The translations under genes were made by a program, and so were the position numbers. A DNA stretch of 64,000 nucleotides. Origin: an uncultured Chloroflexia bacterium (lineage in GTDB: Bacteria > Chloroflexota > Anaerolineae > B4-G1 > SLSP01). The stretch covers positions 64,001 to 128,000 of the forward strand of contig CAVVUS010000027.1 in assembly GCA_963751345.1 (NCBI GenBank), in the 5' to 3' direction. Numbering within the stretch: the first letter of the stretch is position 1; every line of letters starts with the position of its first letter. Below are positions 1 through 64,000 of the stretch, in pieces. Below the pieces are notes generated by a model that saw only the letters and a list, made by a program, of their open reading frames with translations, ran no database searches and was not told the origin of the DNA.

Positions 1-109
1 AATCTGCGCGAGCGCGACGTCCGCGCGCAGGTGGCGCAGGTGGGCACGCAGGACAGCGTGTTGGCCCTGCCTGTGCGTGACGCGTCACGCGTCTCGAAAG
101 GATCCACCC

Positions 110-546
110 ATGCGACGTAGATACGTTGAGGATGAACCAGCGGCGTACGCGCCGCGCACGCCGCTGCGCGCCCGGCTGGCGCGCTTTTTCGGGCTGATGG
201 GCGCGATCTTCGCCATCGCCATGGCCGTGATCGTCACCCAGAAGTTGAGCCACGACTCGCTGGCGCTCTTGATCGGGCTCACCTGCGGGGTGCTGGCGAT
301 GCTGCCCACGCTGGCTCTGGGGGTCTTCATCTGGCGCCGCGAGGATGCCCGCCGTGCAGCAGCGTGAGCAGGCACAGCGCCAGCCCGCGTATCCGGCGAC
401 TCCGCCGGTCATCGTGATCTCCCCTCAGGCTCTTGCCCGGATACGGGCCGCAGCAACCCGCATTTGGGCACCCTCAGTCAGAAGGATGGCCATGGGCCAG
501 CGCCGAGAGTCAGCGCACTTTCACGATCGTTGGAGGTGAAGAATGA
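110..546 (+). CDS. Hypothetical two-TM membrane protein, split by frameshifts
   Basis: ORF 77..367 (ATG at 110) has two hydrophobic helices; continues in 345..539 (Pro-rich PPVIVISP) and ends in a third frame as RTFTIVGGEE* at 546. Confidence 0.5.
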
Positions 547-794
547 CATTGGCATCGGGAAAACTCAGCAAGAGAGAGCCGATCAACCTGATGGAGCGGC
601 GGAACAACTACTTTCCCAAGCGCTTTGCGTGGCGTGGACGGCGCTACGACGTCTATACTGTCGAGCGCGCCTGGACAACGATGCGTCGCAAAGGAGCACA
701 GCACTACTTCCGCGTACACTGCAGGGAGGGGACCTTTGATATCGTCGAGGACACTGGTCGCAAGACCTGGTACCTGACGGCGCAGGTAGCCTAG
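543..794 (+). CDS. Small DUF6504-like beta-rich protein
   Basis: PKRFAWRGRRYDV...W...HYFRVHC..GTFDI....TWYL pattern; ATGA overlap with the upstream gene, GGAGG RBS. Confidence 0.6.
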   Translation: MTLASGKLSKREPINLMERRNNYFPKRFAWRGRRYDVYTVERAWTTMRRKGAQHYFRVHCREGTFDIVEDTGRKTWYLTAQVA

Positions 795-1747
795 AGCCGC
801 GTCAACTGTGCGACAAGCAGGTCAAGCGCCGCCTCGGAGGGAATCTCACCGCGCTTGATCGACAGATCGGTCTCCATGAGGACTCGGTAAGCCTCTCGCA
901 GCTGATCCAGCGAGAATCGATCGGCCTGGGCGTGAATCTTCCGCACGACGTAAGGATGAAGCTTCAGCCGGGAGACGATCTGTTGTTGCGGTTGGTGCCG
1001 GTCGATCATCCAACGGACCTGGATCAGCAGTCGGAATTGCCGGACGATCATCCCAAAGATGCCCAGCGGGTGCTCGCCCACATCCAGCAGCCGGTGGAGA
1101 TCGGTTGCAGCACGCCGTGGATCGCGCTGGCCGAGCGCATCCACCATCTGAAAAATCACGTCGGCAGCCTGCACATAGGGCACCATCGTGTGCACGTCTT
1201 CTACAGTGATCTCACCCCGCTCACCGACATAGAGAAGCAGCTTCTGGATCTCCTGGTCGAGCAACTGTAGATTCCCCCCAATGTTCTGGGCCAGCATAGC
1301 TGCTGCGCGAGGCTCGATCTTGCCGCCGTACTGCGTCGTGCGCTCCCGAATCCACTGGGGCAACTCCCGTGCATCGGGCAGCACAAAGTGCTGGACTTTG
1401 ATCTCGACATCGTCATCCAGAGAGAAGACGGGGTGCCGCTTGGGCAAGGTCTTCCCCTCGTCGAAGATCAAGAGAGTTGTCGGGGGAACAACGGCGAGGA
1501 CGTCCACGATCTCGCGGGCGGCATCTCCGCGGGATGAGGACAATACATCCCGAGCGATCACGATCCTGACTTCACCCAAGAAGGGCATGACACTGCAGGC
1601 ACGGCGCAGGTCGCCCGGCCCCACGGGGCTATCGAGGATCTCCGTGTTCATATCGCGGAAATCCGCCGAAAGACCTGATTGCGCCACGATGGCCTCAAGT
1701 GCCTCGCGGCGCAATAGCGTGTTCTCACCATGCAGTACGAATAGCAT
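791..1747 (-). CDS. holA: DNA polymerase III delta subunit
   Basis: MLFVLHGEN start, MPFLGEVRIVI, LDQEIQKLLLY, IFQMVDAL, QFRLL, LKLHPYVV, DLSIKRG. Confidence 0.93.
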   Translation of the reverse strand: MLFVLHGENTLLRREALEAIVAQSGLSADFRDMNTEILDSPVGPGDLRRACSVMPFLGEVRIVIARDVLSSSRGDAAREIVDVLAVVPPTTLLIFDEGKTLPKRHPVFSLDDDVEIKVQHFVLPDARELPQWIRERTTQYGGKIEPRAAAMLAQNIGGNLQLLDQEIQKLLLYVGERGEITVEDVHTMVPYVQAADVIFQMVDALGQRDPRRAATDLHRLLDVGEHPLGIFGMIVRQFRLLIQVRWMIDRHQPQQQIVSRLKLHPYVVRKIHAQADRFSLDQLREAYRVLMETDLSIKRGEIPSEAALDLLVAQLTRL

Positions 1748-1772
1748 AACTCCGACCGGTTGGGGCAGAGGC

Positions 1773-2375
1773 CTAAGCCTCGCCCGCCTGCACCCGTCTC
1801 GTGTGAACCCGAACGCGATGCATCCCTCCCTGGTAATCGGTAAAGAAGGACGAGATCTCGGTGTCGTCCAGATTCGCATCGGTCGTTAGCGTCGCCTGAA
1901 CCCACCGAGCGATGGGCTTGGCCACCGTCAGCGCGACAGCGTTGAGAAGCACGGCCTGGGGTAGACGCTCGGCGAACCTCAGGAGACGGCGCTTGCCCGT
2001 CCCAAGGGTGCCCAACCCCAGCACCGTTGCCAGCGTCGTGAGTGCCGCCGTCACGACGAGGTTCGTGCCACAGTTCTCGTGAATCGCCAACTCGGACTCC
2101 CCCGCCTTGAGCGCGCTCAGTGCCTCGCGGGTGGCCGGAATAACCTCCTCGGCTGTCAGCGAGGAATAGAGAGTGAAACCTACGGGCCCCGAGAATCCGA
2201 AGATCTGGGCTTTGGGATAGCGTTGGGTCAGCAGGTTGATCGTCGCGTGCTCCAATGCATGGTTGCGCTGAATGCGAAGCAGCAGTCCCTTGACCGGCGC
2301 CAGACGCTCCATGGCGCCACCGCCTCCGGCTTCCAGATTTGGCACTTCTTGTGTGGATATCTGTGTAGACACCAT
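1773..2375 (-). CDS. DUF6391-like protein
   Basis: RNHALEHATI and LAIHENCGTN motifs plus hydrophobic segments. Confidence 0.7.
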   Translation of the reverse strand: MVSTQISTQEVPNLEAGGGGAMERLAPVKGLLLRIQRNHALEHATINLLTQRYPKAQIFGFSGPVGFTLYSSLTAEEVIPATREALSALKAGESELAIHENCGTNLVVTAALTTLATVLGLGTLGTGKRRLLRFAERLPQAVLLNAVALTVAKPIARWVQATLTTDANLDDTEISSFFTDYQGGMHRVRVHTRRVQAGEA

Positions 2376-3214
2376 TTACTTCGCCCCTCCACTCTCCTGA
2401 ATGGTGCTGGTGACAGGATATGCGATCACCACCAAACGATTGGCCAGACTGCCATACGGATGGCAGGTGACAAAGGTCACCCGCTCATCCGGTGTTGCCT
2501 GGATATAGCGTGCGTTCAGCCAGCCGCACGGAAAGAGGCTGTCCGGCCTCACGCAAGATGTATTTCTCCTCGACCCGGTAGACGTACGTCTCGCCGTTCG
2601 CCCCACTAAGGAACACCTGGGCGCCGAGCTCTACCTTGTACAGATCACGAAACACTTCGCCTCTTGACGTATTGTGTCCGTTGAGAACAGTGTTGCCGGG
2701 CACTCCCAGCGGGACGGACGTGTTATGCCACCCGGCGGCACGCCAATTGGGCACGTCCCACATCGGCTCCTCCTGTCCTCCTACCTTCTCCATCGACCAG
2801 CCGATGGGCACCACGGGCGCCTCAAGGTTGATGGATGGAATCGACAGTGTGATAGGTGCCGTGCCCCGCCAGACCTCGGTCGGCGTCAGTGTTGGGGCGA
2901 GCGTAGGCTCAGGCGTGGCCGTCGCAGGGACTGCGGTCTGTGTGTTCGCCGCAAGTGTGCCCGATGGTGTTGAGGTAGGTGAGGGCTCAGCGGTCACGGT
3001 CGGCGTTGCTACGAGAAGTGGGCGTTGGCATAGCTGCGGCCGCAGCCTCGAACGGTGGGGCGGTCGAGATACGCCGGGTATAGCGGAGCGTGTCGACGTA
3101 CGTCGTAAACCTGGGTGCGATCAACACCCCACCCAGGAAGATTAGCATCCCGCCGACCACTAGTAGGAGGTTTGCGATCCTCTTTGTCGTCACTCTCATA
3201 TCCGGATCCAGCAC
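2376..3214 (-). CDS. Sortase (class D/F-like), two frameshifts
   Basis: N-terminal TM, Pro/Thr linker, GNTVLNGH (His), VTFVTCHPY (Cys), NRLVVIA (Arg) across ORFs 2987..3214, 2485..2997, 2376..2606. Confidence 0.85.
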
Positions 3215-3232
3215 AGCGGAAATCTGGTCCGC

Positions 3233-3793
3233 CTAGGTCTCAGGGACCTCCCGGTAGACCTCAGGCTTCAAAACACCAATGTAAGGTACATTCCTGTATT
3301 GTTCAGCATAGTCCAGTCCGTATCCCATGACAAACTCGTTAGGGACCTCAAAGCCGACGAAGTCCACCGGGACCTCGATCTCACGGCGGGAGGGCTTGTT
3401 GAGCAGGGTTGCGACCCGCAGGCTGGCCGGGTTCCGGGACGCAAAGTTGCGCAGGATGTAGTCCAGGGTATGCCCGGTATCGACGATATCCTCGACGATG
3501 ATGACGTGACGCCCCTCAATGCTGGAGGCCAGATCCAGGAGAATGCGCACCACACCGCTGCTCGTCGTGCCCTGTCCGTAACTCGAGATCTCCATGAAAT
3601 CGACCTCGTGTCGGAAGCTCAGCTGGCGCGTCAGATCCGCCAGGAACATGAAGGCGCCCTTGAGGATGCAAACAAGGATCGGCGGCTCAGCGTCGCTGTA
3701 CAGGGCATTCATCTCGGCGGCGACGGCAGCGATGCGGTTCCGGATTTGCTCTTCCGAGATCAGCACCCGCTCGACGTCATCTAGCATTGACAT
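3233..3793 (-). CDS. hpt: Hypoxanthine phosphoribosyltransferase
   Basis: ILKGAFMF, VIIVEDIVDTGHTL PRPP motif, FVMGYGLDY. Confidence 0.95.
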   Translation of the reverse strand: MSMLDDVERVLISEEQIRNRIAAVAAEMNALYSDAEPPILVCILKGAFMFLADLTRQLSFRHEVDFMEISSYGQGTTSSGVVRILLDLASSIEGRHVIIVEDIVDTGHTLDYILRNFASRNPASLRVATLLNKPSRREIEVPVDFVGFEVPNEFVMGYGLDYAEQYRNVPYIGVLKPEVYREVPET

Positions 3794-3802
3794 CGCCCCA
3801 CC

Positions 3803-4363
3803 TCACTTCTGGTACACACGCGGCTTGAGGGCGGCGATGTAGGGCAGCGTCCGGAATCGGTCGGCAAAATCCAGGCCGTACCCAACGACCCACACGTCGG
3901 GTATGGAGAAGCCGAGGTAATGAAGCGGCACGTCGACCTCGTGACGATCGGGTTTCGTAAGCAGCGCCGCCGTGCGAAGCGATGCGGGCTGTCTCGCCTC
4001 GAAAAGGCGGTAGAGATAGCGCAAGGTGTACCCTGTGTCCAGGATATCCTCTACAATGAGGATGTGGCGCCCGGCGACGTCGGCACGGGTATCCATAATC
4101 AGCCGCACGGCACCACTACTCTCCGCCTTGTCGGAGTAACTGGAGAGTGCGATGAAATCGACGCGATGGGGCACGGTCAGCCGGCGCGCCAGGTCCGCGA
4201 GGAAAATGAAGGACCCCTTGAGAACCCCTATGAGTAGGAAGTCCTCATTGCGGATCCCCTTGTAATCCGCACTGATGTGGTCGGCCATCTCCTGAACACG
4301 ATTCTGGATGGTCGGTTCATCCAACAAGACGTAGTCAACGGAATCAGGAATCGGCACACTCAT
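3803..4363 (-). CDS. hpt: Hypoxanthine phosphoribosyltransferase, second paralog
   Basis: VLKGSFIF, ILIVEDILDTGYTL, WVVGYGLDF. Confidence 0.93.
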   Translation of the reverse strand: MSVPIPDSVDYVLLDEPTIQNRVQEMADHISADYKGIRNEDFLLIGVLKGSFIFLADLARRLTVPHRVDFIALSSYSDKAESSGAVRLIMDTRADVAGRHILIVEDILDTGYTLRYLYRLFEARQPASLRTAALLTKPDRHEVDVPLHYLGFSIPDVWVVGYGLDFADRFRTLPYIAALKPRVYQK

Positions 4364-4372
4364 TGCAGCTCC

Positions 4373-4960
4373 CTAGCTGGTCGTTCGTCGAGGCACTTCG
4401 TGGTGCGCGCGACAGCGCGCTTCGTACACTTCACTCGCGCCCACGAGGACGATAGGATCCTCGTAGCACGCAGGTTGTCCCTCAATCAGGCGCTGCGTCC
4501 GGCTCGCCGGATGCCCGCAGACGACGCAGATGGCCTGGAGTTTGTCCACTCGCTCTGCAATGGCCAGTAACTGAGGGATCGGACCGAAGGGGACACCGCG
4601 GAAGTCCATATCCAGCCCCGCGCAGATCACGCGTTTCCCATCTTCAGCGAGTTCGTTGCACAACGCGACGATCTCCGGCTCGAAGAACTGGACTTCGTCG
4701 ATCGCGACCACATCCGCAAGCTCATCGAGATTCCGGCGGATGTCGTCGCATCCGTCCACAGGGATTGCATCGGCGTGAAGTCCGTTGTGGGACGCGATCG
4801 CCTTATGGAAGTATCGGGTATCTACGGATGGTTTGAAGACCTGGACCTGCTGGCGTGCGATCTCGGCCCGGCGCAGACGGCGAATCAGCTCCTCCGTCTT
4901 GCCGCTGAACATACTGCCGCAAATGACCTCAATCCACCCCGAATTTGCGTCTGTCAGCAT
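4373..4960 (-). CDS. tdk: Thymidine kinase
   Basis: [28 protein letters not shown], Zn ligands CVVC..RCRAH. Confidence 0.96.
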
Positions 4961-4989
4961 GTCACACTCCCGGCGCGTAGAATGAAACA

Positions 4990-5012
4990 AGGCAGGGGAA
5001 TGTCCCCTGCCT
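4990..5012 (-). terminator. Hairpin after rpmE
   Basis: AGGCAGGGGA-atg-TCCCCTGCCT inverted repeat; on the minus strand followed by TGTTTCATT. Confidence 0.55.
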
Positions 5013-5025
5013 CGCTTTTAGGTCT

Positions 5026-5558
5026 CTACGCGGCTTCCGCCGCTTCGGCTTCTTCTGCGCCCCGGCTTCTGAGAGTGTCTCAGCGGCACCGGAGACGGGT
5101 TCATCACCAGGCAGAACAAACCCGCGTGAGCGGAGTCCTCGCTTCGTATCGGCAAGTGCCTTGAGCCCCACACCCTTGATCTCGGTGAGACCTTCGTCAC
5201 CCTTCTCCGCGAGAATATCCAGAATGTCGCCGACCTTCTCAATCCCGGCTTCCGTCAGGAGATTCTCGAGGCGTGTGCCCAACTCCAGCGACTCAATGGA
5301 CAGCTCGGGCGAGGTTCTGGACGCCTTGCGGCGCTCCTCATCCTGAATCGCTTCCTCACGAGCGCGCAGACGCCGCATAAAGCGATCCACCTGGCCCTCA
5401 GTGTCAACGATACGCTGCTCACCGGTGTAGTAGGGGTGGCATTCCGAACAAACGTCCGTTCGAATCTCGGGCACCGTCGCACCGACGGTCCAGGAATTAC
5501 CGCAAGCACAGATGACCTGCGCCTCAGGATACCACTTCGGATGAAGGTCGGGCTTCAT
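5026..5558 (-). CDS. rpmE: 50S ribosomal protein L31 with C-terminal RNAP alpha-CTD-like (HhH) extension
   Basis: [29 protein letters not shown], then [27 protein letters not shown]...IKGVGLKAL; the true tail is probably [10 protein letters not shown] at 5026 (1-bp shift; ORF track runs to 4962). Confidence 0.93.
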
Positions 5559-5815
5559 GCTGCCACCGCCAATTCCGCAATCACGTTAACACGCTTGCGC
5601 CCATGAACAACGTCATACTTGACGATGCCGTCGACCAGCGAGTAGAGGGTAAAGTCCTTGCCCAGTCCAACATTCGTGCCCGCCTTAAGATGTTCGCCAA
5701 CCTGGCGCACCAAGATATTCCCGGCACGAACGCGTTCGCCACCATACTTCTTGACACCACGGCGCTTGGCGTTGCTGTCGCGACCGTTAGTACCTGTTGC
5801 CTTCTTGCGTGCCAT
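5555..5815 (-). CDS. rpmA: 50S ribosomal protein L27
   Basis: [35 protein letters not shown]. Confidence 0.97.
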
Positions 5816-5817
5816 CG

Positions 5818-6135
5818 CTATGCTCCTTTTGAAATCTCGTCAATACGCAAGCGCATGTAGGTTTGACGATGGCCCATGCGACGTCGGTAGCGCTCTTTTG
5901 GCTTGTACTTGAAGATGCGAATCTTCGGGCCCCGGAATTCCTCCAGGACGGTCGCACGGACCGATGCTCCCTCAACGGTAGGATGCCCCACCGCAACGCC
6001 TTCGTCGTCAGCCACCAGATAGACCTCGCCCAGCTCGACCTGTGCGCCCACCTCGTAAGGGAGACGCTCTACGATGAGTTCGTCCCCAACGGATGCTTTG
6101 TACTGATGTGCCCCGGTCTTGATAACTGCGTACAC
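5818..6135 (-). CDS. rplU: 50S ribosomal protein L21
   Basis: GTG start after GGGAGG; [22 protein letters not shown]. Confidence 0.97.
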
Positions 6136-6160
6136 GTCTTTCCTCCCTAATACACAATAG

Positions 6161-6221
6161 GAGCCGAGCCCTCGCAGGGTCGGCTGCTCAGTGATTATAT
6201 CCGGGGCGAACGATTTGTCAA
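6161..6221 (-). promoter_or_regulatory. Sigma70 promoter and 5'UTR hairpin (possible L21 leader) of rplU-rpmA-rpmE
   Basis: Minus strand TTGACA (6221-6216), 16-nt spacer, TATAAT (6199-6194), then hairpin GAGCAGCCGACCCTGCGAGGGCTCGGCTC. Confidence 0.75.
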
Positions 6222-6234
6222 CCAAACTTTCCCG

Positions 6235-6721
6235 TCAGGTTGAGTTATGCTGCCCCACATCCGCGATGACACGGTCAATCTGAGACTTGATGCCGTCCCA
6301 GTGCGTTCCCTTCCAGTAGATTCTACCACATTCGGAGCACTGGTGAAACTCGCGCTGAGTCTGGGCCACGTAGGGCGGCACGACCGCCGCGGCGGCCTCC
6401 CACGTCAGCGGCTCAAGAATCCCGTTACATTCCATACACCGGGGCGCCCCCACGGGCGGCGACATGCCCACCTCGAGTCAAGACCTGTGCGAGCTGTTCC
6501 GGCAGCGACTGAGACGCGATCAGGATGGACACTACCCCTCTCCTGCGAGCCAGCTCCCGGTCTCGGGTCAAAAGGATCCGTTCCTCTGCCCGGGCACGGT
6601 ACGCGATCATGGCATCATCGCCCTGGAGATAGCGTGTGTCGAATCCCAAGATGCGCAGCCACCGTGCGAGGCTGCCCAGCATTGCGTCCGCCAGGAACTT
6701 TGGGGCTTCGGATTCGGTCAT
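6235..6721 (-). CDS. Mut7-C RNase domain protein (PIN-like plus Zn ribbon), frameshifted
   Basis: FLADAMLGSLARWLRILGFDT, LLTRDREL, RCMECNG, CSECGRIYWKGTHW; shift near 6470. Confidence 0.88.
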
Positions 6722-6839
6722 CACTTCCTCCCTGCTGACTAACCCTGGTATGTTAAGCTCGGGAGACGAACACGCAAGGTTGGCACCCGCAAATCGTTTG
6801 CTTTTCCCCTGTTTCGCGGTAGAAATCATAAAATCCCCC

Positions 6840-6868
6840 TTGCGATAGAATATCCGTTCTGGTATCAT
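6840..6868 (+). promoter_or_regulatory. radA promoter with LexA/SOS-box-like site in the spacer
   Basis: TTGCGA-17 nt-TATCAT; spacer holds AGAAT-ATCC-GTTCT (6847-6860), one mismatch to AGAAC-N4-GTTCT. Confidence 0.65.
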
Positions 6869-6888
6869 GGTCTAGAGAGAGTGAGTCT

Positions 6889-8268
6889 ATGCCGAAACAG
6901 GATACCCGTTGGGTCTGCCAGCAATGCAATTGGAGCTTCGTCCGACATATGGGCAAGTGCCCCAATTGTGGCGCGTGGGACAGCCTGGTCGAGACCGTGA
7001 TCGAGCCCGAGCCCGGCGCAGCGAGCGCGGTCGCTCCACCCTATGGGGTACAAAGCCCCCAACCTCTCAGTCAGGTGGATATCGGGTCGGTGCCACGCAT
7101 ACCGGTCCCGTTGGGCGAATTCTCACGGGTTCTGGGGGGCGGCCTGGTGCCAGGTTCCATTGTACTGATTGGAGGCGAGCCCGGCATCGGTAAGTCGACT
7201 CTGCTGCTCCAGGTTGCTGCGAGCCTGGGAGACGCCCGGCTGCCGGTGCTCTACGTATCCGGGGAGGAATCGCCCCAGCAGATACGGATGCGAGCCGACC
7301 GGCTTGGGATCGAGGGCGACCCGTTACATCTGCTGTCCGAGACGGAGGTCGGCACAATCCTGGCCCACGCTGACGCGATGCATCCCAACCTCCGGGCGCT
7401 CGTGATCGACTCCATCCAGACGATGCACACGGAGGATCTCACCTCCTCTTCAGGAAACGTCAGCCAGGTGCGCGAATCGGCCAGCCGATTCCAGCGCTGG
7501 GCAAAGCTGCGTGGCATCCCGGTCTTCATCGTGGGTCACGTGACAAAGCAGGGCTCCATCGCAGGCCCCAAGGTACTGGAGCACATTGTCGACACCGTGC
7601 TCTATCTCGAGGGAGATCCGTTTCACGCATATCGCCTGCTGCGCAGCGTGAAGAACCGCTTTGGCGCCACCTCAGAGGTGGGCGTCTTTGAGATGCAGGC
7701 TCGCGGTATGATCGAGGTCGAGAACCCATCGGAGGCCTTCCTCGCCGAACGGATGGTCAACGTTCCCGGCTCAGCAGTGGCCATCACCATTGAGGGCACA
7801 CGTCCTCTGCTGGTGGAAGTTCAGGCGCTGGCCAGCCCCACGGCATTCGGAAATCCAAGGCGCACCGCCAATGGCCTGGACTTCAACCGCCTGCTGCTGA
7901 CCATCGCGGTATTGACCCGTCGCGTTGGCCTGAACCTCGGCGAGCAAGACATCTTTGCGAACGTCGTGGGTGGGCTGCAAGTGGAGGAACCCGCGGTGGA
8001 TCTCGCGGTCGTTCTGGCCCTTACCTCCAGTCTGCGGGATCAGCCGATTCCTGCGGACGTGGCCCTGGTCGGGGAGGTTGGGCTTTCCGGCGAGGTCCGT
8101 TCCGTCGGCCAGCTCGAACCGCGGCTTAACGAGGCAGCGCGGTTGGGGTTCAGCAAGGCTATCATTCCCAGGCGACTTGGGCGCACCGAGCTCACTCTGC
8201 CAAGGGGTCTGGAGGCGATCCAGGTGCGTTCAGTCCGAGAGGCAATTGGGGTCGCACTGCCAAAGTGG
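6889..8268 (+). CDS. radA: DNA repair protein RadA/Sms
   Basis: CQQC..CPNC Zn finger, GEPGIGKS, KNRFG, Lon-like C-terminus; expected stop at 8266-8268 reads TGG. Confidence 0.95.
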
Positions 8269-8292
8269 CTCCCGCAGCGAAGCGAGGAGAGC

Positions 8293-10775
8293 ATGACGCG
8301 GCGCCGTTCTTCGTCATCGCAGTCCGGCAAGCGCACGTCCAACCGGAGTCGTACGCGCCGCAAACCTGCTCCTGGGCCGACCCTGTGGCAGCGTCTCAGC
8401 AAGGACCAGAAACTGGATATCCTGGGCTGGGGACTGGTCGTGCTCTCGGCGCTGACGATCCTCAGTATGGTGTCTGCCCAGCAAGGTGTGCTGACGCAGT
8501 GGTGGATCACGCTACTGAAGCGCGTCTTCGGCTGGGGGCGCTTTGCCGTACCAGTCTTTCTCGGCGCGCTCGGGCTCTGGCTGGTGCTGCGCCATTTCGG
8601 GGATCGTATCCCCACGGCACACCCGGGACAGATCCTCGGGGTTGTGCTGGGCTTCTTCGTCCTCTTGACCACACTGCACTTCGCGGTCAGCCTCGTCTGG
8701 CCCGAGGTCGACATACTGAGCCTCGGGCGCGCAGGCGTTGGTGGAGGTCTACTGGGCGCCGTACTCTTGGGCGCCGGCATCAAGTGGCTTGGGCCGGCTG
8801 GGCTCGTCTTCGCACTCTTGATCGGCTGGATTGCCGTCCTCGCCCTCACGGCTGCCGTTTCCCCCGCCGAAGCGGTGCGTACGATTGCCGAGTGGCGCGC
8901 CAGGCGCGAGGCGGAACGATCGGGCGCGCGAAGAGGCACAGGCCGCCAGGACATTTCCGAGAAGCAGATTCCCACGGAACTCCTTGGGTCGGAGGATGGC
9001 GACTTCGCAGACATTGGCCCGGTGATCATCGGTGGTCCCGGCCGGCCCGCCCCCACGCCCGCCGACCGCGCGAGGGACAGCGATGGGAGACGGATGCGGC
9101 GGCGCGCACCCCGCCTACCATCAACGTTGCGTCTCGCCCCAGTAACGGCAACGGCGAAACACATCCGAGTGGCGAGATCGACCTGGCTCCCCTCGCAGTA
9201 GGGACCCAGACCTGGCGGCTGCCCGTGATGTCTGACATCCTGATAGAGGGCAGCGAACAATCATACAGCGAAGATCTGATTCGCAAGCAGGTCCACATCA
9301 TCGAGGACACGTTGGCCAGCCTGGGTGCGCCGGTCCGGGTTAGCGAGATCAACCAAGGACCCGTGGTCACGCAGTTCGGGGCCGAGCCCCTCTTCATTCC
9401 CGGTCGTGGTGGCAAGAGCACGAAGGTCAAGGTCAGCAAGATCGTGAATCTTGCCGATGACCTGGCGCTCGCGCTATCTGCCAGAAGCATCCGTATCGAG
9501 GCGCCGATTCCGGGCAAGGGGTTGGTCGGTATCGAGGTCCCCAATGAGGAGGCAGCAGTCGTCGCGCTGCGCGACGTTATGGATTCGGACAGTTTCGCCG
9601 GTCTGAAGGGGCATCTGCGCCTCGGTCTGGGTCAGGATGTTTCGGGACAGGCAGTAGCTGCCGACCTGCGGGCGATGCCGCACCTCCTGATCGCCGGCGC
9701 GACCGGTGCCGGGAAGTCCGTCTGCGTGAACGCCATCATCACGGCTCTTCTGCTGCAGAATTCACCCGACACCCTGCGCCTCATCCTCGTCGATCCGAAA
9801 CGCGTTGAACTCACGCAGTACAACGGCATCCCACACCTTCTGGCACCGGTCATCGCGGACGTAGATCGCGTTGTGCCGACGCTGCGCTGGGTCATGAAGG
9901 AAATGGACAGCCGTTACCGGCGCTTTGCCAGTGAGGGTGCGCGCAACATCGACGACTACAATCGCCGAGTCAGGAAGAGCGGATCACAGCTCGTTATCCC
10001 GTACATCGCCGTCCTCATCGATGAGCTCGCCGATCTGATGATGCAGGCTCCCGATGAGGCGGAACGCGTGATCTGCCGTCTCGCCCAGATGGCGCGGGCA
10101 ACGGGCATCCACCTCATTATTGCGACCCAACGACCGAGCGTTGACGTGGTCACCGGCTTGATCAAGGCCAATTTTCCCGCACGCATCGCGTTCGCAGTCG
10201 CCTCGTCTGTCGACTCTCGCGTCATCCTGGACGTACCGGGCGCAGAGCGGCTGCTGGGACGCGGCGATATGTTGTTCGTCCCCCCTGACGTCAGCCAGCC
10301 CCTGAGACTTCAGGGCGCATTCGTCTCCGACCAGGAAATAGAGACTCTGATCAGGTTCTGGCGCACGGCCGTCGAGCCCGAGGGAATCAGCTCGGCCCCG
10401 GGGCGAGGTCGCGAGACGCCCACGGGCTCGAGGTCGATGCGGCGGGCCTTCAAGAGATTGCCGCCACCCAGCCGCAGCTCTTCCCGACTTTCGAAGAGCC
10501 CACGTCGTCGGAATTCGAGTTCGACGACGAGCTGGTGCCTGCGTGTGTGGAAGTCTTCCTCGCAGAGAATCGGGCTTCGACATCGCTCTTGCAGCGCCGG
10601 CTGCGCATCGGCTATACGCGTGCGGCGAGGCTGATGGAGCTGCTGGAGGATCTGGGCATCGTGGCCGAAGAGATGAAAGGGCAGTCTCGAAAGGTCAACC
10701 GCGTTGTCGCGGAGGAGCTATTGCGCTCGATCAACACCGGCGAGACAGCCCCCTCCGAGAGTCCCGCCGTTCTGA
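8293..10775 (+). CDS. ftsK: DNA translocase FtsK/SpoIIIE, frameshifted
   Basis: GAGGAG RBS and ATG 8293; 4TM N-domain; PHLLIAGATGAGKS, IDELADLMM, ATQRPSVDV, LLGRGDMLF; gamma domain STSLLQRRLRIGYTRAARL; shifts near 9090, 10430-10500 and 10765. Confidence 0.93.
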
Positions 10776-10798
10776 AGCGCCTATCGGAAGGATTGACG

Positions 10799-11215
10799 AT
10801 GTCTTCTGAGCACATCCCGCCCGCCCCTCCTTCCCCGTCCGAAGGACCGCCCCCCTCGGAGAAGGACCGGGCAAGGGGTCCGCGCTTCTGGCAGACGGTA
10901 GGTGTGGTATTGGGCGCCGACCTTGTGATCACCCTCCTCTATACGCTGATCAGCTCCGGCTTTTCGGACAGAGTCTGGTCCGATGCGCTCTGTGTCTCCG
11001 CCATCATTCTGAGCGTGGCGAGTGTGCTCCCCTTCCTGCTGGATGCCGGACGCGGCGTCACGATGATCGGGAAGATGCGGGGGAGTGACGAACAACGCCA
11101 CGCCGCATGGGAAGAAGAGCGCCGCAAGCGTGAGAAGGGCATGACGATCACCTTTGCCCTATTCTTGGCCGCTCTACTCATCGGGCTGGCCAGCGTTGCA
11201 GCCGGTCTCTTCTAG
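10799..11215 (+). CDS. Hypothetical 3-TM membrane protein
   Basis: C-terminal part of ORF 10535..11215 from MSSEHIPP; three hydrophobic helices. Confidence 0.6.
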   Translation: MSSEHIPPAPPSPSEGPPPSEKDRARGPRFWQTVGVVLGADLVITLLYTLISSGFSDRVWSDALCVSAIILSVASVLPFLLDAGRGVTMIGKMRGSDEQRHAAWEEERRKREKGMTITFALFLAALLIGLASVAAGLF

Positions 11216-11222
11216 ATCATCG

Positions 11223-11963
11223 ATGTCTGTCCCCCCGATTCCTCTTCAGACCATCAAGGGTTGGTTCTTCGACCTCGACGGAACGCTGATGGACACCGAT
11301 GACCAGGCCGTGGACAGCCTGGCCGGCAAGCTTCGCCTGATTGGCGATCAGCGCGCGCAAAAGCTCGCGCGCCGCCTGGTCATGATGGGTGAAACGCCGA
11401 TGAACCGCATGCTCACAATGGCTGATATCGTCGGACTCGATCGCCAGGTTCTCGCGCTGCGGAGACGCCTCAGTATGCAGGTGAAACCCACTTTCCGAAT
11501 CGTCAAGGGAGTCAAACCCCTTCTTGAGCAATTGGCGAGGCTGGGTAACCTTGCGGTGGTCTCTACACGACTGCGGCAGGACGCAGCCCTCTTTCTTCGC
11601 CAGCACGAACTCGAGTCGATCTTTCCCCTGTGCGTGACCCAGGAAACGACACCGCGGCTCAAGCCGCACCCGCAGCCCGTGGCCTACGCGGTCCACCACT
11701 TCGGTCTGGAGCCGTCGGACTGCGTCATGGTGGGAGATACTCCCGTGGATATGCTCGCCGCCCGCCGTGCGGGTGCATGGGCGATCGGCGTTCTGTGTGG
11801 ATTCGGGGAGGAAGTCGAACTCCGGCGTGCCGGCGCCCATCTCATCCTCACCTCTACAGCGGAGCTCCTACCCCTGGTCGCCCGACAGCGGCTCGGTCCC
11901 ACAATCGTAGAGAGCGGCCTCTCAGAATTGTGGAGGCGGGGCGGCGGCTCGTCTAGAGCGTGA
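11223..11963 (+). CDS. HAD-family hydrolase (phosphoglycolate phosphatase-like)
   Basis: FDLDGTL, KPHPQP, MVGDTPVD motifs. Confidence 0.88.
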   Translation: MSVPPIPLQTIKGWFFDLDGTLMDTDDQAVDSLAGKLRLIGDQRAQKLARRLVMMGETPMNRMLTMADIVGLDRQVLALRRRLSMQVKPTFRIVKGVKPLLEQLARLGNLAVVSTRLRQDAALFLRQHELESIFPLCVTQETTPRLKPHPQPVAYAVHHFGLEPSDCVMVGDTPVDMLAARRAGAWAIGVLCGFGEEVELRRAGAHLILTSTAELLPLVARQRLGPTIVESGLSELWRRGGGSSRA

Positions 11964-11966
11964 TGC

Positions 11967-13265
11967 TCAGGGGATAAACACAGCGTCGGCGGGCATTCCC
12001 GGCTTCAGGAGGCCCTGCGGGTTGGGCAGTTCGATCTCGACGGCATAGAAAGTGTTCAGCCGCTCTTCAGCCGTCGCGACGTTGCGCGGCGTGAATTCCG
12101 GCTCTGCACCGATTTTGACAACCTGCCCCTCAAAGGTTTGCCCCGGCCTGCCGTCTTGGGCGGCGAACGCATCTACGCTGGTCTCGACGCGTTGCCCCAA
12201 CCGCACCTGTCCAACCTGATTCTCGGGCACATAGACCTCGAGCGTCACGGTATGGAGATCGGCCAGCGTGAGGAGCGTTGCTGCCGGAGCGGCCAATTCG
12301 CCCGCCTGCACTACCTGTGCCATAACTATGCCATCGATCGGGCTTGCCAGGATACAGCGATCGATCTTGAGATGCAGGAGAGCAACCTGGGCCTCGGCCT
12401 GAAGCACTTTGGCTTCGGCAACGGCCACCTCCTCGGCGGTCGGCCCGGCCAACGTGTCCGTTAACTGCGCACTGGCTACCGCAACCTCGGCGGCGGCGGC
12501 ATGATACTGACCCTCGGCCGCGTCGGCCTGAGCGATGTAGCCCAGGGGCTTGCTGTGAATCCACCACAACTGATCAAGGAGTGCCTGCGCCGTTCCCTGA
12601 TCGGCCTCCGCGGCGGCCAGGGCGTGCTCGGCGGCGGCGACCTGGTAGTCCGCAGCCTGTCGTTCCGTCGTGCCCTGGGATTTGATGTCCCTCGTCATCT
12701 GAACCTGGGCTAACTGCGCTTCAGCCAGCTCAACCTCCTGCACTGCAAGTGCGACCTGGGAGCGAGCGTCAACGATTCGCGCCTCCAGATCCAGGGGGTT
12801 ATCGACCACATCCAGCGCGTTCTGCCATGCCGTGAATAGACCGTCACGCTTTGCCTCGGCGGCGACCACCTTTGCACGCGCAGCCGCGGTCTCCTCGGCC
12901 CGCGGCCCTGCGCGCAGCACCTCGAGATCACTACGCGCGACACCGACGGCCGCCTCTGCCTGCAGAAGCTGCAGATCCCACGGGGTCGTATCCAGGGCCA
13001 CGAGAGCCTCGCCGGCCCGAACTGTCTCACCCTCCCGGACGTTGACGCTCGTGACCCGGCCGCCGAGTTCGCTGGCCAGGCGGATCTCCGTAGCTCGAAT
13101 CGTTCCCGACGCCGTCAACGGAGAAAGAGCCGCAGACGGCGCCTGCGGCGCGGACGTCGTCTGCGGCGTGCCTGCACAACCGGCAGCCAAAAGTGCCACC
13201 ACTACGCTGATCGCCGACACCACCCTGTGCCGCGTCGACCTCCGACTCACTGCTCCCTCAGTCAT
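11967..13265 (-). CDS. HlyD-family membrane fusion lipoprotein
   Basis: Lipobox LAAGC, ASGTIRA, lipoyl halves, EFTPRNVAT, LKPGMPAD. Confidence 0.9.
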   Translation of the reverse strand: MTEGAVSRRSTRHRVVSAISVVVALLAAGCAGTPQTTSAPQAPSAALSPLTASGTIRATEIRLASELGGRVTSVNVREGETVRAGEALVALDTTPWDLQLLQAEAAVGVARSDLEVLRAGPRAEETAAARAKVVAAEAKRDGLFTAWQNALDVVDNPLDLEARIVDARSQVALAVQEVELAEAQLAQVQMTRDIKSQGTTERQAADYQVAAAEHALAAAEADQGTAQALLDQLWWIHSKPLGYIAQADAAEGQYHAAAAEVAVASAQLTDTLAGPTAEEVAVAEAKVLQAEAQVALLHLKIDRCILASPIDGIVMAQVVQAGELAAPAATLLTLADLHTVTLEVYVPENQVGQVRLGQRVETSVDAFAAQDGRPGQTFEGQVVKIGAEPEFTPRNVATAEERLNTFYAVEIELPNPQGLLKPGMPADAVFIP

Positions 13266-14889
13266 GGCTGGGCGTCCCCTTGGATAAAGCGCACGTCGGC
13301 GGGCATACCCGGCTTCAGGAGGCCCTCTGGGTTGTCCAAGTGAAGATCGACGGCAAATACAAGATTCTCACGCTCCTCGACCGTCGCCACATTTCGCGGC
13401 GTGAACTCTGCTTGGTCCGAGATGTACTTCACGTGACCCGTGAAAGTACGGCCCGGAACGCCATCTGAGGCGCGAACGCCGTCTGAGGCGCGAACGCCAT
13501 CTACAGTCACCTCAACCGCTTGGCCCAACTGGATCTCGCCCACGCGTGTCTCAGGGATGTAGACCGTCAGTGTCATATCCGTCAGATCGGCTATGGAGAT
13601 CAACGGGGCACCCTTCGCAGCGATCTCGCCTGGGTGTGCCAGGATCTCAACGACGGTCCCTGAGATCGGGGCTGTGAGCGACAGCATCTCCCGCTCTCTC
13701 TGCAGCGCCTCAACACCGGCGTAGACTTGGTCCACCCGCGCTTTGACTGCCGCTATTTCCTCCACGCTCATACCCGCACGCAACGCGTCGACCCGGGTCT
13801 GGGCAAGCACCGCCTGCGCTGCCAGCTGCGCTTGCGCAGACAGCGCCTCATCGAGCTGTGCCTGAGTGGCCTGGGGGTTGGCCCTCTGGATATAGAGCTG
13901 GTTGAGTTTGGCCTCCAACCCATCTACTTTCGCTGCAGCAGCGTTCACCCCGACCCACGACTGCCACCATAGGTTCGGAAGTGACTGCGCATCTAGGGGA
14001 AAGACAATGTTCTTGTACACATACAGCTCGTAGTTGCCTTGATCCAAGTGGAGTTCGTAGTCATTGTATGTAAACGTGCGGTCCACAACCCCCGGCAGCA
14101 CGTCCCCCCAATCGGCCGGCAGCTGGTCGACCAGCTCATCAGGCAGGGCGTCGGTGATGAGGTCCTGCCACCGTGCCGTTGGCCACCTCGAATTTGTGCC
14201 GTCCTCCACCATCAAAACGGATATACGCCTCATCGAACGCAGCTTTCGCCACCTCCACAGCGTCTTTCTGAGCCACGGCCTCCGCGGCTCGCTCCTGGGC
14301 TGCCGCCAGTTGGCCGCGGGTCACCGCAATCTGCAGATCGATATCCTGAGGCGACGCAAGCAACGCCTGCGTATCGCTCACGGCACGTTGCGCGGCCACT
14401 TGCGCCACCTCAACCTGCGCCAATTGGGCCTCAGCCACCGCAATCTGCCCTGGCCTGGCGCCCGCTTGGGCCTGTGCGAGTCCAGCCTGCGGCAGCAGCG
14501 ACCCCCGCTTCGGCGACCGCGATCTGCGCATCGAGCATCGCCGTGTCGAGCTGGACGACGAGCTGGCCAAGCGCCACCGAATCCCCCTGCCGCGCAGCCA
14601 CATCAGCCACGAGACCCCCAAACTCACTGGCCACCGAGACCTGCCTGGCCTGCATCACGCCCGATGCGGTGAGCGGCGACAGATCCTGCGATACTCCCAG
14701 GTCATGTCGCAGTAGTTTGCCGAGCAGAGGCAGGTTGCTCCAAGACACCCCCGGTATGATGCCGCTCAGATACAATGCAACGGCCCCCATGGCCAGCACG
14801 GCCACGACGATCAGCAATCGAACGCCGTCTGAGGCGCGAACGCCGTCTGAGGCGCGAACGCCATTCGAGGCGTGCCCTCTCCTCTTCAT
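13262..14889 (-). CDS. HlyD-family membrane fusion protein, frameshifted
   Basis: ORFs 14431..14889, 14139..14627, 13262..14233; ASGVMQA, EFTPRNVAT, LKPGMPAD. Confidence 0.85.
13456..13491 (-). repeat. Two 18-bp family A units in hlyD (VRASDG x2)
   Basis: GAACGCC(A/G)TCTGAGGCGC x2. Confidence 0.9.
14820..14873 (-). repeat. Three family A units at the hlyD N-terminus
   Basis: GAACGCCGTCTGAGGCGC x2 plus a degenerate third. Confidence 0.9.
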
Positions 14890-14902
14890 CTCACACTCTC
14901 AC

Positions 14903-15918
14903 TCATTCGCGATTTCGCCCACTCGTCGATTCCCGCTTCACCGCCGAGATAAAGACATCCTCCAGCGTCGGAGCGATCCAGGCAATACCATTCACCGTAA
15001 CGCCACCCTCTGACAACACCGCCGCTACCTCGGCCTCCGAAGTCCCCGCCGTCCCGGGCGCCTCAGGCACAACCACGTGGATCTGCGCCCCATAGAGCGC
15101 AACCTCCTCGAGCGGGAGCTGCCCCGTATCCTGGGCTGCCGTCAAGATCCTCATCGCACCATCGGCATCATCGGTGTCGATCTCAAGTACCCGGCCACGC
15201 ATGCGGGTCGCCTTTAGTGCATCCGGCGTATCGAGCGCAATCAGCCTTCCCCGGCTCAGAAAACCGACCCGCTGGCACAGCTCCGCCTCGTCCATATAGT
15301 GTGTCGTCACAAGCACCGTCACGCCGCCCTTGGCCATGCCGTAGATCAGATCCCAGAACTCCCGGCGACTGATCGGGTCGACGCCCGCCGTGGGCTCGTC
15401 GAGAAAGACAACTTCCGGCTCGTGCACGATTGCGCACCCAAGCGCCAGCCGCTGCTTCCACCCTCCCGAGAGATTTGCGGTCAGGGAATGCGCACGCCCC
15501 TCAAGCCCGGCCATCTCCAGGATCTGGGTCTCGCGCTGACGTAAGAATGCTCCTGAAAGCCCATACGCTTGGCCGTAGAAGCGGATATTCTCCATGGCGG
15601 TGAGGTCTTTGTAGAGCGTGAAGAGCTGGGACATATAGCCCACGTGAGCCTGCATCGCCTTGGCCTGCTTTGAGGGATCATACCCCAAGACGCGCATCTC
15701 GCCGGATGTCGGTCGCATGAGCCCGAGTAACATCCGAATCGTCGTCGTCTTTCCCGCGCCATTGGGTCCCAACCACCCGTAGACCTCGCCACGGTTGACG
15801 TGAAAGCTCACATCCTCGACGGCTGTGAAATCGCCAAAGGTCTTGGTGAGATTGCGGACGATGATCGGGTGCTCCGCATCCGCGCCGTCACGACCCTCGA
15901 TCCGCGCTCGCCCCTCAT
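14903..15918 (-). CDS. ABC-2 exporter ATP-binding protein
   Basis: GPNGAGKT, LSGGWKQR, FLDEPTAGVDP; upstream IIVRNLTKTFGDFTAV in frame; probable ATG 15918 one frameshift away. Confidence 0.88.
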
Positions 15919-15928
15919 CGCCTCCGCC

Positions 15929-16969
15929 CTACTCGTGGGAGGGCGATCGTCTGCTTCGTGGAGGCGCTTGCGCCGTCTGAGTCGCTCCGCCGTCTGAGGC
16001 GCCTCCGCCGTCCGCGGCGCGTGCCCTGATCAGCGAAATAAAGGCCTCCTCCATCCGCGGCGCGATCTCCCGCATCCCCTGGTAGGAGATCCCCTCGGCC
16101 GTGAGCGCCGCCTCGATCTCCGGGCGGCGTTGCGCTGGGTCATCCACGAAGACGTGAAGCATCACACCATACGTCTGCACCTCCTTCACGCCCGCCAGCC
16201 CGGCGACCAGGCGCTTGGCGGGCACAAACGGAGAGGGCACAAACTCCAGGAGATGACCGGGCACCATCGTTTTGATGACATCCGGCGAGTCGTGAGCAAT
16301 CAGCCGGCCCCGATACATCAGGCCGACCCAGTTGCATCGCTCGGCTTCATCCATATACGGCGTGCAGACAAAGATCGTGACCCCTTTTTCAGCGCGCAGG
16401 CTCCCCAGGAGATTCCAGAACTCGCGGCGACTCACAGGGTCAACACCCAGCGTAGGCTCGTCCAACATCACGACCTGTGGCTCGTGGATCAGACTGCAGG
16501 CCAGCGCCAGCTTCTTCTTCATCCCGCCTGACAGCTGCTTCGCCGGTCGGTCTGTGAAATCGGAGAGACCTGCGAACCCCAGAAGCTCGGGGACGCGCCG
16601 CCGTTGGGCCTCGCGGCTCACGCCCTGGACGTTCGCGAAGAAGCGCATGTTCTCCATGACCGTCAGATCTCCGGGCAGCGCAAACTGCTGGGCGATGTAG
16701 CCCACGCGTTCGCGGATCGCGTAGATATCGCGCATCGAATCATAGCCCAGGATCTCGCTCTCGCCGGAGGTCCTGGAGAGCAATCCCAGGATAACCCGCA
16801 CCGTCGTCGTCTTTCCGGCACCGTCGGGGCCAATCAGTCCATACGTCTCACCGCGCCGGACCTGGAGCGTGACACCATCAATTGCCAGAACCGGGCCCTG
16901 CCGCGTTCGGTATCGCTTCGTCAGATCATGCGTTCGGATGGTTATTGTCCGGTCCACGAGCCCAGACAC
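15929..16969 (-). CDS. ABC-2 exporter ATP-binding protein
   Basis: GPDGAGKT, LSGGMKKK, MLDEPTLGVDP. Confidence 0.92.
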   Translation of the reverse strand: MSGLVDRTITIRTHDLTKRYRTRQGPVLAIDGVTLQVRRGETYGLIGPDGAGKTTTVRVILGLLSRTSGESEILGYDSMRDIYAIRERVGYIAQQFALPGDLTVMENMRFFANVQGVSREAQRRRVPELLGFAGLSDFTDRPAKQLSGGMKKKLALACSLIHEPQVVMLDEPTLGVDPVSRREFWNLLGSLRAEKGVTIFVCTPYMDEAERCNWVGLMYRGRLIAHDSPDVIKTMVPGHLLEFVPSPFVPAKRLVAGLAGVKEVQTYGVMLHVFVDDPAQRRPEIEAALTAEGISYQGMREIAPRMEEAFISLIRARAADGGGASDGGATQTAQAPPRSRRSPSHE

Positions 16970-17045
16970 TCCTTATCTTGGATACCCGAAACCGGAGAAG
17001 GCACTTGACCGTTGGCATATCCACACGTCTAAACGTTCAAACGTC

Positions 17046-18344
17046 TTAACGTTCAGACGCCGGATAGTGCGTGTAATTACGCAGGTCGACCACACGCCCT
17101 GCGTGCGCCCACGGAACGTCAAAATCACGTGGCAGTTCCGACGGCAACACCCCCTGATCATAGCACGTCTCCAGGGCTTGCTGGAGTCCTTTCACCCAAA
17201 TCAGGGCGTCGTCCAGTCTGCTGGGCGCGTCATCGTCCAGTCTGCTGGGGGCGTCATCGCCCCGTGCTTCATGGTTCACCAGGTAATCGGGGAACTCCCC
17301 GATCGATGTGACCGACTCCTGTGCTCCATTGACGGCCAGAGTATGCGACATCGCCGCGCGAATCCCGCATGCCAGCGGCGCGCCGGTGCCATCGCGTGGA
17401 TCGCCACGCGCCGCGTGGCTGCCACGCGCAGCGTCGATGGCATCCCAGAGTTTCTGATCCTCGTCGGCGAAGGGATCTCCATAGTCCTTGACGCGCCCGT
17501 CCGTGAAGTGCGCGAGAACGGGGTTGCCGTATGCGGCATAATCGACCACGGCATCCTCGAACTCGTAGCTCAGCACGGGACCGATGTTCTCGTGTACCGA
17601 ATGAGATGTATAGAAGAGAATCTCTACGCCTTCCTCGGTATGACACCGCAACGCGGCCGTATCGTAGTTCTCGATCTCGTTCGCGCGGTAAAGCTCGGCT
17701 TGCACGTCGACCGGGCGCGCACTGGTCTCGCGCGTTGGCCCCAGGACGTAGAAGCAGTTGTGCAGATAGTGGGCCGTCGCGTTGTTGACCGGGCTATCCA
17801 GGATCCAATCCCCGTTCGACGCTCGTAACTTGGCAGCCCAGTTGTTGCGACGGTAGTAGGAGAGGGGCCGAGGCCAGAGCACCTTGGTCCGGAAACGCAG
17901 CGGCTTGCCCAGCACCCCGGCCATAATATCGGCCTTCAGCGCCTGCATCGTGCGCGAAAAGGACCATTGGTAGCCAATCCCGACAAAGCCCTCTGCAGCG
18001 TCGTCCGCCTCCGCCATCCGCAAAGCGTCCTGGATCGTCGCGGTCACGGGCTTTTCACACAAGACGTTCGACCCGTGCGCCAACGCAGTCTCCGTGAAGG
18101 GGCGGTGGAGATGGATGGGTGCGGCAATGACCACTAACTCGGCCGAGGATGCCGCGTAGAAGTGATCCAGATCAGGATAGATCGGAATCTGACGCTCCTG
18201 GAATGCGTCCAGGAAGCGACACCCACGCGGATCCGGATCGATCCCGGCGACGAGCCGGAATCCCTCACGGTCGGAGAACAGGCGTGCGAGATAGGTGTTC
18301 CCGTAGCCCCCTAAAGCCACCATCGCGACAGTCACGTCTCTCAT
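17046..18344 (-). CDS. Gfo/Idh/MocA oxidoreductase
   Basis: ALGGYG, VLCEKP, NNATAHY. Confidence 0.88.
   Translation of the reverse strand: MRDVTVAMVALGGYGNTYLARLFSDREGFRLVAGIDPDPRGCRFLDAFQERQIPIYPDLDHFYAASSAELVVIAAPIHLHRPFTETALAHGSNVLCEKPVTATIQDALRMAEADDAAEGFVGIGYQWSFSRTMQALKADIMAGVLGKPLRFRTKVLWPRPLSYYRRNNWAAKLRASNGDWILDSPVNNATAHYLHNCFYVLGPTRETSARPVDVQAELYRANEIENYDTAALRCHTEEGVEILFYTSHSVHENIGPVLSYEFEDAVVDYAAYGNPVLAHFTDGRVKDYGDPFADEDQKLWDAIDAARGSHAARGDPRDGTGAPLACGIRAAMSHTLAVNGAQESVTSIGEFPDYLVNHEARGDDAPSRLDDDAPSRLDDALIWVKGLQQALETCYDQGVLPSELPRDFDVPWAHAGRVVDLRNYTHYPASER
17210..17257 (-). repeat. Two 24-bp family B units in the oxidoreductase (APSRLDDD)
   Basis: CGTCCAGTCTGCTGGG(C/G)GCGTCAT x2. 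Confidence 0.9.
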
Positions 18345-18417
18345 GCATCCTCCCCTAAGGGGACTCGGGGCGTAAGCCCACCCAGCCCGGTCATCAAAGG
18401 AACGCCCACGGCTGAAC

Positions 18418-18846
18418 CTATGCCGGTACGAAGCCGACACTAACCGCAGTGCGGATCATAGCCACATTGTCGGATGCGGTATGACACGTTGCCACTCGTC
18501 CGGACGCCAGGATGTGGGACGTAACAAACGCAACTACCCGTTTCCCGTAGCCCTGCCGGCGGAAACCCTCCGGCGTCCTGACCGCCGCCGTCTCCCAGGC
18601 TTCATCCGAATACCGCCACTCGGCTGCGATCGCAACCACCTGCCCACCGGCGACAAAGCCACAGTACCGATAGCCATCCTGATGGGCATCCTCCCAGATT
18701 CGCCTGGATAATGGAGCTTCAGGCGACCAGAGAGCCTCAGCAAGGTGATAGTCAGCGTCCCGGTCGAGCCACCGAACTCCTGAGAACTCAACATTCCTGT
18801 AGCTCTCCGGTGTACAGACCAGGCTAACGAAGGTGGGTGTGGGCAT
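18418..18846 (-). CDS. GNAT acetyltransferase
   Basis: VRTPEGFRRQGYGK acetyl-CoA motif; NVAMIRTA..VGF. Confidence 0.8.
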   Translation of the reverse strand: MPTPTFVSLVCTPESYRNVEFSGVRWLDRDADYHLAEALWSPEAPLSRRIWEDAHQDGYRYCGFVAGGQVVAIAAEWRYSDEAWETAAVRTPEGFRRQGYGKRVVAFVTSHILASGRVATCHTASDNVAMIRTAVSVGFVPA

Positions 18847-18858
18847 CGAAGGGACAGC

Positions 18859-20173
18859 TCATCTGTGGGCCAGGATCATATCGATCCGCAAGATGGCCTC
18901 GTGGGTCGCACGCCCCGAATGGTAACACGCCTTCCATGGGTTGCCGATTGCCGCAACCAGCGGGTCACCGGTCTCGCTCAGCAGCGTCATCCATTCACCC
19001 AGTCTATGGTTGATCATATGCTCCCATACGAACGACCAGACAAGGTCGAACGCCTCGAAGTACTTCGCATCGCCCGTGATCTCATAGGCGTCAAGGTAGC
19101 CCACGAGCGCCTCTGCATTCTGCCAGAACTCCTTGTCGCGCACCAGAGCAGGCCCTGCGTGCGGTCCGTCGCGGTAGACGCCCCCATGCTCGCGGTCGAG
19201 GCCATAGGCTAGCGAGTGATCCACCAGATGGCGAACCACGCCTTCATAGGCGTCCCGTGGCTTGCCCAGCACCTCGCCGGCCCGAACCAGGAGCCAGGCC
19301 AACTCCACGTTGTGCCCGTAGGAGGTTGTATCAGTCGGTGCTTCGACCGACTCGCCCTCGCGGTCGGCGTTCCACGTCCGCCGGATCGCGATTGCCGGGA
19401 TGGGGCGGAAGTTCAGATCGTACTGGTTACCACCGCAGCCGTTCTCCATATCGACCATGTGCGTGAGGATCACGTCGATGACTTCCTGGAGCCGGCGGCG
19501 GTGGACCTCTTTGCCGGATGCTTGCGCCAGGACCGTGAAGCATTCCAACAGGTGCATGTGGATATCCAGCGACTTCCGATCCCCCGCGCAGAAGCCCCCC
19601 GGCGAGAGCTGCCAATCGGGCTCCAGGTTCTCGTAGTAGCCGCCGCGAGCGGTGTCGACACAGTATCGCTGCAGCAGATCGAACGTGCGCTCCGCATAGT
19701 CCAAGCCCACGCTCGTCGCCCGTGGCGAGATAATACGTGGCGAGAGCGTAGATGGCGAAACTCTGACCATAGACCAGCTTGCCATTGTCGATCATCGTGC
19801 CGTCGCGCGCCACTTTCCACGCCCAGCCGCCGTGATCCACATCCCAGAAATGATCGATGAAGAAGTCGACGCCCTGGCGTGCGTAGGGGACATAACGATC
19901 GTCGTCGGGATCGATCATATGGAAGGTGGAGAATCCCCAGATCAGGCGGGTCTGCGTGACGATATGCTTATCGAACACCGTCTGAGGCGCGGACGCCGTC
20001 CGAGGCGCGGTGTCATCCTCGATGAGTTCGCCGTTGGCATCGAAACAGGTCAGATAGCCGCCGTAGTCCTGATCGACACCGCGCAGCGTCCAGAAGGGCA
20101 TGATCCCCCGGGTCAGGTGCTCCTGTAGCTGTGCACGCGCCGTACGCAGTCGCTCCTCAATAAGTGTGTCCAC
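18859..20173 (-). CDS. AGE-family epimerase (cellobiose 2-epimerase-like), frameshifted
   Basis: PFW..GVD..YGGY, VTQTRLIWGFS, YGQSFAIYALA, HMHLLE, SYGHNVE, WQNAEA, WKACYHSGR. Confidence 0.88.
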
Positions 20174-20188
20174 GCTTGCCCCCGATTT

Positions 20189-21578
20189 CTATGGAAAGAA
20201 GTTCGGTAGATTCGCTCGGTGCGCCGCCAGCAGGTCCTCCATCATCGACGCTGCCACGCCGCGGTCCGTGATCGCGCCATCCAGAAGCAAAGCCTCCACG
20301 AAAAGCCTCCGGTCTCCGGTTAGCGCTGCTTCGACCGTGAGACGCGTCGATGCCAGTCTTCGCGAGATAACGCCTGCCAGCTCATCGGAGAAATCCGGCG
20401 TCTGGATCGGCAAGAGGCCAACCGCGCGTCGCGACGGCGGGGATCTCCAGGATGGCATCGTCGGGCAGGCTGGGCACAGTCCCCTGGTTGGGCAAGTTGG
20501 CCGCGAAAACCTCACGGGTATCGTAGCGAATCGCACGAATGATGTTCAGCAACTGCTCATGCTCGCCCACCGTGTGCGTGAAGATCCACGCATCCAGCGG
20601 CTCCTCCCCCAATGCCTGGGCTCGCATCCGGGCGTAGTCTCGGTCCCCCGCGGCGATCGTGCCCTCGAACGAATAGGCATCAACCCCCAGCGTCTTGCCG
20701 TAGTAACGTCCACCGGGGAATCGCTCGGGAAAGAACTCCGTGACGTGCCGATCGTTTGCGGAGGGATACGCTCCATAGGCCTCGAAGAGCGACCAGGAGA
20801 ACGGATTGTCGATGCCGAAGGTGGAAGGCGAAGCCGAGCCATCGCCCAGTCGTTCGCGAGCCACAGGCCACATATCGCGCCCGCGCCACCGAAGGTCGTG
20901 GATGAAGGTCAGGTGGTTCAGGCCCGCAAAGCGCACCGTCCAGTCTGCTGGACGCACCGTCCACGCCGTCTGAGGCGCGTCCGCTGGACGCATCGTCTCC
21001 TCCGGGGGTGCCCCCACAAACTGGGCTAGCTGCCGGCTGACGTCGAAAGTGCCATGACACAGCCCAATAACGGGCACGCCCGTGGCCTTGCGCACCGCCC
21101 AGCAGTTAGCCGTCATCGGGTTGCTGTAGTTGAAAAACCAGGCACGGGGACACTGTTCGGCCACGTCGCGGGCGATCCCGACCAGCGCCGGAATCATCCG
21201 CATGGCGCGCGAAATACCTCCCGGCATCACGGTGTCGCCTACCGGCTGGTAGATCCCGTAGGTCCGCGGGATGAAGACATCGGCTTCCCAGGCGCGACGA
21301 CCGCCGACGCCGATCGTCGAAACAACGATGTCCGCACCGGGCAGGAGATCGCGGCGATCTTCGGAGGCCTGGACGTCGATATCGGCGCCCGTCGCCTCCA
21401 CCATGCGCCGGCTCAGCCCCTCTGCCGTCTCCAGCGCCTCAGGATCGATGTCGACAAGGCCCAGCACCCACGGCCCCAGTGCCGGTGACTGGATCAAGTC
21501 GGCCACGAGCCCTTTGGTGAAGACCGCGCTCCCGGCACCGATCAGCACGATTTTCGTGGTACGTTGACGTTCCGTCAT
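20189..21578 (-). CDS. GH4 NAD-dependent glycosidase (alpha-galactosidase/glucosidase-like), frameshifted
   Basis: IGAGS, GDTVMPGG, NYSNP, GLCHG, AGLNH, DRHVTEF. Confidence 0.9.
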
Positions 21579-22431
21579 TTTGCCTCGACGCACCCGGCCT
21601 CGACCATCACCTTGCGCAACGCGGTGACGGCAATCTGCATCCCGTCGGCGCCGCTGAATCCGGTGCTGTGACCGGCAATCTTCAGGTGGGGCTCCAGTGA
21701 AAGGATCCCCTGATATCCGCTCGCCTTCAGGTGAGTCAGCAGAAGCGAAAGCTGACCATCCCCCTCACCCGCAGGGACAACGTGCCCATCACTCAACACC
21801 GCATCCTTGATGTGAACGTAGCCGATAGCATCGCCGAGCATCGGCCATCCGCGCTCGACGACCTTGGCCTCTCCGACCTGGATGAAGTTCGCCGAATCCC
21901 AGAGAAAGCGCAGATTCGGACTGTCGACCGCCTTGACCACCGTCTCGCAACGCGCAAGCGTGTCGGTGACGATCCCCTTCTCGTTCTCCAGCAGCAGGAC
22001 AAAGCCCGCTTCCTCGGCCATCCCGGCGAGCTTGCTCAGACGCTCGGTGGAGGCCTCGACGTACTGGTCATACGCGGCGTTGGTGCTTGTATCAGGAGGG
22101 TAGAAAGAGAAGAGCCGCACGTTACGGCAGCCGACGATCTCGCCGACCCTGAAGATCCTGCGCAGGTTCTCCATCTCAACCTCGATCGGCTGCATGATGG
22201 GCGACTTACCGATCGGGCTTCCGAGACAGGCGACGTACAATGCCGTGAGTCCGCGCAGACCTTCACGACTTGGTCGAGGTCCTCGTCGTCCATATGGAGC
22301 ACGTTCTTGCCCCACGCGCCGCGCAGGTCGAGGCGCCCCACCCCCAGCTCCCCCAACGTCGTAAGCTGCTCGTCCAGATCCGGCGCAATTTCATCGCCAA
22401 AAGCGCTGATCCGAAATGTCGCTGACGTCAT
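21575..22431 (-). CDS. Sugar phosphate isomerase/epimerase (xylose-isomerase-like TIM barrel), frameshifted
   Basis: SAFGDEI, GSPIGK, LENEK, WDSANF, HIKDA, SLEPHL. Confidence 0.85.
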
Positions 22432-22568
22432 CTCTCTTCCCTCCTGATAGTTAGTCGTGTCAGTCCGTTAGCACATTGAACGTTTGCACGTTCGGACTGT
22501 TAGTTTCAACGTGCAAACGTTCAAACGTGCTAACAGCTTGCCCTGTGTATGTCACGGGGTCCCAACGC

Positions 22569-24161
22569 TTATCCATACTCTGTCTTGACACCCTTCGTCG
22601 GAAGACCGGTATCGTAGTCGCGCACCTCCGGCGCATAGCCGTCAGCAGGCCGCGGGCGGAACTCTCCACGCCACTGCAGTCTCCGGCTAGCACGCCAGGG
22701 GCGCCGCTCCCAGACCGGGCCTCGGAAGGGATCGCGCTTCTCGTACATCCACGACAGCAATCGGTCGTGGAGCCGATTACGTACTCCGACCATTGCGGGA
22801 TCATCAATCAAGTTGGTCACCTCGCCTGGGTCATCGGCAAGGTCGTATAACTCATCACTGTAGAGCAGGTTGATGACCAGCTTATGCCGCCCCTCCACCC
22901 AACCGCGCACCGGCTGGAACCCGCCCCAGGAATCGTGTTCGATTTCATAGCGCTGGAACTCTATGGCAACGCCCCGATCGGGATCCTCCTCTCCCAGAAG
23001 CTGCGGGACCAGACTCTCGCCCTCCAGGATCGGCGGCACATCGAGCCTGGCCAGTTCGAGCATCGTCGGCAGCAGATCGATGTGGCTGACCAACGTGGCA
23101 ACGCCGCCACGCCGACTTCCCTCTTCTCCAAGGTCAGGTTCGGAGAGAAGTCGAGCAAAAGGATGGGGAGGGGAAGCGCTTGACTCGGCAGTGGGCAGTT
23201 CGATGATGAGCGGGATGTGGGTAATCTCCTCATACATCACGGGGCCCTTCCCCGTGAGTTGGTGCGCACCCAGCATATCGCCATGGTCAGAGGTGAAAAT
23301 CACGACGGTGTTCTCGGGTGCTAGCCGGTGGGTCGCGTCGATGACGCGCCCGATCTCGGCGTCGACGAAACTGTTGCACCCGAAATACATAGGGTCGCGA
23401 ATCGTGCCATTGCGGATTCGCCGACCGATCGCGGCAGACTCAGCCCACTCGCGCTGATGTGCAGGCTTGTCCTCCAGCGTATCGAAGGCCCCCGGGCCGA
23501 GAGGATAATCATAGTCCATGAACCTCTCGGCGTATTCGGGTGGACACGTGTAGGGGTGGTGCGGCTCGTCGTAGGAGACAACCAGCAGGAAAGGCTCACC
23601 GCCCTGACGTTGAAGGAAATCGATCGCACGGTCACCGATACGATGGGCCCAGGTGAACCCCGGCCGAATATCATGCTCACGAAGATCCGCCGGAGAGTTC
23701 AACCCCCGCCGCCACAGCGTGATCTCGTCCTGCGTCAGTTCATCCAGATAGTTCTTGCCATCGAACCAGTAGGCGGGATCCCACCCGTCAGGGCAGATCC
23801 CCGTGCCGAAATAGTCGTGCCCGTCGAGGTGCCACTTGCCGATGTAGCCGGTCCGGTACCCGCCGTCGCTGAACCGCCGTCCCATCGTGATGACGTTATC
23901 GCCCAGGGGCAGGTTATTCGTCCATGCCCCAGCCGTGTGCGGATAAATGCCCGTGAAGAGCCCGGCACGCGCCGGGGTACACAAAGGGCACGTGGTGTAG
24001 GCATGCTCGAACTTGATGCCGGTCTCGGCCAGCCGGTCGATGTTCGGCGTCCCAAGGTCTAGCGCCCTAGCAGAAGCATAGGCCCCAATCACGTTGGTGG
24101 CCTGGGTGTCGGTCATAATCAGGACGAAGTTGGGGCGCTCCCCGGCTATCCCATTCGTCAT
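22569..24161 (-). CDS. yidJ: Cys-type sulfatase, YidJ-like
   Basis: IMTDTQ, CTPARAGLFTG, GKWHLDGHDYFGTG, SYDEPHHP, TSDHG; closely follows E. coli YidJ. Confidence 0.88.
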   Translation of the reverse strand: MTNGIAGERPNFVLIMTDTQATNVIGAYASARALDLGTPNIDRLAETGIKFEHAYTTCPLCTPARAGLFTGIYPHTAGAWTNNLPLGDNVITMGRRFSDGGYRTGYIGKWHLDGHDYFGTGICPDGWDPAYWFDGKNYLDELTQDEITLWRRGLNSPADLREHDIRPGFTWAHRIGDRAIDFLQRQGGEPFLLVVSYDEPHHPYTCPPEYAERFMDYDYPLGPGAFDTLEDKPAHQREWAESAAIGRRIRNGTIRDPMYFGCNSFVDAEIGRVIDATHRLAPENTVVIFTSDHGDMLGAHQLTGKGPVMYEEITHIPLIIELPTAESSASPPHPFARLLSEPDLGEEGSRRGGVATLVSHIDLLPTMLELARLDVPPILEGESLVPQLLGEEDPDRGVAIEFQRYEIEHDSWGGFQPVRGWVEGRHKLVINLLYSDELYDLADDPGEVTNLIDDPAMVGVRNRLHDRLLSWMYEKRDPFRGPVWERRPWRASRRLQWRGEFRPRPADGYAPEVRDYDTGLPTKGVKTEYG

Positions 24162-24233
24162 AGGACCTCCTTCAGTTGGCAGTACATAAACTTGGCGGCG
24201 ATGGGTGTCAACATCGACACCGGCCTCGCGCGA

Positions 24234-25088
24234 TCAGGGATACTTCCTGTGCAGCGCCCGCAGATCGATGCGGCCCTCAAGGTCGTCGACGATGCGGACG
24301 TTGGCCTCCAGAATCTCAACGTCGCGCATGCCGACAAGGGCAACGTCCACCATCGGGTTCGAGAGCACGAACTGAAGCAGTGCGGGGGTGTAGTCGAAGG
24401 TGTTGTCCGGGTTCGCCCACTGGATCCACCGCTGGAGCAGGCCCGACGTGACCGTACGCATCGTCACGACACCCATCTGCTGTGCCTCGGCGTCGAACAT
24501 CGTGCCGAAGGGACGGGTCCACTCTGCCGGATGCTGATAGAGCAAGTTGTAGCAAAGTTGCATCACGTCGAAGCGCCCCGACTCGATAAAGCGATAGACC
24601 GCCGGGTTGTTGTCCTCCGTGGTGAAACCCAGGAAGCGGATCAACCCCTCGTCTCGCAGCGCTTCCATCTGTGACACCATCCCCCCTGGCGCGAGAAGGG
24701 CATCCGCCTGCTCTTTGCGATAGCTGGACCCGTGGATCTGCAGCAGATCGAGGCGATCACGCTGCAGCCGTTCGAGGCTTCCCTCGACGCTGGCCCGAAC
24801 ATCCGTGTCAGTCGGGACGATCTTCGTTGCCACAAAGATGCTGTCGCCCAGTCCGGCCAACGCCTCTCCGTAGATCGCCTCGCTGGCGCCCTGGCCATAG
24901 GCCGGCGCCGTGTCGAAGTAGGTGACGCCCAACTCGACGGCACGCTGGAGCGCCTGTATCACCGCGGCACGTTGTTCGCGGTCCTCCGGCGTGTAATCCG
25001 CAAGATAGTTCGCAAGCCCTGCAGGCGCACCGCCAAATCCCAACCGGCTGACGGTCACCCCGGTTCTGCCCAACTTCGTGGTTTCCAT
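24234..25088 (-). CDS. Aldo/keto reductase
   Basis: LGRTGVTVSRLGFG, FDTAPAYG, VATK, DLLQIH. Confidence 0.88.
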   Translation of the reverse strand: METTKLGRTGVTVSRLGFGGAPAGLANYLADYTPEDREQRAAVIQALQRAVELGVTYFDTAPAYGQGASEAIYGEALAGLGDSIFVATKIVPTDTDVRASVEGSLERLQRDRLDLLQIHGSSYRKEQADALLAPGGMVSQMEALRDEGLIRFLGFTTEDNNPAVYRFIESGRFDVMQLCYNLLYQHPAEWTRPFGTMFDAEAQQMGVVTMRTVTSGLLQRWIQWANPDNTFDYTPALLQFVLSNPMVDVALVGMRDVEILEANVRIVDDLEGRIDLRALHRKYP

Positions 25089-27572
25089 AAATGCCCTCTC
25101 TGTATCAGTCGTCCAGTCTGCTGGGCGCATCGTCCAGTCTGCTGGGCGCATCGTCCAGTCTGCTGGACGCGTGGTCCAGTCTGCTGGGCGCATCGTCCAG
25201 TCTGCTGGACGCATCGTCCAGTCTGCTGGGCACGCCAGTGGGCCTGGTCTTGGCTCAGCTCGAAGACCAGCACATCGTAGTCTACGACCCTCGGCACAGT
25301 AACCCTCCAGACCCCATCGACTTGCGCGACGGGGAGCGCGGCGCCATCGGAGAGCATGAATGCCCTCTCGACACTGCACCCGGCCTCCGCCGGCAGTTCG
25401 ACGATGACGTCGTACAGCGGAACGAGCTCACGGAAGAAACGTTCCCCACCTGTCAGGTTAATCAGATGCACCATGCGCCGCGCAGAGGCCTGGGTGCGCA
25501 GCGAGACCTGCAACGTCGGCGGAGCCGTTACGCGTAGCGGCAGCACGTCGTGCGCCGCCCATCGTACGGCGTTGGCGATCAATCGCTGCAGATCCGGATA
25601 GGGCACCGTCCATGCCAAGGAACCCAGGGCACCGGAGAAGTATACCGAGCGCCCACCGCTCTCAGACTCCTTGATAATCACCAACGGGTCGCCGCCCGCC
25701 GTCGTGGAAACGTCGCGGTGCCCCATCTCAGCCTCAGATGTCGAGGCCGTGGGGTAGGAGTAACCCTCCGGGAAAACGATGAACGGGGTCGACAACGTCA
25801 AGGGCACGGATGTGCCGGGCGACGCGCGACGGTGCAGTAGTCTCCCCCCATCGGAAGCACCGACGTTCCCTCCAAGCCATCGACGAGGGGATGCTGTCGG
25901 GCGATATCCATGTAGACCTGCTTGTAGCCCTGATCTGCACTCGCCATCGACGATCGGGTGACACCGCTGTAGCGCACCCCGAACACGTCCTCCAGAAGGA
26001 AGCCATCGCGCCGAAGGCCTTCAGCGTCGCAAAGCGACGTCTCAAACGTGGTGACGATGTTGCCGCCGCGCCGGACATAGCCGCGGATCGCCTCAGCCTC
26101 TTCTTCGGTCATGCAGGCCAGATTTGGCAACACAAGCACAGCATAGCGGTCCAGCAACTCACCCACGGCCTCCGTTGTAGAGACAGGGCGGTCGCCCCTC
26201 GCCGGTGTGATGCCGTCGTAGAGTGGATGCTCCGTCGCCGTTGTAGAGACGGGGCGGCGCCCCGTCTGCGGCGCTAGGAGCCGCGTCGAGATGATATCGA
26301 AGGGAATATGCGCCGCGTGCAATGCTTGCTCGATTCCCCGTATCTCCCTCACGTACCGCTTCTCGGGCTCGTCCCTGCCGTAGAAGACAAGCGTATCGAG
26401 AGAGTAGACGATAGCAACGTTGGCCCCCGAGGCATCCCCTTCGTAGTAGTCGCGGTGCGTCGCAAGAAAACCGTAGAGGTCGCGAATCACATCGAAGCCA
26501 CGGGGATCCTCGTGCACGGCCGGCGGGCCGCCCGACAGGTTCACCATCGGATCGGCACCGTTGGCCGCAATCTGGGCCAGATAGACTTTCTGCTCCGCGG
26601 GCGCCATCGCGCTCCGACGCCAGGGCCACGCGAGGAAGTAGGAAGCCACCACCCAGATCGGCGTGTCGGAGACCGACGTCATGAATCGCGCACTCTCGGC
26701 GGGCCAGCTCAGATACTGCCACGTGGCCGATCCGCTTCGCGTTCATTGTAGCGCGCTCGTGTCTGAACTTCCACCTGGACGGCGTCCGCGACCGCGGCCT
26801 GACTCTCGACGTCGATCGACGAACCCACCGTCCAGTCAGGATCCCCAAAGCAGACACTGTTGCCCATAAAGGGCATGTCGGGATCTATAGCGTGGACAAC
26901 CTCGCCGAGCTGATCGACCCGTTGGCGGGCATGCTCAATCCGCCAGGCAGTATACGTTCGCCATAGGGGGTCGGACCAGTTCACCTCTGATGGAAGCTCA
27001 CGCCCGGTCTCCTCGTAGAAGCTCCGGCGGCAATTGGGACAGTAGCAAATGGAGCGAGAGAACCCGAAGCTCCCGCCCCCGAACTTCACACAGTCGAGCG
27101 GATACCGCCCCAAGATCTCCGCTACGATCTCGCGCACGGACGCCGTCTGAGGCGCGTAGTCGGTCTGATAGCCGCCCATGGGACATGCCGCATACAGGCC
27201 GGGCACGCGCTCCACGGGACGTCCGGCTGCATCCTGGGCACACCAGTCCGGATGATCCCGCGCGGCCTGCTCCGGCACCTGGCCAAGGTCGATCATGCCC
27301 AGGGCCTTGATACCGGCGGCGTGGGCAGCCTCAACGATCTCGCCGGCAAGGTCACGACCGCCAAGATAAGGACTCTCTCGCTGATAGGCCAGCCGGGTCG
27401 GATAGGTCGTCACGTACCCGCCGACAAAGAAGCTGAAGAACGTCGCGTGCATCGAGGCCAAATCATCGATGAAGCGCTGGACGTCAAAATCACGGCAGTC
27501 CACGTCACGGATCGTGACGTGGAATCCCCGATTCCGACGCTTGAGCCAGGCGTTGCGATCTCTGCCGGTCAT
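25055..27572 (-). CDS. Putative glycoside hydrolase (GHL6-like barrel plus beta-galactosidase trimerisation domain), two frameshifts
   Basis: HPDWCAQD, ICYCPNCRRSF, HIPFDII, VLVLPNLACM, YVRRGGNIVTTFETS, MVHLINLT. Confidence 0.7.
25110..25235. repeat. Six tandem 21-bp hairpin units (family B)
   Basis: CGTCCAGTCTGCTGG(G/A)CGCAT x6; each holds the stem CGTCCAG/CTGG(G/A)CG. Confidence 0.95.
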
Positions 27573-27626
27573 GATGCCCCTCAATGAGTCTTGATCCCTG
27601 AGCCGCAGATCCCCATCCGTCATCCG

Positions 27627-30913
<3,287 letters not shown>

Positions 30914-30983
30914 TTACGTACCGATGTGACGGGTGACGAGTGATCGGAGACGTCACCGGTCACATCGTCACTCGTCGTCTTTC

Positions 30984-31433
30984 TCAGAAATTCTCGAGCA
31001 GCTCCAACATCACACCCAGCACCGGCTCGCTATCGACGTAGGTGTACATGCCGCCGGGATAGTGCCCCTGCTGGATCACAGGCATATTGTAATCTGCGAG
31101 GAAGTTGGTCACGTTGTCGGTACCCTTGACCTGGAAAGCGATATGGTGGACGCACTCCCCCCTCTCGTCCAGAATCTCCTGCCACACGCTGCCTTCACCG
31201 ATCGGCTCAATCAGCTCCAAGTCGACCTGGCCAAGCTTGAAGAAAGCCAGCTTGGCCTGCGCATTCGTCGGCTCGCCCCGGTATGTGGCGTCAGCATCGG
31301 GTCCGCCGGCGATGCTCACGCTGGGCTTGGGGAGGCCAAAGATCTTGCTGTAGGTCTCGATGGCCTTGTCGATGTCCTTCACCACCAACCCAATCTGCGT
31401 GACGATGTGGGTGCCCATGCCTTTTTCAGCCAT
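30984..31433 (-). CDS. VOC-family protein (methylmalonyl-CoA epimerase-like)
   Basis: QIGLVVKDI, LELIEP, HHIAF, MLELLE. Confidence 0.85.
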   Translation of the reverse strand: MAEKGMGTHIVTQIGLVVKDIDKAIETYSKIFGLPKPSVSIAGGPDADATYRGEPTNAQAKLAFFKLGQVDLELIEPIGEGSVWQEILDERGECVHHIAFQVKGTDNVTNFLADYNMPVIQQGHYPGGMYTYVDSEPVLGVMLELLENF

Positions 31434-31455
31434 CTCAGTCTCTCCTTCTCTTGCG

Positions 31456-32481
31456 TTACTTGATGATTTCCCTGACGGGATAGATCCCTTCATTGCGCCA
31501 GACGTCGAGAATCAGCTCATATCGATCAAGCTGCATTCCCGTATAGACACAATTACTCGTCGAGAAAATGTAGCGTCCACCCGGCATCCCGTGCTGCAAC
31601 GCGTAGCGCGCGGACGCTACAACCTCCGCGTCGGTGCCCGTGTCCATCAGGCCGCAGTTCACGTTACCGATAAGGCAGATCTCATCCCCACAAATCCGCT
31701 TCACCTCCGCAATGTCGACCCCGCCTTGGGGATCTAGAGAATGCAGCGCGTGAGGATTGGCCTGGATCAACTGGTCCAGGATTGGCATGATGTTGCCATC
31801 CGTGTGCTTGATGGCGTAGAAACCGAGATCGCGATAGCCCTGGATCAACTCAGCAAGGTAGGGCGTGACAAACTCGCTGAAGCGCGATGGGCTGAGAAAG
31901 GGACCGGTGTTGAAGCAGTAGTCAGAGCACAGCGCGAAACCATCGAGTCCTTCCACGCCCGGCGGGCGGTGACTCACCAAACCCTCGGCCCTGGCCAACG
32001 CGTGATCGACGCTTGTCTGGGCCTCGCGCTTGAGCCCCGCCGGATCATCGATCAGCCGGTAGGAGAACTCGGCCATCTGATCGCCGCCGGGGATGCTGAA
32101 CGTGGCATCGCCGTGCATCATCAGGAAGTAGCGATCTCCACTCTTCTCCCGGACCAGGTCGATCAAGCGCAGGGTCTCCTGCTCGTCGCCCGGATTGGGA
32201 TGCAGAAAGATCGCGTTGTGTTCGTACCGTTCGGCGGTGGCAATATAGAGATCCGCCATATCCTCTCGGTGGAGACGACGCTCTTCCTCGCTCATCTGAA
32301 CCCACTGATGATAGCTGCGATGGCTGGGATGAACCTTGCCGAACGCCTCCATCGTCAGAAAGAAGACCAACTCGAAGTGGGGCACGCGCCCGATATAGGG
32401 ACGCCCCTCCAGGGCATCGATGAACTGCTCACGCGGCGTATTCGTCCCGCCGGCCATTAGCGGATTCGCTGGTTTGTCCAT
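31456..32481 (-). CDS. Uroporphyrinogen decarboxylase-family (MtaA/CmuA-like) protein
   Basis: SDYCFNTGPFLSP, KHTDGNI, LIGNVN, IFSTSNC. Confidence 0.8.
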   Translation of the reverse strand: MDKPANPLMAGGTNTPREQFIDALEGRPYIGRVPHFELVFFLTMEAFGKVHPSHRSYHQWVQMSEEERRLHREDMADLYIATAERYEHNAIFLHPNPGDEQETLRLIDLVREKSGDRYFLMMHGDATFSIPGGDQMAEFSYRLIDDPAGLKREAQTSVDHALARAEGLVSHRPPGVEGLDGFALCSDYCFNTGPFLSPSRFSEFVTPYLAELIQGYRDLGFYAIKHTDGNIMPILDQLIQANPHALHSLDPQGGVDIAEVKRICGDEICLIGNVNCGLMDTGTDAEVVASARYALQHGMPGGRYIFSTSNCVYTGMQLDRYELILDVWRNEGIYPVREIIK

Positions 32482-33474
32482 CTACGCCAGGATATCCTCG
32501 ATCGCGGCCAGTTCCTCGCCACTCAGATCGAGGTTGGCGACCACGCCGGCGCAGTCCTCGATCTGACTCACGCGGCTGGCACCGATCAGAACAGACGTCA
32601 CCACAGAGTGGCGCAGTACCCATGCAAGAGCCAACTGTGCTATCGTCTGTCCCCGTGCCTCGGCGATGGCTTTGAGCTTGCGCACCTTGGCCAGTTTCTC
32701 GTCGGTGATCTGTGCGGGGCGGAGGAAACCGTGCGGGTTCGCGGCCCGTGAGTCCTCGGGGATATCCCCGCCAAGGTACTTGCTGGTCAACAACCCCTGC
32801 GCCAACGGCGAGAAGCAAATCGCGCCCATACCTGTGTCCTCAAGCGCCTCCAGCAGACCATCCTCGATCCAGCGGTTGAACATGCTGTAGGAAGGCTGGT
32901 GGATGAGGCAGGGCGTACCGAGGTCCTCGAGAATCCGGGCGGCACGCCGCGTCTGGTCCGGATTGTAGTTCGAGATGCCCGCATAGAGCGCCCGCCCACT
33001 CCGCACGGCATAATCCAGCGCACCCATCGTCTCCTCAAGCGGCGTCTCCGGATCAGGGCGATGGCTGTAGAAGATATCAACGTACTCCATGCCCAATCGT
33101 TTCAGGCTCTGATCGAGGCTGGCAATCAGATACTTTCGTGACCCCCACTCGCCATAGGGGCCGGGCCACATCCCGTAGCCGGCCTTTGTTGAGATAATGA
33201 GCTCATCCCTGTACGGCGCCAGGTCCTGGGCCATGACCCTGCCCAGCGTCTCCTCGGCAGAACCAGGAGGCGGGCCGTAGTTGTTGCCCAAGTCGAAGTG
33301 GGTGATACCGAGATCGAACGCACGCCGCAACATGGCGCGCGCATTCTCATAGTTATCGAACCCACCGAAATTGTGCCATAGCCCCAGCGAGACCGCCGGA
33401 AGCTTCAACCCGCTGCGCCCGCAGCGGTTGTACTGCATGCTCTCGTAACGATTCCCGTCAGCAACGAACACCAT
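32482..33474 (-). CDS. yghZ: L-glyceraldehyde 3-phosphate reductase (AKR)
   Basis: SLGLWHNFG, THFDLGNNYGPPPGSAE, STKAGYGMWPGPYG, YSHRPD. Confidence 0.92.
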   Translation of the reverse strand: MVFVADGNRYESMQYNRCGRSGLKLPAVSLGLWHNFGGFDNYENARAMLRRAFDLGITHFDLGNNYGPPPGSAEETLGRVMAQDLAPYRDELIISTKAGYGMWPGPYGEWGSRKYLIASLDQSLKRLGMEYVDIFYSHRPDPETPLEETMGALDYAVRSGRALYAGISNYNPDQTRRAARILEDLGTPCLIHQPSYSMFNRWIEDGLLEALEDTGMGAICFSPLAQGLLTSKYLGGDIPEDSRAANPHGFLRPAQITDEKLAKVRKLKAIAEARGQTIAQLALAWVLRHSVVTSVLIGASRVSQIEDCAGVVANLDLSGEELAAIEDILA

Positions 33475-33591
33475 ATCAACCCTCCATGTCTGTAAAATCT
33501 CTCACACGTTGACACGTTTCAACGTTGGAACAGCTTGCCCTGAGCGCAGCGTAGGGGCGGAAACGTGCTAACAGCTTGCCCTGAGTATGTC

Positions 33592-34693
33592 TCAGGGTTC
33601 TAACGCTGCCTCCACCTCCGGCACCCGCAGGCCGGTCAGCGCCTGCAGTCGTTCGTAAACCCGCGAGAGTGCGGGGAAGTTGTCTGCGCATCATCTCCTC
33701 GGCCCCAGCGCGCATCCCGAGCGCCTCGGCCCCTGCCGACAGCGAAATAGTCACGCTCGCCAACCGTTTGGCGCACGCAAAGACCTCAAAGGGCTCGATA
33801 TTGTGGACCTGCCGTCCGCCAGGCTGCTGGCGCCCGCCAGGCTGCTGGCGCCCGCTCATCGCTTCGTAGGTTCGCAGTATCCTCTCCCTGACCTCACCCC
33901 CCTCTTGCGACCCGACCAGGACCATCGTCCACGCCAGATCGAAGCGCGGGTCCGAGATCTCGAACTGCGTCCAGTCAATCACGACACCGGAGCCGTCGGC
34001 GCGAACCAGGATATTCTCAGGATGATAGTCCCAGTGAATAGGCGCAGCTCGCTCACACGCCATCCCATCCCGCCGGGCAAGCAGCCAATCCAGGATAGGC
34101 AAATATCCCGGCTGGCCAAATCGATCGATGTAGGCTCGCAGAAGGCCCAAGTAATGATCCACGAAGGCATAGGGATTTTCAGGGAACGGCACCGGGAGGA
34201 CGTCAGTCAAAGCTCGCCAGTCAAGCGCATGGAGCTGCACAAAGAGCCGGCAGAAGAGCTCAAACCTCGACCGCTGCTGATCCTCCGGCCCGCTGAAGGT
34301 CTCACGCCACATCCCGTGGCCATCAATGCGCTCCATAAGGATAAAGGGCTTCCCCAGCGGCGCGTCGCTCTGCTCCAACCGCAGGACGGCAGGCACAGCA
34401 TAGCCCACGTCGTGCAGGCGTCGCACGGCATCGAACTCGCGCCCGGCCTTCGCGCCCGCGTCCTGGCCCGGATAGATACGAAGAACCAACGGCTCCCGGC
34501 TGCCGTTGCGTGCGAGATCGAACGCATAGACGTCGCTCTCCCAGCCGGCGCTGATCTCACGGAAATCGACGACCTCCGCGTCCTGATATTCCGGCACGCC
34601 GCCACGCAAATAGGTCTCCAACGCCTCCGAACGCCGTCCGAGGCGCCGCAGCCGCTCAGACGTCACGGCAGCGTCATCTTCCAGCTCATTCAT
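33592..34693 (-). CDS. APH-family phosphotransferase, C-terminal frameshift
   Basis: GWESDVY, LVLRIY, IHWDYHPENI, IDWT, DPRFD. Confidence 0.82.
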
Positions 34694-34736
34694 GTCTCGA
34701 TCCCGTTCCGCATTCGGATGTGCACACAATCTTGCG

Positions 34737-36737
34737 TCAGGCGTCTTGGCCCAACGTCTCCCGCAGGAAGTCGACGATAGCCGGGTAGGCTACCAGCTTG
34801 TTCTTCAACTTGGCAACCCCGTGCCCCTCGTCATCGAAGACCAGGAACCTCACCGGAATATCACGAGCCTCAAGGGCGGCTACGAGCTGCTCGGCCTCGC
34901 TCAGCGGGACCCGAGGATCGTTGCGCCCATGGATGACCATCAGGGGCGCAACGACCTGGTCAATGTGGTTGATCGGTGCAATTCGCTCCAGAAAGTCCCG
35001 GTCGCGCGCCAGGCTACCGTACTCCGCTTCCCTGTGCGCACGACGATAGCCGCTGGTGTTCTCCAGGAAGGTAGCCAGATTGCTGATCCCCACGATGTCG
35101 ACCGCGGCAGCCCACAGGTCGGGATAAGTAGTCACGGCAGAGAGTACCATGAAGCCACCGTAGCTCCCGCCATAGACGGCGATCCGGCTTCCATCGATCT
35201 CGGGACGTGACCGTAGCCAGTATACGGCGTGGGCCAGATCCGCCACCGAATCCATGCGCTTCTCCACGTCGTCGAGGTGGCTGTACCGCTTCCCGTAGCC
35301 CGTCGACCCTCGCACGTTAGGCACCAAGACGGCGTAGCCGTGGTGCAGCAGGTATTGTATGAGAAAGCTGAAACCCGGGCGAGACTGTCCCTCCGGTCCG
35401 CCGTGGACGATGACGACGACGGGCAGCCGCGCATCCACCGCCGTAAGGACAGAGCGCTCGGCGGCCTGTGGCCTGTAGAACCATGCAGGAATCCGCCGCG
35501 TCTCGCCGTCCTCGTCGCGATCGAACGTTGGATAATGAACCAGCACGGGATCGTAGAACGTAGATACCGGCAGGCCTCCATGGGACGACCGCGTTAACGG
35601 ATGCACCTCGTCCGCCACGAGATCCCAGAGATAGAGATCCGCCGTACGCGTCGCGCTGGAGAATGAGAAGGCCAGGGCGGTACCATCCGGTGAGAAAGCC
35701 AGGGCATCACCAATGACGACACCCATCGCCTCCGGGCCTGATGGGCACTCTCGTATCTCCCCACTCTCGGTATCCATCAGCACGACCCGATCTGCACCAT
35801 CCACGTTCACCGTATAGGCAAGCTTCGTCCCGTCTCTCGTGATCGCCAGAGAGCCGCAATCCCAGTTCGGGGCAGCGATGCGCTCAAGCTTTCCCGACGG
35901 TCGGCCGCCCTCAGCCGCAACTCGGCTGTACTCAGCCGCGGCTCGGCTGTACTCAGCCGCAAGATCCACCCGCGCTACGTACAGGAAATCGGCGTCCAGA
36001 TCAGTGACCAGATAAAGTGTGTCGCCATTGGGTGCGCTCGCCGTCCGAGGCGCGCTCGCCGTCCCAGGCGCGGTCGCCGTCCGAGGCGCATAGTGCGGGT
36101 AAAGATAGCGCACCGGCGCATCCGAGCCCAGCAGCGTCCTCGCCTCACCTGTCTCCAGATCGATCTCCAACAGCGTATGATCGAAAGAACTGGCCGTCCT
36201 TACGGCAATCACATGCCGTCCATCGGGCGCGAAGACCAGATGCCATAGGTATCCGCGCGTATCGTTCTGCCAGACACACACGGCCCGGCTCTCGGGCTCG
36301 CTCACGTCCTGCACGTAGAGGTCGAAGAGGGCCGGATCCCGGCGGTTGGCGGCGAAACTGATCCGTTTGCCATCGTCTGACCAACTGCCGAAGAGATGCA
36401 TCGCGTCCTCAAATCCTTCGGTCAGACATCGGACCGAACCCCGGTCCACGTCCAGAAGGAAGAGCTGATGCTGCTCGCTGCCTCCCACGTCGCTCACATA
36501 GAGTAACCGTCCGTCACCAGGCGCTGGGGAGTAGGCCACTTCGGTGACGCGATCTGACGCAAACGACAGCTGATCGGGCCACGGAATGGCGTTGGCATTG
36601 ACGTCGTCGACGGCAACCTGCCACACCTGTGACAAGCCGGTGATGTCGGTGAGAAAGGCAACGTGTTTGCCGTTCGCTCGCCAGGTCGCACCATAGGCCT
36701 GACGGATATTGAGATAGCGCTCAATCGACCAAGACAT
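34737..36737 (-). CDS. S9 prolyl oligopeptidase/acylaminoacyl peptidase
   Basis: Beta-propeller, HGGPEGQ, GGSYGG, DPRVP, DEGH. Confidence 0.92.
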   Translation of the reverse strand: MSWSIERYLNIRQAYGATWRANGKHVAFLTDITGLSQVWQVAVDDVNANAIPWPDQLSFASDRVTEVAYSPAPGDGRLLYVSDVGGSEQHQLFLLDVDRGSVRCLTEGFEDAMHLFGSWSDDGKRISFAANRRDPALFDLYVQDVSEPESRAVCVWQNDTRGYLWHLVFAPDGRHVIAVRTASSFDHTLLEIDLETGEARTLLGSDAPVRYLYPHYAPRTATAPGTASAPRTASAPNGDTLYLVTDLDADFLYVARVDLAAEYSRAAAEYSRVAAEGGRPSGKLERIAAPNWDCGSLAITRDGTKLAYTVNVDGADRVVLMDTESGEIRECPSGPEAMGVVIGDALAFSPDGTALAFSFSSATRTADLYLWDLVADEVHPLTRSSHGGLPVSTFYDPVLVHYPTFDRDEDGETRRIPAWFYRPQAAERSVLTAVDARLPVVVIVHGGPEGQSRPGFSFLIQYLLHHGYAVLVPNVRGSTGYGKRYSHLDDVEKRMDSVADLAHAVYWLRSRPEIDGSRIAVYGGSYGGFMVLSAVTTYPDLWAAAVDIVGISNLATFLENTSGYRRAHREAEYGSLARDRDFLERIAPINHIDQVVAPLMVIHGRNDPRVPLSEAEQLVAALEARDIPVRFLVFDDEGHGVAKLKNKLVAYPAIVDFLRETLGQDA
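36036..36089 (-). repeat. Three family A units in the S9 peptidase
   Basis: [18 protein letters not shown], 54 bp. Confidence 0.92.
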
Positions 36738-36769
36738 ACTCGTGCCTCCTGAAAACAGCCCTAAGGTCC

Positions 36770-37679
36770 TCAACCGAGCTGATGCCAACCCTCAGAATCG
36801 GCAAACCGGTCAAACCGCCGGTGAAGCTCTTCCACCGTTTCGGCGGGGATCGGCAGCCGCGATTCCACCCACTCAATATTCACCCGCATATGCTCGGCAC
36901 TGCGCGTCCCCACAATACACGTATCGACGGCCTCCTCGGCGAATGCAAATCCCAGCGCCAGCAGAATCCGCTCCTCCGGCGCGCCGTGCAACGGACCTGA
37001 TGCCCTCATCTTCTGCGCCCGCCCATAGTAGGCCGCGGCATAGCTGCTAGGAGCCGTCGAAGCGCCCCAGGCACCGTTGGCAATCGGCCGCTTCGCGATG
37101 ATCCCCATATCCTGATCCTTCGCGGGACCGAAGAGACTGGAGACGCGCATTCTGATCCACCAGGTTATAGCTCGTCTGGAGCGTGTCGAAGAGACCACTC
37201 TGCACGGCCCACAGCGCGGCCTCGTTGTCGCCGCTGTAGCCGATAAAACGTGTCTTGCCTGCCTGCTGCGCTTGCTGCAGCGCCTCGATCACCTCGCCCC
37301 GCTCCAGAGTCGCGACACCACAACTGTGAAGCTGGAGCAGGTCCAGATGGTCGGTGCGCATACGAACCAGGCTACGATCGATACTGTCGAGGATCGTCTG
37401 AGCCGTCCAATCCTCGCCCTGGTATCCGCCAGCACTATGTCCGGCCTTGGTAGCAAGCACGTAGTCGTCCCGCCGGTGGGCAATCGTCCGCCCAATCAGC
37501 TCTTCGCTGTTGCTATAGCACGCCGACGTGTCGAGGAACGTGACACCATTGTCGAGCGCCAGGTTCAGCACCTCCTCGGCCTGTTGGGCTTCCCCCAGAT
37601 CCAACCCACCGATCTCCGCGAGCCCCACGCCCAGGCGTGAGACCAGCAATCCCGTCTTGCCAAGCACACGTGTTTGCAT
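36770..37679 (-). CDS. Aldo/keto reductase, frameshifted
   Basis: LGKTGLLVSRLG, LDTSACY, LATK, LQLHS, IAKRPIAN. Confidence 0.85.
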
Positions 37680-37809
37680 GGTGATGCAGTCTCCTTTGGG
37701 TAGCGGAGAAGCTGTAAGCCAATAGCGATCAGCAGTCAGTCAACAGACAGGAGTAAGGAGTAGGCTGCGTAGCCCCTACTCCTCTACTCCTTACTGACCG
37801 CTGATAGCT

Positions 37810-38853
37810 CTATTCCGCCCCTGTGACCTCTGCCAGTAGCCCGAAGAACCCCCGCTTGCGCTCCGAGCTGATGCCCCAGTTCACGGGCACACTCTGATAG
37901 CCATCATCGTATCCTTCGCCGGCCATCCGATAGTCGAAGTAGCCCCAGCCTGCATACCGGTCGAGCGCGGCGAGCATATTGTTATCGTCCGCGTCGAAGT
38001 CGAAGTGATCGTCCTCGTTGAACAAAATGGGTTGTCCGCGATAGCCGGCTACCTGCCGGGTCACGTCCACCATCTCGCGGATGCGGTTAGGATCGGAGAC
38101 GCCGTTGCCATGCAGCAGCAGAAAGTCAGAGGCCTCGACCAGGTTGGTGGGTGGGATCACGTTGCCACAGAGGCTCGTGCTCACCAACAACCGGCCCGAC
38201 GACCTCGCCTGGACCAGGTGGATCAGCTCGTGGCAACGGTCCGCCTTGAGGATGGGGTGGTCGTACTGCCGGTTGTCCACCTCGTTGCCCACCTCAACCA
38301 GAACGTTGCGATAGCCTTTGTCCAGCAGCCAATCCGTCGCACTCTCCGTGGCCCGGACGACGCTCTGCTCGCTTTCAAGTCGCTGATCCTGACCGAAGTA
38401 GAAGTACCCGACGATCGGGGCCATGCCCAGCCGGTCGGCCTCATCGAGGATGCGTGCCAGCCGATCCATATAGGCCCCGCGCAGCTCGCCTGTTGGCGTG
38501 AAGGCCGAGTTGTGCCACGGCTGGTGCCGGCTGTATCCCTGCGGGCTGCCGCCCTGCAGGTTGATGGTGAAGCTCAAGAGGCCCGCCGCGCGCCACGCCG
38601 GCATCGCAGCGACGAACTCGTCGGTATTTCGGTCGGGGTCCCAGGGCCCGGACCCGTTGGTCGCCTCCGGAGGATAGGCCCATAGGCTCCGCGTCTCAGG
38701 ATTGAGATCGTCAAAGATGCCCTGCACCATCCGCGAATTGAGGAGCAGTCCCTCAATCTTCTTGCCCCGGTACCAACGCCCGGCATACGTGGGCGCGCCG
38801 TCGATCAGAAACGCGTCGCCGTCGATGGCGACCGTCGTCTTCCACTCCGCCAT
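37810..38853 (-). CDS. Hypothetical TIM-barrel protein, putative glycoside hydrolase
   Basis: LNSRMVQGIFDD, NLQGGSPQGY, EVGNE, FNEDDH: clan-A-like NE/E pattern. Confidence 0.55.
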   Translation of the reverse strand: MAEWKTTVAIDGDAFLIDGAPTYAGRWYRGKKIEGLLLNSRMVQGIFDDLNPETRSLWAYPPEATNGSGPWDPDRNTDEFVAAMPAWRAAGLLSFTINLQGGSPQGYSRHQPWHNSAFTPTGELRGAYMDRLARILDEADRLGMAPIVGYFYFGQDQRLESEQSVVRATESATDWLLDKGYRNVLVEVGNEVDNRQYDHPILKADRCHELIHLVQARSSGRLLVSTSLCGNVIPPTNLVEASDFLLLHGNGVSDPNRIREMVDVTRQVAGYRGQPILFNEDDHFDFDADDNNMLAALDRYAGWGYFDYRMAGEGYDDGYQSVPVNWGISSERKRGFFGLLAEVTGAE

Positions 38854-38877
38854 ATCAATCTCCTTGGGAACCCAAAG

Positions 38878-39029
38878 AACGTTGACACGTTAGCACGTGT
38901 CAACAGCTTGTCCTACCGCAGTTCGGTAGGACTTGCCCTACCGCAGTTCGGTAGGACTTGCCCTGAGTATGTCTCAGGGTTCAGACATGCTGACGTGCCA
39001 ACAGCCTGCCCTGAGCGCAGCGTAGGGTG
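38878..39029. repeat. Intergenic composite: octamer array with CTTGCCCT-headed hairpin modules
   Basis: CTTG(T/C)CCTACCGCAGTTCGGTAGGA x2, CTTGCCCTGAGTATGTCTCAGGG, CCTGCCCTGAGCGCAGCGTAGGG. Confidence 0.85.
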
Positions 39030-40342
39030 TCAACGCTGACGGTACGCTTGTGGAACGTAGGGAGCTAGCTGCTGCGCAGCAAAGACTTGGTCGAGCCGCG
39101 CGAAACGCTGCCGTCCGTCCACCAACGGGATCGAAGGCCAGCCGTCACCGATCAAGGGGCGCGCATAGCGAACAAAGTCGTCGGTGACGTCCGTGCGTGA
39201 TGGCGCGATCCACTTGTCGGGGAAGGTGCGCTCCGAGTTCGCTACGAGTTCCAGTCCCACCTTGTCGTATCGGACGCTGTAGATCTCGCCCGGCTCGCGC
39301 AAGATCGTGGACATATACCCCGACCCGTCCTCGACGGCAATCTGAACGGCCTTCCAGCCGACGCGGTAGGCCTCCTCCAGGTCGATCGTGGAAGCATAGA
39401 TGATGTTGTGGCGCTGATCCGTGCCGGGCACGTTGCCCCGCGCCGAGCCGCGGGCTGCCAGCCCGGCCTCGTTGAGGTAGTTGACCACGATCTGCTCCAC
39501 GGTCATCTCGCTGGACGAGAACATTGTGTGGCCGAACGAGTCCTTGCGCTCGCCGATATCGCCAACGTCGAATCCCTCGCTGACCACCACTACGGCGCGA
39601 CCGCGCACCTTCAGCAGATCGTTGACGGCATCCGTCAGCGCCGGCAGGTCGAGGTTGGACTCCCGAAGGAAGATCAGCAGCGGCATCTCCCGGTGCGGAT
39701 CGGCAAGCCGGGCAGCCGCGGGGATAAAGCCGATCTTGCGCCCCATCGCCTGGATCACCAGCACCGGATCCGAGGGTGACGAGCCCGCGTTCTCCTGATC
39801 TGCGTTCTGGATGTTCAGTGCCCAGTACCGGGCCACGCTCCCATAGCCGGGCGTATGGTCGATGATCTGGAAGGCACCGCCGTCTGAGTGCGCTGTCCCC
39901 CGACATCGTTGTCGATGGTCTTGGGTACGCCCGTGGCCACCAGGTCCAGCCCGCGCGCCTTCGCCAACTGCGCGACCTTGTGCGCGGTATCCATCGAGTC
40001 GTTGCCACCGTTGTAGAAGAAGTAGCCGACGTCGTGGGCCCTGAGCACCTCGATGATGCGCTCGAAGTCCTCGGTCTGATTCGCCTTCAGCTTGTAGCGA
40101 CACGTCCCGATGGCACCGGCGGCAGGCGTTGTGCTGAGCAGGGCAATCTCCTCGTCGCGCTGGGCGGAAAGATCGAGGAGATCCTCCGTCAACACCCCCT
40201 CGACGCCATGGAACCCCGCATACACCGTGCCGAACGTGTCGGGATAGGCCTTGCAGGCCTCCAGCACGCCGCGCAGTGACGCGTTGATCACCGGCGTAGG
40301 ACCGCCGGACTGGGCGACGATGACGTTCCTGGGTTTCGGCAT
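39030..40342 (-). CDS. PPi-dependent phosphofructokinase-family kinase, frameshifted
   Basis: QSGGPTPVIN, GGNDS, PKTIDND (PPi signature), MGRKIG, VSEG. Confidence 0.85.
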
Positions 40343-40437
40343 AGGTTGCTCCTTTAGCTCCAACCAATTGGGTGGTGTGCCGGTCAGAGTGACCTGGACC
40401 GCCCAACCACCGCATATGCAGATGGCCTCGGGACTTG

Positions 40438-41919
40438 CTAGGCCTCCCCCGGCGGGACCTCCATATCCTCCCACACGGTATGGAACGAGCCGTCCTTGTC
40501 TACCCGCCGGTAGGTATGCGCGCCGAAGTAGTCGCGCTGGGCCTGGGTAAGGTTCGCGGGCAGACGCGCGCTCCGGTAAGCGTCAAAGTAAGCCAGGGCC
40601 GAAGAGAGTGCCGGCACAGGGATGCCGTTGGCGATGGCGTAGGCCAGGACCTTGCGCAGGGCGTCCTGGCGCGAGACGACCGCCTGCCCCAACGCCTCGT
40701 CCATCAGCAAGTTGTCGAGATCCGGGTTAGCGGCAAAGGCAGCCCGGATGTCTTCCAGGAGCGTCGCCCGGATGATGCACCCGCCGCGCCAGATCTTGGC
40801 GATGTCGCCGAAGTTGAGATCGTAGTCATACTCGGCACTTGCCGTCCGGAGTAGCGTGAAACCCTGGGCGTAGGAACAGATCTTGGCGACGTAGAGCGCA
40901 TCCTCCAGCAGGTCGATGAACTCCTTCGCGTCCCCGTCGAATGCCGGCGTGGGCCCTGAGAGCGCCTCGGACGCCGCGACACGCTCGTCCTTGTACGCAG
41001 AGATGATGCGGGCCTCCACCGCGGCGTTGATGGTCGGCGTCGGCGCGCCGACATCCAACGCGTCCTGCGACGCCCACTTCCCGGTGCCCTTCTGCTTTGC
41101 CTCATCCAGAATCAGATTGACCAGGGGTTTGCCCGTCTCGTCATCGATCTTGGCGAAGATGTCCGCGGTGATCTCGATGAGATACGACGCCAGCTCGCCC
41201 TCGTTCCACTTGGCGAAGATCCGGTGGAGCTTCTTGGCCTTCAGACCCAGCCCGCGGCGCAGGATATCGTAGGCTTCACCAATCAACTGCATGTCGCCGT
41301 ACTCGATCCCATTGTGAACCATCTTGACGTAGTGGCCCGCCCCGCGGGGACCGATATAGGTGACGCATGGCTCACCGTCAACCTTGGCGGCGATGGCCTC
41401 CAGCACCGGGCGCATCCGCTCCCACGCCTCGCGCTGCCCGCCGGGCATAATCGACGGGCCCCATAGCGCGCCATACTCTCCACCGCTCACGCCGGTGCCG
41501 ATATAGCGGATCCCCATCTCCTCCAGTTGCTTGGTGCGCCGCTCGGTGTCGGTGAAGTGGGAGTTCCCGCCATCGACGAGCAGGTCATCTGGATCAAGAA
41601 GCCCCTTGATGTCGCCGATGACCGCGTCGACGGGCTTGCCGGCGGGCACCATCATCATAATGCGCCGCGGCTTCTCCAAGAGGTTCACAAAGGTCGCCAG
41701 ATCGTTCGCCCCGAACAGATTGCGGTGCGTCCCATCGCCCTTCTCCGCATGGCCCTCGAAGGCCGAGACCTTCTCCGCGTCCAGGTCATAGCCCGCGACA
41801 CGGAATCCATTGCGCTCCATATTGAGCGCCAACATCTGCCCCATCACGCCAAGCCCGATGAGGCCAATATCCGCCGTCTGAGGTGCCTCCACCGTCCCAG
41901 GTGCATCCGCCTTATTCAT
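40438..41919 (-). CDS. gnd: NADP-dependent 6-phosphogluconate dehydrogenase
   Basis: IGLIGLGVMG, DGGNS, VKMVHNGIEYGDMQ, QKGTGKW, QAQRDYFGAH. Confidence 0.97.
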   Translation of the reverse strand: MNKADAPGTVEAPQTADIGLIGLGVMGQMLALNMERNGFRVAGYDLDAEKVSAFEGHAEKGDGTHRNLFGANDLATFVNLLEKPRRIMMMVPAGKPVDAVIGDIKGLLDPDDLLVDGGNSHFTDTERRTKQLEEMGIRYIGTGVSGGEYGALWGPSIMPGGQREAWERMRPVLEAIAAKVDGEPCVTYIGPRGAGHYVKMVHNGIEYGDMQLIGEAYDILRRGLGLKAKKLHRIFAKWNEGELASYLIEITADIFAKIDDETGKPLVNLILDEAKQKGTGKWASQDALDVGAPTPTINAAVEARIISAYKDERVAASEALSGPTPAFDGDAKEFIDLLEDALYVAKICSYAQGFTLLRTASAEYDYDLNFGDIAKIWRGGCIIRATLLEDIRAAFAANPDLDNLLMDEALGQAVVSRQDALRKVLAYAIANGIPVPALSSALAYFDAYRSARLPANLTQAQRDYFGAHTYRRVDKDGSFHTVWEDMEVPPGEA

Positions 41920-41948
41920 GGTACCCTCCTTCACGTACGAAACTGACT

Positions 41949-43139
41949 TCAGTTGAACGATGCCGCCATATCGATTCCGCCAACGCCGAGATTGCCAGGC
42001 CGCGTCGTCTGACACCTCTTTCGTGAATGTGGAGCCTGCGATCAGCCCCTTTAGCTCGGCCTCGTACGCAGCGCCGTCCAGCGGCAGATCGATGGGCCGA
42101 CCCTTCAGCGACGAATAGAGCATCGTGTTCGCCAGCTCCACCGAGTGGATGCCCTCCTCTGCGGGCGCGATCAGCGGCTCTGCCGTACAGAATCGCATCC
42201 GCGAAGTTCTCCAGGATCGCGGCGTGCTGACCGCCGTGTCCGTTATACGGGATCTCGACGTTCCAGACCGGTGGACGGGCGAACGATGCCTTCGAGGTCC
42301 TGCAGGAACTCGGTCGCAAGGACCTCGTTGCGCGTATACGCGATTCGGTCTCCCTCCATCACCAGCTTCCCCTGATCCCCGGCAATCTCCAGCCGGTTGG
42401 TCCCCGGAGCCTCACCGGTCGAGGTCACGAAGAGGCCGGTGCACCCATCGGGATAGACCATGTAGGCCGTGACCTCGTCCTCGACCTCGATGGTGTGACG
42501 CTTGCCGATATCGCAGAATCCCCGGATCTGCAACGGCATGCCCACGATCCACTGGAGCAGATCGAGATTATGAGGGCACTGGTTCAGCAGCACACCGCCA
42601 CCCTCGCCGGCCCACGTGGCCCGCCAGCCGCCGGAATCGTAGTAAGCCTGCGTGCGAAACCAGTTGGTGATGATCCAGTTGACACGGACCAGCTTGCCCA
42701 GCTCGCCCGACTTCACGAGATGGCGGACCTTCTGATAGGCGGGGTCCGTCCGCTGATTGAACATCGCAGAGAAGACCAGATCTTTGTCGGTGTGTGCCGC
42801 GATGAGACGCTCACAGTCGGCCTTATGCACCGAGATCGGCTTCTCCACGATGACGTGGTAGCCGGCTTGGAGCGCGGCGATGCCGATCGTCGTGTGGAAA
42901 TAGTGGGGCGTCGCAACGATGACCGCGTCGCAGACCTTGTCGGCGAGAAGCTTGTCGGAATCGAAGTACGCCTTCACATCACGTCCGGCTGCGGACGCCC
43001 GTCCGGCGGCCGCTTTGGCTTTCTCCGGCACGATGTCGCACACCGCGGTCAACTCGACCTTCGGCTCCTTTTCGATATTGCCCAGGTGCAACGTCCCGAT
43101 GTTCCCGATGCCGATGACTGCAATCCGAACCTTGTCCAC
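41949..43139 (-). CDS. Gfo/Idh/MocA oxidoreductase, several frameshifts
   Basis: IGIGNIG, VEKPI, WRATWAGEGGGVLLNQCPH. Confidence 0.87.
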
Positions 43140-43240
43140 GTAGATCCTCCTGCGAGTTGGAATGGTCGCTGGTTGAAGATATCCCGCTGCCGGCTGACGA
43201 TTGGCGGGTGACCTGAAGGTGTCCGGTCAATCGTCACTCG

Positions 43241-44503
43241 TCATTCATCGCCCTTTAGCCTATACAGCAACTCCCCTGCCCTCGGGATGAACAAGATGCC
43301 CTCGTCCTCCCGGTCGCGCCATGCATCAAAATCGACTTCGGCGGGGTCCAGATAACCCAGACCGACCTGTTCACAGCGCTCCTTGGAAATCCCGGTGGCT
43401 AAGGTGACCTTGACTCGCGGGCGCTCGACACCGGTGTCAGGGTCGTACTCCCCCACCCCGCGGAGATGCGTCGAGTGTGCCAGAACGCCCCACGGCTCGC
43501 CCTTGAAGCGATCCCATTGTTTGACGAAGTAGTCGCGGACGTGGTAGCCAACCCGACCCAAGACCTCGCCGTGGGTGTAGGAGATCTCGTCGATGTGCGG
43601 CGCGTAGATGATCACCTCGCCGCCATCGGCGATGACGGGCTCGACCTTGTACATCCCCTTGGCTGCCGTCCAGATGTCATCGTACAGTTCGGGCATCACG
43701 GAGAGCACTCTCTTGAACGGGTGGTCCACGTAACGTATATGCAGCTTCGATGACAGGGAAACGGCATCCAGCCACGCCTCTTTGTAGTCGCCAAAGTAGA
43801 GCCCCGCCATGCCGTGGTGGGTCACGACCATATTGCAGAAGAGCTTGGGCGTACCGACGAAGGCGACCGCCCGGTCGATCACATTGCGCACCGGCGTATC
43901 GCGATGGCCGATGACGTGCATACTGGTGATGAGCGCGCCCAGCCAATGGGTGAAGTTGATCACCTCCGGCCCCGAGACCCCGGGGAAGAAATACTTGGTC
44001 CCCCCGGAGAACCCCACCACCTCGTGGGGAAAGACCGGGCCGCACACGATGACCTGATCGGTGTCCAGCACCCGGTTGTTCACGGTGACCGGCACGTCCA
44101 TCGACAGCATCCCGTCGGTGATCTCCTCAATCTCCGCACGTGGGATCACGCCGGCGATGGTGAAGGTCGCGGGATCATCCCATTGGTGATTGTAGATGCC
44201 AACGGCTTTGTAGGTTGTCATGCGTTCCTCGGCCGTGATACCCACCAGCCGATTGAGCGCATCCTCGCTCATGAGGGGATGAGTCCCCAACGCCACGAGG
44301 AAATCGAGCTTTGCGGCGCGCCCTCGCAGCAACTCGGTGAACAGGCGGAACATCAGTGGAATGGGCGCCGTCCGCGTGCTATCGGGGATGATCACCACCA
44401 CCCGCTCCCCATCGATCCGGGCTTGCCCCAGCCCCTTGAACAGGATCTTCCGCACTTCGTCTTCGCTCAAATAGCGATCTGTGTATCCTTCGCCGATCTT
44501 CAT
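43241..44503 (-). CDS. LarA-family nickel-pincer racemase/2-epimerase
   Basis: IPDSTRT, ALGTH, PHEVVGFSGGTKYFFPG. Confidence 0.88.
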   Translation of the reverse strand: MKIGEGYTDRYLSEDEVRKILFKGLGQARIDGERVVVIIPDSTRTAPIPLMFRLFTELLRGRAAKLDFLVALGTHPLMSEDALNRLVGITAEERMTTYKAVGIYNHQWDDPATFTIAGVIPRAEIEEITDGMLSMDVPVTVNNRVLDTDQVIVCGPVFPHEVVGFSGGTKYFFPGVSGPEVINFTHWLGALITSMHVIGHRDTPVRNVIDRAVAFVGTPKLFCNMVVTHHGMAGLYFGDYKEAWLDAVSLSSKLHIRYVDHPFKRVLSVMPELYDDIWTAAKGMYKVEPVIADGGEVIIYAPHIDEISYTHGEVLGRVGYHVRDYFVKQWDRFKGEPWGVLAHSTHLRGVGEYDPDTGVERPRVKVTLATGISKERCEQVGLGYLDPAEVDFDAWRDREDEGILFIPRAGELLYRLKGDE

Positions 44504-44565
44504 AGTTAGCCTCACTTATCGATCAACGACGTGACGGGTGACGATCCGGCGTCTGTCCAGACCCC

Positions 44566-45855
44566 TCACTTCCTCACGTGCATCTCCCCGTACACCACCC
44601 ACTTATACGTCGTCAGTTCCTTCAGACCCATCGGGCCCCGCGCGTGGAGTTTCTGGGTGCTGACCGCGACCTCGGCGCCGAGGCCGAACTCACCGCCGTC
44701 ATTGAAGCGCGTGCTGGCATTGACGAAGACGGCCGCAGAATCGATCTCGTTCACGAAGCGTGTCACGTGGTGCCAGTCGTTGGAGAGGATACCGTCGGAG
44801 TGGAAGGTACTATGCTCCTGGATGTGCGCGATGGCTTCATCGAGATCGTCCACCACTTTGACGCCAAGGACGAGCGACAGCCACTCCTGGTCAAAATCCT
44901 CCGGGCCTGCCTCCCGCACGACAGTGTCGTTGTTACCTGACAGGATATGCCACGCCTCACCTGCCGCCCTTAGCTCCACGCCGTCATGTCCCAATCGTGC
45001 GGCGACCCAGGGCAAAAACGAGGCAGCAATGTCCTTGTGAACCAACAGCGTGTCCAGCGCGTTGCAGACGCTCGGTCGCTGCACCTTGGCATTCTGAATG
45101 ACATTCAGCGCCCCCTCCATATCCGCGGAAGGTTCAACATAGAGGTGGCAAATCCCGAGGCCCCCGGTGATCACCGGAATGGTGCTCTGCTCGCGACAGA
45201 GCCGGTGAAGGCCTGCTCCACCGCGGGGAATGATCATGTCGACGTAGGCATCCAGCTTCAGCAGCGCGGTGACCAGTGTCCGGTCCGGGTTCGAAATATA
45301 CTGAACCGCATCGGAAGGCACGGAGGCCTTGGCCAGCGCATCCTGGATGACCTTGGCCAAGGAGAGATTGGAGCGCAGCGTCTCGCTGCCCCCTCTCAGG
45401 ATGACGGCGTTGCCGGTCTTCAGCGAGAGCGCCGCAATATCGACCGTCACGTTGGGGCGAGCCTCATAGATGACACCCAGGACGCCAATCGGCGTGCGAC
45501 GCTGCTGGATCTGGAGCCCGTTGGGCAGCACGCGGCCTTCGATCACCTCCCCCACAGGGTCGGGCAGCGAAACCACATCCCGGGTCCCTTCAGCTAGCTT
45601 CTCCACACGTGCATGGGTCAGCAACAGGCGGTCCAGGAGCGCATCACTGAGTCCCTTGGCGCGGGCAGCCTCAACGTCAAGTGCGTTCTGGGCCAATACG
45701 GTCTCGGATTGCGCCTCGATCTCGTCGGCAATCATCATGAGCGCCGCGTTCTTCTCGTCCGTGGTCAACGTCGCCAGGTGCCGGGATGCTGTCCTGGCCC
45801 GCCGCCCCATATCGACCAGATCCACCTTCATCTCCGCCATCGCTCTTTGGTTCAC
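44566..45855 (-). CDS. proA: Gamma-glutamyl phosphate reductase
   Basis: [43 protein letters not shown]. Confidence 0.96.
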
Positions 45856-45897
45856 TACTACTCCTCCGTCGTGAGACCTTTGGGGGTTCTAGTCCCC

Positions 45898-47191
45898 CTA
45901 CAACAGGATCAAGTCGTTGCGGTGTATGGCAACCGCACCATACGTATACCCCAGCTCGTCGGCGATCTTATCCGAGTGGCTTCCCTTGATGCGCTCAAGA
46001 TCATCACTTGGATAGCGTGCGACCCCGCGTGCTATCTCACGGCCCATCCCCGCAGCAACGGGGCGCTCGCCGGTCTGCTGGCGCCGCCAGCAGCTGGCGG
46101 CCCGATCCGCGCACTCCCGTCTGCAGTATACCACCGGAAGCCCCCCTATGACCTTCACCGCCTTCCTCGAACACCGAGACCGTATCCCCTCGATCGAACG
46201 ACCCATCCACCGCCACGATACCTGCCGGTAGCAAACTGCGCCCCTCGTAGAGCAGGGCTTGGGCCGCCCCGTGATCGACGACGATGTGTCCGGTATTCAC
46301 AGCTCCTGCCAGAATCCAGCGTTTCCGGTTCTCGGGTGGCGTGTCGAGCGCCAGGAAACGTGTGCCCAACGACTCGCCTGCGGCGATGCGCGAAAGCACG
46401 TTAGGTTCACCTCCATCAGCGATGACCACCTCGGTCCCGGCGCGACGGGCGACGGTCGCGGCCTCAAGCTTCGTTACCATCCCCCCGACACCCAACCCCG
46501 TCTTGCTGTCGCCGGCGAGCGCGCGCAGATTCCCATCGATCACGCGAACCTCACTGATGAGCTCAGCTTCAGGGTCTCGCCGCGGGTCAGCGGTGAACAA
46601 GCCTTGTTGGTCCGTCAACAAGATCAGCAGGTCCGCATCGGCCAGCACGGCAACGAGCGCGGAGAGGTTATCGTTGTCACCGATCTTGATCTCCTCGGTC
46701 GCGACCGCGTCGTTCTCGTTGATGATGGGGATGATCTTGTGCTCGATGAGCGTCTGCAGGGCATCCTGTGCGTTAAGAAAGCGGCCGCGGCTGGCCACGT
46801 CGCCCTGCGTCAGCAGAAGCTGTCCGACGTTGAGACCATAGATCTCGAAGAAACGTTCCCACATCAACATCAGCCGGCTCTGTCCCACCGCAGCCAGCAT
46901 CTGCTTTGTGGCCACCGACGCCGTCTGAGCGCGCTGAGGCGCATCCGCCGTCTGAGGCGCAGATGCCGTCCCAGGCGCGGACGCCGTCCCAGGCGCGCCC
47001 GCAACCCCCAACCGCTCGCGACCGGCAGCTATCGCTCCCGAGCTGCACAGGACCACCTCGTGCCCTTCCTGCTGCAGGCTCGCACATTGTCGGGCCAGAT
47101 CCACCATGCGCGGCGGGCTGAGCCGATGGGTACCATCGGTCAGCACGCTCGTGCCCACTTTCACAACGATCCGTTTGTACTGTAATGCCAC
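45898..47191 (-). CDS. proB: Glutamate 5-kinase with PUA domain, C-terminal frameshift
   Basis: [51 protein letters not shown]. Confidence 0.95.
46916..46996 (-). repeat. Four family A units (one internally duplicated) in proB
   Basis: [27 protein letters not shown], 81 bp. Confidence 0.92.
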
Positions 47192-47196
47192 TTAGG

Positions 47197-48096
47197 CTAT
47201 CGCTTCCACGGTGGCGTCTCGGGCAGCATCGCCTCAAACTCCTCAATCAACTCCGCCTCATACGATCCGGCGTATTCCTCGGCCAGGAACTTGTGGACAG
47301 CTTCCTCATAGAAGCGCTGCCATGAGGCCTCTTCGTCACCGGGGTTGACTGGGTAGAAGAGCGCATTGTTCGCCTTCGCGGCCTTCATGTCGCCCGGCGC
47401 ATCGCCGACCATCAGCACGTGCGTCGGATCGTACTTGCCCGTGGCCGCCAACTCGAGGTGGAGCTGCTTCTTGCCCATCTCCTGCCCTGCGATCACCTCC
47501 ACGTACTGGGCGATGTCATGCTCCAACCACTCCCGCCGCAGCGCCTCGACCGGGGTAGCGGAGACGACGATCATATCCGCCTGACCTGAGAGCAGTTGCA
47601 GGCTCTCGCGGACATAGGGAAACGGCGGCACGCCGTGGACCATATCGGCGACCGTGGCGTTGACCGCGCAAGTCCATTCCCACGCCCTGTCCAACTCGGG
47701 ATCGGGGTACCTGCCCATGTAGCCCGCCAGGCCGTCGTTGCTCTTGGGCCACGCATCATCGGCGATGAAAGCACGGATTCGCTCCGCCCTCGGCGGCTCG
47801 ACGTGGCGGGCCTGGACCTCAGGGCGTTCGCGCAGCAGGTCGAAGACCATCACCAGCGCGGGCCACCGGTTGATCCCGCGCCACTTGGAATAGAGGTTGA
47901 CGAACTCCGAGGCCTCGCGCGCATACTTGGAGACAGCCTGGAGATCCCAGTACTTGATGATGTTGGGCGTGAAGCACTCCTTGTGCTTGATCTCCATCGT
48001 ATCAAAGGCGCAGCCATCGGAATCGATCCCAACAAAGAACGCCTGGCTTGGCTGCATCTCCGCCAGCGGCCGAGCAGGCTCAGGATAGGTCACCAT
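47197..48096 (-). CDS. HAD-family hydrolase in the uronate cluster
   Basis: IDSDGCAFDTM, VVSATP, MVGDAPGD. Confidence 0.82.
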   Translation of the reverse strand: MVTYPEPARPLAEMQPSQAFFVGIDSDGCAFDTMEIKHKECFTPNIIKYWDLQAVSKYAREASEFVNLYSKWRGINRWPALVMVFDLLRERPEVQARHVEPPRAERIRAFIADDAWPKSNDGLAGYMGRYPDPELDRAWEWTCAVNATVADMVHGVPPFPYVRESLQLLSGQADMIVVSATPVEALRREWLEHDIAQYVEVIAGQEMGKKQLHLELAATGKYDPTHVLMVGDAPGDMKAAKANNALFYPVNPGDEEASWQRFYEEAVHKFLAEEYAGSYEAELIEEFEAMLPETPPWKR

Positions 48097-48123
48097 AAGT
48101 TGGTCTCCTTGAGAATAACGCTT

Positions 48124-48957
48124 CTACACGCCACTAAACGCGCTAAAGCCACCGTCTACGGGGACGACAATGCCGGTCACAAAGCTTGCGCCATCGGAGA
48201 GCAGCCACAGCGTGGTGCTGATCAGGTCCTCGGGATCACCGAAGCGTCCCATTGGCGTATGACCGATGATGGTTTGCCCCCGCGAGGTCAAGCCGCCTGT
48301 CGCCTCATCCGTCAAGAGAAAGCGATTCTGCTCCGTTAGGAAGAACCCGGGCGCCAGAGCATTCACGCGAATACCCGGAGCATACTCCTGATTCATATGC
48401 ACCGCAAGCCACTGTGTGAAGTTACTTACCGCCGCTTTCGCCGCAGAATAGGCGGGTATCCGCGTCAGGGGCTGGAACGCGTTCATCGAGGAGATATTCA
48501 GGATGACGCCTTCCCCCTGGCCTGCCATCATCTTGCCAAAGACTTGGCACGGCAGCAGCGTTCCAATGAAATTAAGGTTGAAGACCCACGTCACGGCATC
48601 GGCAGGCAGATCGAAGAAGGTGAGGTCCGGTGTCGTGGTGGCCTCTCTCTTGTTGCCGCCGGCGCCATTGATCAGGATGTCCACCCGGCCAAACGCCTCG
48701 ATAACTGCTTCGGCGGCCGATTGGACGCTGGTCTTGTCCAGAACATTGCACGTCACAGCGACGGCCTCACCGCCTGCCTCACGGACATCGGAGGCGACAC
48801 GCTCGGCAGCCGCTGTGGCGATGTCCAGTACCGCTACCTTGACCCCCATCCGTCCCAATGCCCGGCTCATCGTCCCCGCCAGTACCCCGCCGCCGCCTGT
48901 CAAGACGGCGACCCGACCTTCGAGACCGAATAACTCAGCCAAATACGCCTGATCCAT
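48124..48957 (-). CDS. uxuB: SDR D-mannonate oxidoreductase (fructuronate reductase)
   Basis: TGGGGVL, INGAGGN, SSMNA..PLTRIPAYSAAK, NALAPGFF; adjacent to uxaE/uxaC. Confidence 0.82.
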   Translation of the reverse strand: MDQAYLAELFGLEGRVAVLTGGGGVLAGTMSRALGRMGVKVAVLDIATAAAERVASDVREAGGEAVAVTCNVLDKTSVQSAAEAVIEAFGRVDILINGAGGNKREATTTPDLTFFDLPADAVTWVFNLNFIGTLLPCQVFGKMMAGQGEGVILNISSMNAFQPLTRIPAYSAAKAAVSNFTQWLAVHMNQEYAPGIRVNALAPGFFLTEQNRFLLTDEATGGLTSRGQTIIGHTPMGRFGDPEDLISTTLWLLSDGASFVTGIVVPVDGGFSAFSGV

Positions 48958-49031
48958 GTCGCCTCCTCTTGCTGATAGCAGATGACGAGTGGCGATTGAT
49001 CTGAATCCGATCAATCGTCACTCGTCACTGG

Positions 49032-50501
49032 TTACTTCGCTACGTCCGCGAACGGTTCCAGGTGCCGGATGAAGTGCGCCTCCAATGCCGCGTAGTGTGC
49101 TTCCTCGTTTGCGTCCAGGGCTGCCTTGATCCGGTCGCCGTAAGCCTCGAGCGCCGAACCAAAGGTGACGTGAAGCACCTCCCGACCGTCGAAGGTATCC
49201 AAGACAGCGGAGAGGCGCCCGTCCTCCAGCGTATCCGGTGGCGGCACCTTTGCTGCGTCCGCCGATACGTGATAGGTCGCGCGGTCCTCGTCGTAGTGCG
49301 CGATGGCCAGCGCCAGGATCTCGCGGAAGAGCGCCGGATCGACTTCGGCGATAGCCCGAAGCGCTTCCAGGTAACTCGTGCCGGCGGTCTTGAGGTGTGC
49401 GGCGCCGCAGGTATGCTCGGCCATCAGCGGATAGATACTGAACTTGTCAGATCCCGAATGGATGCTGAGCTTGTAGGGACCCAATGCCCGCGCGATGGCT
49501 GCGTGTTTGGCGAACTCGGTCTCGAATAGGTCCAGATCGCCGATATAGTCCACGCCCTTCTCGAATCGCCCAACATAGCGCGGCGCCAGGCTCACCCATT
49601 CCACACCGAGGCGCGACAGCTCGCTGGCGATGAAAATGTGCTCCAGCGCCGACGTCGGGGTCGCGGTCTCATCGACGGAGACCTCGAGTTCGAACGGACG
49701 CCCCCCTTCGGCCTCCACCAGGTGCCGGTACATCCTGGAGGTGTGCGCCAGGGCAGCGCCGTACTTGCAGGCTGCCCGTAGGAGAGAGACCTCGTCGAAG
49801 GTCCCCATCCCCGCAACATACTCAGTGCCCCCCCTCTGGGTACCAGAGGCAATGTATCGGGCGCGCATCGCGTCCGGGTAATCGTGCAACTGGGCCCAGG
49901 GGAGCACCTCGAACTTGCCGTACAGCGTCTCAACGGGATCGGTGTGGGCGTCATTATCGACGTGGTCGCCGGGATCGATGGTGAAAAACGTATATCCCGC
50001 CGCCACACACAGATCGACATCATCGGTCGTCTTCAGATGGTCAGCGTCGGCGCCCCAGGGCGCCCGCCATCCCTCCTCGAGGACCCCCCACATCGCGTCG
50101 TCCATGACCTGCTGTGGCGTGCGCAGGGTCCGGGCGTTCTCGCGCATCGACTGCTGCGCAAGAATCGGCGCCACACCGCCGACCGCTCGCAGCGCACGGA
50201 TATGTCCGGGCGTGGCAAGGCCCAACCTGTCCCCACATCCCCCGGACGTGTGGAGCCCAAGGAGGGTGGGACGCAGCCAGGGCAGGCGCTCGCGGATATG
50301 TTCCGCGTTCTCAGGTGAACGCGCGCAGACCAGCACCTCGCCTCGCTCCGTCCCCTGAAACCCTGCGACATCTCCTGTGACACAAAGTACCTTCTCCCCG
50401 CCGTCATCGCGGGCGAGGAAGTACGTCGTCCCACGCTGCTCCACAATCGATCTCGGATAGATCGTCTCGAACCCGGTCGACTCTCGGAGTTGCTCGACCA
50501 T
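49032..50501 (-). CDS. uxaE: Tagaturonate/fructuronate epimerase
   Basis: GDRLGLATPGH, AQQSMRE, GADADHLK, EVSVDET, HSGSDKF, HLKTAGTSYLEALR. Confidence 0.92.
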   Translation of the reverse strand: MVEQLRESTGFETIYPRSIVEQRGTTYFLARDDGGEKVLCVTGDVAGFQGTERGEVLVCARSPENAEHIRERLPWLRPTLLGLHTSGGCGDRLGLATPGHIRALRAVGGVAPILAQQSMRENARTLRTPQQVMDDAMWGVLEEGWRAPWGADADHLKTTDDVDLCVAAGYTFFTIDPGDHVDNDAHTDPVETLYGKFEVLPWAQLHDYPDAMRARYIASGTQRGGTEYVAGMGTFDEVSLLRAACKYGAALAHTSRMYRHLVEAEGGRPFELEVSVDETATPTSALEHIFIASELSRLGVEWVSLAPRYVGRFEKGVDYIGDLDLFETEFAKHAAIARALGPYKLSIHSGSDKFSIYPLMAEHTCGAAHLKTAGTSYLEALRAIAEVDPALFREILALAIAHYDEDRATYHVSADAAKVPPPDTLEDGRLSAVLDTFDGREVLHVTFGSALEAYGDRIKAALDANEEAHYAALEAHFIRHLEPFADVAK

Positions 50502-50582
50502 ACATGGCTCCTTTCGAGACGGACGTTGACGCGTCTGAAACGCCAGCCGTTTGAACGTTCAAATCTGAAAACGTGCTAACGT

Positions 50583-52020
50583 TCAGACGCCGTCGAACCC
50601 GTAGGCCTTTTTCGCCAGCCCGTAGGCGAGCGCGTGGATCATCTCGACCCCATCCTGCATATCGATCAGCCCACGGACTATGAGGCCTGCCACCCAGTTG
50701 GCCGAAGCGCGGCGCCATACGTCGTGCCGGGCCGGGATCGAGGGGAACGCACGCGTGTCATCGTTGAAGCCGGCGGTGTTGTAGATACCGGCGGTCTCCA
50801 TGATCCGGTCGAAGTAGCGCCGCATCCCATTCACACTGTCGTGGAACCACCATGGCGGGCCAATCTTGACCGTCGGGTAATGTCCCGCCAATGGCGCCAA
50901 CTCGCGGGCATACGTGTCCTCGTCGAGGTTGAAGAGAATCAACGTCAGTCGGGGGTCGTTGCCGTACTTGGTGAGCAGCGGGTGGAGGTTACGCGTGAAC
51001 TCCGAGGCGATGGGGATGTCGGCACCCTTGTCGGCGCCAAACGCCTCGAAGATCCCGGCATTGTGGTTCCGGTATGAGCCGACGTGCACCTGCATCACCA
51101 GACCATCCTCGATGCTCATCCTGGCCATCTCCATCAGCATGTGGCCGGTGAAGACCCGCGCGTCCTCCGCAGTAGCCTCGGCCTTGAGCGCGCGGGCAAA
51201 GATCGCCTCGGCATCTGCCGGGGGTAGCTCCCCGGTGTAAGCCGTCAACACCGCGTGGTCCGTGGCATGCGCCCCCATCTCCTTGAAGAAGGCCCTGCGC
51301 TCCTCCAGCGCCCGCACCAGCAGCTGGTAACTGCTGATCTCGTAGCCAACGGAGTCGGACAAGGCCTGAAGGTGCTCTCGCCAGCCGGCCGTGCCCAGGT
51401 TGACCACGGCATCAGGCCGGAAGGTGGGCACCACCCGTCCCGTCCAACCGGAGTCCTTGATCGCCTGATGGTAGCATTAGCGTATCGCTGGCGGCATCCG
51501 TCGTGCAGAGCACCTCGATGTTGAAGGCCTCGAAGAGCCGCCGGGGCTTGAACTCGGGCTGTGCCAGCTTGTCCGCGAGTTGGTCGTAGATCCTCTGGGC
51601 CGATTCGCCCCGCAACTTCTCATCGACGTCAAAGAGCTCGATGAGTTCCTGCTGAAGCCATGCACCGCTCGGCGTGCCCCGGAAGAGATAGAAGTTGTCG
51701 GCGAGGATCTGCCAGATTCGACGGGCACGATCCTCGCTCATCCCGGTGGCATCGCCTCCCAGCCGCGGCACCCCCTGGTCATCAAGCGATATGCCCTGCG
51801 AATAGAGCATGCGGAAGACGTAGTGATCCGGGATGATGAACATCTCCGCCGGTGACCCGAACGTGGCGTCGGGGTCGGCGAAAAGCCGGGGATTCACGTG
51901 CCCATGAGGGCATACAAGGGGCAGATCCGACACCTGCTCATACAGCTCGCGGGCGACACGCCGTTGCGTCGGGTCAGGATCGAAATACCGGTTGGGGTCC
52001 AGTGTCCACTCTCTTGCCAT
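50583..52020 (-). CDS. uxaC: Uronate isomerase, frameshift near 51470
   Basis: CPHGH, PDHYVFRML, CTTD, PTFRPD, GPPWWFHDS, FNDDTRAF, ARHD. Confidence 0.92.
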
Positions 52021-52048
52021 ACTCACCTCCTCATCTCAATTCGCTCTA

Positions 52049-52080
52049 ACCTTCGCAAGGTCCTGGACCTTGCGAAGGTT
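52049..52080. repeat. REP-like intergenic palindrome
   Basis: ACCTTCGCAAGGTCC-T-GGACCTTGCGAAGGT(T), perfect inverted repeat. Confidence 0.8.
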
Positions 52081-52112
52081 GGCATTCATCAACCCCGCGA
52101 GTTGGAAATCAG

Positions 52113-53189
52113 TCACGGCGCGCTCGCCCGGACCACGAGCCGTGGCTCCAGGAGAACCTCCCGGGTCAGCGTCGGCTCTCCCCGGATCTGGCTCAGAAGC
52201 GACTCGACGGCCCTGACCCCAAGCTCGTGACGGGGGATGCGGCACGTCGTCAACGGCGGCGTAACCAGAGCCGCCAAAGGGATGTCATCGAAGCCGACGA
52301 CGGCGATATCCTGGGGGACCAACTTCCCGATCTCCCGGCAAGCGCCCAGCGCCCCCACGGCCACCAGGTCGTTGTAGCAGATCAGGGCGGTCAGCTCGGG
52401 GTGTCGAGCCAGAAGTCGCAGGGCCGCTGTCCGGCCCCCCTCGGCGACCGGGGCCCCGATCTCTATCCAGTCGGCGTCGCGTGGCAACCCTGTCTCGGTG
52501 AAAACGGCTGCGTAGCCCGCCAGCCGGCGTTGGCCACTGTGCGATCCCCGCGGCCCCGCCAGAAAGCCAATCGCGCGGTGCCCACGGTCGAGAAGGTGCC
52601 GCGTCGACAGCCGCCCCCCCTTCACGTCATCCACCAATACGGCCGCGCCGCCTCGGCCGGTCTCATTCACACTCCGGTTGACCAGCGCCACCGCCGGGTA
52701 GGATTCCATCACCATCTGCAGGTCACCGAGGTCCAACCGTGAGCTACAGAGCACGATGCCGTCGACGCGCTTCTCCTCCAGCGAACCCAGGACATCCAGC
52801 TCCCGCTGAGGATCTTCGTCGGTGTTGCACAAGAATACGTTATAGCCTTCGGCATAGGCGACTTGCTCCACCCCCCGGGCCACCTCGGCAAAGAAGGGAT
52901 TGGCCACGTCAGGCACCACCAGACCCAGGGTCCCGGTGCGACGCGTCGCAAGGCTGCGGGCGATGCTGCTGGGTCGATAGCCGAGTCGCTCGACGGCCTC
53001 TAGGACGGCCTGTCGCGTCGCGGGGCTGACGTCGCCCTTCTCGTTGATGACGCGCGAGACCGTCATCATCGAGACACCGACCTCTCGGGCAACGTCGGCC
53101 ATCGTCACGCGGCCGATGGGCTTAGCAGGCTCAGACACAGGCAGCGACCTCCTCGCAAAGGGTTCCCGGATGAGACGGAACAAGGTCAT
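52113..53189 (-). CDS. LacI-family transcriptional regulator
   Basis: TMADVAREVGVSMMTVSRVIN HTH; VVGFDD; PPLTT; the start may lie slightly downstream. Confidence 0.94.
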   Translation of the reverse strand: MTLFRLIREPFARRSLPVSEPAKPIGRVTMADVAREVGVSMMTVSRVINEKGDVSPATRQAVLEAVERLGYRPSSIARSLATRRTGTLGLVVPDVANPFFAEVARGVEQVAYAEGYNVFLCNTDEDPQRELDVLGSLEEKRVDGIVLCSSRLDLGDLQMVMESYPAVALVNRSVNETGRGGAAVLVDDVKGGRLSTRHLLDRGHRAIGFLAGPRGSHSGQRRLAGYAAVFTETGLPRDADWIEIGAPVAEGGRTAALRLLARHPELTALICYNDLVAVGALGACREIGKLVPQDIAVVGFDDIPLAALVTPPLTTCRIPRHELGVRAVESLLSQIRGEPTLTREVLLEPRLVVRASAP

Positions 53190-53198
53190 CGTCTCACC

Positions 53199-53242
53199 GT
53201 TAGCGCTAACATGATATTAGCTCAGGTGTGCCTGGGTGTCAA
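53199..53242 (-). promoter_or_regulatory. Sigma70 promoter plus LacI-type operator
   Basis: Minus strand TTGACA (53242-53237)-17 nt-TAATAT, followed by the palindrome GTTAGCGCTAAC (53199-53210). Confidence 0.8.
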
Positions 53243-53513
53243 GCCATAGAGAACCCAGACATACCATCGGATAACAGGCACATCACAAACATCGGCGCCC
53301 CGGTCCGGAAAGGATCTCCAGATCGGGGCGCTACCACCAACACGATTCAGGATGCGTCACTCCGGGACAAGGTCTTGCTTGCGGCAGCCGTTGCCCCCCG
53401 AGACGCCCTTACGAGCTATTCACGCAGCCTCATAGTTACCGCAGTCGACCGGTATGCCGAGAGGACGGACCTTCAGGCCGTTGGTAGCGGCGGCTGTGAG
53501 AGGATTGCCGACC

Positions 53514-54642
53514 TCAGCCGTTGGTTGTAGATCTGTCAATAGAGTCATCCGCACCTGCCGGTGGGGCCGGCAGGTGCGGGTCAACTACGCCGTAGTCGTG
53601 CGCAGCTTCCAGAAATGCCGCGACGTTCTCCCAAGGGATGTCGGGCTCGCCGAGGTCATAGGCCGGAGAGAGGATGAGCCCCGCGCGCCCCAACGTGTCG
53701 ACCCGCAGCTTCACTTCACGCCGGATCGCATCGGGGCTGCCGTAGCTGAATGTCCGCTGGTTACCTACTGTGCCCCAGAACGCCAGCCGCGGGCCATACC
53801 GATCCCGGATCTTCTCTGCATCCATGTGATCTGCCTGCAAGGGGTTGATGCCGTTCACGCCGATGTCGATCAGATCGGGGATGATCGGGGCATAGGCGCC
53901 GTCGCTGTGGAAGATGATCGCGCAGATCCGGCTTGATCGCCCGGGCCCCTTCGATGATCGCCGCCATCCGCGCCTTGAAAAAGCGCCGCCACGTCTCGGG
54001 GCCAATCATCATCGTCACCGGCGCCCCGACATCATCATCGAGCGAGAGCAGGTCGACCCCGGCGCGGGCGAGGGTCTCCGCGTTTCGACACGCGAAGTCG
54101 GCCAGCCGGTCCAGCAGGAAGTCCGCCCAGTCGGCCCGCTCCAAAAGGTCCAGCAGGAAGTTCTCGAGGCCTCTCAGACGCCAGGCAGCCTCAAACAACT
54201 CGCCGCCGAGATGCGGCAGGTTTCCCCCCGCCGCGAGACCTCGGTCGTGCAGCGTCTTGACCTGGTCGCGCAGCCCATCGACGTGATAGGGTGCGCTGAC
54301 ATCAGGAAAGGGGAAGGCCTGAAGATCGGCTAGCGTCTGCGCTGTGGCGAGCGGGTTGCGCACGGTGGGAGTCTCAGGCCGATACGACCAGTGTGCGTAG
54401 GTCGCCATCTGTTCGAACGTGCCCAAGCGTGTGTCATACGGAAAGGGACGCGCCGCCGCGCGGAACGCCTCCTCCTCGGGTGAGGGGGGGAAGTGCACAA
54501 ACTGCACATCGATCAGCGCCTCCCAATCGTATCCCGGAGGCGCAAACCCGTCGAGGTTGACGTGGAAGAAGTTAAGGGCACAGGGCACCCGATCCGGTGT
54601 CCCGCCGTCCAGCGCCGTCAAGATACGGTCACAACCATCCAT
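53514..54642 (-). CDS. URO-D-family protein, frameshifted; 3' end uncertain
   Basis: DGGTPDRVP, LRGLENFL, DDVG..MMIGPETWR, FHSDG, NPLQ, FWGTVG. Confidence 0.8.
53549..53579. terminator. Strong hairpin at the 3' end of the URO-D gene
   Basis: CCGCACCTGCCGG-tgggg-CCGGCAGGTGCGG. Confidence 0.5.
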
Positions 54643-54718
54643 ATCGGCTGCCTCCCTTATGACGATGAAGTGACACGAACGACGGATCGAACGCCCTCAA
54701 CAGGACACTACTATCGGC

Positions 54719-55714
54719 TTACTGGCGCACCGCCCGTTCGCGATTATACAGGACCAGCAACAACACCATGATCACACCTTGCACAATGTTGCGTATGGGC
54801 TGCGACAGTGCCAGCACTGTAAGCCCATTGCTCAACACGATCATAAGCAGTGCACCGGAGATACTGCCGGCAAAACTTCCGATGCCACCGGTAAAGGCTG
54901 TGCCACCCACGATCACCGCCACCAGCGAATTGAAAGCATAGTCGTCGAAGATCTGGCAACGTGCCGTGCCCATATAGGCTGCGCCCAGCATGCCGGCAAA
55001 TGCGGAGAGCATAGCCGAGAACACGTACATGAGGATGCGGATCCTGTTGACCTTCACGCCCGTGAGCTCCGCGGCCGTCGGGTTGTTGCCCATGATGAAG
55101 AGCTGCTTGCCAAAACGCGAGCGGTTGAGCAAGAAGAAGACCAACGGCATCAACACCAGTGCATACAGCGTCAGAGAAGGTAGAAAGCCCCAGATCTTGT
55201 TGATGACCGAGCTTACGAAATTCGGTGAGGCATAGCCACTCGGGGTTCCCTGCGTGAACACATATTCCATTCGGGTCACCACGTTGCTGATAGCCATCGT
55301 CACGATCATAGGAGGAAGATCGATCTTGACGGAGCAAAAGCCGTTGAGCAAGCCTATGATAGCACCCATCCCCATGGCAAGGGCGAACACAAGCGGGAAC
55401 TTGCCGTTCTGCCCATTCATGACATAGGTGGTCAATATAGCAGCCGAGGACATTACGGCGCCCACCGTAAAATCCAACCCTCCGCCTATCAGCACCATCG
55501 TCTGGCCTGCCGAGGCGAAGCTCAGCAGTAAGGTCAGGAGCAGGATAGAACCAAGGGCGCTCATATTGAACGACTTGGGATTGATGGCAACAGTCGTGGC
55601 GAAGAGGAGCACAGAGATGATCACCGCCATGCGAGCGGGGCTGCTCTGTATGAAAACTCGGGCCCTATTGCTCGTCGTCATTCTATCTGCTAGTTTAGCC
55701 TGCAACGCGCTCAC
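54719..55714 (-). CDS. Sugar ABC transporter permease (RbsC-like)
   Basis: GGLDFTVG, GNNPTAAELTGV, AVIVGGTAFTGG. Confidence 0.9.
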   Translation of the reverse strand: MSALQAKLADRMTTSNRARVFIQSSPARMAVIISVLLFATTVAINPKSFNMSALGSILLLTLLLSFASAGQTMVLIGGGLDFTVGAVMSSAAILTTYVMNGQNGKFPLVFALAMGMGAIIGLLNGFCSVKIDLPPMIVTMAISNVVTRMEYVFTQGTPSGYASPNFVSSVINKIWGFLPSLTLYALVLMPLVFFLLNRSRFGKQLFIMGNNPTAAELTGVKVNRIRILMYVFSAMLSAFAGMLGAAYMGTARCQIFDDYAFNSLVAVIVGGTAFTGGIGSFAGSISGALLMIVLSNGLTVLALSQPIRNIVQGVIMVLLLVLYNRERAVRQ

Positions 55715-55729
55715 CTCCCTCTAGCTGCT

Positions 55730-56824
55730 TCATAAAGCCCCACCCGAGGGCGTAGCGCCGCCCATTTGCGGTTCAACAACCCGCTGATCCCCCTTGAACT
55801 GCCTCACAAATCCCTGCTTGAGAGCCTCGCGCTGCTCCTTAGCGGTCACGATTGTCATCAACAACCCCAGAAATATGATGATATCGGACACGAGGTTCTG
55901 CCAGTAGGAGGTCACGGTGAAACCAGGGATAAGCTTGAAAAGCAGGTTGAAGAAATAGTAGACTGCACTCTGGATCATCACAAGAAAGCCCGCACCAAAG
56001 AAGGCACAGGCCATAGAGCCCCAACCACCAAAGCCCAGACCTCCGATGATGCATGCAGACAGCGTACGGAGGCCGTAGGCCTCTGCTTGCAAAGGGTTGC
56101 CGGAGGCCGTCATAAGCGTCAGGGAGACCCCGGCCAAACCCGTGATGACTCCCTTGATCATGAATGCCTGAAACTGCACCCATACCGGGCTGATCCCCGC
56201 AGCGAAGGCATTCCGCGGATTACCGCCCACGGCATAGATGTTGCGGCCGAATTTGGTGCGCATCAGATAAGCCCAGACCAAGAAGACGACAATCAAGAAT
56301 AGCACCGAGAAGGGAATAACCCCACCAATAAGCGAATCGTAGGTCTTGTAGAACACCTCGGGCACCTTGCCCTGCGGCTTGTCCATCACCAGGACGTTGA
56401 CCCCGCGCACGATGTAGATGAGCGAAAAGCTCGCCAGCATCGCAGGCAGACGCACGACCGATACCAATGCCCAACACACCGCGGACACGATAAGAGACGC
56501 CAGGATGCCCATCAAGAAGCCCACAAGGAGCGAGACGCCCCACTCTTGAAATACCATGATGGATACGACGTTGACCAGCGCTAGCTGTATGCCGATAGAG
56601 ATATCAAGCGTGCCGGCAATCAACAGCGGGCTCATCGCCATGGTCGCTAGCAGCAACGGCATGTTCTTTGAGAACAACGTGTTGAGGTTTCTGGTGCCAA
56701 AGAACTGCCCCGGGCCTTGCACGACGATATTGAGAACCAGCACAAACAGAAACAACGTAAATCCAACAAACGCGGGGGTACGTCGAAAACGTGCAAACGC
56801 CCGTTTAATATCGCCCACGCTCAT
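55730..56824 (-). CDS. Sugar ABC transporter permease
   Basis: LDISIG, FGRNIYAVGGN, multi-TM. Confidence 0.9.
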   Translation of the reverse strand: MSVGDIKRAFARFRRTPAFVGFTLFLFVLVLNIVVQGPGQFFGTRNLNTLFSKNMPLLLATMAMSPLLIAGTLDISIGIQLALVNVVSIMVFQEWGVSLLVGFLMGILASLIVSAVCWALVSVVRLPAMLASFSLIYIVRGVNVLVMDKPQGKVPEVFYKTYDSLIGGVIPFSVLFLIVVFLVWAYLMRTKFGRNIYAVGGNPRNAFAAGISPVWVQFQAFMIKGVITGLAGVSLTLMTASGNPLQAEAYGLRTLSACIIGGLGFGGWGSMACAFFGAGFLVMIQSAVYYFFNLLFKLIPGFTVTSYWQNLVSDIIIFLGLLMTIVTAKEQREALKQGFVRQFKGDQRVVEPQMGGATPSGGAL

Positions 56825-58344
56825 GCAGCCTCCTTTGCCGCCTCGGTCTGTTCACGCGTCAGGCCCATCATGGCCGCCACCAGCCGCTCAGGTGTCTTGG
56901 AGGCGCCGGAAAGCAGACCGCTCACGCGGCCTTCGTAGAAGAGATACACGCGATCCGCTATCTCAAGCAGTTCATCATTCTCGCTGGACGAGAGAATGAC
57001 CGTCATCCCCTCGTCTGCACACTGCCTCAATATCCTGTGTATCTCGCGACGAGAGTGGATATCCACGCCCTTGGTAGGGTCGTCGAGAAGCAGCAGCGTG
57101 GGGTTCATCGCGATCCACCGGGCAACGACCAGCTTTTGCTGGTTGCCGCCCGAGAGCGAGCTGGCCGGATGCTTGATCGAGCCAACCGTGATGTCATACT
57201 TATCCACGGCAGCCTGCGCAAAGTCCCGAACGACTTTGGAGGGCAGATACTTGAACAGGGCACCCTTTGCCGCACGGCCCGCGAAGATATTCTCCCCCAC
57301 AGAGCGGTCGGGGAACATCGCTTCGCGATTGCGTTCGCCCGAAATGAAGCCAATGCCCTGATAGACGGCGTCCGCGGGGGAGTGAAAGTGGACCTCTTTC
57401 CCCATGTATACGATGGTGCCGTCGTCGGGATGCGTCACACCCAGAAGGGCGCGAATGAACTCCGGCTGCCCCTGCCCTTCTAGGCCACCGATTCCCACGA
57501 TCTCGCCCTTGTAGGCCTTGAGGGAGATGTCCCTAACTTTGGGATAGAGCGCAATATGCTCTACGTCCAGCACGAGATCGCCGCCCTCGTGATCGAGCGA
57601 CTCCGTCTCGTGGGCCGCCTCCGCATCGGGCCTCTGTCCGGTCATATAGAACACGATCTCGTCGAGCGTGACCTCGCCGGTGCTGACGTGCGCCACGGTT
57701 TCGCCGCTGCGCATAATGGTAGCCGTATCGCAGATCTCGTAAATCTCGTTCATACGATGGGTCACGTAGATAATTGCAGTACCCTGGGCTTTGAGCTCGC
57801 GCAATACGCCAAAGAGCAACTGGACCTCATCGCGATGCAGGGCAGCGGTCACCTCATCAAGCAACAAGAGGCGCGGCTTAAGGTAGACGGCCTTCGCCAC
57901 CTCCACCATACTCTGCAGCGACGGCATCAACGTCTGCACATAAGCATAGGGGTCGCAGTCAATGTGAAATCGATCGAGAAGCGCGACGACATCGCTTAGC
58001 GACCTCTTCCGATCCACCATGCCCAGCTTGCCCTCGGGCTCACGTCCAAGCAGGATGTTATCCAGCACGGTCATCGTAGGTATCAGGCTAAGATCCTGGA
58101 AAGCTGTAGCGACTCCGAGACGACGGGAATCCTCACCCGAATGGATGGTCACCCGCTCCCCGTCGAAGCGTATCTCCCCGCCGTTCGGCTTGACCGTCCC
58201 GGCAAGGATCTTCACCATTGTGGATTTGCCGGATCCATTGGAGCCCAGGAGCGCTCGAATCTCTCCGGGCTCTACCTGCAGCGAAGCACCCTTACAGGCT
58301 ACAACTGCGTCGTACCTCTTGTCAACTTCACGCATTTCAAACAC
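56821..58344 (-). CDS. Sugar ABC transporter ATP-binding protein (RbsA-like, duplicated domain)
   Basis: GSNGSGKST, LSGGNQQK, LDDPTKGVD. Confidence 0.93.
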   Translation of the reverse strand: MFEMREVDKRYDAVVACKGASLQVEPGEIRALLGSNGSGKSTMVKILAGTVKPNGGEIRFDGERVTIHSGEDSRRLGVATAFQDLSLIPTMTVLDNILLGREPEGKLGMVDRKRSLSDVVALLDRFHIDCDPYAYVQTLMPSLQSMVEVAKAVYLKPRLLLLDEVTAALHRDEVQLLFGVLRELKAQGTAIIYVTHRMNEIYEICDTATIMRSGETVAHVSTGEVTLDEIVFYMTGQRPDAEAAHETESLDHEGGDLVLDVEHIALYPKVRDISLKAYKGEIVGIGGLEGQGQPEFIRALLGVTHPDDGTIVYMGKEVHFHSPADAVYQGIGFISGERNREAMFPDRSVGENIFAGRAAKGALFKYLPSKVVRDFAQAAVDKYDITVGSIKHPASSLSGGNQQKLVVARWIAMNPTLLLLDDPTKGVDIHSRREIHRILRQCADEGMTVILSSSENDELLEIADRVYLFYEGRVSGLLSGASKTPERLVAAMMGLTREQTEAAKEAA

Positions 58345-58441
58345 GACTTGCCACCTCTGATCGATAATGACGGCACCCAGGGGGGTATGTCGAAACTGCC
58401 GGGCTTCGTACCTTCAACTCCATAGGACCGCACCTGCGATT

Positions 58442-58475
58442 GGCTTGGTCGGCGGAGAGTCTCCGCCGACCAAGC
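58442..58475. terminator. Hairpin between the binding-protein and ATPase genes
   Basis: GGCTTGGTCGGCGGAGA/TCTCCGCCGACCAAGCC inverted repeat; typical stabilising stem after SBP genes. Confidence 0.65.
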
Positions 58476-58515
58476 CCTATCCGGTTCTTGCTGTCCGACG
58501 AAAAGCCCCGTACGC

Positions 58516-59610
58516 CTACTGGAAGTACTCGGAGGCTACTTCGTCTATGGTAAGCCAGTAGGAGATCACATCGCCAGGCGCCATAGACTCGGCCATCGAG
58601 CGATACTCTTCCTGGTTATCGTAGGTGTACCACACCTTGGAGGGAAGGTAGATGCTGTTGTACTGAGGATTGGAGTAGACGCCGTCCTTGAGCTGCTTAC
58701 CCATCAACAGGTTCAGTCCAAAGTTCAGGGCAGAGCCGCCCACGCCGGGAGGGTTCGAAACGACGATGTAGGGCAGAACTTCGCTGTCGGCGTTGATCTT
58801 GAGCATGCGCTGCATATACTCGCCGCTGTCGGCAAAGCCCAGGAACTTGGGCAGCGTGGCGCCTGCGGCATCATAAGCGGCGAGGATATTTTCAGCGCCC
58901 TGGGAGACCAGGATGCCGTCGAACTCCAGGCCCGAGTTGAGGATCTCGGTCATGATCTGCTGACCCTTCACCGAGTTCCAGTCGTGGTTATAGGTGCCCA
59001 CGACCTCCAGACCCTGCTCCTCGATGCCCTTCTCAAAACCGGCCTGGCGGTCGGTGTTGGCGGCATTTCCGTCAAGGGCAGCAATCATCACGACCTTCGC
59101 GCCCGGTCCAAGCACCTCACCGGCATACGTGGCGGTCTTGTAGCCGAGATAGTACTGGTCGGTCGCGACATTAAGGATCTTGTCGGAGTAATACTCGCAG
59201 TCGACGTTGATATAGATGATCCCAGCATCAAGAGCCTTGTCGATAATCGGGTCGAGGCCAGTGGGAGCTACCGGGTTGACCAAGATGATATCGTAGCCCT
59301 CGTTGATGCTGTTCTCAAGCTGCTGCGACTCCGTTGCGGGGTCCCAGTTTGAGACGAACGACGCGTACGACACGTTGAGGCCATGATCGATGGCCGCTGC
59401 AGCAGCATCCTGAATATCCTGCTCATAGCGGACGCGATAGGCATTGCCTTCGATCACGGCGTTATGGGAAGCCAGCTTGACATCTGTAGGACCGGCTTCG
59501 GATCCCCCGGCGGGAAGTTCGGTAGGGGCAGGGGCCCCGCCAGGGCTCGCGCAACCGACAACCGAGACGGCCAACATGCAAACGACCAGCAAAGCAAACA
59601 GGGACTTCAT
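58516..59610 (-). CDS. Sugar ABC transporter substrate-binding lipoprotein
   Basis: MKSLF...VVGC lipobox; Peripla_BP-like GYDIILVNPV. Confidence 0.88.
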   Translation of the reverse strand: MKSLFALLVVCMLAVSVVGCASPGGAPAPTELPAGGSEAGPTDVKLASHNAVIEGNAYRVRYEQDIQDAAAAAIDHGLNVSYASFVSNWDPATESQQLENSINEGYDIILVNPVAPTGLDPIIDKALDAGIIYINVDCEYYSDKILNVATDQYYLGYKTATYAGEVLGPGAKVVMIAALDGNAANTDRQAGFEKGIEEQGLEVVGTYNHDWNSVKGQQIMTEILNSGLEFDGILVSQGAENILAAYDAAGATLPKFLGFADSGEYMQRMLKINADSEVLPYIVVSNPPGVGGSALNFGLNLLMGKQLKDGVYSNPQYNSIYLPSKVWYTYDNQEEYRSMAESMAPGDVISYWLTIDEVASEYFQ

Positions 59611-59757
59611 TGCAGTTCCTCCTTGAGAGCCTCGATCAACGATGGACGGAAATCCGGACAGATATACTTCATACACACTCCTTCTGTCGGTCGATATGTG
59701 GCAAAGCGCATAGATGGGTGGCTGGCAGCGCCTGCCCTGAAGCAACAACACCGCGCG

Positions 59758-60699
59758 CTAAGCGCTCTCGATCAGACTGTGCAGATACCTCTGCGCCAAC
59801 CCGATCTGCTTCTCAATGTATTCATAGCCCAGGATTTTCCCGTCTCGGAAGGGCATGTGGCAGAACTCGTAATTGATGTAGCCCTCATAGCCGATCTTCT
59901 TGAGCTCACTGATGAATGCAGGATAGTTCGTCAGCACGGGCTGAATGTTCGGATCGAAAGTAACCATGGTGATGGAACCGTCTGGATTCTCCACGAACTC
60001 GGCGTTAGCGTGCGAGATCATCTGCAGGTCGCCTACATCGCGCACTGCCTGTTTCACGTATGCATCGTCTTGTACCACCGCATTCCACCCAAAGCAAGGG
60101 ACGTCAAGGCTGCACTTGAAATAGGGGGAATCCACCCACTTCACGAAATCCAGCATATCGTGATACGTCTGGATGATGGGGTGATGATTCTGCAGCGCCA
60201 ACACGACGCCGGCCTCCTCCGCCCACTTCGCGCACTCCCTAAAGCAGGCTGTGGCACGCTGGCGAATCTCGTAATCCGTGGAGTCGTAGTAGGTGTGGTG
60301 CTTCGCGGTAACCTCATAGGTCGCGATACCATTCCTGAACGTGATGCCTCGCCAGGCCACGAACAGGCGCAGCACCGGCGCCCCCAGATCCTTGGCAACA
60401 CGGATTTGCTCCTTCACCATCAGCAGCTCATTCTCGATATGCTCGGGAACCGGAGAGGTGAAGTTGTTGTTTGCAGCTACGCCGGCCATCTCCAGACCCT
60501 GCTTGTCAGCATAAGCCCTGATCTGCTTGCAGCGCTCTGTAGTGAGATCCAGCGGAGAACCATGAGGACGCTTGAGATCGATCTCTACACCCTCGTAGCC
60601 GTACTTCTTCGCAGTGTCGATGAATTCCTCGACGGTCAGGGCAGGCTTATCGTTGTACCAAGTGCCGGAACAAGAGATCGAATACAGACCGACTTTCAT
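59758..60699 (-). CDS. Sugar phosphate isomerase/epimerase
   Basis: GYEGVEI, LALQNHHP, GYINYEFCH. Confidence 0.8.
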   Translation of the reverse strand: MKVGLYSISCSGTWYNDKPALTVEEFIDTAKKYGYEGVEIDLKRPHGSPLDLTTERCKQIRAYADKQGLEMAGVAANNNFTSPVPEHIENELLMVKEQIRVAKDLGAPVLRLFVAWRGITFRNGIATYEVTAKHHTYYDSTDYEIRQRATACFRECAKWAEEAGVVLALQNHHPIIQTYHDMLDFVKWVDSPYFKCSLDVPCFGWNAVVQDDAYVKQAVRDVGDLQMISHANAEFVENPDGSITMVTFDPNIQPVLTNYPAFISELKKIGYEGYINYEFCHMPFRDGKILGYEYIEKQIGLAQRYLHSLIESA

Positions 60700-61075
60700 C
60701 TCGTAGTACCTCCTCATCGGCGGTGGATGTGGCTGTTACTTTGTTCAGATCCTAAGCGCCGACAGTCTTGACGTTCGCTCAGATTGGAAAATGCCGGGAT
60801 GTGCCTTGTCGTTGGTACCTCAATTGAGGAGCTGATTTATCACTTTGCGTGTGCCGGTCTCTCTGCGGCGGGGCTCACCTGAACCCATCGTGATCCGCGC
60901 CGGTCTCGATCTGCCGGCCTAGACACCTCCTTCGATGCGAGTTAGCCCGTCAATAGTCCGATCATCTCTGACCATTGGATGGATTTTGCCTGGAAGAAAA
61001 ACCGGAGGTACTGTGTAGTGTACAGCCATTGTAATATCATCCGGCTGACAGCGCTAGTGTGAAATCGATCGACTC

Positions 61076-62494
61076 CTACCAGTCAGTCTCGATAGGATCA
61101 TCCGTCCACAAGATGCCCAGGGCTTCCTGCACACGGGTGAGGTACGCCTCCCGCATTGCCACCTCTGTCACGCCGTTGATCTGTACGTAGAGCCGTCTGG
61201 CATCGCCCGGGTAGAGCCCCATCACGTCCGGTTGCTTCTGCCCGTCGCGATAGTGATAGGTAAGCTGCAACAGCGGCGTCCCTTCCACTGCAATGTCATC
61301 AAGGAACGTGCCATCGTGGGCGGCACTGATGAGCAGGCCATACAAAGCACGGAAACGCTCGATATCCAATTCCTTCCCGTTACAGGTGACCTGTTTATCC
61401 GCGTTGGTCTCACCGGTGATGACAAAGTCATAGTCCTTGCCGCCGGTAGTCAGCTCGATCTCGCGCACATCTATCAATAGGGGCGAGAGAAACCATCGCA
61501 CCGGCAGCTTGCCGTATTCGATATTCAGGAAGGCTGGCTCCTGTATAGCATAAATTACGCCATTGTCATTGCAGGTAAGATACGTGGCATCGTCCTTCTG
61601 CAGCAGTGCCAGGGAGTAGTGCTCCGCGACCGCATCGGCGCCGTTCTTTAGGTCGAATTCCACACGCATGGTGGGCTCGCCAAACCCAAAAGCCATGATC
61701 TCCTCCTGCGTAAGGCCATAGCCCACGATATCATAAGCGGATATCCCAAGAAGCGAGCCCATCATCTCCACACCGTAGGTCTGGTCCACCTCGTAGACGC
61801 CCTTGCCCCGCACGATGTGTGTAGGCGCGCCAAAGGATATTGCCGCCCGTGCTACGTCCGGGTCACCTGCAGCCACGGCCTCCAGCGTCACTGGCTCTGC
61901 CAACGACCCGCCGATAAAGGTCACATTCAGGACCGCTGAGAGCGGCGAGGACATCGCCAGCTTCGGCGTTACCAGATCCTCAACGTAGGCTTTCTTGGGA
62001 AGCAGGAAGTCGGCGGAGCGCTTCGATTCCATCAGATATACCGCTGGATCGCCTTCCACGCTGAAGTAGGTATTCCCCGATACCGGCTCCACATCGCCTA
62101 TGAGCAACGTCAAAGCGCTGCCCCCCGAATACCCAATCTCAACCCGCGCGGCGGGCTCGCTCAGACCATAGAGATCCAAATCGCCGGACGCGGAGGTCAC
62201 GATACGCATCGCATCGACCCTGGCGCAATTCGTCAGCAGATCGATGAACTTCTCCATATTCACCAGATCAGCTGGGATATCATCCACGAGATAACCCTCA
62301 CCGGTGAAAGAGACATCGATCGTGTCATACTGGTTACTGATGAAGACGTGGACTACATCCGTAGGCTCGGCGGCCTTGAAGGATACCCCGCTGCCCTCTA
62401 TCTTCTTGGGGTTGAGCAGCAACAGCGCCGATGCAATCGCAAGCAACGCCACTGCGCTTGCGGCGATCGCCACCAGCCTGCTCTCTCGGGTCAT
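61076..62494 (-). CDS. DUF4340 domain membrane-anchored protein
   Basis: N-terminal TM; repeated YGLSEP/FGFGEP and LLIGD modules; follows GldG. Confidence 0.75.
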   Translation of the reverse strand: MTRESRLVAIAASAVALLAIASALLLLNPKKIEGSGVSFKAAEPTDVVHVFISNQYDTIDVSFTGEGYLVDDIPADLVNMEKFIDLLTNCARVDAMRIVTSASGDLDLYGLSEPAARVEIGYSGGSALTLLIGDVEPVSGNTYFSVEGDPAVYLMESKRSADFLLPKKAYVEDLVTPKLAMSSPLSAVLNVTFIGGSLAEPVTLEAVAAGDPDVARAAISFGAPTHIVRGKGVYEVDQTYGVEMMGSLLGISAYDIVGYGLTQEEIMAFGFGEPTMRVEFDLKNGADAVAEHYSLALLQKDDATYLTCNDNGVIYAIQEPAFLNIEYGKLPVRWFLSPLLIDVREIELTTGGKDYDFVITGETNADKQVTCNGKELDIERFRALYGLLISAAHDGTFLDDIAVEGTPLLQLTYHYRDGQKQPDVMGLYPGDARRLYVQINGVTEVAMREAYLTRVQEALGILWTDDPIETDW

Positions 62495-62495
62495 G

Positions 62496-63956
62496 TCACT
62501 GATACCTTCTGACGAGCCAGATCACGATGCCCGCTGCCAGAACTGCAAGCGGCAAGACCCCCGCTAGCAGGATGCCCAATGTGTTGCTCTGCGCAGTGGT
62601 GATGGAAAGCGTGTTGCCCGCCAAAGACTTGGGTTGGATATTCACTGCGTCGCTGCGTTCACAGAGCGTATTGAACAGATTGAGAAGATATTGGCTATTC
62701 GCCAGCGAGCTGTTTTGGATCGAGAAGGCATCGAGCATAGCGGTGGATGCCGACACCACCAGATTGGACCGGAATTGGGTCACGCCGGTCGTCCCATAGA
62801 TGCGCTTGCTGGCCAGCACCAGTGCGGGCATAGGTCCCCATCGCTCCGCTTGGTCCACTGTAAAACTGTCGACGGCTTCGGCGGGGCGTACGCCGCTCGT
62901 CTCTGAATACTGGAGCAGAATCTCGTTATAGTTGCTGTCTCGCGTCTCAAAGAGCAGCTCCAAGGGCCGCGACAGGGGCATCAGCACGGGAGAAGAAGCG
63001 TCGATCAGCATGTCGCGGTAGCCCTCAGCCACGTACTCCGCCACCGGATAGTAGGGCTGATACTGATAGGTACGCGTTGCCGTGGTCTCAAATACCGCAC
63101 CATCGCCAACAATGATACCCCATTCCTTGAGGAATGCCGCCAGGTTAGGCAGCGAGTCCTGGGTCACGTCGGCCGTGTAGAACAGCGTCTTGCCATAGAC
63201 ACCATCATTGTAGAGAAACGCGTCCAGCTTCTTGAGCGCGTCCTCGGAGAGATCGATGCGTGGGCCAAATAACAGTGCTAGGTCATAGGAATCGTCCAAC
63301 GCATCCGTGGTGAGATTGACCGTGGAGAGCTCGTAGTTGTTCGCGACGAGTAGGTCGGTAAAGGCGGGCATGTCGATCATGCCGTTGCCTGTGAGTACGG
63401 CCACGCGCACCGGATCGCCGCTGACCACGTACAGGATGGCCGAGGTCAGTGCCTCCTCCGCCCGAGAGGATTGTATGGTCATATTCCCACTCTCGGCATA
63501 GGTATAGTTGAACAAGTCCGAGAGTTGCAGTTGCTTGACGCGATCATCGCAGGTCACCAGCACATCCCCCTGCGACAGGGTGAGGTCCGGATACCTTCTG
63601 GCAAAGGTAGGATCGGAAACGTAGTCGACATAGGTCAGGGTCACCCGAGGCGAGAGCGCGGGATATTGGTCGATGATTCGCTGCGCCTGGACCAGGTAGG
63701 GAGAGCCGCCGAAGGCATCCTCTGTGGCCAACACGTAGACGGCCACATCGCTATCAAGCCCCTGCAACAGCGCCTTGGTATCTTCGCCTACCTCATAGGC
63801 GGCATTTGCCGTGAGGTCGATCGCCAGAGGATAGCGTTGGCCCAACTGCAAGGCCACAAAGTTGGTCAGGAACACGCCCACGACCAAGAGAGACAGAAGC
63901 ACCACGAACAAGAGCCGGCGCTGCCGCGATTGCGCGTGGCCCTTGGCTTTCGGCAT
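62496..63956 (-). CDS. GldG-family ABC accessory protein
   Basis: TM, IDLTANAAY, EEALTSAILYV, C-terminal TM IWLVRR. Confidence 0.82.
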   Translation of the reverse strand: MPKAKGHAQSRQRRLLFVVLLSLLVVGVFLTNFVALQLGQRYPLAIDLTANAAYEVGEDTKALLQGLDSDVAVYVLATEDAFGGSPYLVQAQRIIDQYPALSPRVTLTYVDYVSDPTFARRYPDLTLSQGDVLVTCDDRVKQLQLSDLFNYTYAESGNMTIQSSRAEEALTSAILYVVSGDPVRVAVLTGNGMIDMPAFTDLLVANNYELSTVNLTTDALDDSYDLALLFGPRIDLSEDALKKLDAFLYNDGVYGKTLFYTADVTQDSLPNLAAFLKEWGIIVGDGAVFETTATRTYQYQPYYPVAEYVAEGYRDMLIDASSPVLMPLSRPLELLFETRDSNYNEILLQYSETSGVRPAEAVDSFTVDQAERWGPMPALVLASKRIYGTTGVTQFRSNLVVSASTAMLDAFSIQNSSLANSQYLLNLFNTLCERSDAVNIQPKSLAGNTLSITTAQSNTLGILLAGVLPLAVLAAGIVIWLVRRYQ

Positions 63957-64000
63957 GGCGCGGTGCCTTACGTGTTTGCATCCATTTCATTCCCGTCACC

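What the first reader, a model, noticed from the sequence alone, without database searches (positions are those of the whole stretch)
5026..5558. Ribosomal protein L31 fused to an RNA polymerase alpha-CTD-like domain
Seen: after a normal ~70-aa Zn-type L31 come a charged helix and [30 protein letters not shown]...[20 protein letters not shown]. Established: this matches the alpha-CTD pattern (I..LEL..R..N.L...GI..VGDL...L..I...G.K.L). Inference: a ribosome-tethered alpha-CTD mimic could bind NusA, RNAP partners or nucleic acid, giving a lineage-specific transcription-translation link.
Basis: partly seen in the sequence, partly recalled or inferred. Interest (0 to 1): 0.72.

Follow-up and report, generated by a model that had tools for sequence, protein, structure and literature searches.

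The report
Ribosomal protein L31 carrying RNA-polymerase alpha-CTD
The only L31 ribosomal protein gene of this Anaerolineae bacterium really is fused to a copy of the RNA polymerase alpha C-terminal domain, a clade-wide feature that may let ribosomes dock onto the transcription machinery, though that function is untested.

Summary
Window 5558 to 4962 (minus strand) is the genome's only bL31 gene, in an L21-L27-L31 operon. It encodes a Zn-type L31 core, a charged helix and a 64-residue domain. That domain passes Pfam's RNA_pol_A_CTD cut-off (29.6 vs 23.8 bits). Its AlphaFold model superposes best on solved RpoA alpha-CTDs (Z 10.3, rmsd 1.8 A, 67 of 67 residues).

The fusion is not an artefact. 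It is present in 37 of 45 sampled genomes of the same class and in none of the listed genomes of other classes. All 80 best species-level loci, mostly Anaerolineae MAGs, carry it.

New here: NusA of the same clade (38 of 45 genomes) carries a paralogous alpha-CTD-derived domain. Both copies share a 3-residue insertion that marks this class's own RpoA alpha-CTD.

The window copy has a frame-breaking indel in its tail.

Function is inferred only. My best guess (about 0.4) is a ribosome-borne alpha-CTD-type docking module for NusA or RNAP. I found nothing in print on it. I rate it a new variant of a known kind, of moderate to high interest.

The parts
4962..5558 (-). bL31-alphaCTD ORF as it reads in the window (198 aa, stop TGA 4962-4964)
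5026..5558 (-). The TAG at 5026-5028 ends the family-typical acidic tail but is out of frame in this copy.
5370..5558 (-). Zn-type bL31 core, residues 1-63. Cys17, Cys19, Cys37 and Cys40 are invariant in 42 aligned sequences.
5307..5393 (-). Charged linker helix, residues 56-84 (model helix 56-81; net charge +3), ending in the conserved S83-P84
5115..5306 (-). Alpha-CTD-fold (HhH)2 domain, residues 85-148
5061..5114 (-). Conserved LPGDE motif and the start of the acidic tail, residues 149-166 (disordered in the model)
5046..5062 (-). 17 nt absent from an otherwise identical metagenomic contig. They are flanked by an 8-nt direct repeat, and their presence puts the tail out of the family's frame.
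4974..5032 (-). Strong RNA hairpin (core 4985-5017, -38.4 kcal/mol, z -5.08) just after the conserved-frame stop and before tdk
5555..5815 (-). bL27 gene; its stop overlaps the L31 start
5818..6225 (-). bL21 ORF. The Pfam match starts at residue 31, so the true start is probably internal.
6194..6221 (-). Perfect sigma-70 consensus promoter-like site (TTGACA-16-TATAAT) upstream of the L21-L27-L31 genes
4373..4960 (-). Thymidine kinase gene downstream (ATG at 4960)

Best explanation
ANATOMY (about 0.95 sure). This is the organism's single, functional bL31 gene, and it is a true, old domain fusion. It has a Zn-binding bL31 core, a basic/charged helix, a compact alpha-CTD-fold (HhH)2 domain copied from the lineage's own RpoA alpha-CTD, and a short acidic tail.

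MECHANISM (inferred, about 0.4). On the ribosome bL31 bridges the central protuberance and the 30S head, so the alpha-CTD copy should hang on a flexible helix at the top of the 30S head. I propose that it works as a ribosome-borne alpha-CTD-type docking module. It would offer the transcription machinery the same kind of surface that RNAP's own alpha-CTDs offer to NusA in E. coli coupling complexes. The likely partner is NusA, through either its N-terminal domain or its clade-specific acidic alpha-CTD-derived C-terminal module. The result would be to tether or hand over NusA/RNAP to the lead ribosome.

WHAT IS SHOWN AND WHAT IS INFERRED. Shown: the reality of the fusion, the fold, the origin from RpoA, the conservation of the basic hairpin residues, and the co-distribution with the NusA copy. 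Inferred: the position on the ribosome, the partner, and any effect on coupling.

THE WINDOW'S OWN COPY. It carries an indel that replaces the acidic tail with a basic one. This is either an assembly error or a minor allele, and it does not touch the L31 core or the alpha-CTD domain.
For: - Only one L31 match in the 5.4-Mb genome. It sits in an L21-L27-L31 operon with an ATGA overlap.
- Pfam RNA_pol_A_CTD is over its cut-off. 27 of 28 PDB sequence hits are RpoA.
- The AF2 model (pLDDT 73; 73-80 over the domain) aligns best to solved alpha-CTDs: 1z3e_B Z 10.3, rmsd 1.8 A, 67/67; 4mex_A Z 10.1; 8w9z_A Z 9.5; 2max Z 9.4. NusA AR1 scores only Z 6.1.
- The domain is 39% identical to the genome's own RpoA alpha-CTD (E 2e-12).
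- The fused form is in 37 of 45 same-class genomes and in 80 of 80 best species loci. 12 Atlas clusters carry PF01197+PF03118.
- A contig from an RNA library spans the core/domain junction (5205-5488).
- Purifying selection: domain mean pairwise identity is 0.51 against 0.75 for the core over 81 sequences. R96 (92%), G131 (97%), K133 (95%), K139 (100%), R143 (91%) and G146 (100%) are conserved. R96, G131 and K133 align with the Arg and Gly-x-Lys of the two hairpins of the B. subtilis alpha-CTD.
- Origin: spacing between the two hairpin motifs is 39 in 21 of 21 class RpoA alpha-CTDs, 39-40 in 11 of 12 L31 domains (1 not measurable), and 36 in 8 of 8 other-class RpoA.
- Link to transcription: NusA of this genome has an alpha-CTD-like domain. 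Its profile hits T. thermophilus alpha-CTD at E 4.4e-9 with no NusA-AR hit, and all listed rows of its Foldseek hits are RpoA. NusA reaches through that domain in 38 of 45 same-class and 0 of 24 other-class genomes, overlapping the L31 fusion in 36 of 37.
- The L31 and NusA copies group together in the domain tree (94/94, not starred; L31 copies form one clade at 88/90).
- Charges are complementary: median net charge is +1.5 for the L31 copy and -4 for the NusA copy.
- Published passages: bL31 contacts uS13/uS19 on the 30S head and uL5/5S rRNA (PMC5137454). In E. coli TTC-B, NusA AR2 binds alpha-CTD(I), NusA-N binds alpha-CTD(II), and NusA KH1 binds S2/S5 (bioRxiv 10.1101/2020.03.01.972380).
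Against: - No binding, ribosome structure or expression phenotype exists for any member.
- Co-distribution with the NusA copy may reflect as few as one or two ancestral events, so it is weak evidence of a functional link. Two genomes (G121, G346) have the NusA copy without the L31 fusion. One genome (G394) has the fusion while its NusA match stops at residue 352.
- The Asn that aligns with the alpha-CTD DNA-contact Asn is only 43% conserved, so the domain is not a faithful alpha-CTD copy.
- The L31+NusA grouping in the tree rests on 67 columns, is not starred, and joins two fast-evolving groups, so long-branch attraction is possible.
- bL31's C-terminus lies on the interface side at the top of the head, whereas RNAP and NusA dock near the mRNA entry and body in E. 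coli. Reach depends on flexible linkers that I could not model.
- Class members without the domain still have a long charged helix and acidic tail on L31, so the extension may serve a ribosome-internal role.
Confidence: 0.4

Rival explanations
1. Ribosome-internal structural extension. The HhH domain and its basic helix bind rRNA or neighbouring proteins at the 30S head or central protuberance. They would stabilise or tune bridge B1b/c, with no role in transcription.
For: - HhH hairpins are generic backbone binders, and the basic residues R96, K133, K139 and R143 are conserved.
- bL31 is a bridge protein that modulates head movement (passages in PMC5137454).
- Class members lacking the domain still have a long charged helix extension on L31, 97-130 aa.
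- Mitoribosomal proteins appear among the weaker fold matches, at Z 5.3-5.7.
Against: - In the model the domain is independent of the L31 core (pTM 0.42).
- Its net charge is near neutral (-3 to +3) and it is followed by an acidic tail, which is unlike typical rRNA-binding extensions.
- This reading does not explain why NusA acquired the paralogous domain in the same clade.
Confidence: 0.3
2. Nucleic-acid tether. The domain keeps alpha-CTD-like minor-groove or backbone binding, and holds translating ribosomes on DNA (the nucleoid) or grips mRNA or tRNA near the head.
For: The Arg of hairpin 1 and the Gly-x-Lys of hairpin 2 are conserved. From recall, these correspond to E. coli R265, G296 and K298, which contact UP-element DNA.
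Against: - The Asn equivalent is poorly conserved (43%).
- The domain is not basic overall.
- The acidic tail would oppose nucleic-acid binding.
Confidence: 0.12
3. Recruitment of another alpha-CTD-binding factor to the ribosome (an activator-type or Spx-like regulator, or a stress or hibernation factor), unrelated to NusA and RNAP.
For: Alpha-CTD is a known hub for regulators. The best structural match is the alpha-CTD from its complex with Spx (1z3e_B).
Against: No candidate partner was identified. The surface around the class-specific insertion differs from that of model alpha-CTDs.
Confidence: 0.1
4. Artefact: a mis-assembly or frameshift that joins L31 to a separate gene.
For: This MAG does contain frame problems, in the L31 tail and in a split Mut7-C gene.
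Against: - The junction lies in one frame.
- The fused form recurs in 37 of 45 same-class genomes, in 80 of 80 best loci, and among the 120 best-listed database proteins of 158-183 aa, many carrying both Pfam domains.
- Independent contigs span the junction.
Confidence: 0.01

Closest known systems
RNA polymerase alpha subunit C-terminal domain (RpoA alpha-CTD, PF03118)
   Same: Same fold and detectable homology: Pfam over its cut-off, 39% identity to the genome's own alpha-CTD, Z about 10 to solved alpha-CTDs. It shares the class-specific 3-residue insertion, and the hairpin Arg and Gly-x-Lys are retained.
   Different: It is attached to bL31 rather than to the alpha N-terminal domain. The Asn of the DNA-contact motif is not conserved. 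It has its own conserved LPGDE motif. A normal rpoA exists elsewhere in the genome.
Canonical bacterial bL31, type A (Zn-binding), about 70 aa
   Same: The core matches the L31 equivalog models, the four Cys are invariant, it is the single copy in the genome, and it lies in a ribosomal protein operon.
   Different: It carries about 100 extra C-terminal residues: a helix, a folded domain and an acidic tail. The type B extension described in PMC5137454 is a 15-aa loop before the first beta-strand, in place of the zinc-binding motif.
E. coli NusA AR2 - alpha-CTD interaction in the NusA-NusG coupled complex (TTC-B; PDB 2JZB)
   Same: It is the precedent that an alpha-CTD module is the flexible handle by which NusA is held in a transcription-translation complex (passages). 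Here NusA also has an acidic HhH module C-terminal to its KH domains.
   Different: The Anaerolineae NusA module is alpha-CTD-derived rather than AR-like by sequence. The extra alpha-CTD sits on the ribosome, which has no counterpart in E. coli. No interaction has been shown.
Other alpha-CTD fusions, e.g. the RNAP beta' model NF011498
   Same: The L31 domain matches positions 1317-1371 of that 1459-position beta' model (E 1e-4). Alpha-CTD-like modules therefore occur fused to other proteins. From recall, that model is known as a beta'/alpha domain fusion.
   Different: Those fusions stay within RNA polymerase. This one moves the module to the ribosome.

Membership tests
bL31 (Ribosomal_L31, PF01197 / TIGR00105 / NF000612) | Family HMM match above the curated cut-off | tested here: met
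   PF01197 89.6 bits (cut-off 27). NF000612 86.6 bits (cut-off 70) and TIGR00105 82.7 bits (cut-off 38.35).
bL31 (Ribosomal_L31, PF01197 / TIGR00105 / NF000612) | Type A zinc-binding cysteines | tested here: met
   C17, C19, C37 and C40 are present and invariant in 42 aligned sequences.
bL31 (Ribosomal_L31, PF01197 / TIGR00105 / NF000612) | Serves as the cell's L31 (no other copy; ribosomal operon context) | tested here: met
   1 match in the whole genome. It lies directly after L21 and L27 with an overlapping stop/start.
bL31 (Ribosomal_L31, PF01197 / TIGR00105 / NF000612) | Incorporated in the 70S ribosome between the central protuberance and the 30S head | not testable with these tools
   Location is taken from passages of PMC5137454 for other species.
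RNA polymerase alpha-CTD (PF03118) | Family HMM match above the gathering score | tested here: met
   29.6 bits against 23.8, residues 77-142 covering profile positions 4-65 of 67.
RNA polymerase alpha-CTD (PF03118) | Alpha-CTD fold (two helix-hairpin-helix motifs in a compact helical domain) | tested here: met
   In the VIA-align wide search the top four matches are RpoA alpha-CTDs, Z 9.4-10.3. The best has rmsd 1.8 A over 67 of 67 residues. This is a predicted model with pLDDT 73-80 over the domain.
RNA polymerase alpha-CTD (PF03118) | [quoted passage not shown] | tested here: not met
   The domain is on bL31. The genome's rpoA, with its own alpha-CTD, is on another contig.
RNA polymerase alpha-CTD (PF03118) | DNA-contact residues of the '265 determinant' (numbering recalled for E. 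coli) | tested here: inconclusive
   The Arg (R96, 92%), Gly (G131, 97%) and Lys (K133, 95%) equivalents are conserved. The Asn equivalent (N99) is only 43% conserved. No binding assay was done.
NusA acidic repeats AR1/AR2 (HhH)2 | Closest sequence and structure relatives are NusA AR domains | tested here: not met
   No NusA chain is among the 28 PDB sequence hits. NusA AR1 (1u9l_B) scores Z 6.1, against about 10 for alpha-CTDs.

The most novel reading that the evidence does not exclude
In Anaerolineae the alpha-CTD module has been triplicated onto RpoA, NusA and bL31. The three copies would form a lineage-specific coupling network in which the ribosome itself carries an alpha-CTD handle, on bL31 at the 30S head. 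That handle would bind NusA or RNAP. This would be a physical transcription-translation link whose architecture differs from the NusG-uS10 and NusA-uS2/uS5 bridges of E. coli.
Probability: 0.25. Interest if true: 0.85.

Novelty: new variant of a known kind. Interest (0 to 1): 0.6.

Why it matters
Transcription-translation coupling has been worked out structurally mainly in E. coli, and how other phyla couple is open. A ribosomal bridge protein that permanently carries a copy of the RNAP module NusA grips in E. coli would be a concrete and easily testable candidate for a different coupling solution in a large, environmentally abundant class. The matching copy on NusA in the same clade strengthens the case. 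Even if the domain turns out to be ribosome-internal, it is a rare case of a folded transcription-machinery domain recruited into a bacterial ribosomal protein. It also marks a clean evolutionary character for part of the class Anaerolineae.

Tried and rejected
PREDICTED COMPLEX. The NusA C-terminal domain (A3, residues 20-105) with the L31 domain (A2, residues 80-155) gave verdict 'no answer', score 0.00 in both runs, and the controls were not run. This counts neither for nor against binding.

FOLD SEARCHES.
- Foldseek on the whole L31 model returned only bL31 chains of ribosome structures in its top 50, so it said nothing about the C-terminal domain. The VIA wide search was used for that instead.
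I used Foldseek 'pdb' instead. Its E-values are weak (0.01 and above), although all listed rows are RpoA.

LITERATURE. Six searches found no paper describing an L31-alpha-CTD fusion or an alpha-CTD-like domain on NusA of Chloroflexota. I saw only listings for these, apart from passages of PMC10931766, which were irrelevant. Subscription journals and supplements are not covered. A seventh search was for the coupling-complex literature cited above, not for the fusion.

READS. No laid contig covers 4946-5027, and only one (run X3) covers 5029-5089. The window's own 17-nt-containing allele could therefore be neither confirmed nor excluded. I make no habitat claim from the run labels.

OTHER CHECKS.
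- The simple terminator scan did not flag the hairpin after the TAG. It was found by folding.
- My regex anchor for hairpin spacing failed for 11 of 18 NusA rows and 1 of 12 L31 rows. For NusA I rely on alignment A3, which is gap-free there apart from a 1-residue gap in 2 rows.
- hmmsearch did not detect the domain in 1 of 19 NusA loci examined (L051).
- My first two scripts for extracting L31 ORFs by motif found only 1 and 2 of 11 loci. They were replaced by tblastn.
- Programmed frameshifting in the tail was considered and set aside. No slippery site was sought and relatives need no shift.

Full report
WHAT IS THERE

On the minus strand an ORF starts at 5558 and, as the window reads, ends at TGA 4962-4964, giving 198 aa. 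Its ATG overlaps the stop of the L27 gene (5555-5815). The L21 gene lies upstream (5818-6225). Thymidine kinase and two phosphoribosyltransferase genes lie downstream. A perfect TTGACA-16-TATAAT site lies at 6221-6194.

Pfam finds Ribosomal_L31 at residues 1-63 (E 1.4e-25). It finds RNA_pol_A_CTD at residues 77-142 (29.6 bits, gathering score 23.8). NCBIfam agrees: the L31 equivalogs are over their cut-offs, and there are partial rpoA hits at 66-149. A whole-genome search finds this as the only L31 match in the 5.4-Mb, 49-contig assembly (completeness 93%, contamination 5.6%). It must therefore serve as the cell's bL31. The four zinc-binding cysteines are invariant in a 42-sequence alignment.

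THE C-TERMINAL DOMAIN IS AN ALPHA-CTD

- phmmer of residues 75-155 against PDB sequences gave 28 hits at E<=1. 27 of them are RpoA, and the best are B. subtilis alpha-CTD chains at E about 2e-4.
- An AlphaFold2 model from 42 sequences has mean pLDDT 73. It shows a long helix at 56-81, then helices at 88-91, 95-103, 109-119, 121-125 and 132-144. Residues 153-166 are disordered.
- Foldseek on the whole model returned only bL31 chains.
- VIA-align against 48,161 representative chains put four RpoA alpha-CTDs on top: 1z3e_B (Z 10.3, rmsd 1.8 A, 67 of 67 residues), 4mex_A (10.1), 8w9z_A (9.5) and 2max (9.4). Rad51-type HhH domains came next at about 8, and NusA AR1 scored 6.1.
- The domain is 39% identical over 66 residues to the alpha-CTD of the genome's own RpoA (E 2e-12).

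THE FUSION IS REAL AND CLADE-WIDE

The protein search returned 5,724 proteins of 108-347 aa at E<=0.001. The best 120 are 158-183 aa, and many carry both Pfam domains in the database's own annotation. The few that carry names are '50S ribosomal protein L31' or 'large subunit ribosomal protein L31'; the organism-bearing names say Anaerolineae bacterium.

I searched 401 genomes of the phylum.
- The match runs through residue 150 or beyond in 37 of the 45 genomes of the same class. These belong to families coded f2 (24 of 24), f3, f4 (9 of 9), f8 and f12.
- In the other 8 (f5, f6, f7, f9, f10, f11) it stops near residue 80-85.
- Among the listed rows for the 355 other-class genomes, none extends beyond residue 106.
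- The unlisted rows all have E-values weaker than 5.7e-24, against 1.6e-33 or better for every fused match.

A scan of one genome per species gave 582 relatives. All 80 kept loci cover residues 1 to at least 147. Their titles name Anaerolineae, Anaerolineales, Thermoflexales/Thermoflexia, Ardenticatenia, Aggregatilineaceae, Phototrophicaceae, Chloroflexia, and unclassified Chloroflexota, Chloroflexi or 'uncultured bacterium' MAGs, plus one MAG labelled Pleurocapsa. The ESM Atlas lists 12 clusters with both families, commonest in Chloroflexota.

I checked five class members without the domain. Their L31 is 97-130 aa with a long charged helix, often followed by an acidic tail. No separate alpha-CTD-like gene follows it.

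CONSERVATION

Over 81 sequences, mean pairwise identity is 0.75 for the L31 core, 0.55 for the linker and 0.51 for the domain. Sixteen positions at residues 83-150 are at least 90% conserved. They include R96, G131, K133, K139, R143 and G146.

In the tool's alignment to the B. subtilis alpha-CTD, R96 falls on the Arg of the first hairpin and G131/K133 fall on the Gly-x-Lys of the second. From recall, these correspond to E. coli R265, G296 and K298 of the DNA-binding '265 determinant'. The Asn equivalent (N99) is only 43% conserved.

The domain's net charge is near neutral, with a median of +1.5 over 12 sequences.

WHERE THE DOMAIN CAME FROM, AND A SECOND COPY ON NusA

The genome has three PF03118 matches: rpoA, the L31 fusion, and a 681-aa NusA. 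After its N, S1 and KH domains, NusA carries an alpha-CTD-like domain at about residues 445-515, followed by a long acidic region.

- A profile of 18 such NusA domains hits the T. thermophilus alpha-CTD at E 4.4e-9, and almost only RpoA below that. There is no NusA acidic-repeat hit.
- All listed rows of the Foldseek matches of its model are RpoA. The E-values are weak (0.01 and above), but TM-scores reach 0.91 on isolated alpha-CTD chains.
- NusA matches run through this domain in 38 of 45 same-class genomes and in 0 of 24 other-class genomes.
- 36 of the 37 genomes with the L31 fusion also have it. Two genomes (f6) have it without the fusion. Six have neither.

All 21 sampled RpoA alpha-CTDs of the class have a segment between the two hairpins that is 3 residues longer than in the 8 sampled other-class RpoAs (spacing 39 against 36). 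The L31 copies have 39-40 (11 of 12 measurable), and the NusA copies align without gaps to these. This points to an origin of both extra copies from the class's own alpha-CTD.

In a 59-row, 67-column tree the L31 copies form one clade (88/90). They group with the NusA copies (94/94, not starred), apart from the RpoA groups. The deeper order is unresolved, and long-branch attraction cannot be excluded. The NusA copies are acidic, with a median net charge of -4.

Relatives end in a short acidic Ala/Glu tail after an invariant LPGD motif. The median tail is 12 residues, with 3 acidic and 0 basic, and many end in Ala-Ala. The window's frame instead gives a basic tail that runs through a strong hairpin to 4962.

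The family-type acidic end and a TAG at 5026-5028 are encoded in another frame. One metagenomic contig (run X3, 285 nt) is identical over 5029-5330 except that it lacks 17 nt at 5046. Removing those 17 nt, which are flanked by an 8-nt direct repeat, yields a 171-aa protein with the family's acidic end and the stop at 5026. A single extra G in the GGGG run would do the same, giving 177 aa (inference).

The hairpin at 4985-5017 (-38.4 kcal/mol, z -5.08) would then be intergenic, just after the stop. A neighbouring Mut7-C gene is also split between two frames. An assembly error is therefore plausible, but a real minor allele is not excluded. The L31 core and the alpha-CTD domain are untouched.

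HOW IT MOST LIKELY WORKS

[quoted passage not shown] The extension leaves the canonical C-terminal part, so the alpha-CTD copy should be displayed on a roughly 25-residue helix at the head. This is inference.

In E. coli NusA-NusG coupled complexes, NusA is held to RNAP through alpha-CTD(I)-AR2 and alpha-CTD(II)-NusA-N contacts, and to the ribosome through KH1-S2/S5 (bioRxiv 10.1101/2020.03.01.972380, passages). An alpha-CTD copy on the ribosome that keeps the basic hairpin face is therefore a plausible ribosome-side handle for NusA or RNAP, especially in a clade whose NusA has gained an acidic alpha-CTD-derived module.

I put this at about 0.4. A ribosome-internal structural role gets about 0.3, nucleic-acid tethering about 0.12, and recruitment of another factor about 0.1. 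My one complex prediction gave no answer and counts neither way.

NOVELTY

The two-domain architecture is visible in automatic Pfam annotation. Six full-text searches found no description of it, nor of the NusA copy. Subscription literature and supplements were not searchable.

I class it as a new variant of known kinds: bL31, and alpha-CTD fusions. The speculative but testable implication is a lineage-specific coupling architecture.

Noticed in passing
G000 contig C24; locus L004:142-2187: NusA is 681 aa. After the N, S1 and KH domains it carries an alpha-CTD-derived domain (about 445-515), a long acidic region, and a basic C-terminal stretch. In several same-class genomes the NusA match extends to query residue about 676-678, so the extreme C-terminus seems conserved. 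Its nature is unknown.
   Followed up: partly
window 6238-6471 and 6428-6868 (minus strand): A Mut7-C RNase domain gene is split into two overlapping ORFs in different frames (Pfam profile positions 1-80 and 91-144). This is a frameshift or pseudogene, and a second frame problem within 2 kb of the L31 tail.
   Followed up: no
window 3233-3793 and 3803-4363 (minus strand): Two tandem 186-aa phosphoribosyltransferase (hpt-like) paralogues lie directly downstream of thymidine kinase.
   Followed up: no
window 6194-6221 (minus strand): A perfect sigma-70 consensus (TTGACA-16-TATAAT) lies inside the 5' end of the longest L21 ORF. The Pfam L21 match starts at residue 31, so the real L21 start is probably downstream of this promoter.
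   Followed up: partly
window 6889-9201 (plus strand): The RadA-like ORF is 770 aa. After the RadA-like part it continues into a basic linker and several hydrophobic segments that look like the N-terminal membrane part of another protein. This may be a read-through or fusion with the next gene. It was judged by eye from the translation only.
   Followed up: no
loci L143-L147 (G338, G094, G121, G346, G290): Class members without the alpha-CTD still have extended L31 proteins (97-130 aa) with a long charged helix and often an acidic tail. The two f6 genomes have a Cys-less (type B-like) L31.
   Followed up: partly
window 4974-5032 (minus strand): A very stable hairpin (15-bp inner stem, 3-nt loop, plus an outer 9-bp stem) lies between the conserved L31 stop and tdk. 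It could be a terminator, attenuator or processing or stability element.
   Followed up: partly

Follow-up and report, generated by a model that had tools for sequence, protein, structure and literature searches.

A short dispersed DNA repeat lying in frame within unrelated genes of an uncultured Anaerolineae genus

The window here analysed, that is, the whole stretch of 64,000 nucleotides from contig CAVVUS010000027.1, carries copies of a short repeat, named family A, within genes as different as those for a membrane-fusion protein, 6-phosphogluconate dehydrogenase and glutamate 5-kinase. The family A core has 15 nt, GCGCCT[C/G][A/G]GACGGCG, and is mostly completed by a 3-nt spacer to a unit of 18 nt, spacers ranging from 0 to 5 nt with 3 as the commonest length, and an array consists of 1-7 units in head-to-tail order. 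Tandem Repeats Finder called eight 18-nt arrays in the window, those listed below from 13456, 14819, 15961, 28266, 28704, 36034, 41869 and 46937. All 15 sites listed in an initial annotation of this DNA were found to hold the unit, those at 15047, 26260 and ~39876 being degenerate single units. The sites are given below together with their state in G002, a genome of a second species, 86-89% identical to the genome that contains the window (G000) and differing from it in presence and copy number of arrays.

13456..13502, minus strand: HlyD-family membrane-fusion gene (ORF 13262-14233), 2.6 units, spacer TTC, V-R-A-S-D-G; 36 nt gained relative to G002, units absent in G002, G008 and G017
14819..14862, minus strand: N-terminus of a small ORF (14431-14889) with no Pfam match, 2.4 units, spacer TTC; 36 nt longer than in G002, where one degenerate unit-like stretch only is present
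15047..15061, minus strand: ABC ATPase (ORF 14903-15811), one unit, mismatched at a single base (GCGCCCGGGACGGCG); in G002 the position is taken by a different repeat
15961..16020, minus strand: C-terminal tail of an ABC ATPase (ORF 15929-16969), 3.4 units, one spacing of 17; tail unlike that of G002
19973..20008, minus strand: N-acylglucosamine 2-epimerase (AGE, ORF 19427-20173), 2 units, A-P-R-T-A-S-A-P-Q-T-V-F
20943..20978, minus strand: GH4 glycosidase (ORF 20382-21593), 36-nt gain made of a family A core (20964-20978) and a 21-nt CCAGCAGACTGG-family unit, both missing in 11 genomes of the genus
26260..26274, minus strand: degenerate unit, mismatched at 2 bases and joined to a palindromic repeat of another kind (GACGGGGCGCCGCCCCGTC)
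27141..27155, minus strand: GHL6-domain ORF (26709-27623), single unit, which G002 has too
about 28266..28335, minus strand: beta-galactosidase small-chain part (ORF 27627-28784), 3 units with spacings of 36 and 18; absent in G002
28704..28752, minus strand: overlap of two lacZ ORFs (28571-30895 and 27627-28784), 2.8 units; frame shifted by two 1-nt deletions plus 19 extra nt relative to G002
34632..34646, minus strand: near the N-terminus of an APH-family kinase (ORF 33476-34729), single unit, R-R-L-G-R-R
36036..36089 (Tandem Repeats Finder 36034-36089), minus strand: S9 peptidase beta-propeller part (ORF 34737-36788), 3 units between Y-A-P and N-G; 36 nt skipped in one low-depth contig of run X3
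39876..39895, minus strand: PFK-like ORF, degenerate unit (AGCGCACTCAGACGGCGGTG), one base fewer than in G002
41869..41908, minus strand: 6-phosphogluconate dehydrogenase (gnd, ORF 40438-41934), 2 units of the GCACC variant after codon 5
46937..46996, minus strand: glutamate 5-kinase (ORF 46037-47191), 3.3 units in the loop that separates GRERLG from TVATKQ

Enrichment over a null expectation had been set as a test of the proposed repeat, and it is pronounced: the pattern GCRCCTSRGACGG matches 21 times in the window, always on the minus strand, with 0.01 matches expected from shuffles and a count of 21 reached in 0 of 100 of them. Allowing up to two mismatches, the full 15-mer gives 29 matches (27 minus, 2 plus; expected 2.43, maximum 6). 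Across the genome there are 147 matches, including the 21 of the window, and 129 exact and 99 one-mismatch cores are detected vs 3 and 18 in a reversed-sequence control. The cores are found at 153 arrays and on at least 25 contigs, reaching up to 10 units per 20-kb bin in regional clusters. At 12 of the 15 core positions the consensus base is present in 206-228 of 235 units, and three loop variants (CA, CG and GG) recur everywhere. Family A is abundant in five of 22 species of one uncultured genus of Anaerolineae (Chloroflexota), with 123, 160, 47, 34 and 24 cores, while the other 17 species have at most 2; it is lineage-restricted and recently active. Short tandem repeats are in general plentiful in the genome, their periods peaking at 12, 15, 18 and 21.

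Copies in the window lie on the minus strand, which is the coding one, and in frame with the host ORF. They are read in three frames, A-P-(Q/R/G)-T-A-x, x-A-S-D-G-x and R-L-x-R-R-x, and no stop occurs inside any window array read in its host ORF, just as initially described. The accompanying observation that all copies lie in coding sequences and in one orientation holds for the window and fails genome-wide, the 49 multi-copy arrays being distributed as 33 sense (20, 6 and 7 in the three frames), 10 antisense and 6 non-coding. The genome-wide scan suggested at that stage, once run, also showed no coding preference, as the coding share of arrays (43/49, 88%) equals that of random windows (1301/1500, 87%). 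Spacings are 18 nt in 60 of 84 cases within coding arrays and 17 nt in 6 of 9 within non-coding ones, periods of 17 or 20 nt belonging mainly to arrays outside genes, and 15 of the 43 coding arrays lie in the terminal 10% of the ORF, at one end or the other. Since three sense and two antisense frames are used to read the same core, which is also present in non-coding DNA, family A is a dispersed repeat at the DNA level and not a protein motif.

Alignment to relatives, recommended in the initial annotation together with the claim that removal of the units restores canonical sequences, bore this claim out. At gnd, all ten more distant loci of the same genus begin M-x-K/R-A-D/E/N-I/F-G and are free of units; at S9, all eight further orthologues read Y-x-P directly followed by [DNSE]-G. 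Units are likewise missing in 3/3 aligned genomes for HlyD, in 10/11 for AGE (the exception being G002, with one unit) and in 11/12 for GH4, so these conserved enzymes do carry extra residues at sites that are empty in their orthologues. Between the two close species, G000 shows gains of 36, 36, 18 and 36 nt and G002 of 36 and 18 nt, besides additional cases of this kind, with unit counts in G000 vs G002 of 2 vs 3 at gnd, 2 vs 1 at AGE and 3 vs 5 at S9, three of the 5 units of the latter carrying a GTT spacer in G002. These GTT additions, together with canonical units next to a degenerate one at 14840 and 12162, indicate that new units are not copies of their neighbours. Arrays are flanked by direct repeats that include the spacer (GGCRGAT at gnd, GAYGGYGTTC at HlyD, GGCGTTC at 14840), the AGE gene of G002 presents a clean single-unit insertion of 18 nt with a junction ambiguity of only 2 nt, and only 8 of 36 arrays have a first spacer identical to the triplet that precedes their first core. 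Arrays end at no fixed position within the unit, and about half of them open with a partial GGCG-NNN. Spacers are shared more often than expected among arrays at most 30 kb apart (10 vs 5.1, p 0.036) and among all arrays (22 vs 8.6, with 0 of 2000 permutations reaching 22). Native sites of outgroups at gnd, AGE, HlyD and S9 exhibit no likeness to the core beyond that of random 30-mers (31/31 with p >=0.15). A different 18-nt repeat occupies the ProB loop of G003, with only two exact matches, both within that array.

The description of the unit as a hairpin has to be softened. The core stem comprises four pairs (C2-G15, G3-C14, C4-G13 and C5-G12), which 210-220 of 235 units form, and the folding of five family A stretches was no better than that of their shuffles (z 0.10, 0.08, 0.83, 0.43 and -0.02). 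The loop [G/T]C[A/G]GAC is common to other repeat families with different stems (294 hairpins vs ~100 in two permuted-loop controls) and, together with the recurring loop variants, hints at recognition by a common factor.

In agreement with the initial annotation, the window encodes no mobilising enzyme, and no Y1 transposase is present on the whole contig. The search of the genome for TnpA or reverse transcriptases, also advised there, was rewarded in part. Three Y1_Tnp genes were found in G000, one of them followed downstream by a palindrome, the GTGCCGGGGAGC repeat, with a single core in its tip. The start of this gene looks frameshifted, its closest relative (61% identity) belongs to G005, a genome devoid of cores, and G002 offers no more than a 31% relative. 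The remaining two have long inverted repeats of an unrelated kind on their flanks. Among the 22 genomes, Y1_Tnp shows no co-distribution with cores, the core-rich five having 3, 2, 1, 3 and 1 matches and G007 having 26 yet 2 cores, and a search of G000, with a completeness of 93%, gave no reverse transcriptase RVT_1 (PF00078).

Considered together, family A is very probably a lineage-specific dispersed DNA repeat of this uncultured Anaerolineae genus, translated wherever it falls in a gene and filtered for frame. Judged from sequence, the units would be translated, and the host proteins probably tolerate the inserts; arrays of 18-nt, six-codon units would persist in coding sequences since they preserve the reading frame and occupy positions (termini, linkers and variable loops) where inserts are tolerated, frame-breaking or harmful copies being removed by selection. 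The whole explanation that we favour, in which the repeat also spreads by unit-wise copying without a dedicated transposase, is held with somewhat less than even confidence. Core and spacer would be copied whole from an existing array to a new site by copy-choice, either as template switching during replication or as ectopic gene conversion. The nascent strand would leave and re-enter at one and the same short stretch of microhomology, so that whole units are gained, with a short direct repeat on either side. Donor arrays would mostly be nearby, which would explain the regional clusters and the spacers common to neighbours; later on, arrays may gain or lose units by slippage and exchange them with other arrays. 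Against this mode of spread, (i) outgroup native sites are not core-like, so that the microhomology would rest on few bases and the spacer and may not exceed chance, (ii) few arrays have a first spacer equal to the preceding triplet, (iii) the spread over at least 25 contigs would imply many long-range events, unusual for template switching, (iv) the recurring loop variants and the loop common to other families hint at a common factor, (v) the core strand is biased towards the G-rich strand and (vi) the weak structure (z ~0) makes hairpin-stalled replication no obvious trigger.

Possible, although rather unlikely, is a REP-kind mini-element mobilised by an enzyme (HUH/Y1, RAYT-like or a still unknown nuclease) that would recognise the small stem and the conserved GAC motif, cut within the spacer or beside it and move or copy whole units, each insertion recreating the target and leading to tandem arrays. 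Such an origin is in line with an identical 15-mer at >100 places on many contigs, with a loop motif common to families whose stems differ but are still complementary, with the three Y1_Tnp genes, with the clean AGE insertion in G002 and with A cores in the tips of other palindromes, both the repeat that closely follows a Y1_Tnp gene and the family B unit in GH4. The core strand is, moreover, the G-rich one in 34 arrays vs 11, a bias known for single-strand transposons. Nonetheless, neither presence nor number of Y1_Tnp follows family A, the gene beside the core appears damaged at its start, the other two are associated with different repeats, and array ends vary within the unit. The unit is also below the size of any REP/REPIN described in the sections of PMC3733652 cited here, according to which head-to-tail order is absent or under-represented. 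The spreading non-autonomous element initially proposed thus loses ground and stays a conjecture, as no enzyme is co-distributed and enzyme-free copying fits at least as well.

Other origins are far less probable than that. Independent local tandem duplications, with selection for a useful peptide such as an A-P-x-T-A-x linker, would make the likeness among arrays convergent or protein-driven, and both the in-frame ProB duplication of G003 and the many short tandem repeats of the genome show that such events occur; this is nevertheless highly improbable, being already contradicted by the use of the same 15 nt in five frames and in non-coding DNA, by a nucleotide identity far beyond the demands of a peptide and by native sites unlike the unit. 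Equally improbable is an uptake-signal-like or binding-site motif accumulating by molecular drive, in the manner of the DUS and USS of Neisseriaceae and Pasteurellaceae, which accumulate via biased uptake or repair. Although family A is likewise short, over-represented and tolerated inside genes, and the complement of its core contains GCCGTCTGA, which covers 9 of the 10 DUS bases of Neisseria, family A reaches no more than 123-160 copies in 5-6 Mb, a strand bias is present, units arrive in tandem and as insertions instead of point changes of existing sequence, and the two variable core positions presumably coincide with those DUS bases that are best conserved. In favour of an artefact of assembly or polishing one could cite the 74 isolated 1-nt differences between G000 and G002 in 64 kb, several of which split genes and which make the base-level accuracy of G000 doubtful; its probability is practically negligible, given orthologous arrays with diverged sequence and differing copy number in separately assembled genomes and metagenome contigs, and low-depth contigs of other public runs that cover array flanks with unit-sized differences.

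Among known systems, REPs are one of the closest to the copied repeat here favoured. In the sections of Di Nocera et al. 2013 (PMC3733652) cited here, they are described as GC-rich, short, dispersed palindromic repeats, species- or genus-specific, of 20-40 nt with stems of 5-13 bp, mostly intergenic although some are intragenic and read through; they include GTAG- and CGTC-tagged super-families, the CGTC families having stems of 8-9 bp with leading A-T pairs and, like family A, no linked transposase. Family A is also short, GC-rich, palindrome-containing, dispersed, lineage-specific and partly intragenic, and the complement of its core contains CGTC. Its 15+3 nt unit, in contrast, has a 4-bp stem and no stable stem-loop, lacks the stem length and leading A-T pairs of CGTC families, and shows CGTC across the stem-loop border instead of as an unpaired end tag, GTAG being absent. 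Furthermore, it is arranged head to tail and not as inverted pairs, 88% of its arrays are coding, and no repeat-flanked RAYT follows its distribution. An IS200/IS605-type transposon does not fit, as 18 nt leave no room for two end structures (sub-terminal hairpins) and no Y1 is co-distributed; nor does a retroelement-derived repeat, PF00078 not having been found in G000.

Rickettsia palindromic elements (RPE), cited in PMC3733652 for their in-frame insertion in ORFs, share with family A the dispersal over unrelated conserved genes, to which a peptide is added while the gene stays open. Family A differs by its 18-nt tandem units of variable copy number in a free-living Chloroflexota lineage. 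RPE have long palindromic arms and a length of ~100-150 nt; they are found singly, and their host is an alphaproteobacterium with an obligate intracellular life. The initial likening to RPE and REP/REPIN, with far shorter units, stands, also beside the 20-40 nt of REPs. Family A resembles a VNTR in its in-frame periods (multiples of three) and in copy-number change by slippage between close relatives; a VNTR unit is, however, local to one gene, as in ProB of G003, whereas one and the same family A unit recurs at >100 loci and does not derive from the local gene, native sites not being core-like. DUS/USS are short over-represented motifs tolerated in coding sequence, as is family A, which adds a partial sequence likeness to DUS but has far fewer copies, comes by insertion, is tandem and is strand-biased. 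Family A is thus best read as a translated, REP-like micro-repeat that would be copied unit-wise, sized by slippage and filtered for frame, the known small repeats being longer.

Matches to GCRCCTSRGACGG were found 21 times in the window, all of them on the minus strand, against 0.01 expected from dinucleotide-preserving shuffles, and the 15-mer GCGCCTSRGACGGCG, with up to 2 mismatches, gave 29 matches (27 minus, 2 plus) against 2.43 expected. The dispersed repeat described in the initial annotation, family A, is therefore borne out. Tandem Repeats Finder detected eight 18-nt arrays, all at sites listed in that annotation, whose remaining sites correspond to single units; three single units, at 15047, 26260 and ~39876, are degenerate. 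The minus strand carries all genes in this region, and the frame of a long ORF stays open through every array of the window, in agreement with the earlier description of three reading frames free of stops, which read A-P-(Q/R/G)-T-A-x, x-A-S-D-G-x and R-L-x-R-R-x. The host genes, as assigned with Pfam, are the following:

HlyD-type fusion protein
ABC ATPases (two genes)
N-acylglucosamine 2-epimerase (AGE)
GH4 glycosidase
GHL6 protein
beta-galactosidase (lacZ)
APH-type kinase
S9 peptidase
PFK-like protein
6-phosphogluconate dehydrogenase (gnd)
glutamate 5-kinase (ProB)

Each family A unit comprises a 15-nt core and a spacer. When 235 units were collected by position, the consensus base was present in 206-228 of them at 12 of the core positions; position 6 was T in 190, position 7 C in 188 or G in 41, and position 8 G in 122 or A in 105, which gives three main loop variants of the core (CA, CG and GG). 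The spacer is mostly constant inside one array and different from array to array, with TCC, GAC, GAT, GAA and GAG as the commonest. The proposal that the unit is a hairpin was not supported, as the stem amounts to only four G-C pairs (formed in 210-220 of the 235 units) and five family A stretches, evaluated as single-stranded DNA, folded no better than shuffles (z of 0.10, 0.08, 0.83, 0.43 and -0.02). Stem positions scarcely vary, so covariation says nothing for or against the stem. On the complement strand, the core includes GCCGTCTGA, which makes up 9 of the 10 bases in the DNA uptake sequence of Neisseria; this likeness is probably due to chance, since the variable positions of family A coincide with the most conserved bases of the uptake sequence.

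Orthologues in other genomes of the same uncultured genus were then compared with the source genome (G000) and with G002, its relative richest in cores. At gnd, ten same-genus loci (74-81% protein identity) begin M-x-K/R-A-D/E/N-I/F-G, and after codon 5 there are 12 extra residues in G000 and 18 in G002. AGE reads D-T directly followed by D-K-H/Y-I-V-T-Q in ten genomes, with exactly one 18-nt unit at that point in G002 and two in G000. The GH4 insert, missing from eleven genomes, consists of one CCAGCAGACTGG-family unit in G002, and of that unit plus a family A core plus another such unit in G000. The HlyD insert is missing from all three aligned genomes, and in S9 the sequence Y-x-P is directly followed by [DNSE]-G in 8 of 8 further orthologues. 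These five sites are thus empty in these orthologues, which at gnd, AGE, HlyD and S9 agrees with the canonical sequence that the initial annotation had expected upon removal of the units. In ProB, five genomes have a loop of five residues between GRERLGY and TVATKQ; this loop holds family A units in G000 and G002, and other inserts in G003, G012, G016 and G031. The G003 repeat was considered as another dispersed family and turned out to be purely local. The PUA domain at the 3' end of proB (46040-46110) leaves the frame kept by orthologues, close to a point where G002 differs by 10 nt; G002 carries there a different 18-nt tandem repeat, E-R-H-Q-P-G, in three copies.

Over the window, synteny with G002 holds at 86-89% identity, with 64 gaps of at least 6 nt, those at arrays being mostly whole units. 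Gains in G000 are +36 at 13456, +36 at 14840, +18 at 19972 and +36 at 20943, and those in G002 are +36 in S9 and +18 in gnd; two further regions compared between both genomes show the same whole-unit pattern of gain and loss. Where a lone degenerate unit stands in one species at 14840 and at 12162, the other has added canonical units, and the S9 gene of G002 has acquired three units whose GTT spacer is foreign to the array. New units were therefore brought in rather than copied from their neighbours.

Across the G000 assembly (5.40 Mb, 49 contigs), of which the window is C27:64001-128000, the pattern of the initial annotation matches 147 times, so that the window, with 1.2% of the DNA, accounts for 21 matches or 14% of the total. 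Exact copies of the 15-mer number 129 and copies with one mismatch 99, as compared with 3 and 18 for the reversed sequence. Arrays containing one or more good units number 153, of which 49 have at least two units; arrays are clustered, and 7-10 units fall in each of several 20-kb bins. Relative to the enclosing ORF, these 49 arrays are sense in 33 cases (20, 6 and 7 by frame), antisense in 10 and non-coding in 6. The location inside CDSs in a single orientation, as initially described, hence stands for the window and not for the genome, where sense bias is 3:1. When the classification used for the arrays was applied to random 51-nt windows, 1301 of 1500 were coding (621 vs 680 by strand), a share matched by the arrays, which indicates that family A neither shuns nor prefers genes. 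The core is on the G-rich strand in 34 arrays and on the C-rich one in 11 (4 are flat), and the biases in gene orientation (33:10) and GC skew (34:11) are inseparable, their discordant classes being 5 and 5. Fifteen of the 43 coding arrays are near one end of their ORF, in the first or last 10%.

Step length depends on context: 60 of the 84 steps in coding arrays measure 18 nt, and 6 of the 9 in non-coding ones measure 17 nt. In the textbook view small bacterial repeats are 'extragenic' elements; family A has the coding share of random placement, and its contrast in period provides an unusually clean view of reading-frame selection. The frame-dependent period and the open frames suggest that the units are translated. 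From an alignment of 11 rows, AlphaFold2 gave a poor model of ProB (mean pLDDT of 50.4), in which the insert is coil with pLDDT below 50, like much of the rest; this model carries no weight here.

Two adjacent units were sought in 185,579 species genomes, yielding 46 stretches, 44 of them in five metagenome-assembled genomes labelled Chloroflexia, Anaerolineales, Anaerolineae (two) and Thermoflexales, and each of the other two a lone hit in a Myxococcota-type genome. Arrays of at least three adjacent units, up to seven, were found on five metagenome contigs, in frame in long ORFs. Family A has been recently active in one Anaerolineae lineage.

Exact family A cores in the 22 genomes of the genus
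G000 (source genome): 123
G002: 160
G016: 47
G012: 34
G004: 24
Remaining 17 genomes: 2 or fewer each

Judging from the assemblies, the arrays are not artefacts, considering that they occur (i) at matching sites in genomes assembled separately, (ii) with diverged flanks, and (iii) with differing copy numbers. Each listed public sequencing run contains at most 0.19 of the sampled words, and the four compared provide low-depth contigs of relatives, whose uncovered parts carry no meaning; the S9 array shows one 36-nt skip in a contig of run X3, one contig of run X1 has an extra 21-nt unit at 35925 in a neighbouring repeat, and the runs contribute nothing further. Base accuracy in G000 is a separate matter. 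Compared with G002, it shows 74 isolated indels of 1 nt over 64 kb, many in conserved coding sequence (for example at window positions 357, 435, 1753, 2517, 19701 and 20186), and several genes are split by them, such as AGE, divided by the one at 19701 into 19427-20173 and 18859-19785. Either the assembly contains base-calling errors at these indels or decay is widespread. The lacZ gene is split into two overlapping ORFs (28571-28784) exactly at its array (28704-28752), which has two 1-nt deletions and 19 extra nt in comparison with G002, where the array is in frame; given the doubtful accuracy, this frameshift, like the base missing at 39890, may be an error or genuine decay. In metagenome-assembled genomes, arrays of this type add to the variation in protein length and can disrupt gene calling.

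Regarding the mode of spread, copy-choice from existing arrays is a tentative reading to which we grant somewhat less than an even chance. A nascent strand would depart to copy an existing array and return at the same few bases. Consistent with it are the net gains in whole units, the direct repeats at junctions, spacer included (GGCRGAT in gnd, GAYGGYGTTC in HlyD, GGCGTTC at 14840), the clustering of arrays by region, and the partial unit at the start of about half of the arrays. Arrays up to 30 kb apart share their spacer in 10 cases vs 5.1 by permutation (p of 0.036), and over all arrays sharing reaches 22 vs 8.6, a value attained in none of 2000 permutations. Against copy-choice, copies are scattered on many contigs, the spacer triplet is immediately upstream in only 8 of 36 arrays, and local alignment found 31 native sites not more core-like than random 30-mers (every p at least 0.15), making the microhomology argument only qualitative. 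Two target rules were discarded: insertion just 5' of GAY fits 4-5 events and hangs on the placing of ambiguous junctions, and a 3-nt target duplication fits only 8 of 36 arrays.

Hairpins with a [G/T]C[A/G]GAC loop are in excess, also with stems foreign to family A, and total 294 vs ~100 in controls (stems CGCC 130, CCGA 17, CCCA 12). A loop shared among differing stems hints at a common factor, which counts against copy-choice and would favour spread by an enzyme, an explanation we hold to be rather unlikely after weighing both sets of points. Three Y1_Tnp genes exist in G000. The IS200-like one at C19:139446-139973 (within 1200-2060 of locus L063, G000:C19:138105-141362), with a frame apparently broken near its start, is flanked by copies of the palindrome GTGCCGGGGAGC...GCTCCCCGGCAC, the downstream copy having a family A core in its tip; the other two have unrelated long inverted repeats on their flanks. 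Nonetheless, the closest relatives of the C19 gene (61% identity) are in G005, which has no cores, and core-rich G002 holds only a 31% relative. Y1_Tnp matches number 26 in G007, with 2 cores, vs 1-3 in each of the five core-rich genomes. With gene relatives and counts failing to track family A, a RAYT link was rejected, and no RVT_1 (reverse transcriptase) domain was found; the search, covering these two families, thus left no candidate enzyme. Genome-wide, some copies of the GTGCCGGGGAGC palindrome bear a family A-like core in the tip, in either orientation.

Other short repeats accompany family A. A second tandem family, with a unit of ~21 nt (CGTCCAG-CAGA-CTGGACG), is found on the minus strand, in frame in genes:

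25109-25231, minus strand, 21-nt family, 5.9 copies
17209-17259, minus strand, 21-nt family
20943-21000, minus strand, 21-nt family

The array at 25105-25235 folds better than shuffles (z of -4.2). Both families have the CAGAC motif in common and form 36-nt composite units elsewhere in G000 (contig C14). More short tandem repeats with small palindromes (18, 21 and 25 nt) occur at 33816-33855, 35910-35962 and 38907-38964, and intergenic 8/16-nt repeats rich in AACGTT (AAACGTTC) at 17025-17059, 22508-22534 and 50523-50590; of the 7-mers in tandem-repeat units of G000, GAACGTT (20 arrays) is one of the commonest. Intergenic stretches of ~70-90 nt at 33525-33597 and 43151-43240 are missing from G002, and one of them contains CCCTGAG...CTCAGGGCAAGCTGTT twice, seemingly another small repeat. 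Overall, Tandem Repeats Finder returned 898 rows for G000, with period peaks at 12 (138), 15 (112), 18 (144) and 21 (51), an unusually rich set of short tandem repeats of in-frame size. Locus L118 (G000:C14:287001-307000) matches two places in G002, at 93% and 86-89% identity, pointing to a large duplication or two related strains in G002, whose stated contamination is 7%.

Family A is a six-codon, head-to-tail, coding-tolerant micro-repeat. More speculatively, and in our estimation improbably, it might form with its [G/T]C[A/G]GAC sisters an undescribed class of 'frame-neutral' micro-repeats, in which units short and tuned to six codons would leave genes not forbidden, spread would proceed without an element-encoded enzyme or via one structure-specific host factor, and the class would be a main source of new surface loops and indels in housekeeping enzymes throughout the genus. 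Enzyme-free spread would mean a sequence behaving as a mobile element through replication errors alone; if an enzyme exists, its substrate would be the smallest mobile unit known. 6-Phosphogluconate dehydrogenase, glutamate 5-kinase, S9 peptidase and beta-galactosidase, with empty alleles in sister species, offer a natural series of loop insertions, useful for insertion tolerance and the origin of new protein segments.

No description of such arrays in Chloroflexota was found in full-text searches of the literature, and the intragenic-REP tables of PMC3733652 may list closer cases. The nearest systems described are the Rickettsia palindromic elements, inserted in frame, and REPs, which according to PMC3733652 include intragenic copies and a transposase-less CGTC super-family. 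Family A follows the same logic as both, departing from the features that define REP/REPIN in size, stable stem, end tag, extragenic place, and inverted pair with linked RAYT, and from the Rickettsia palindromic elements in its size and tandem form.
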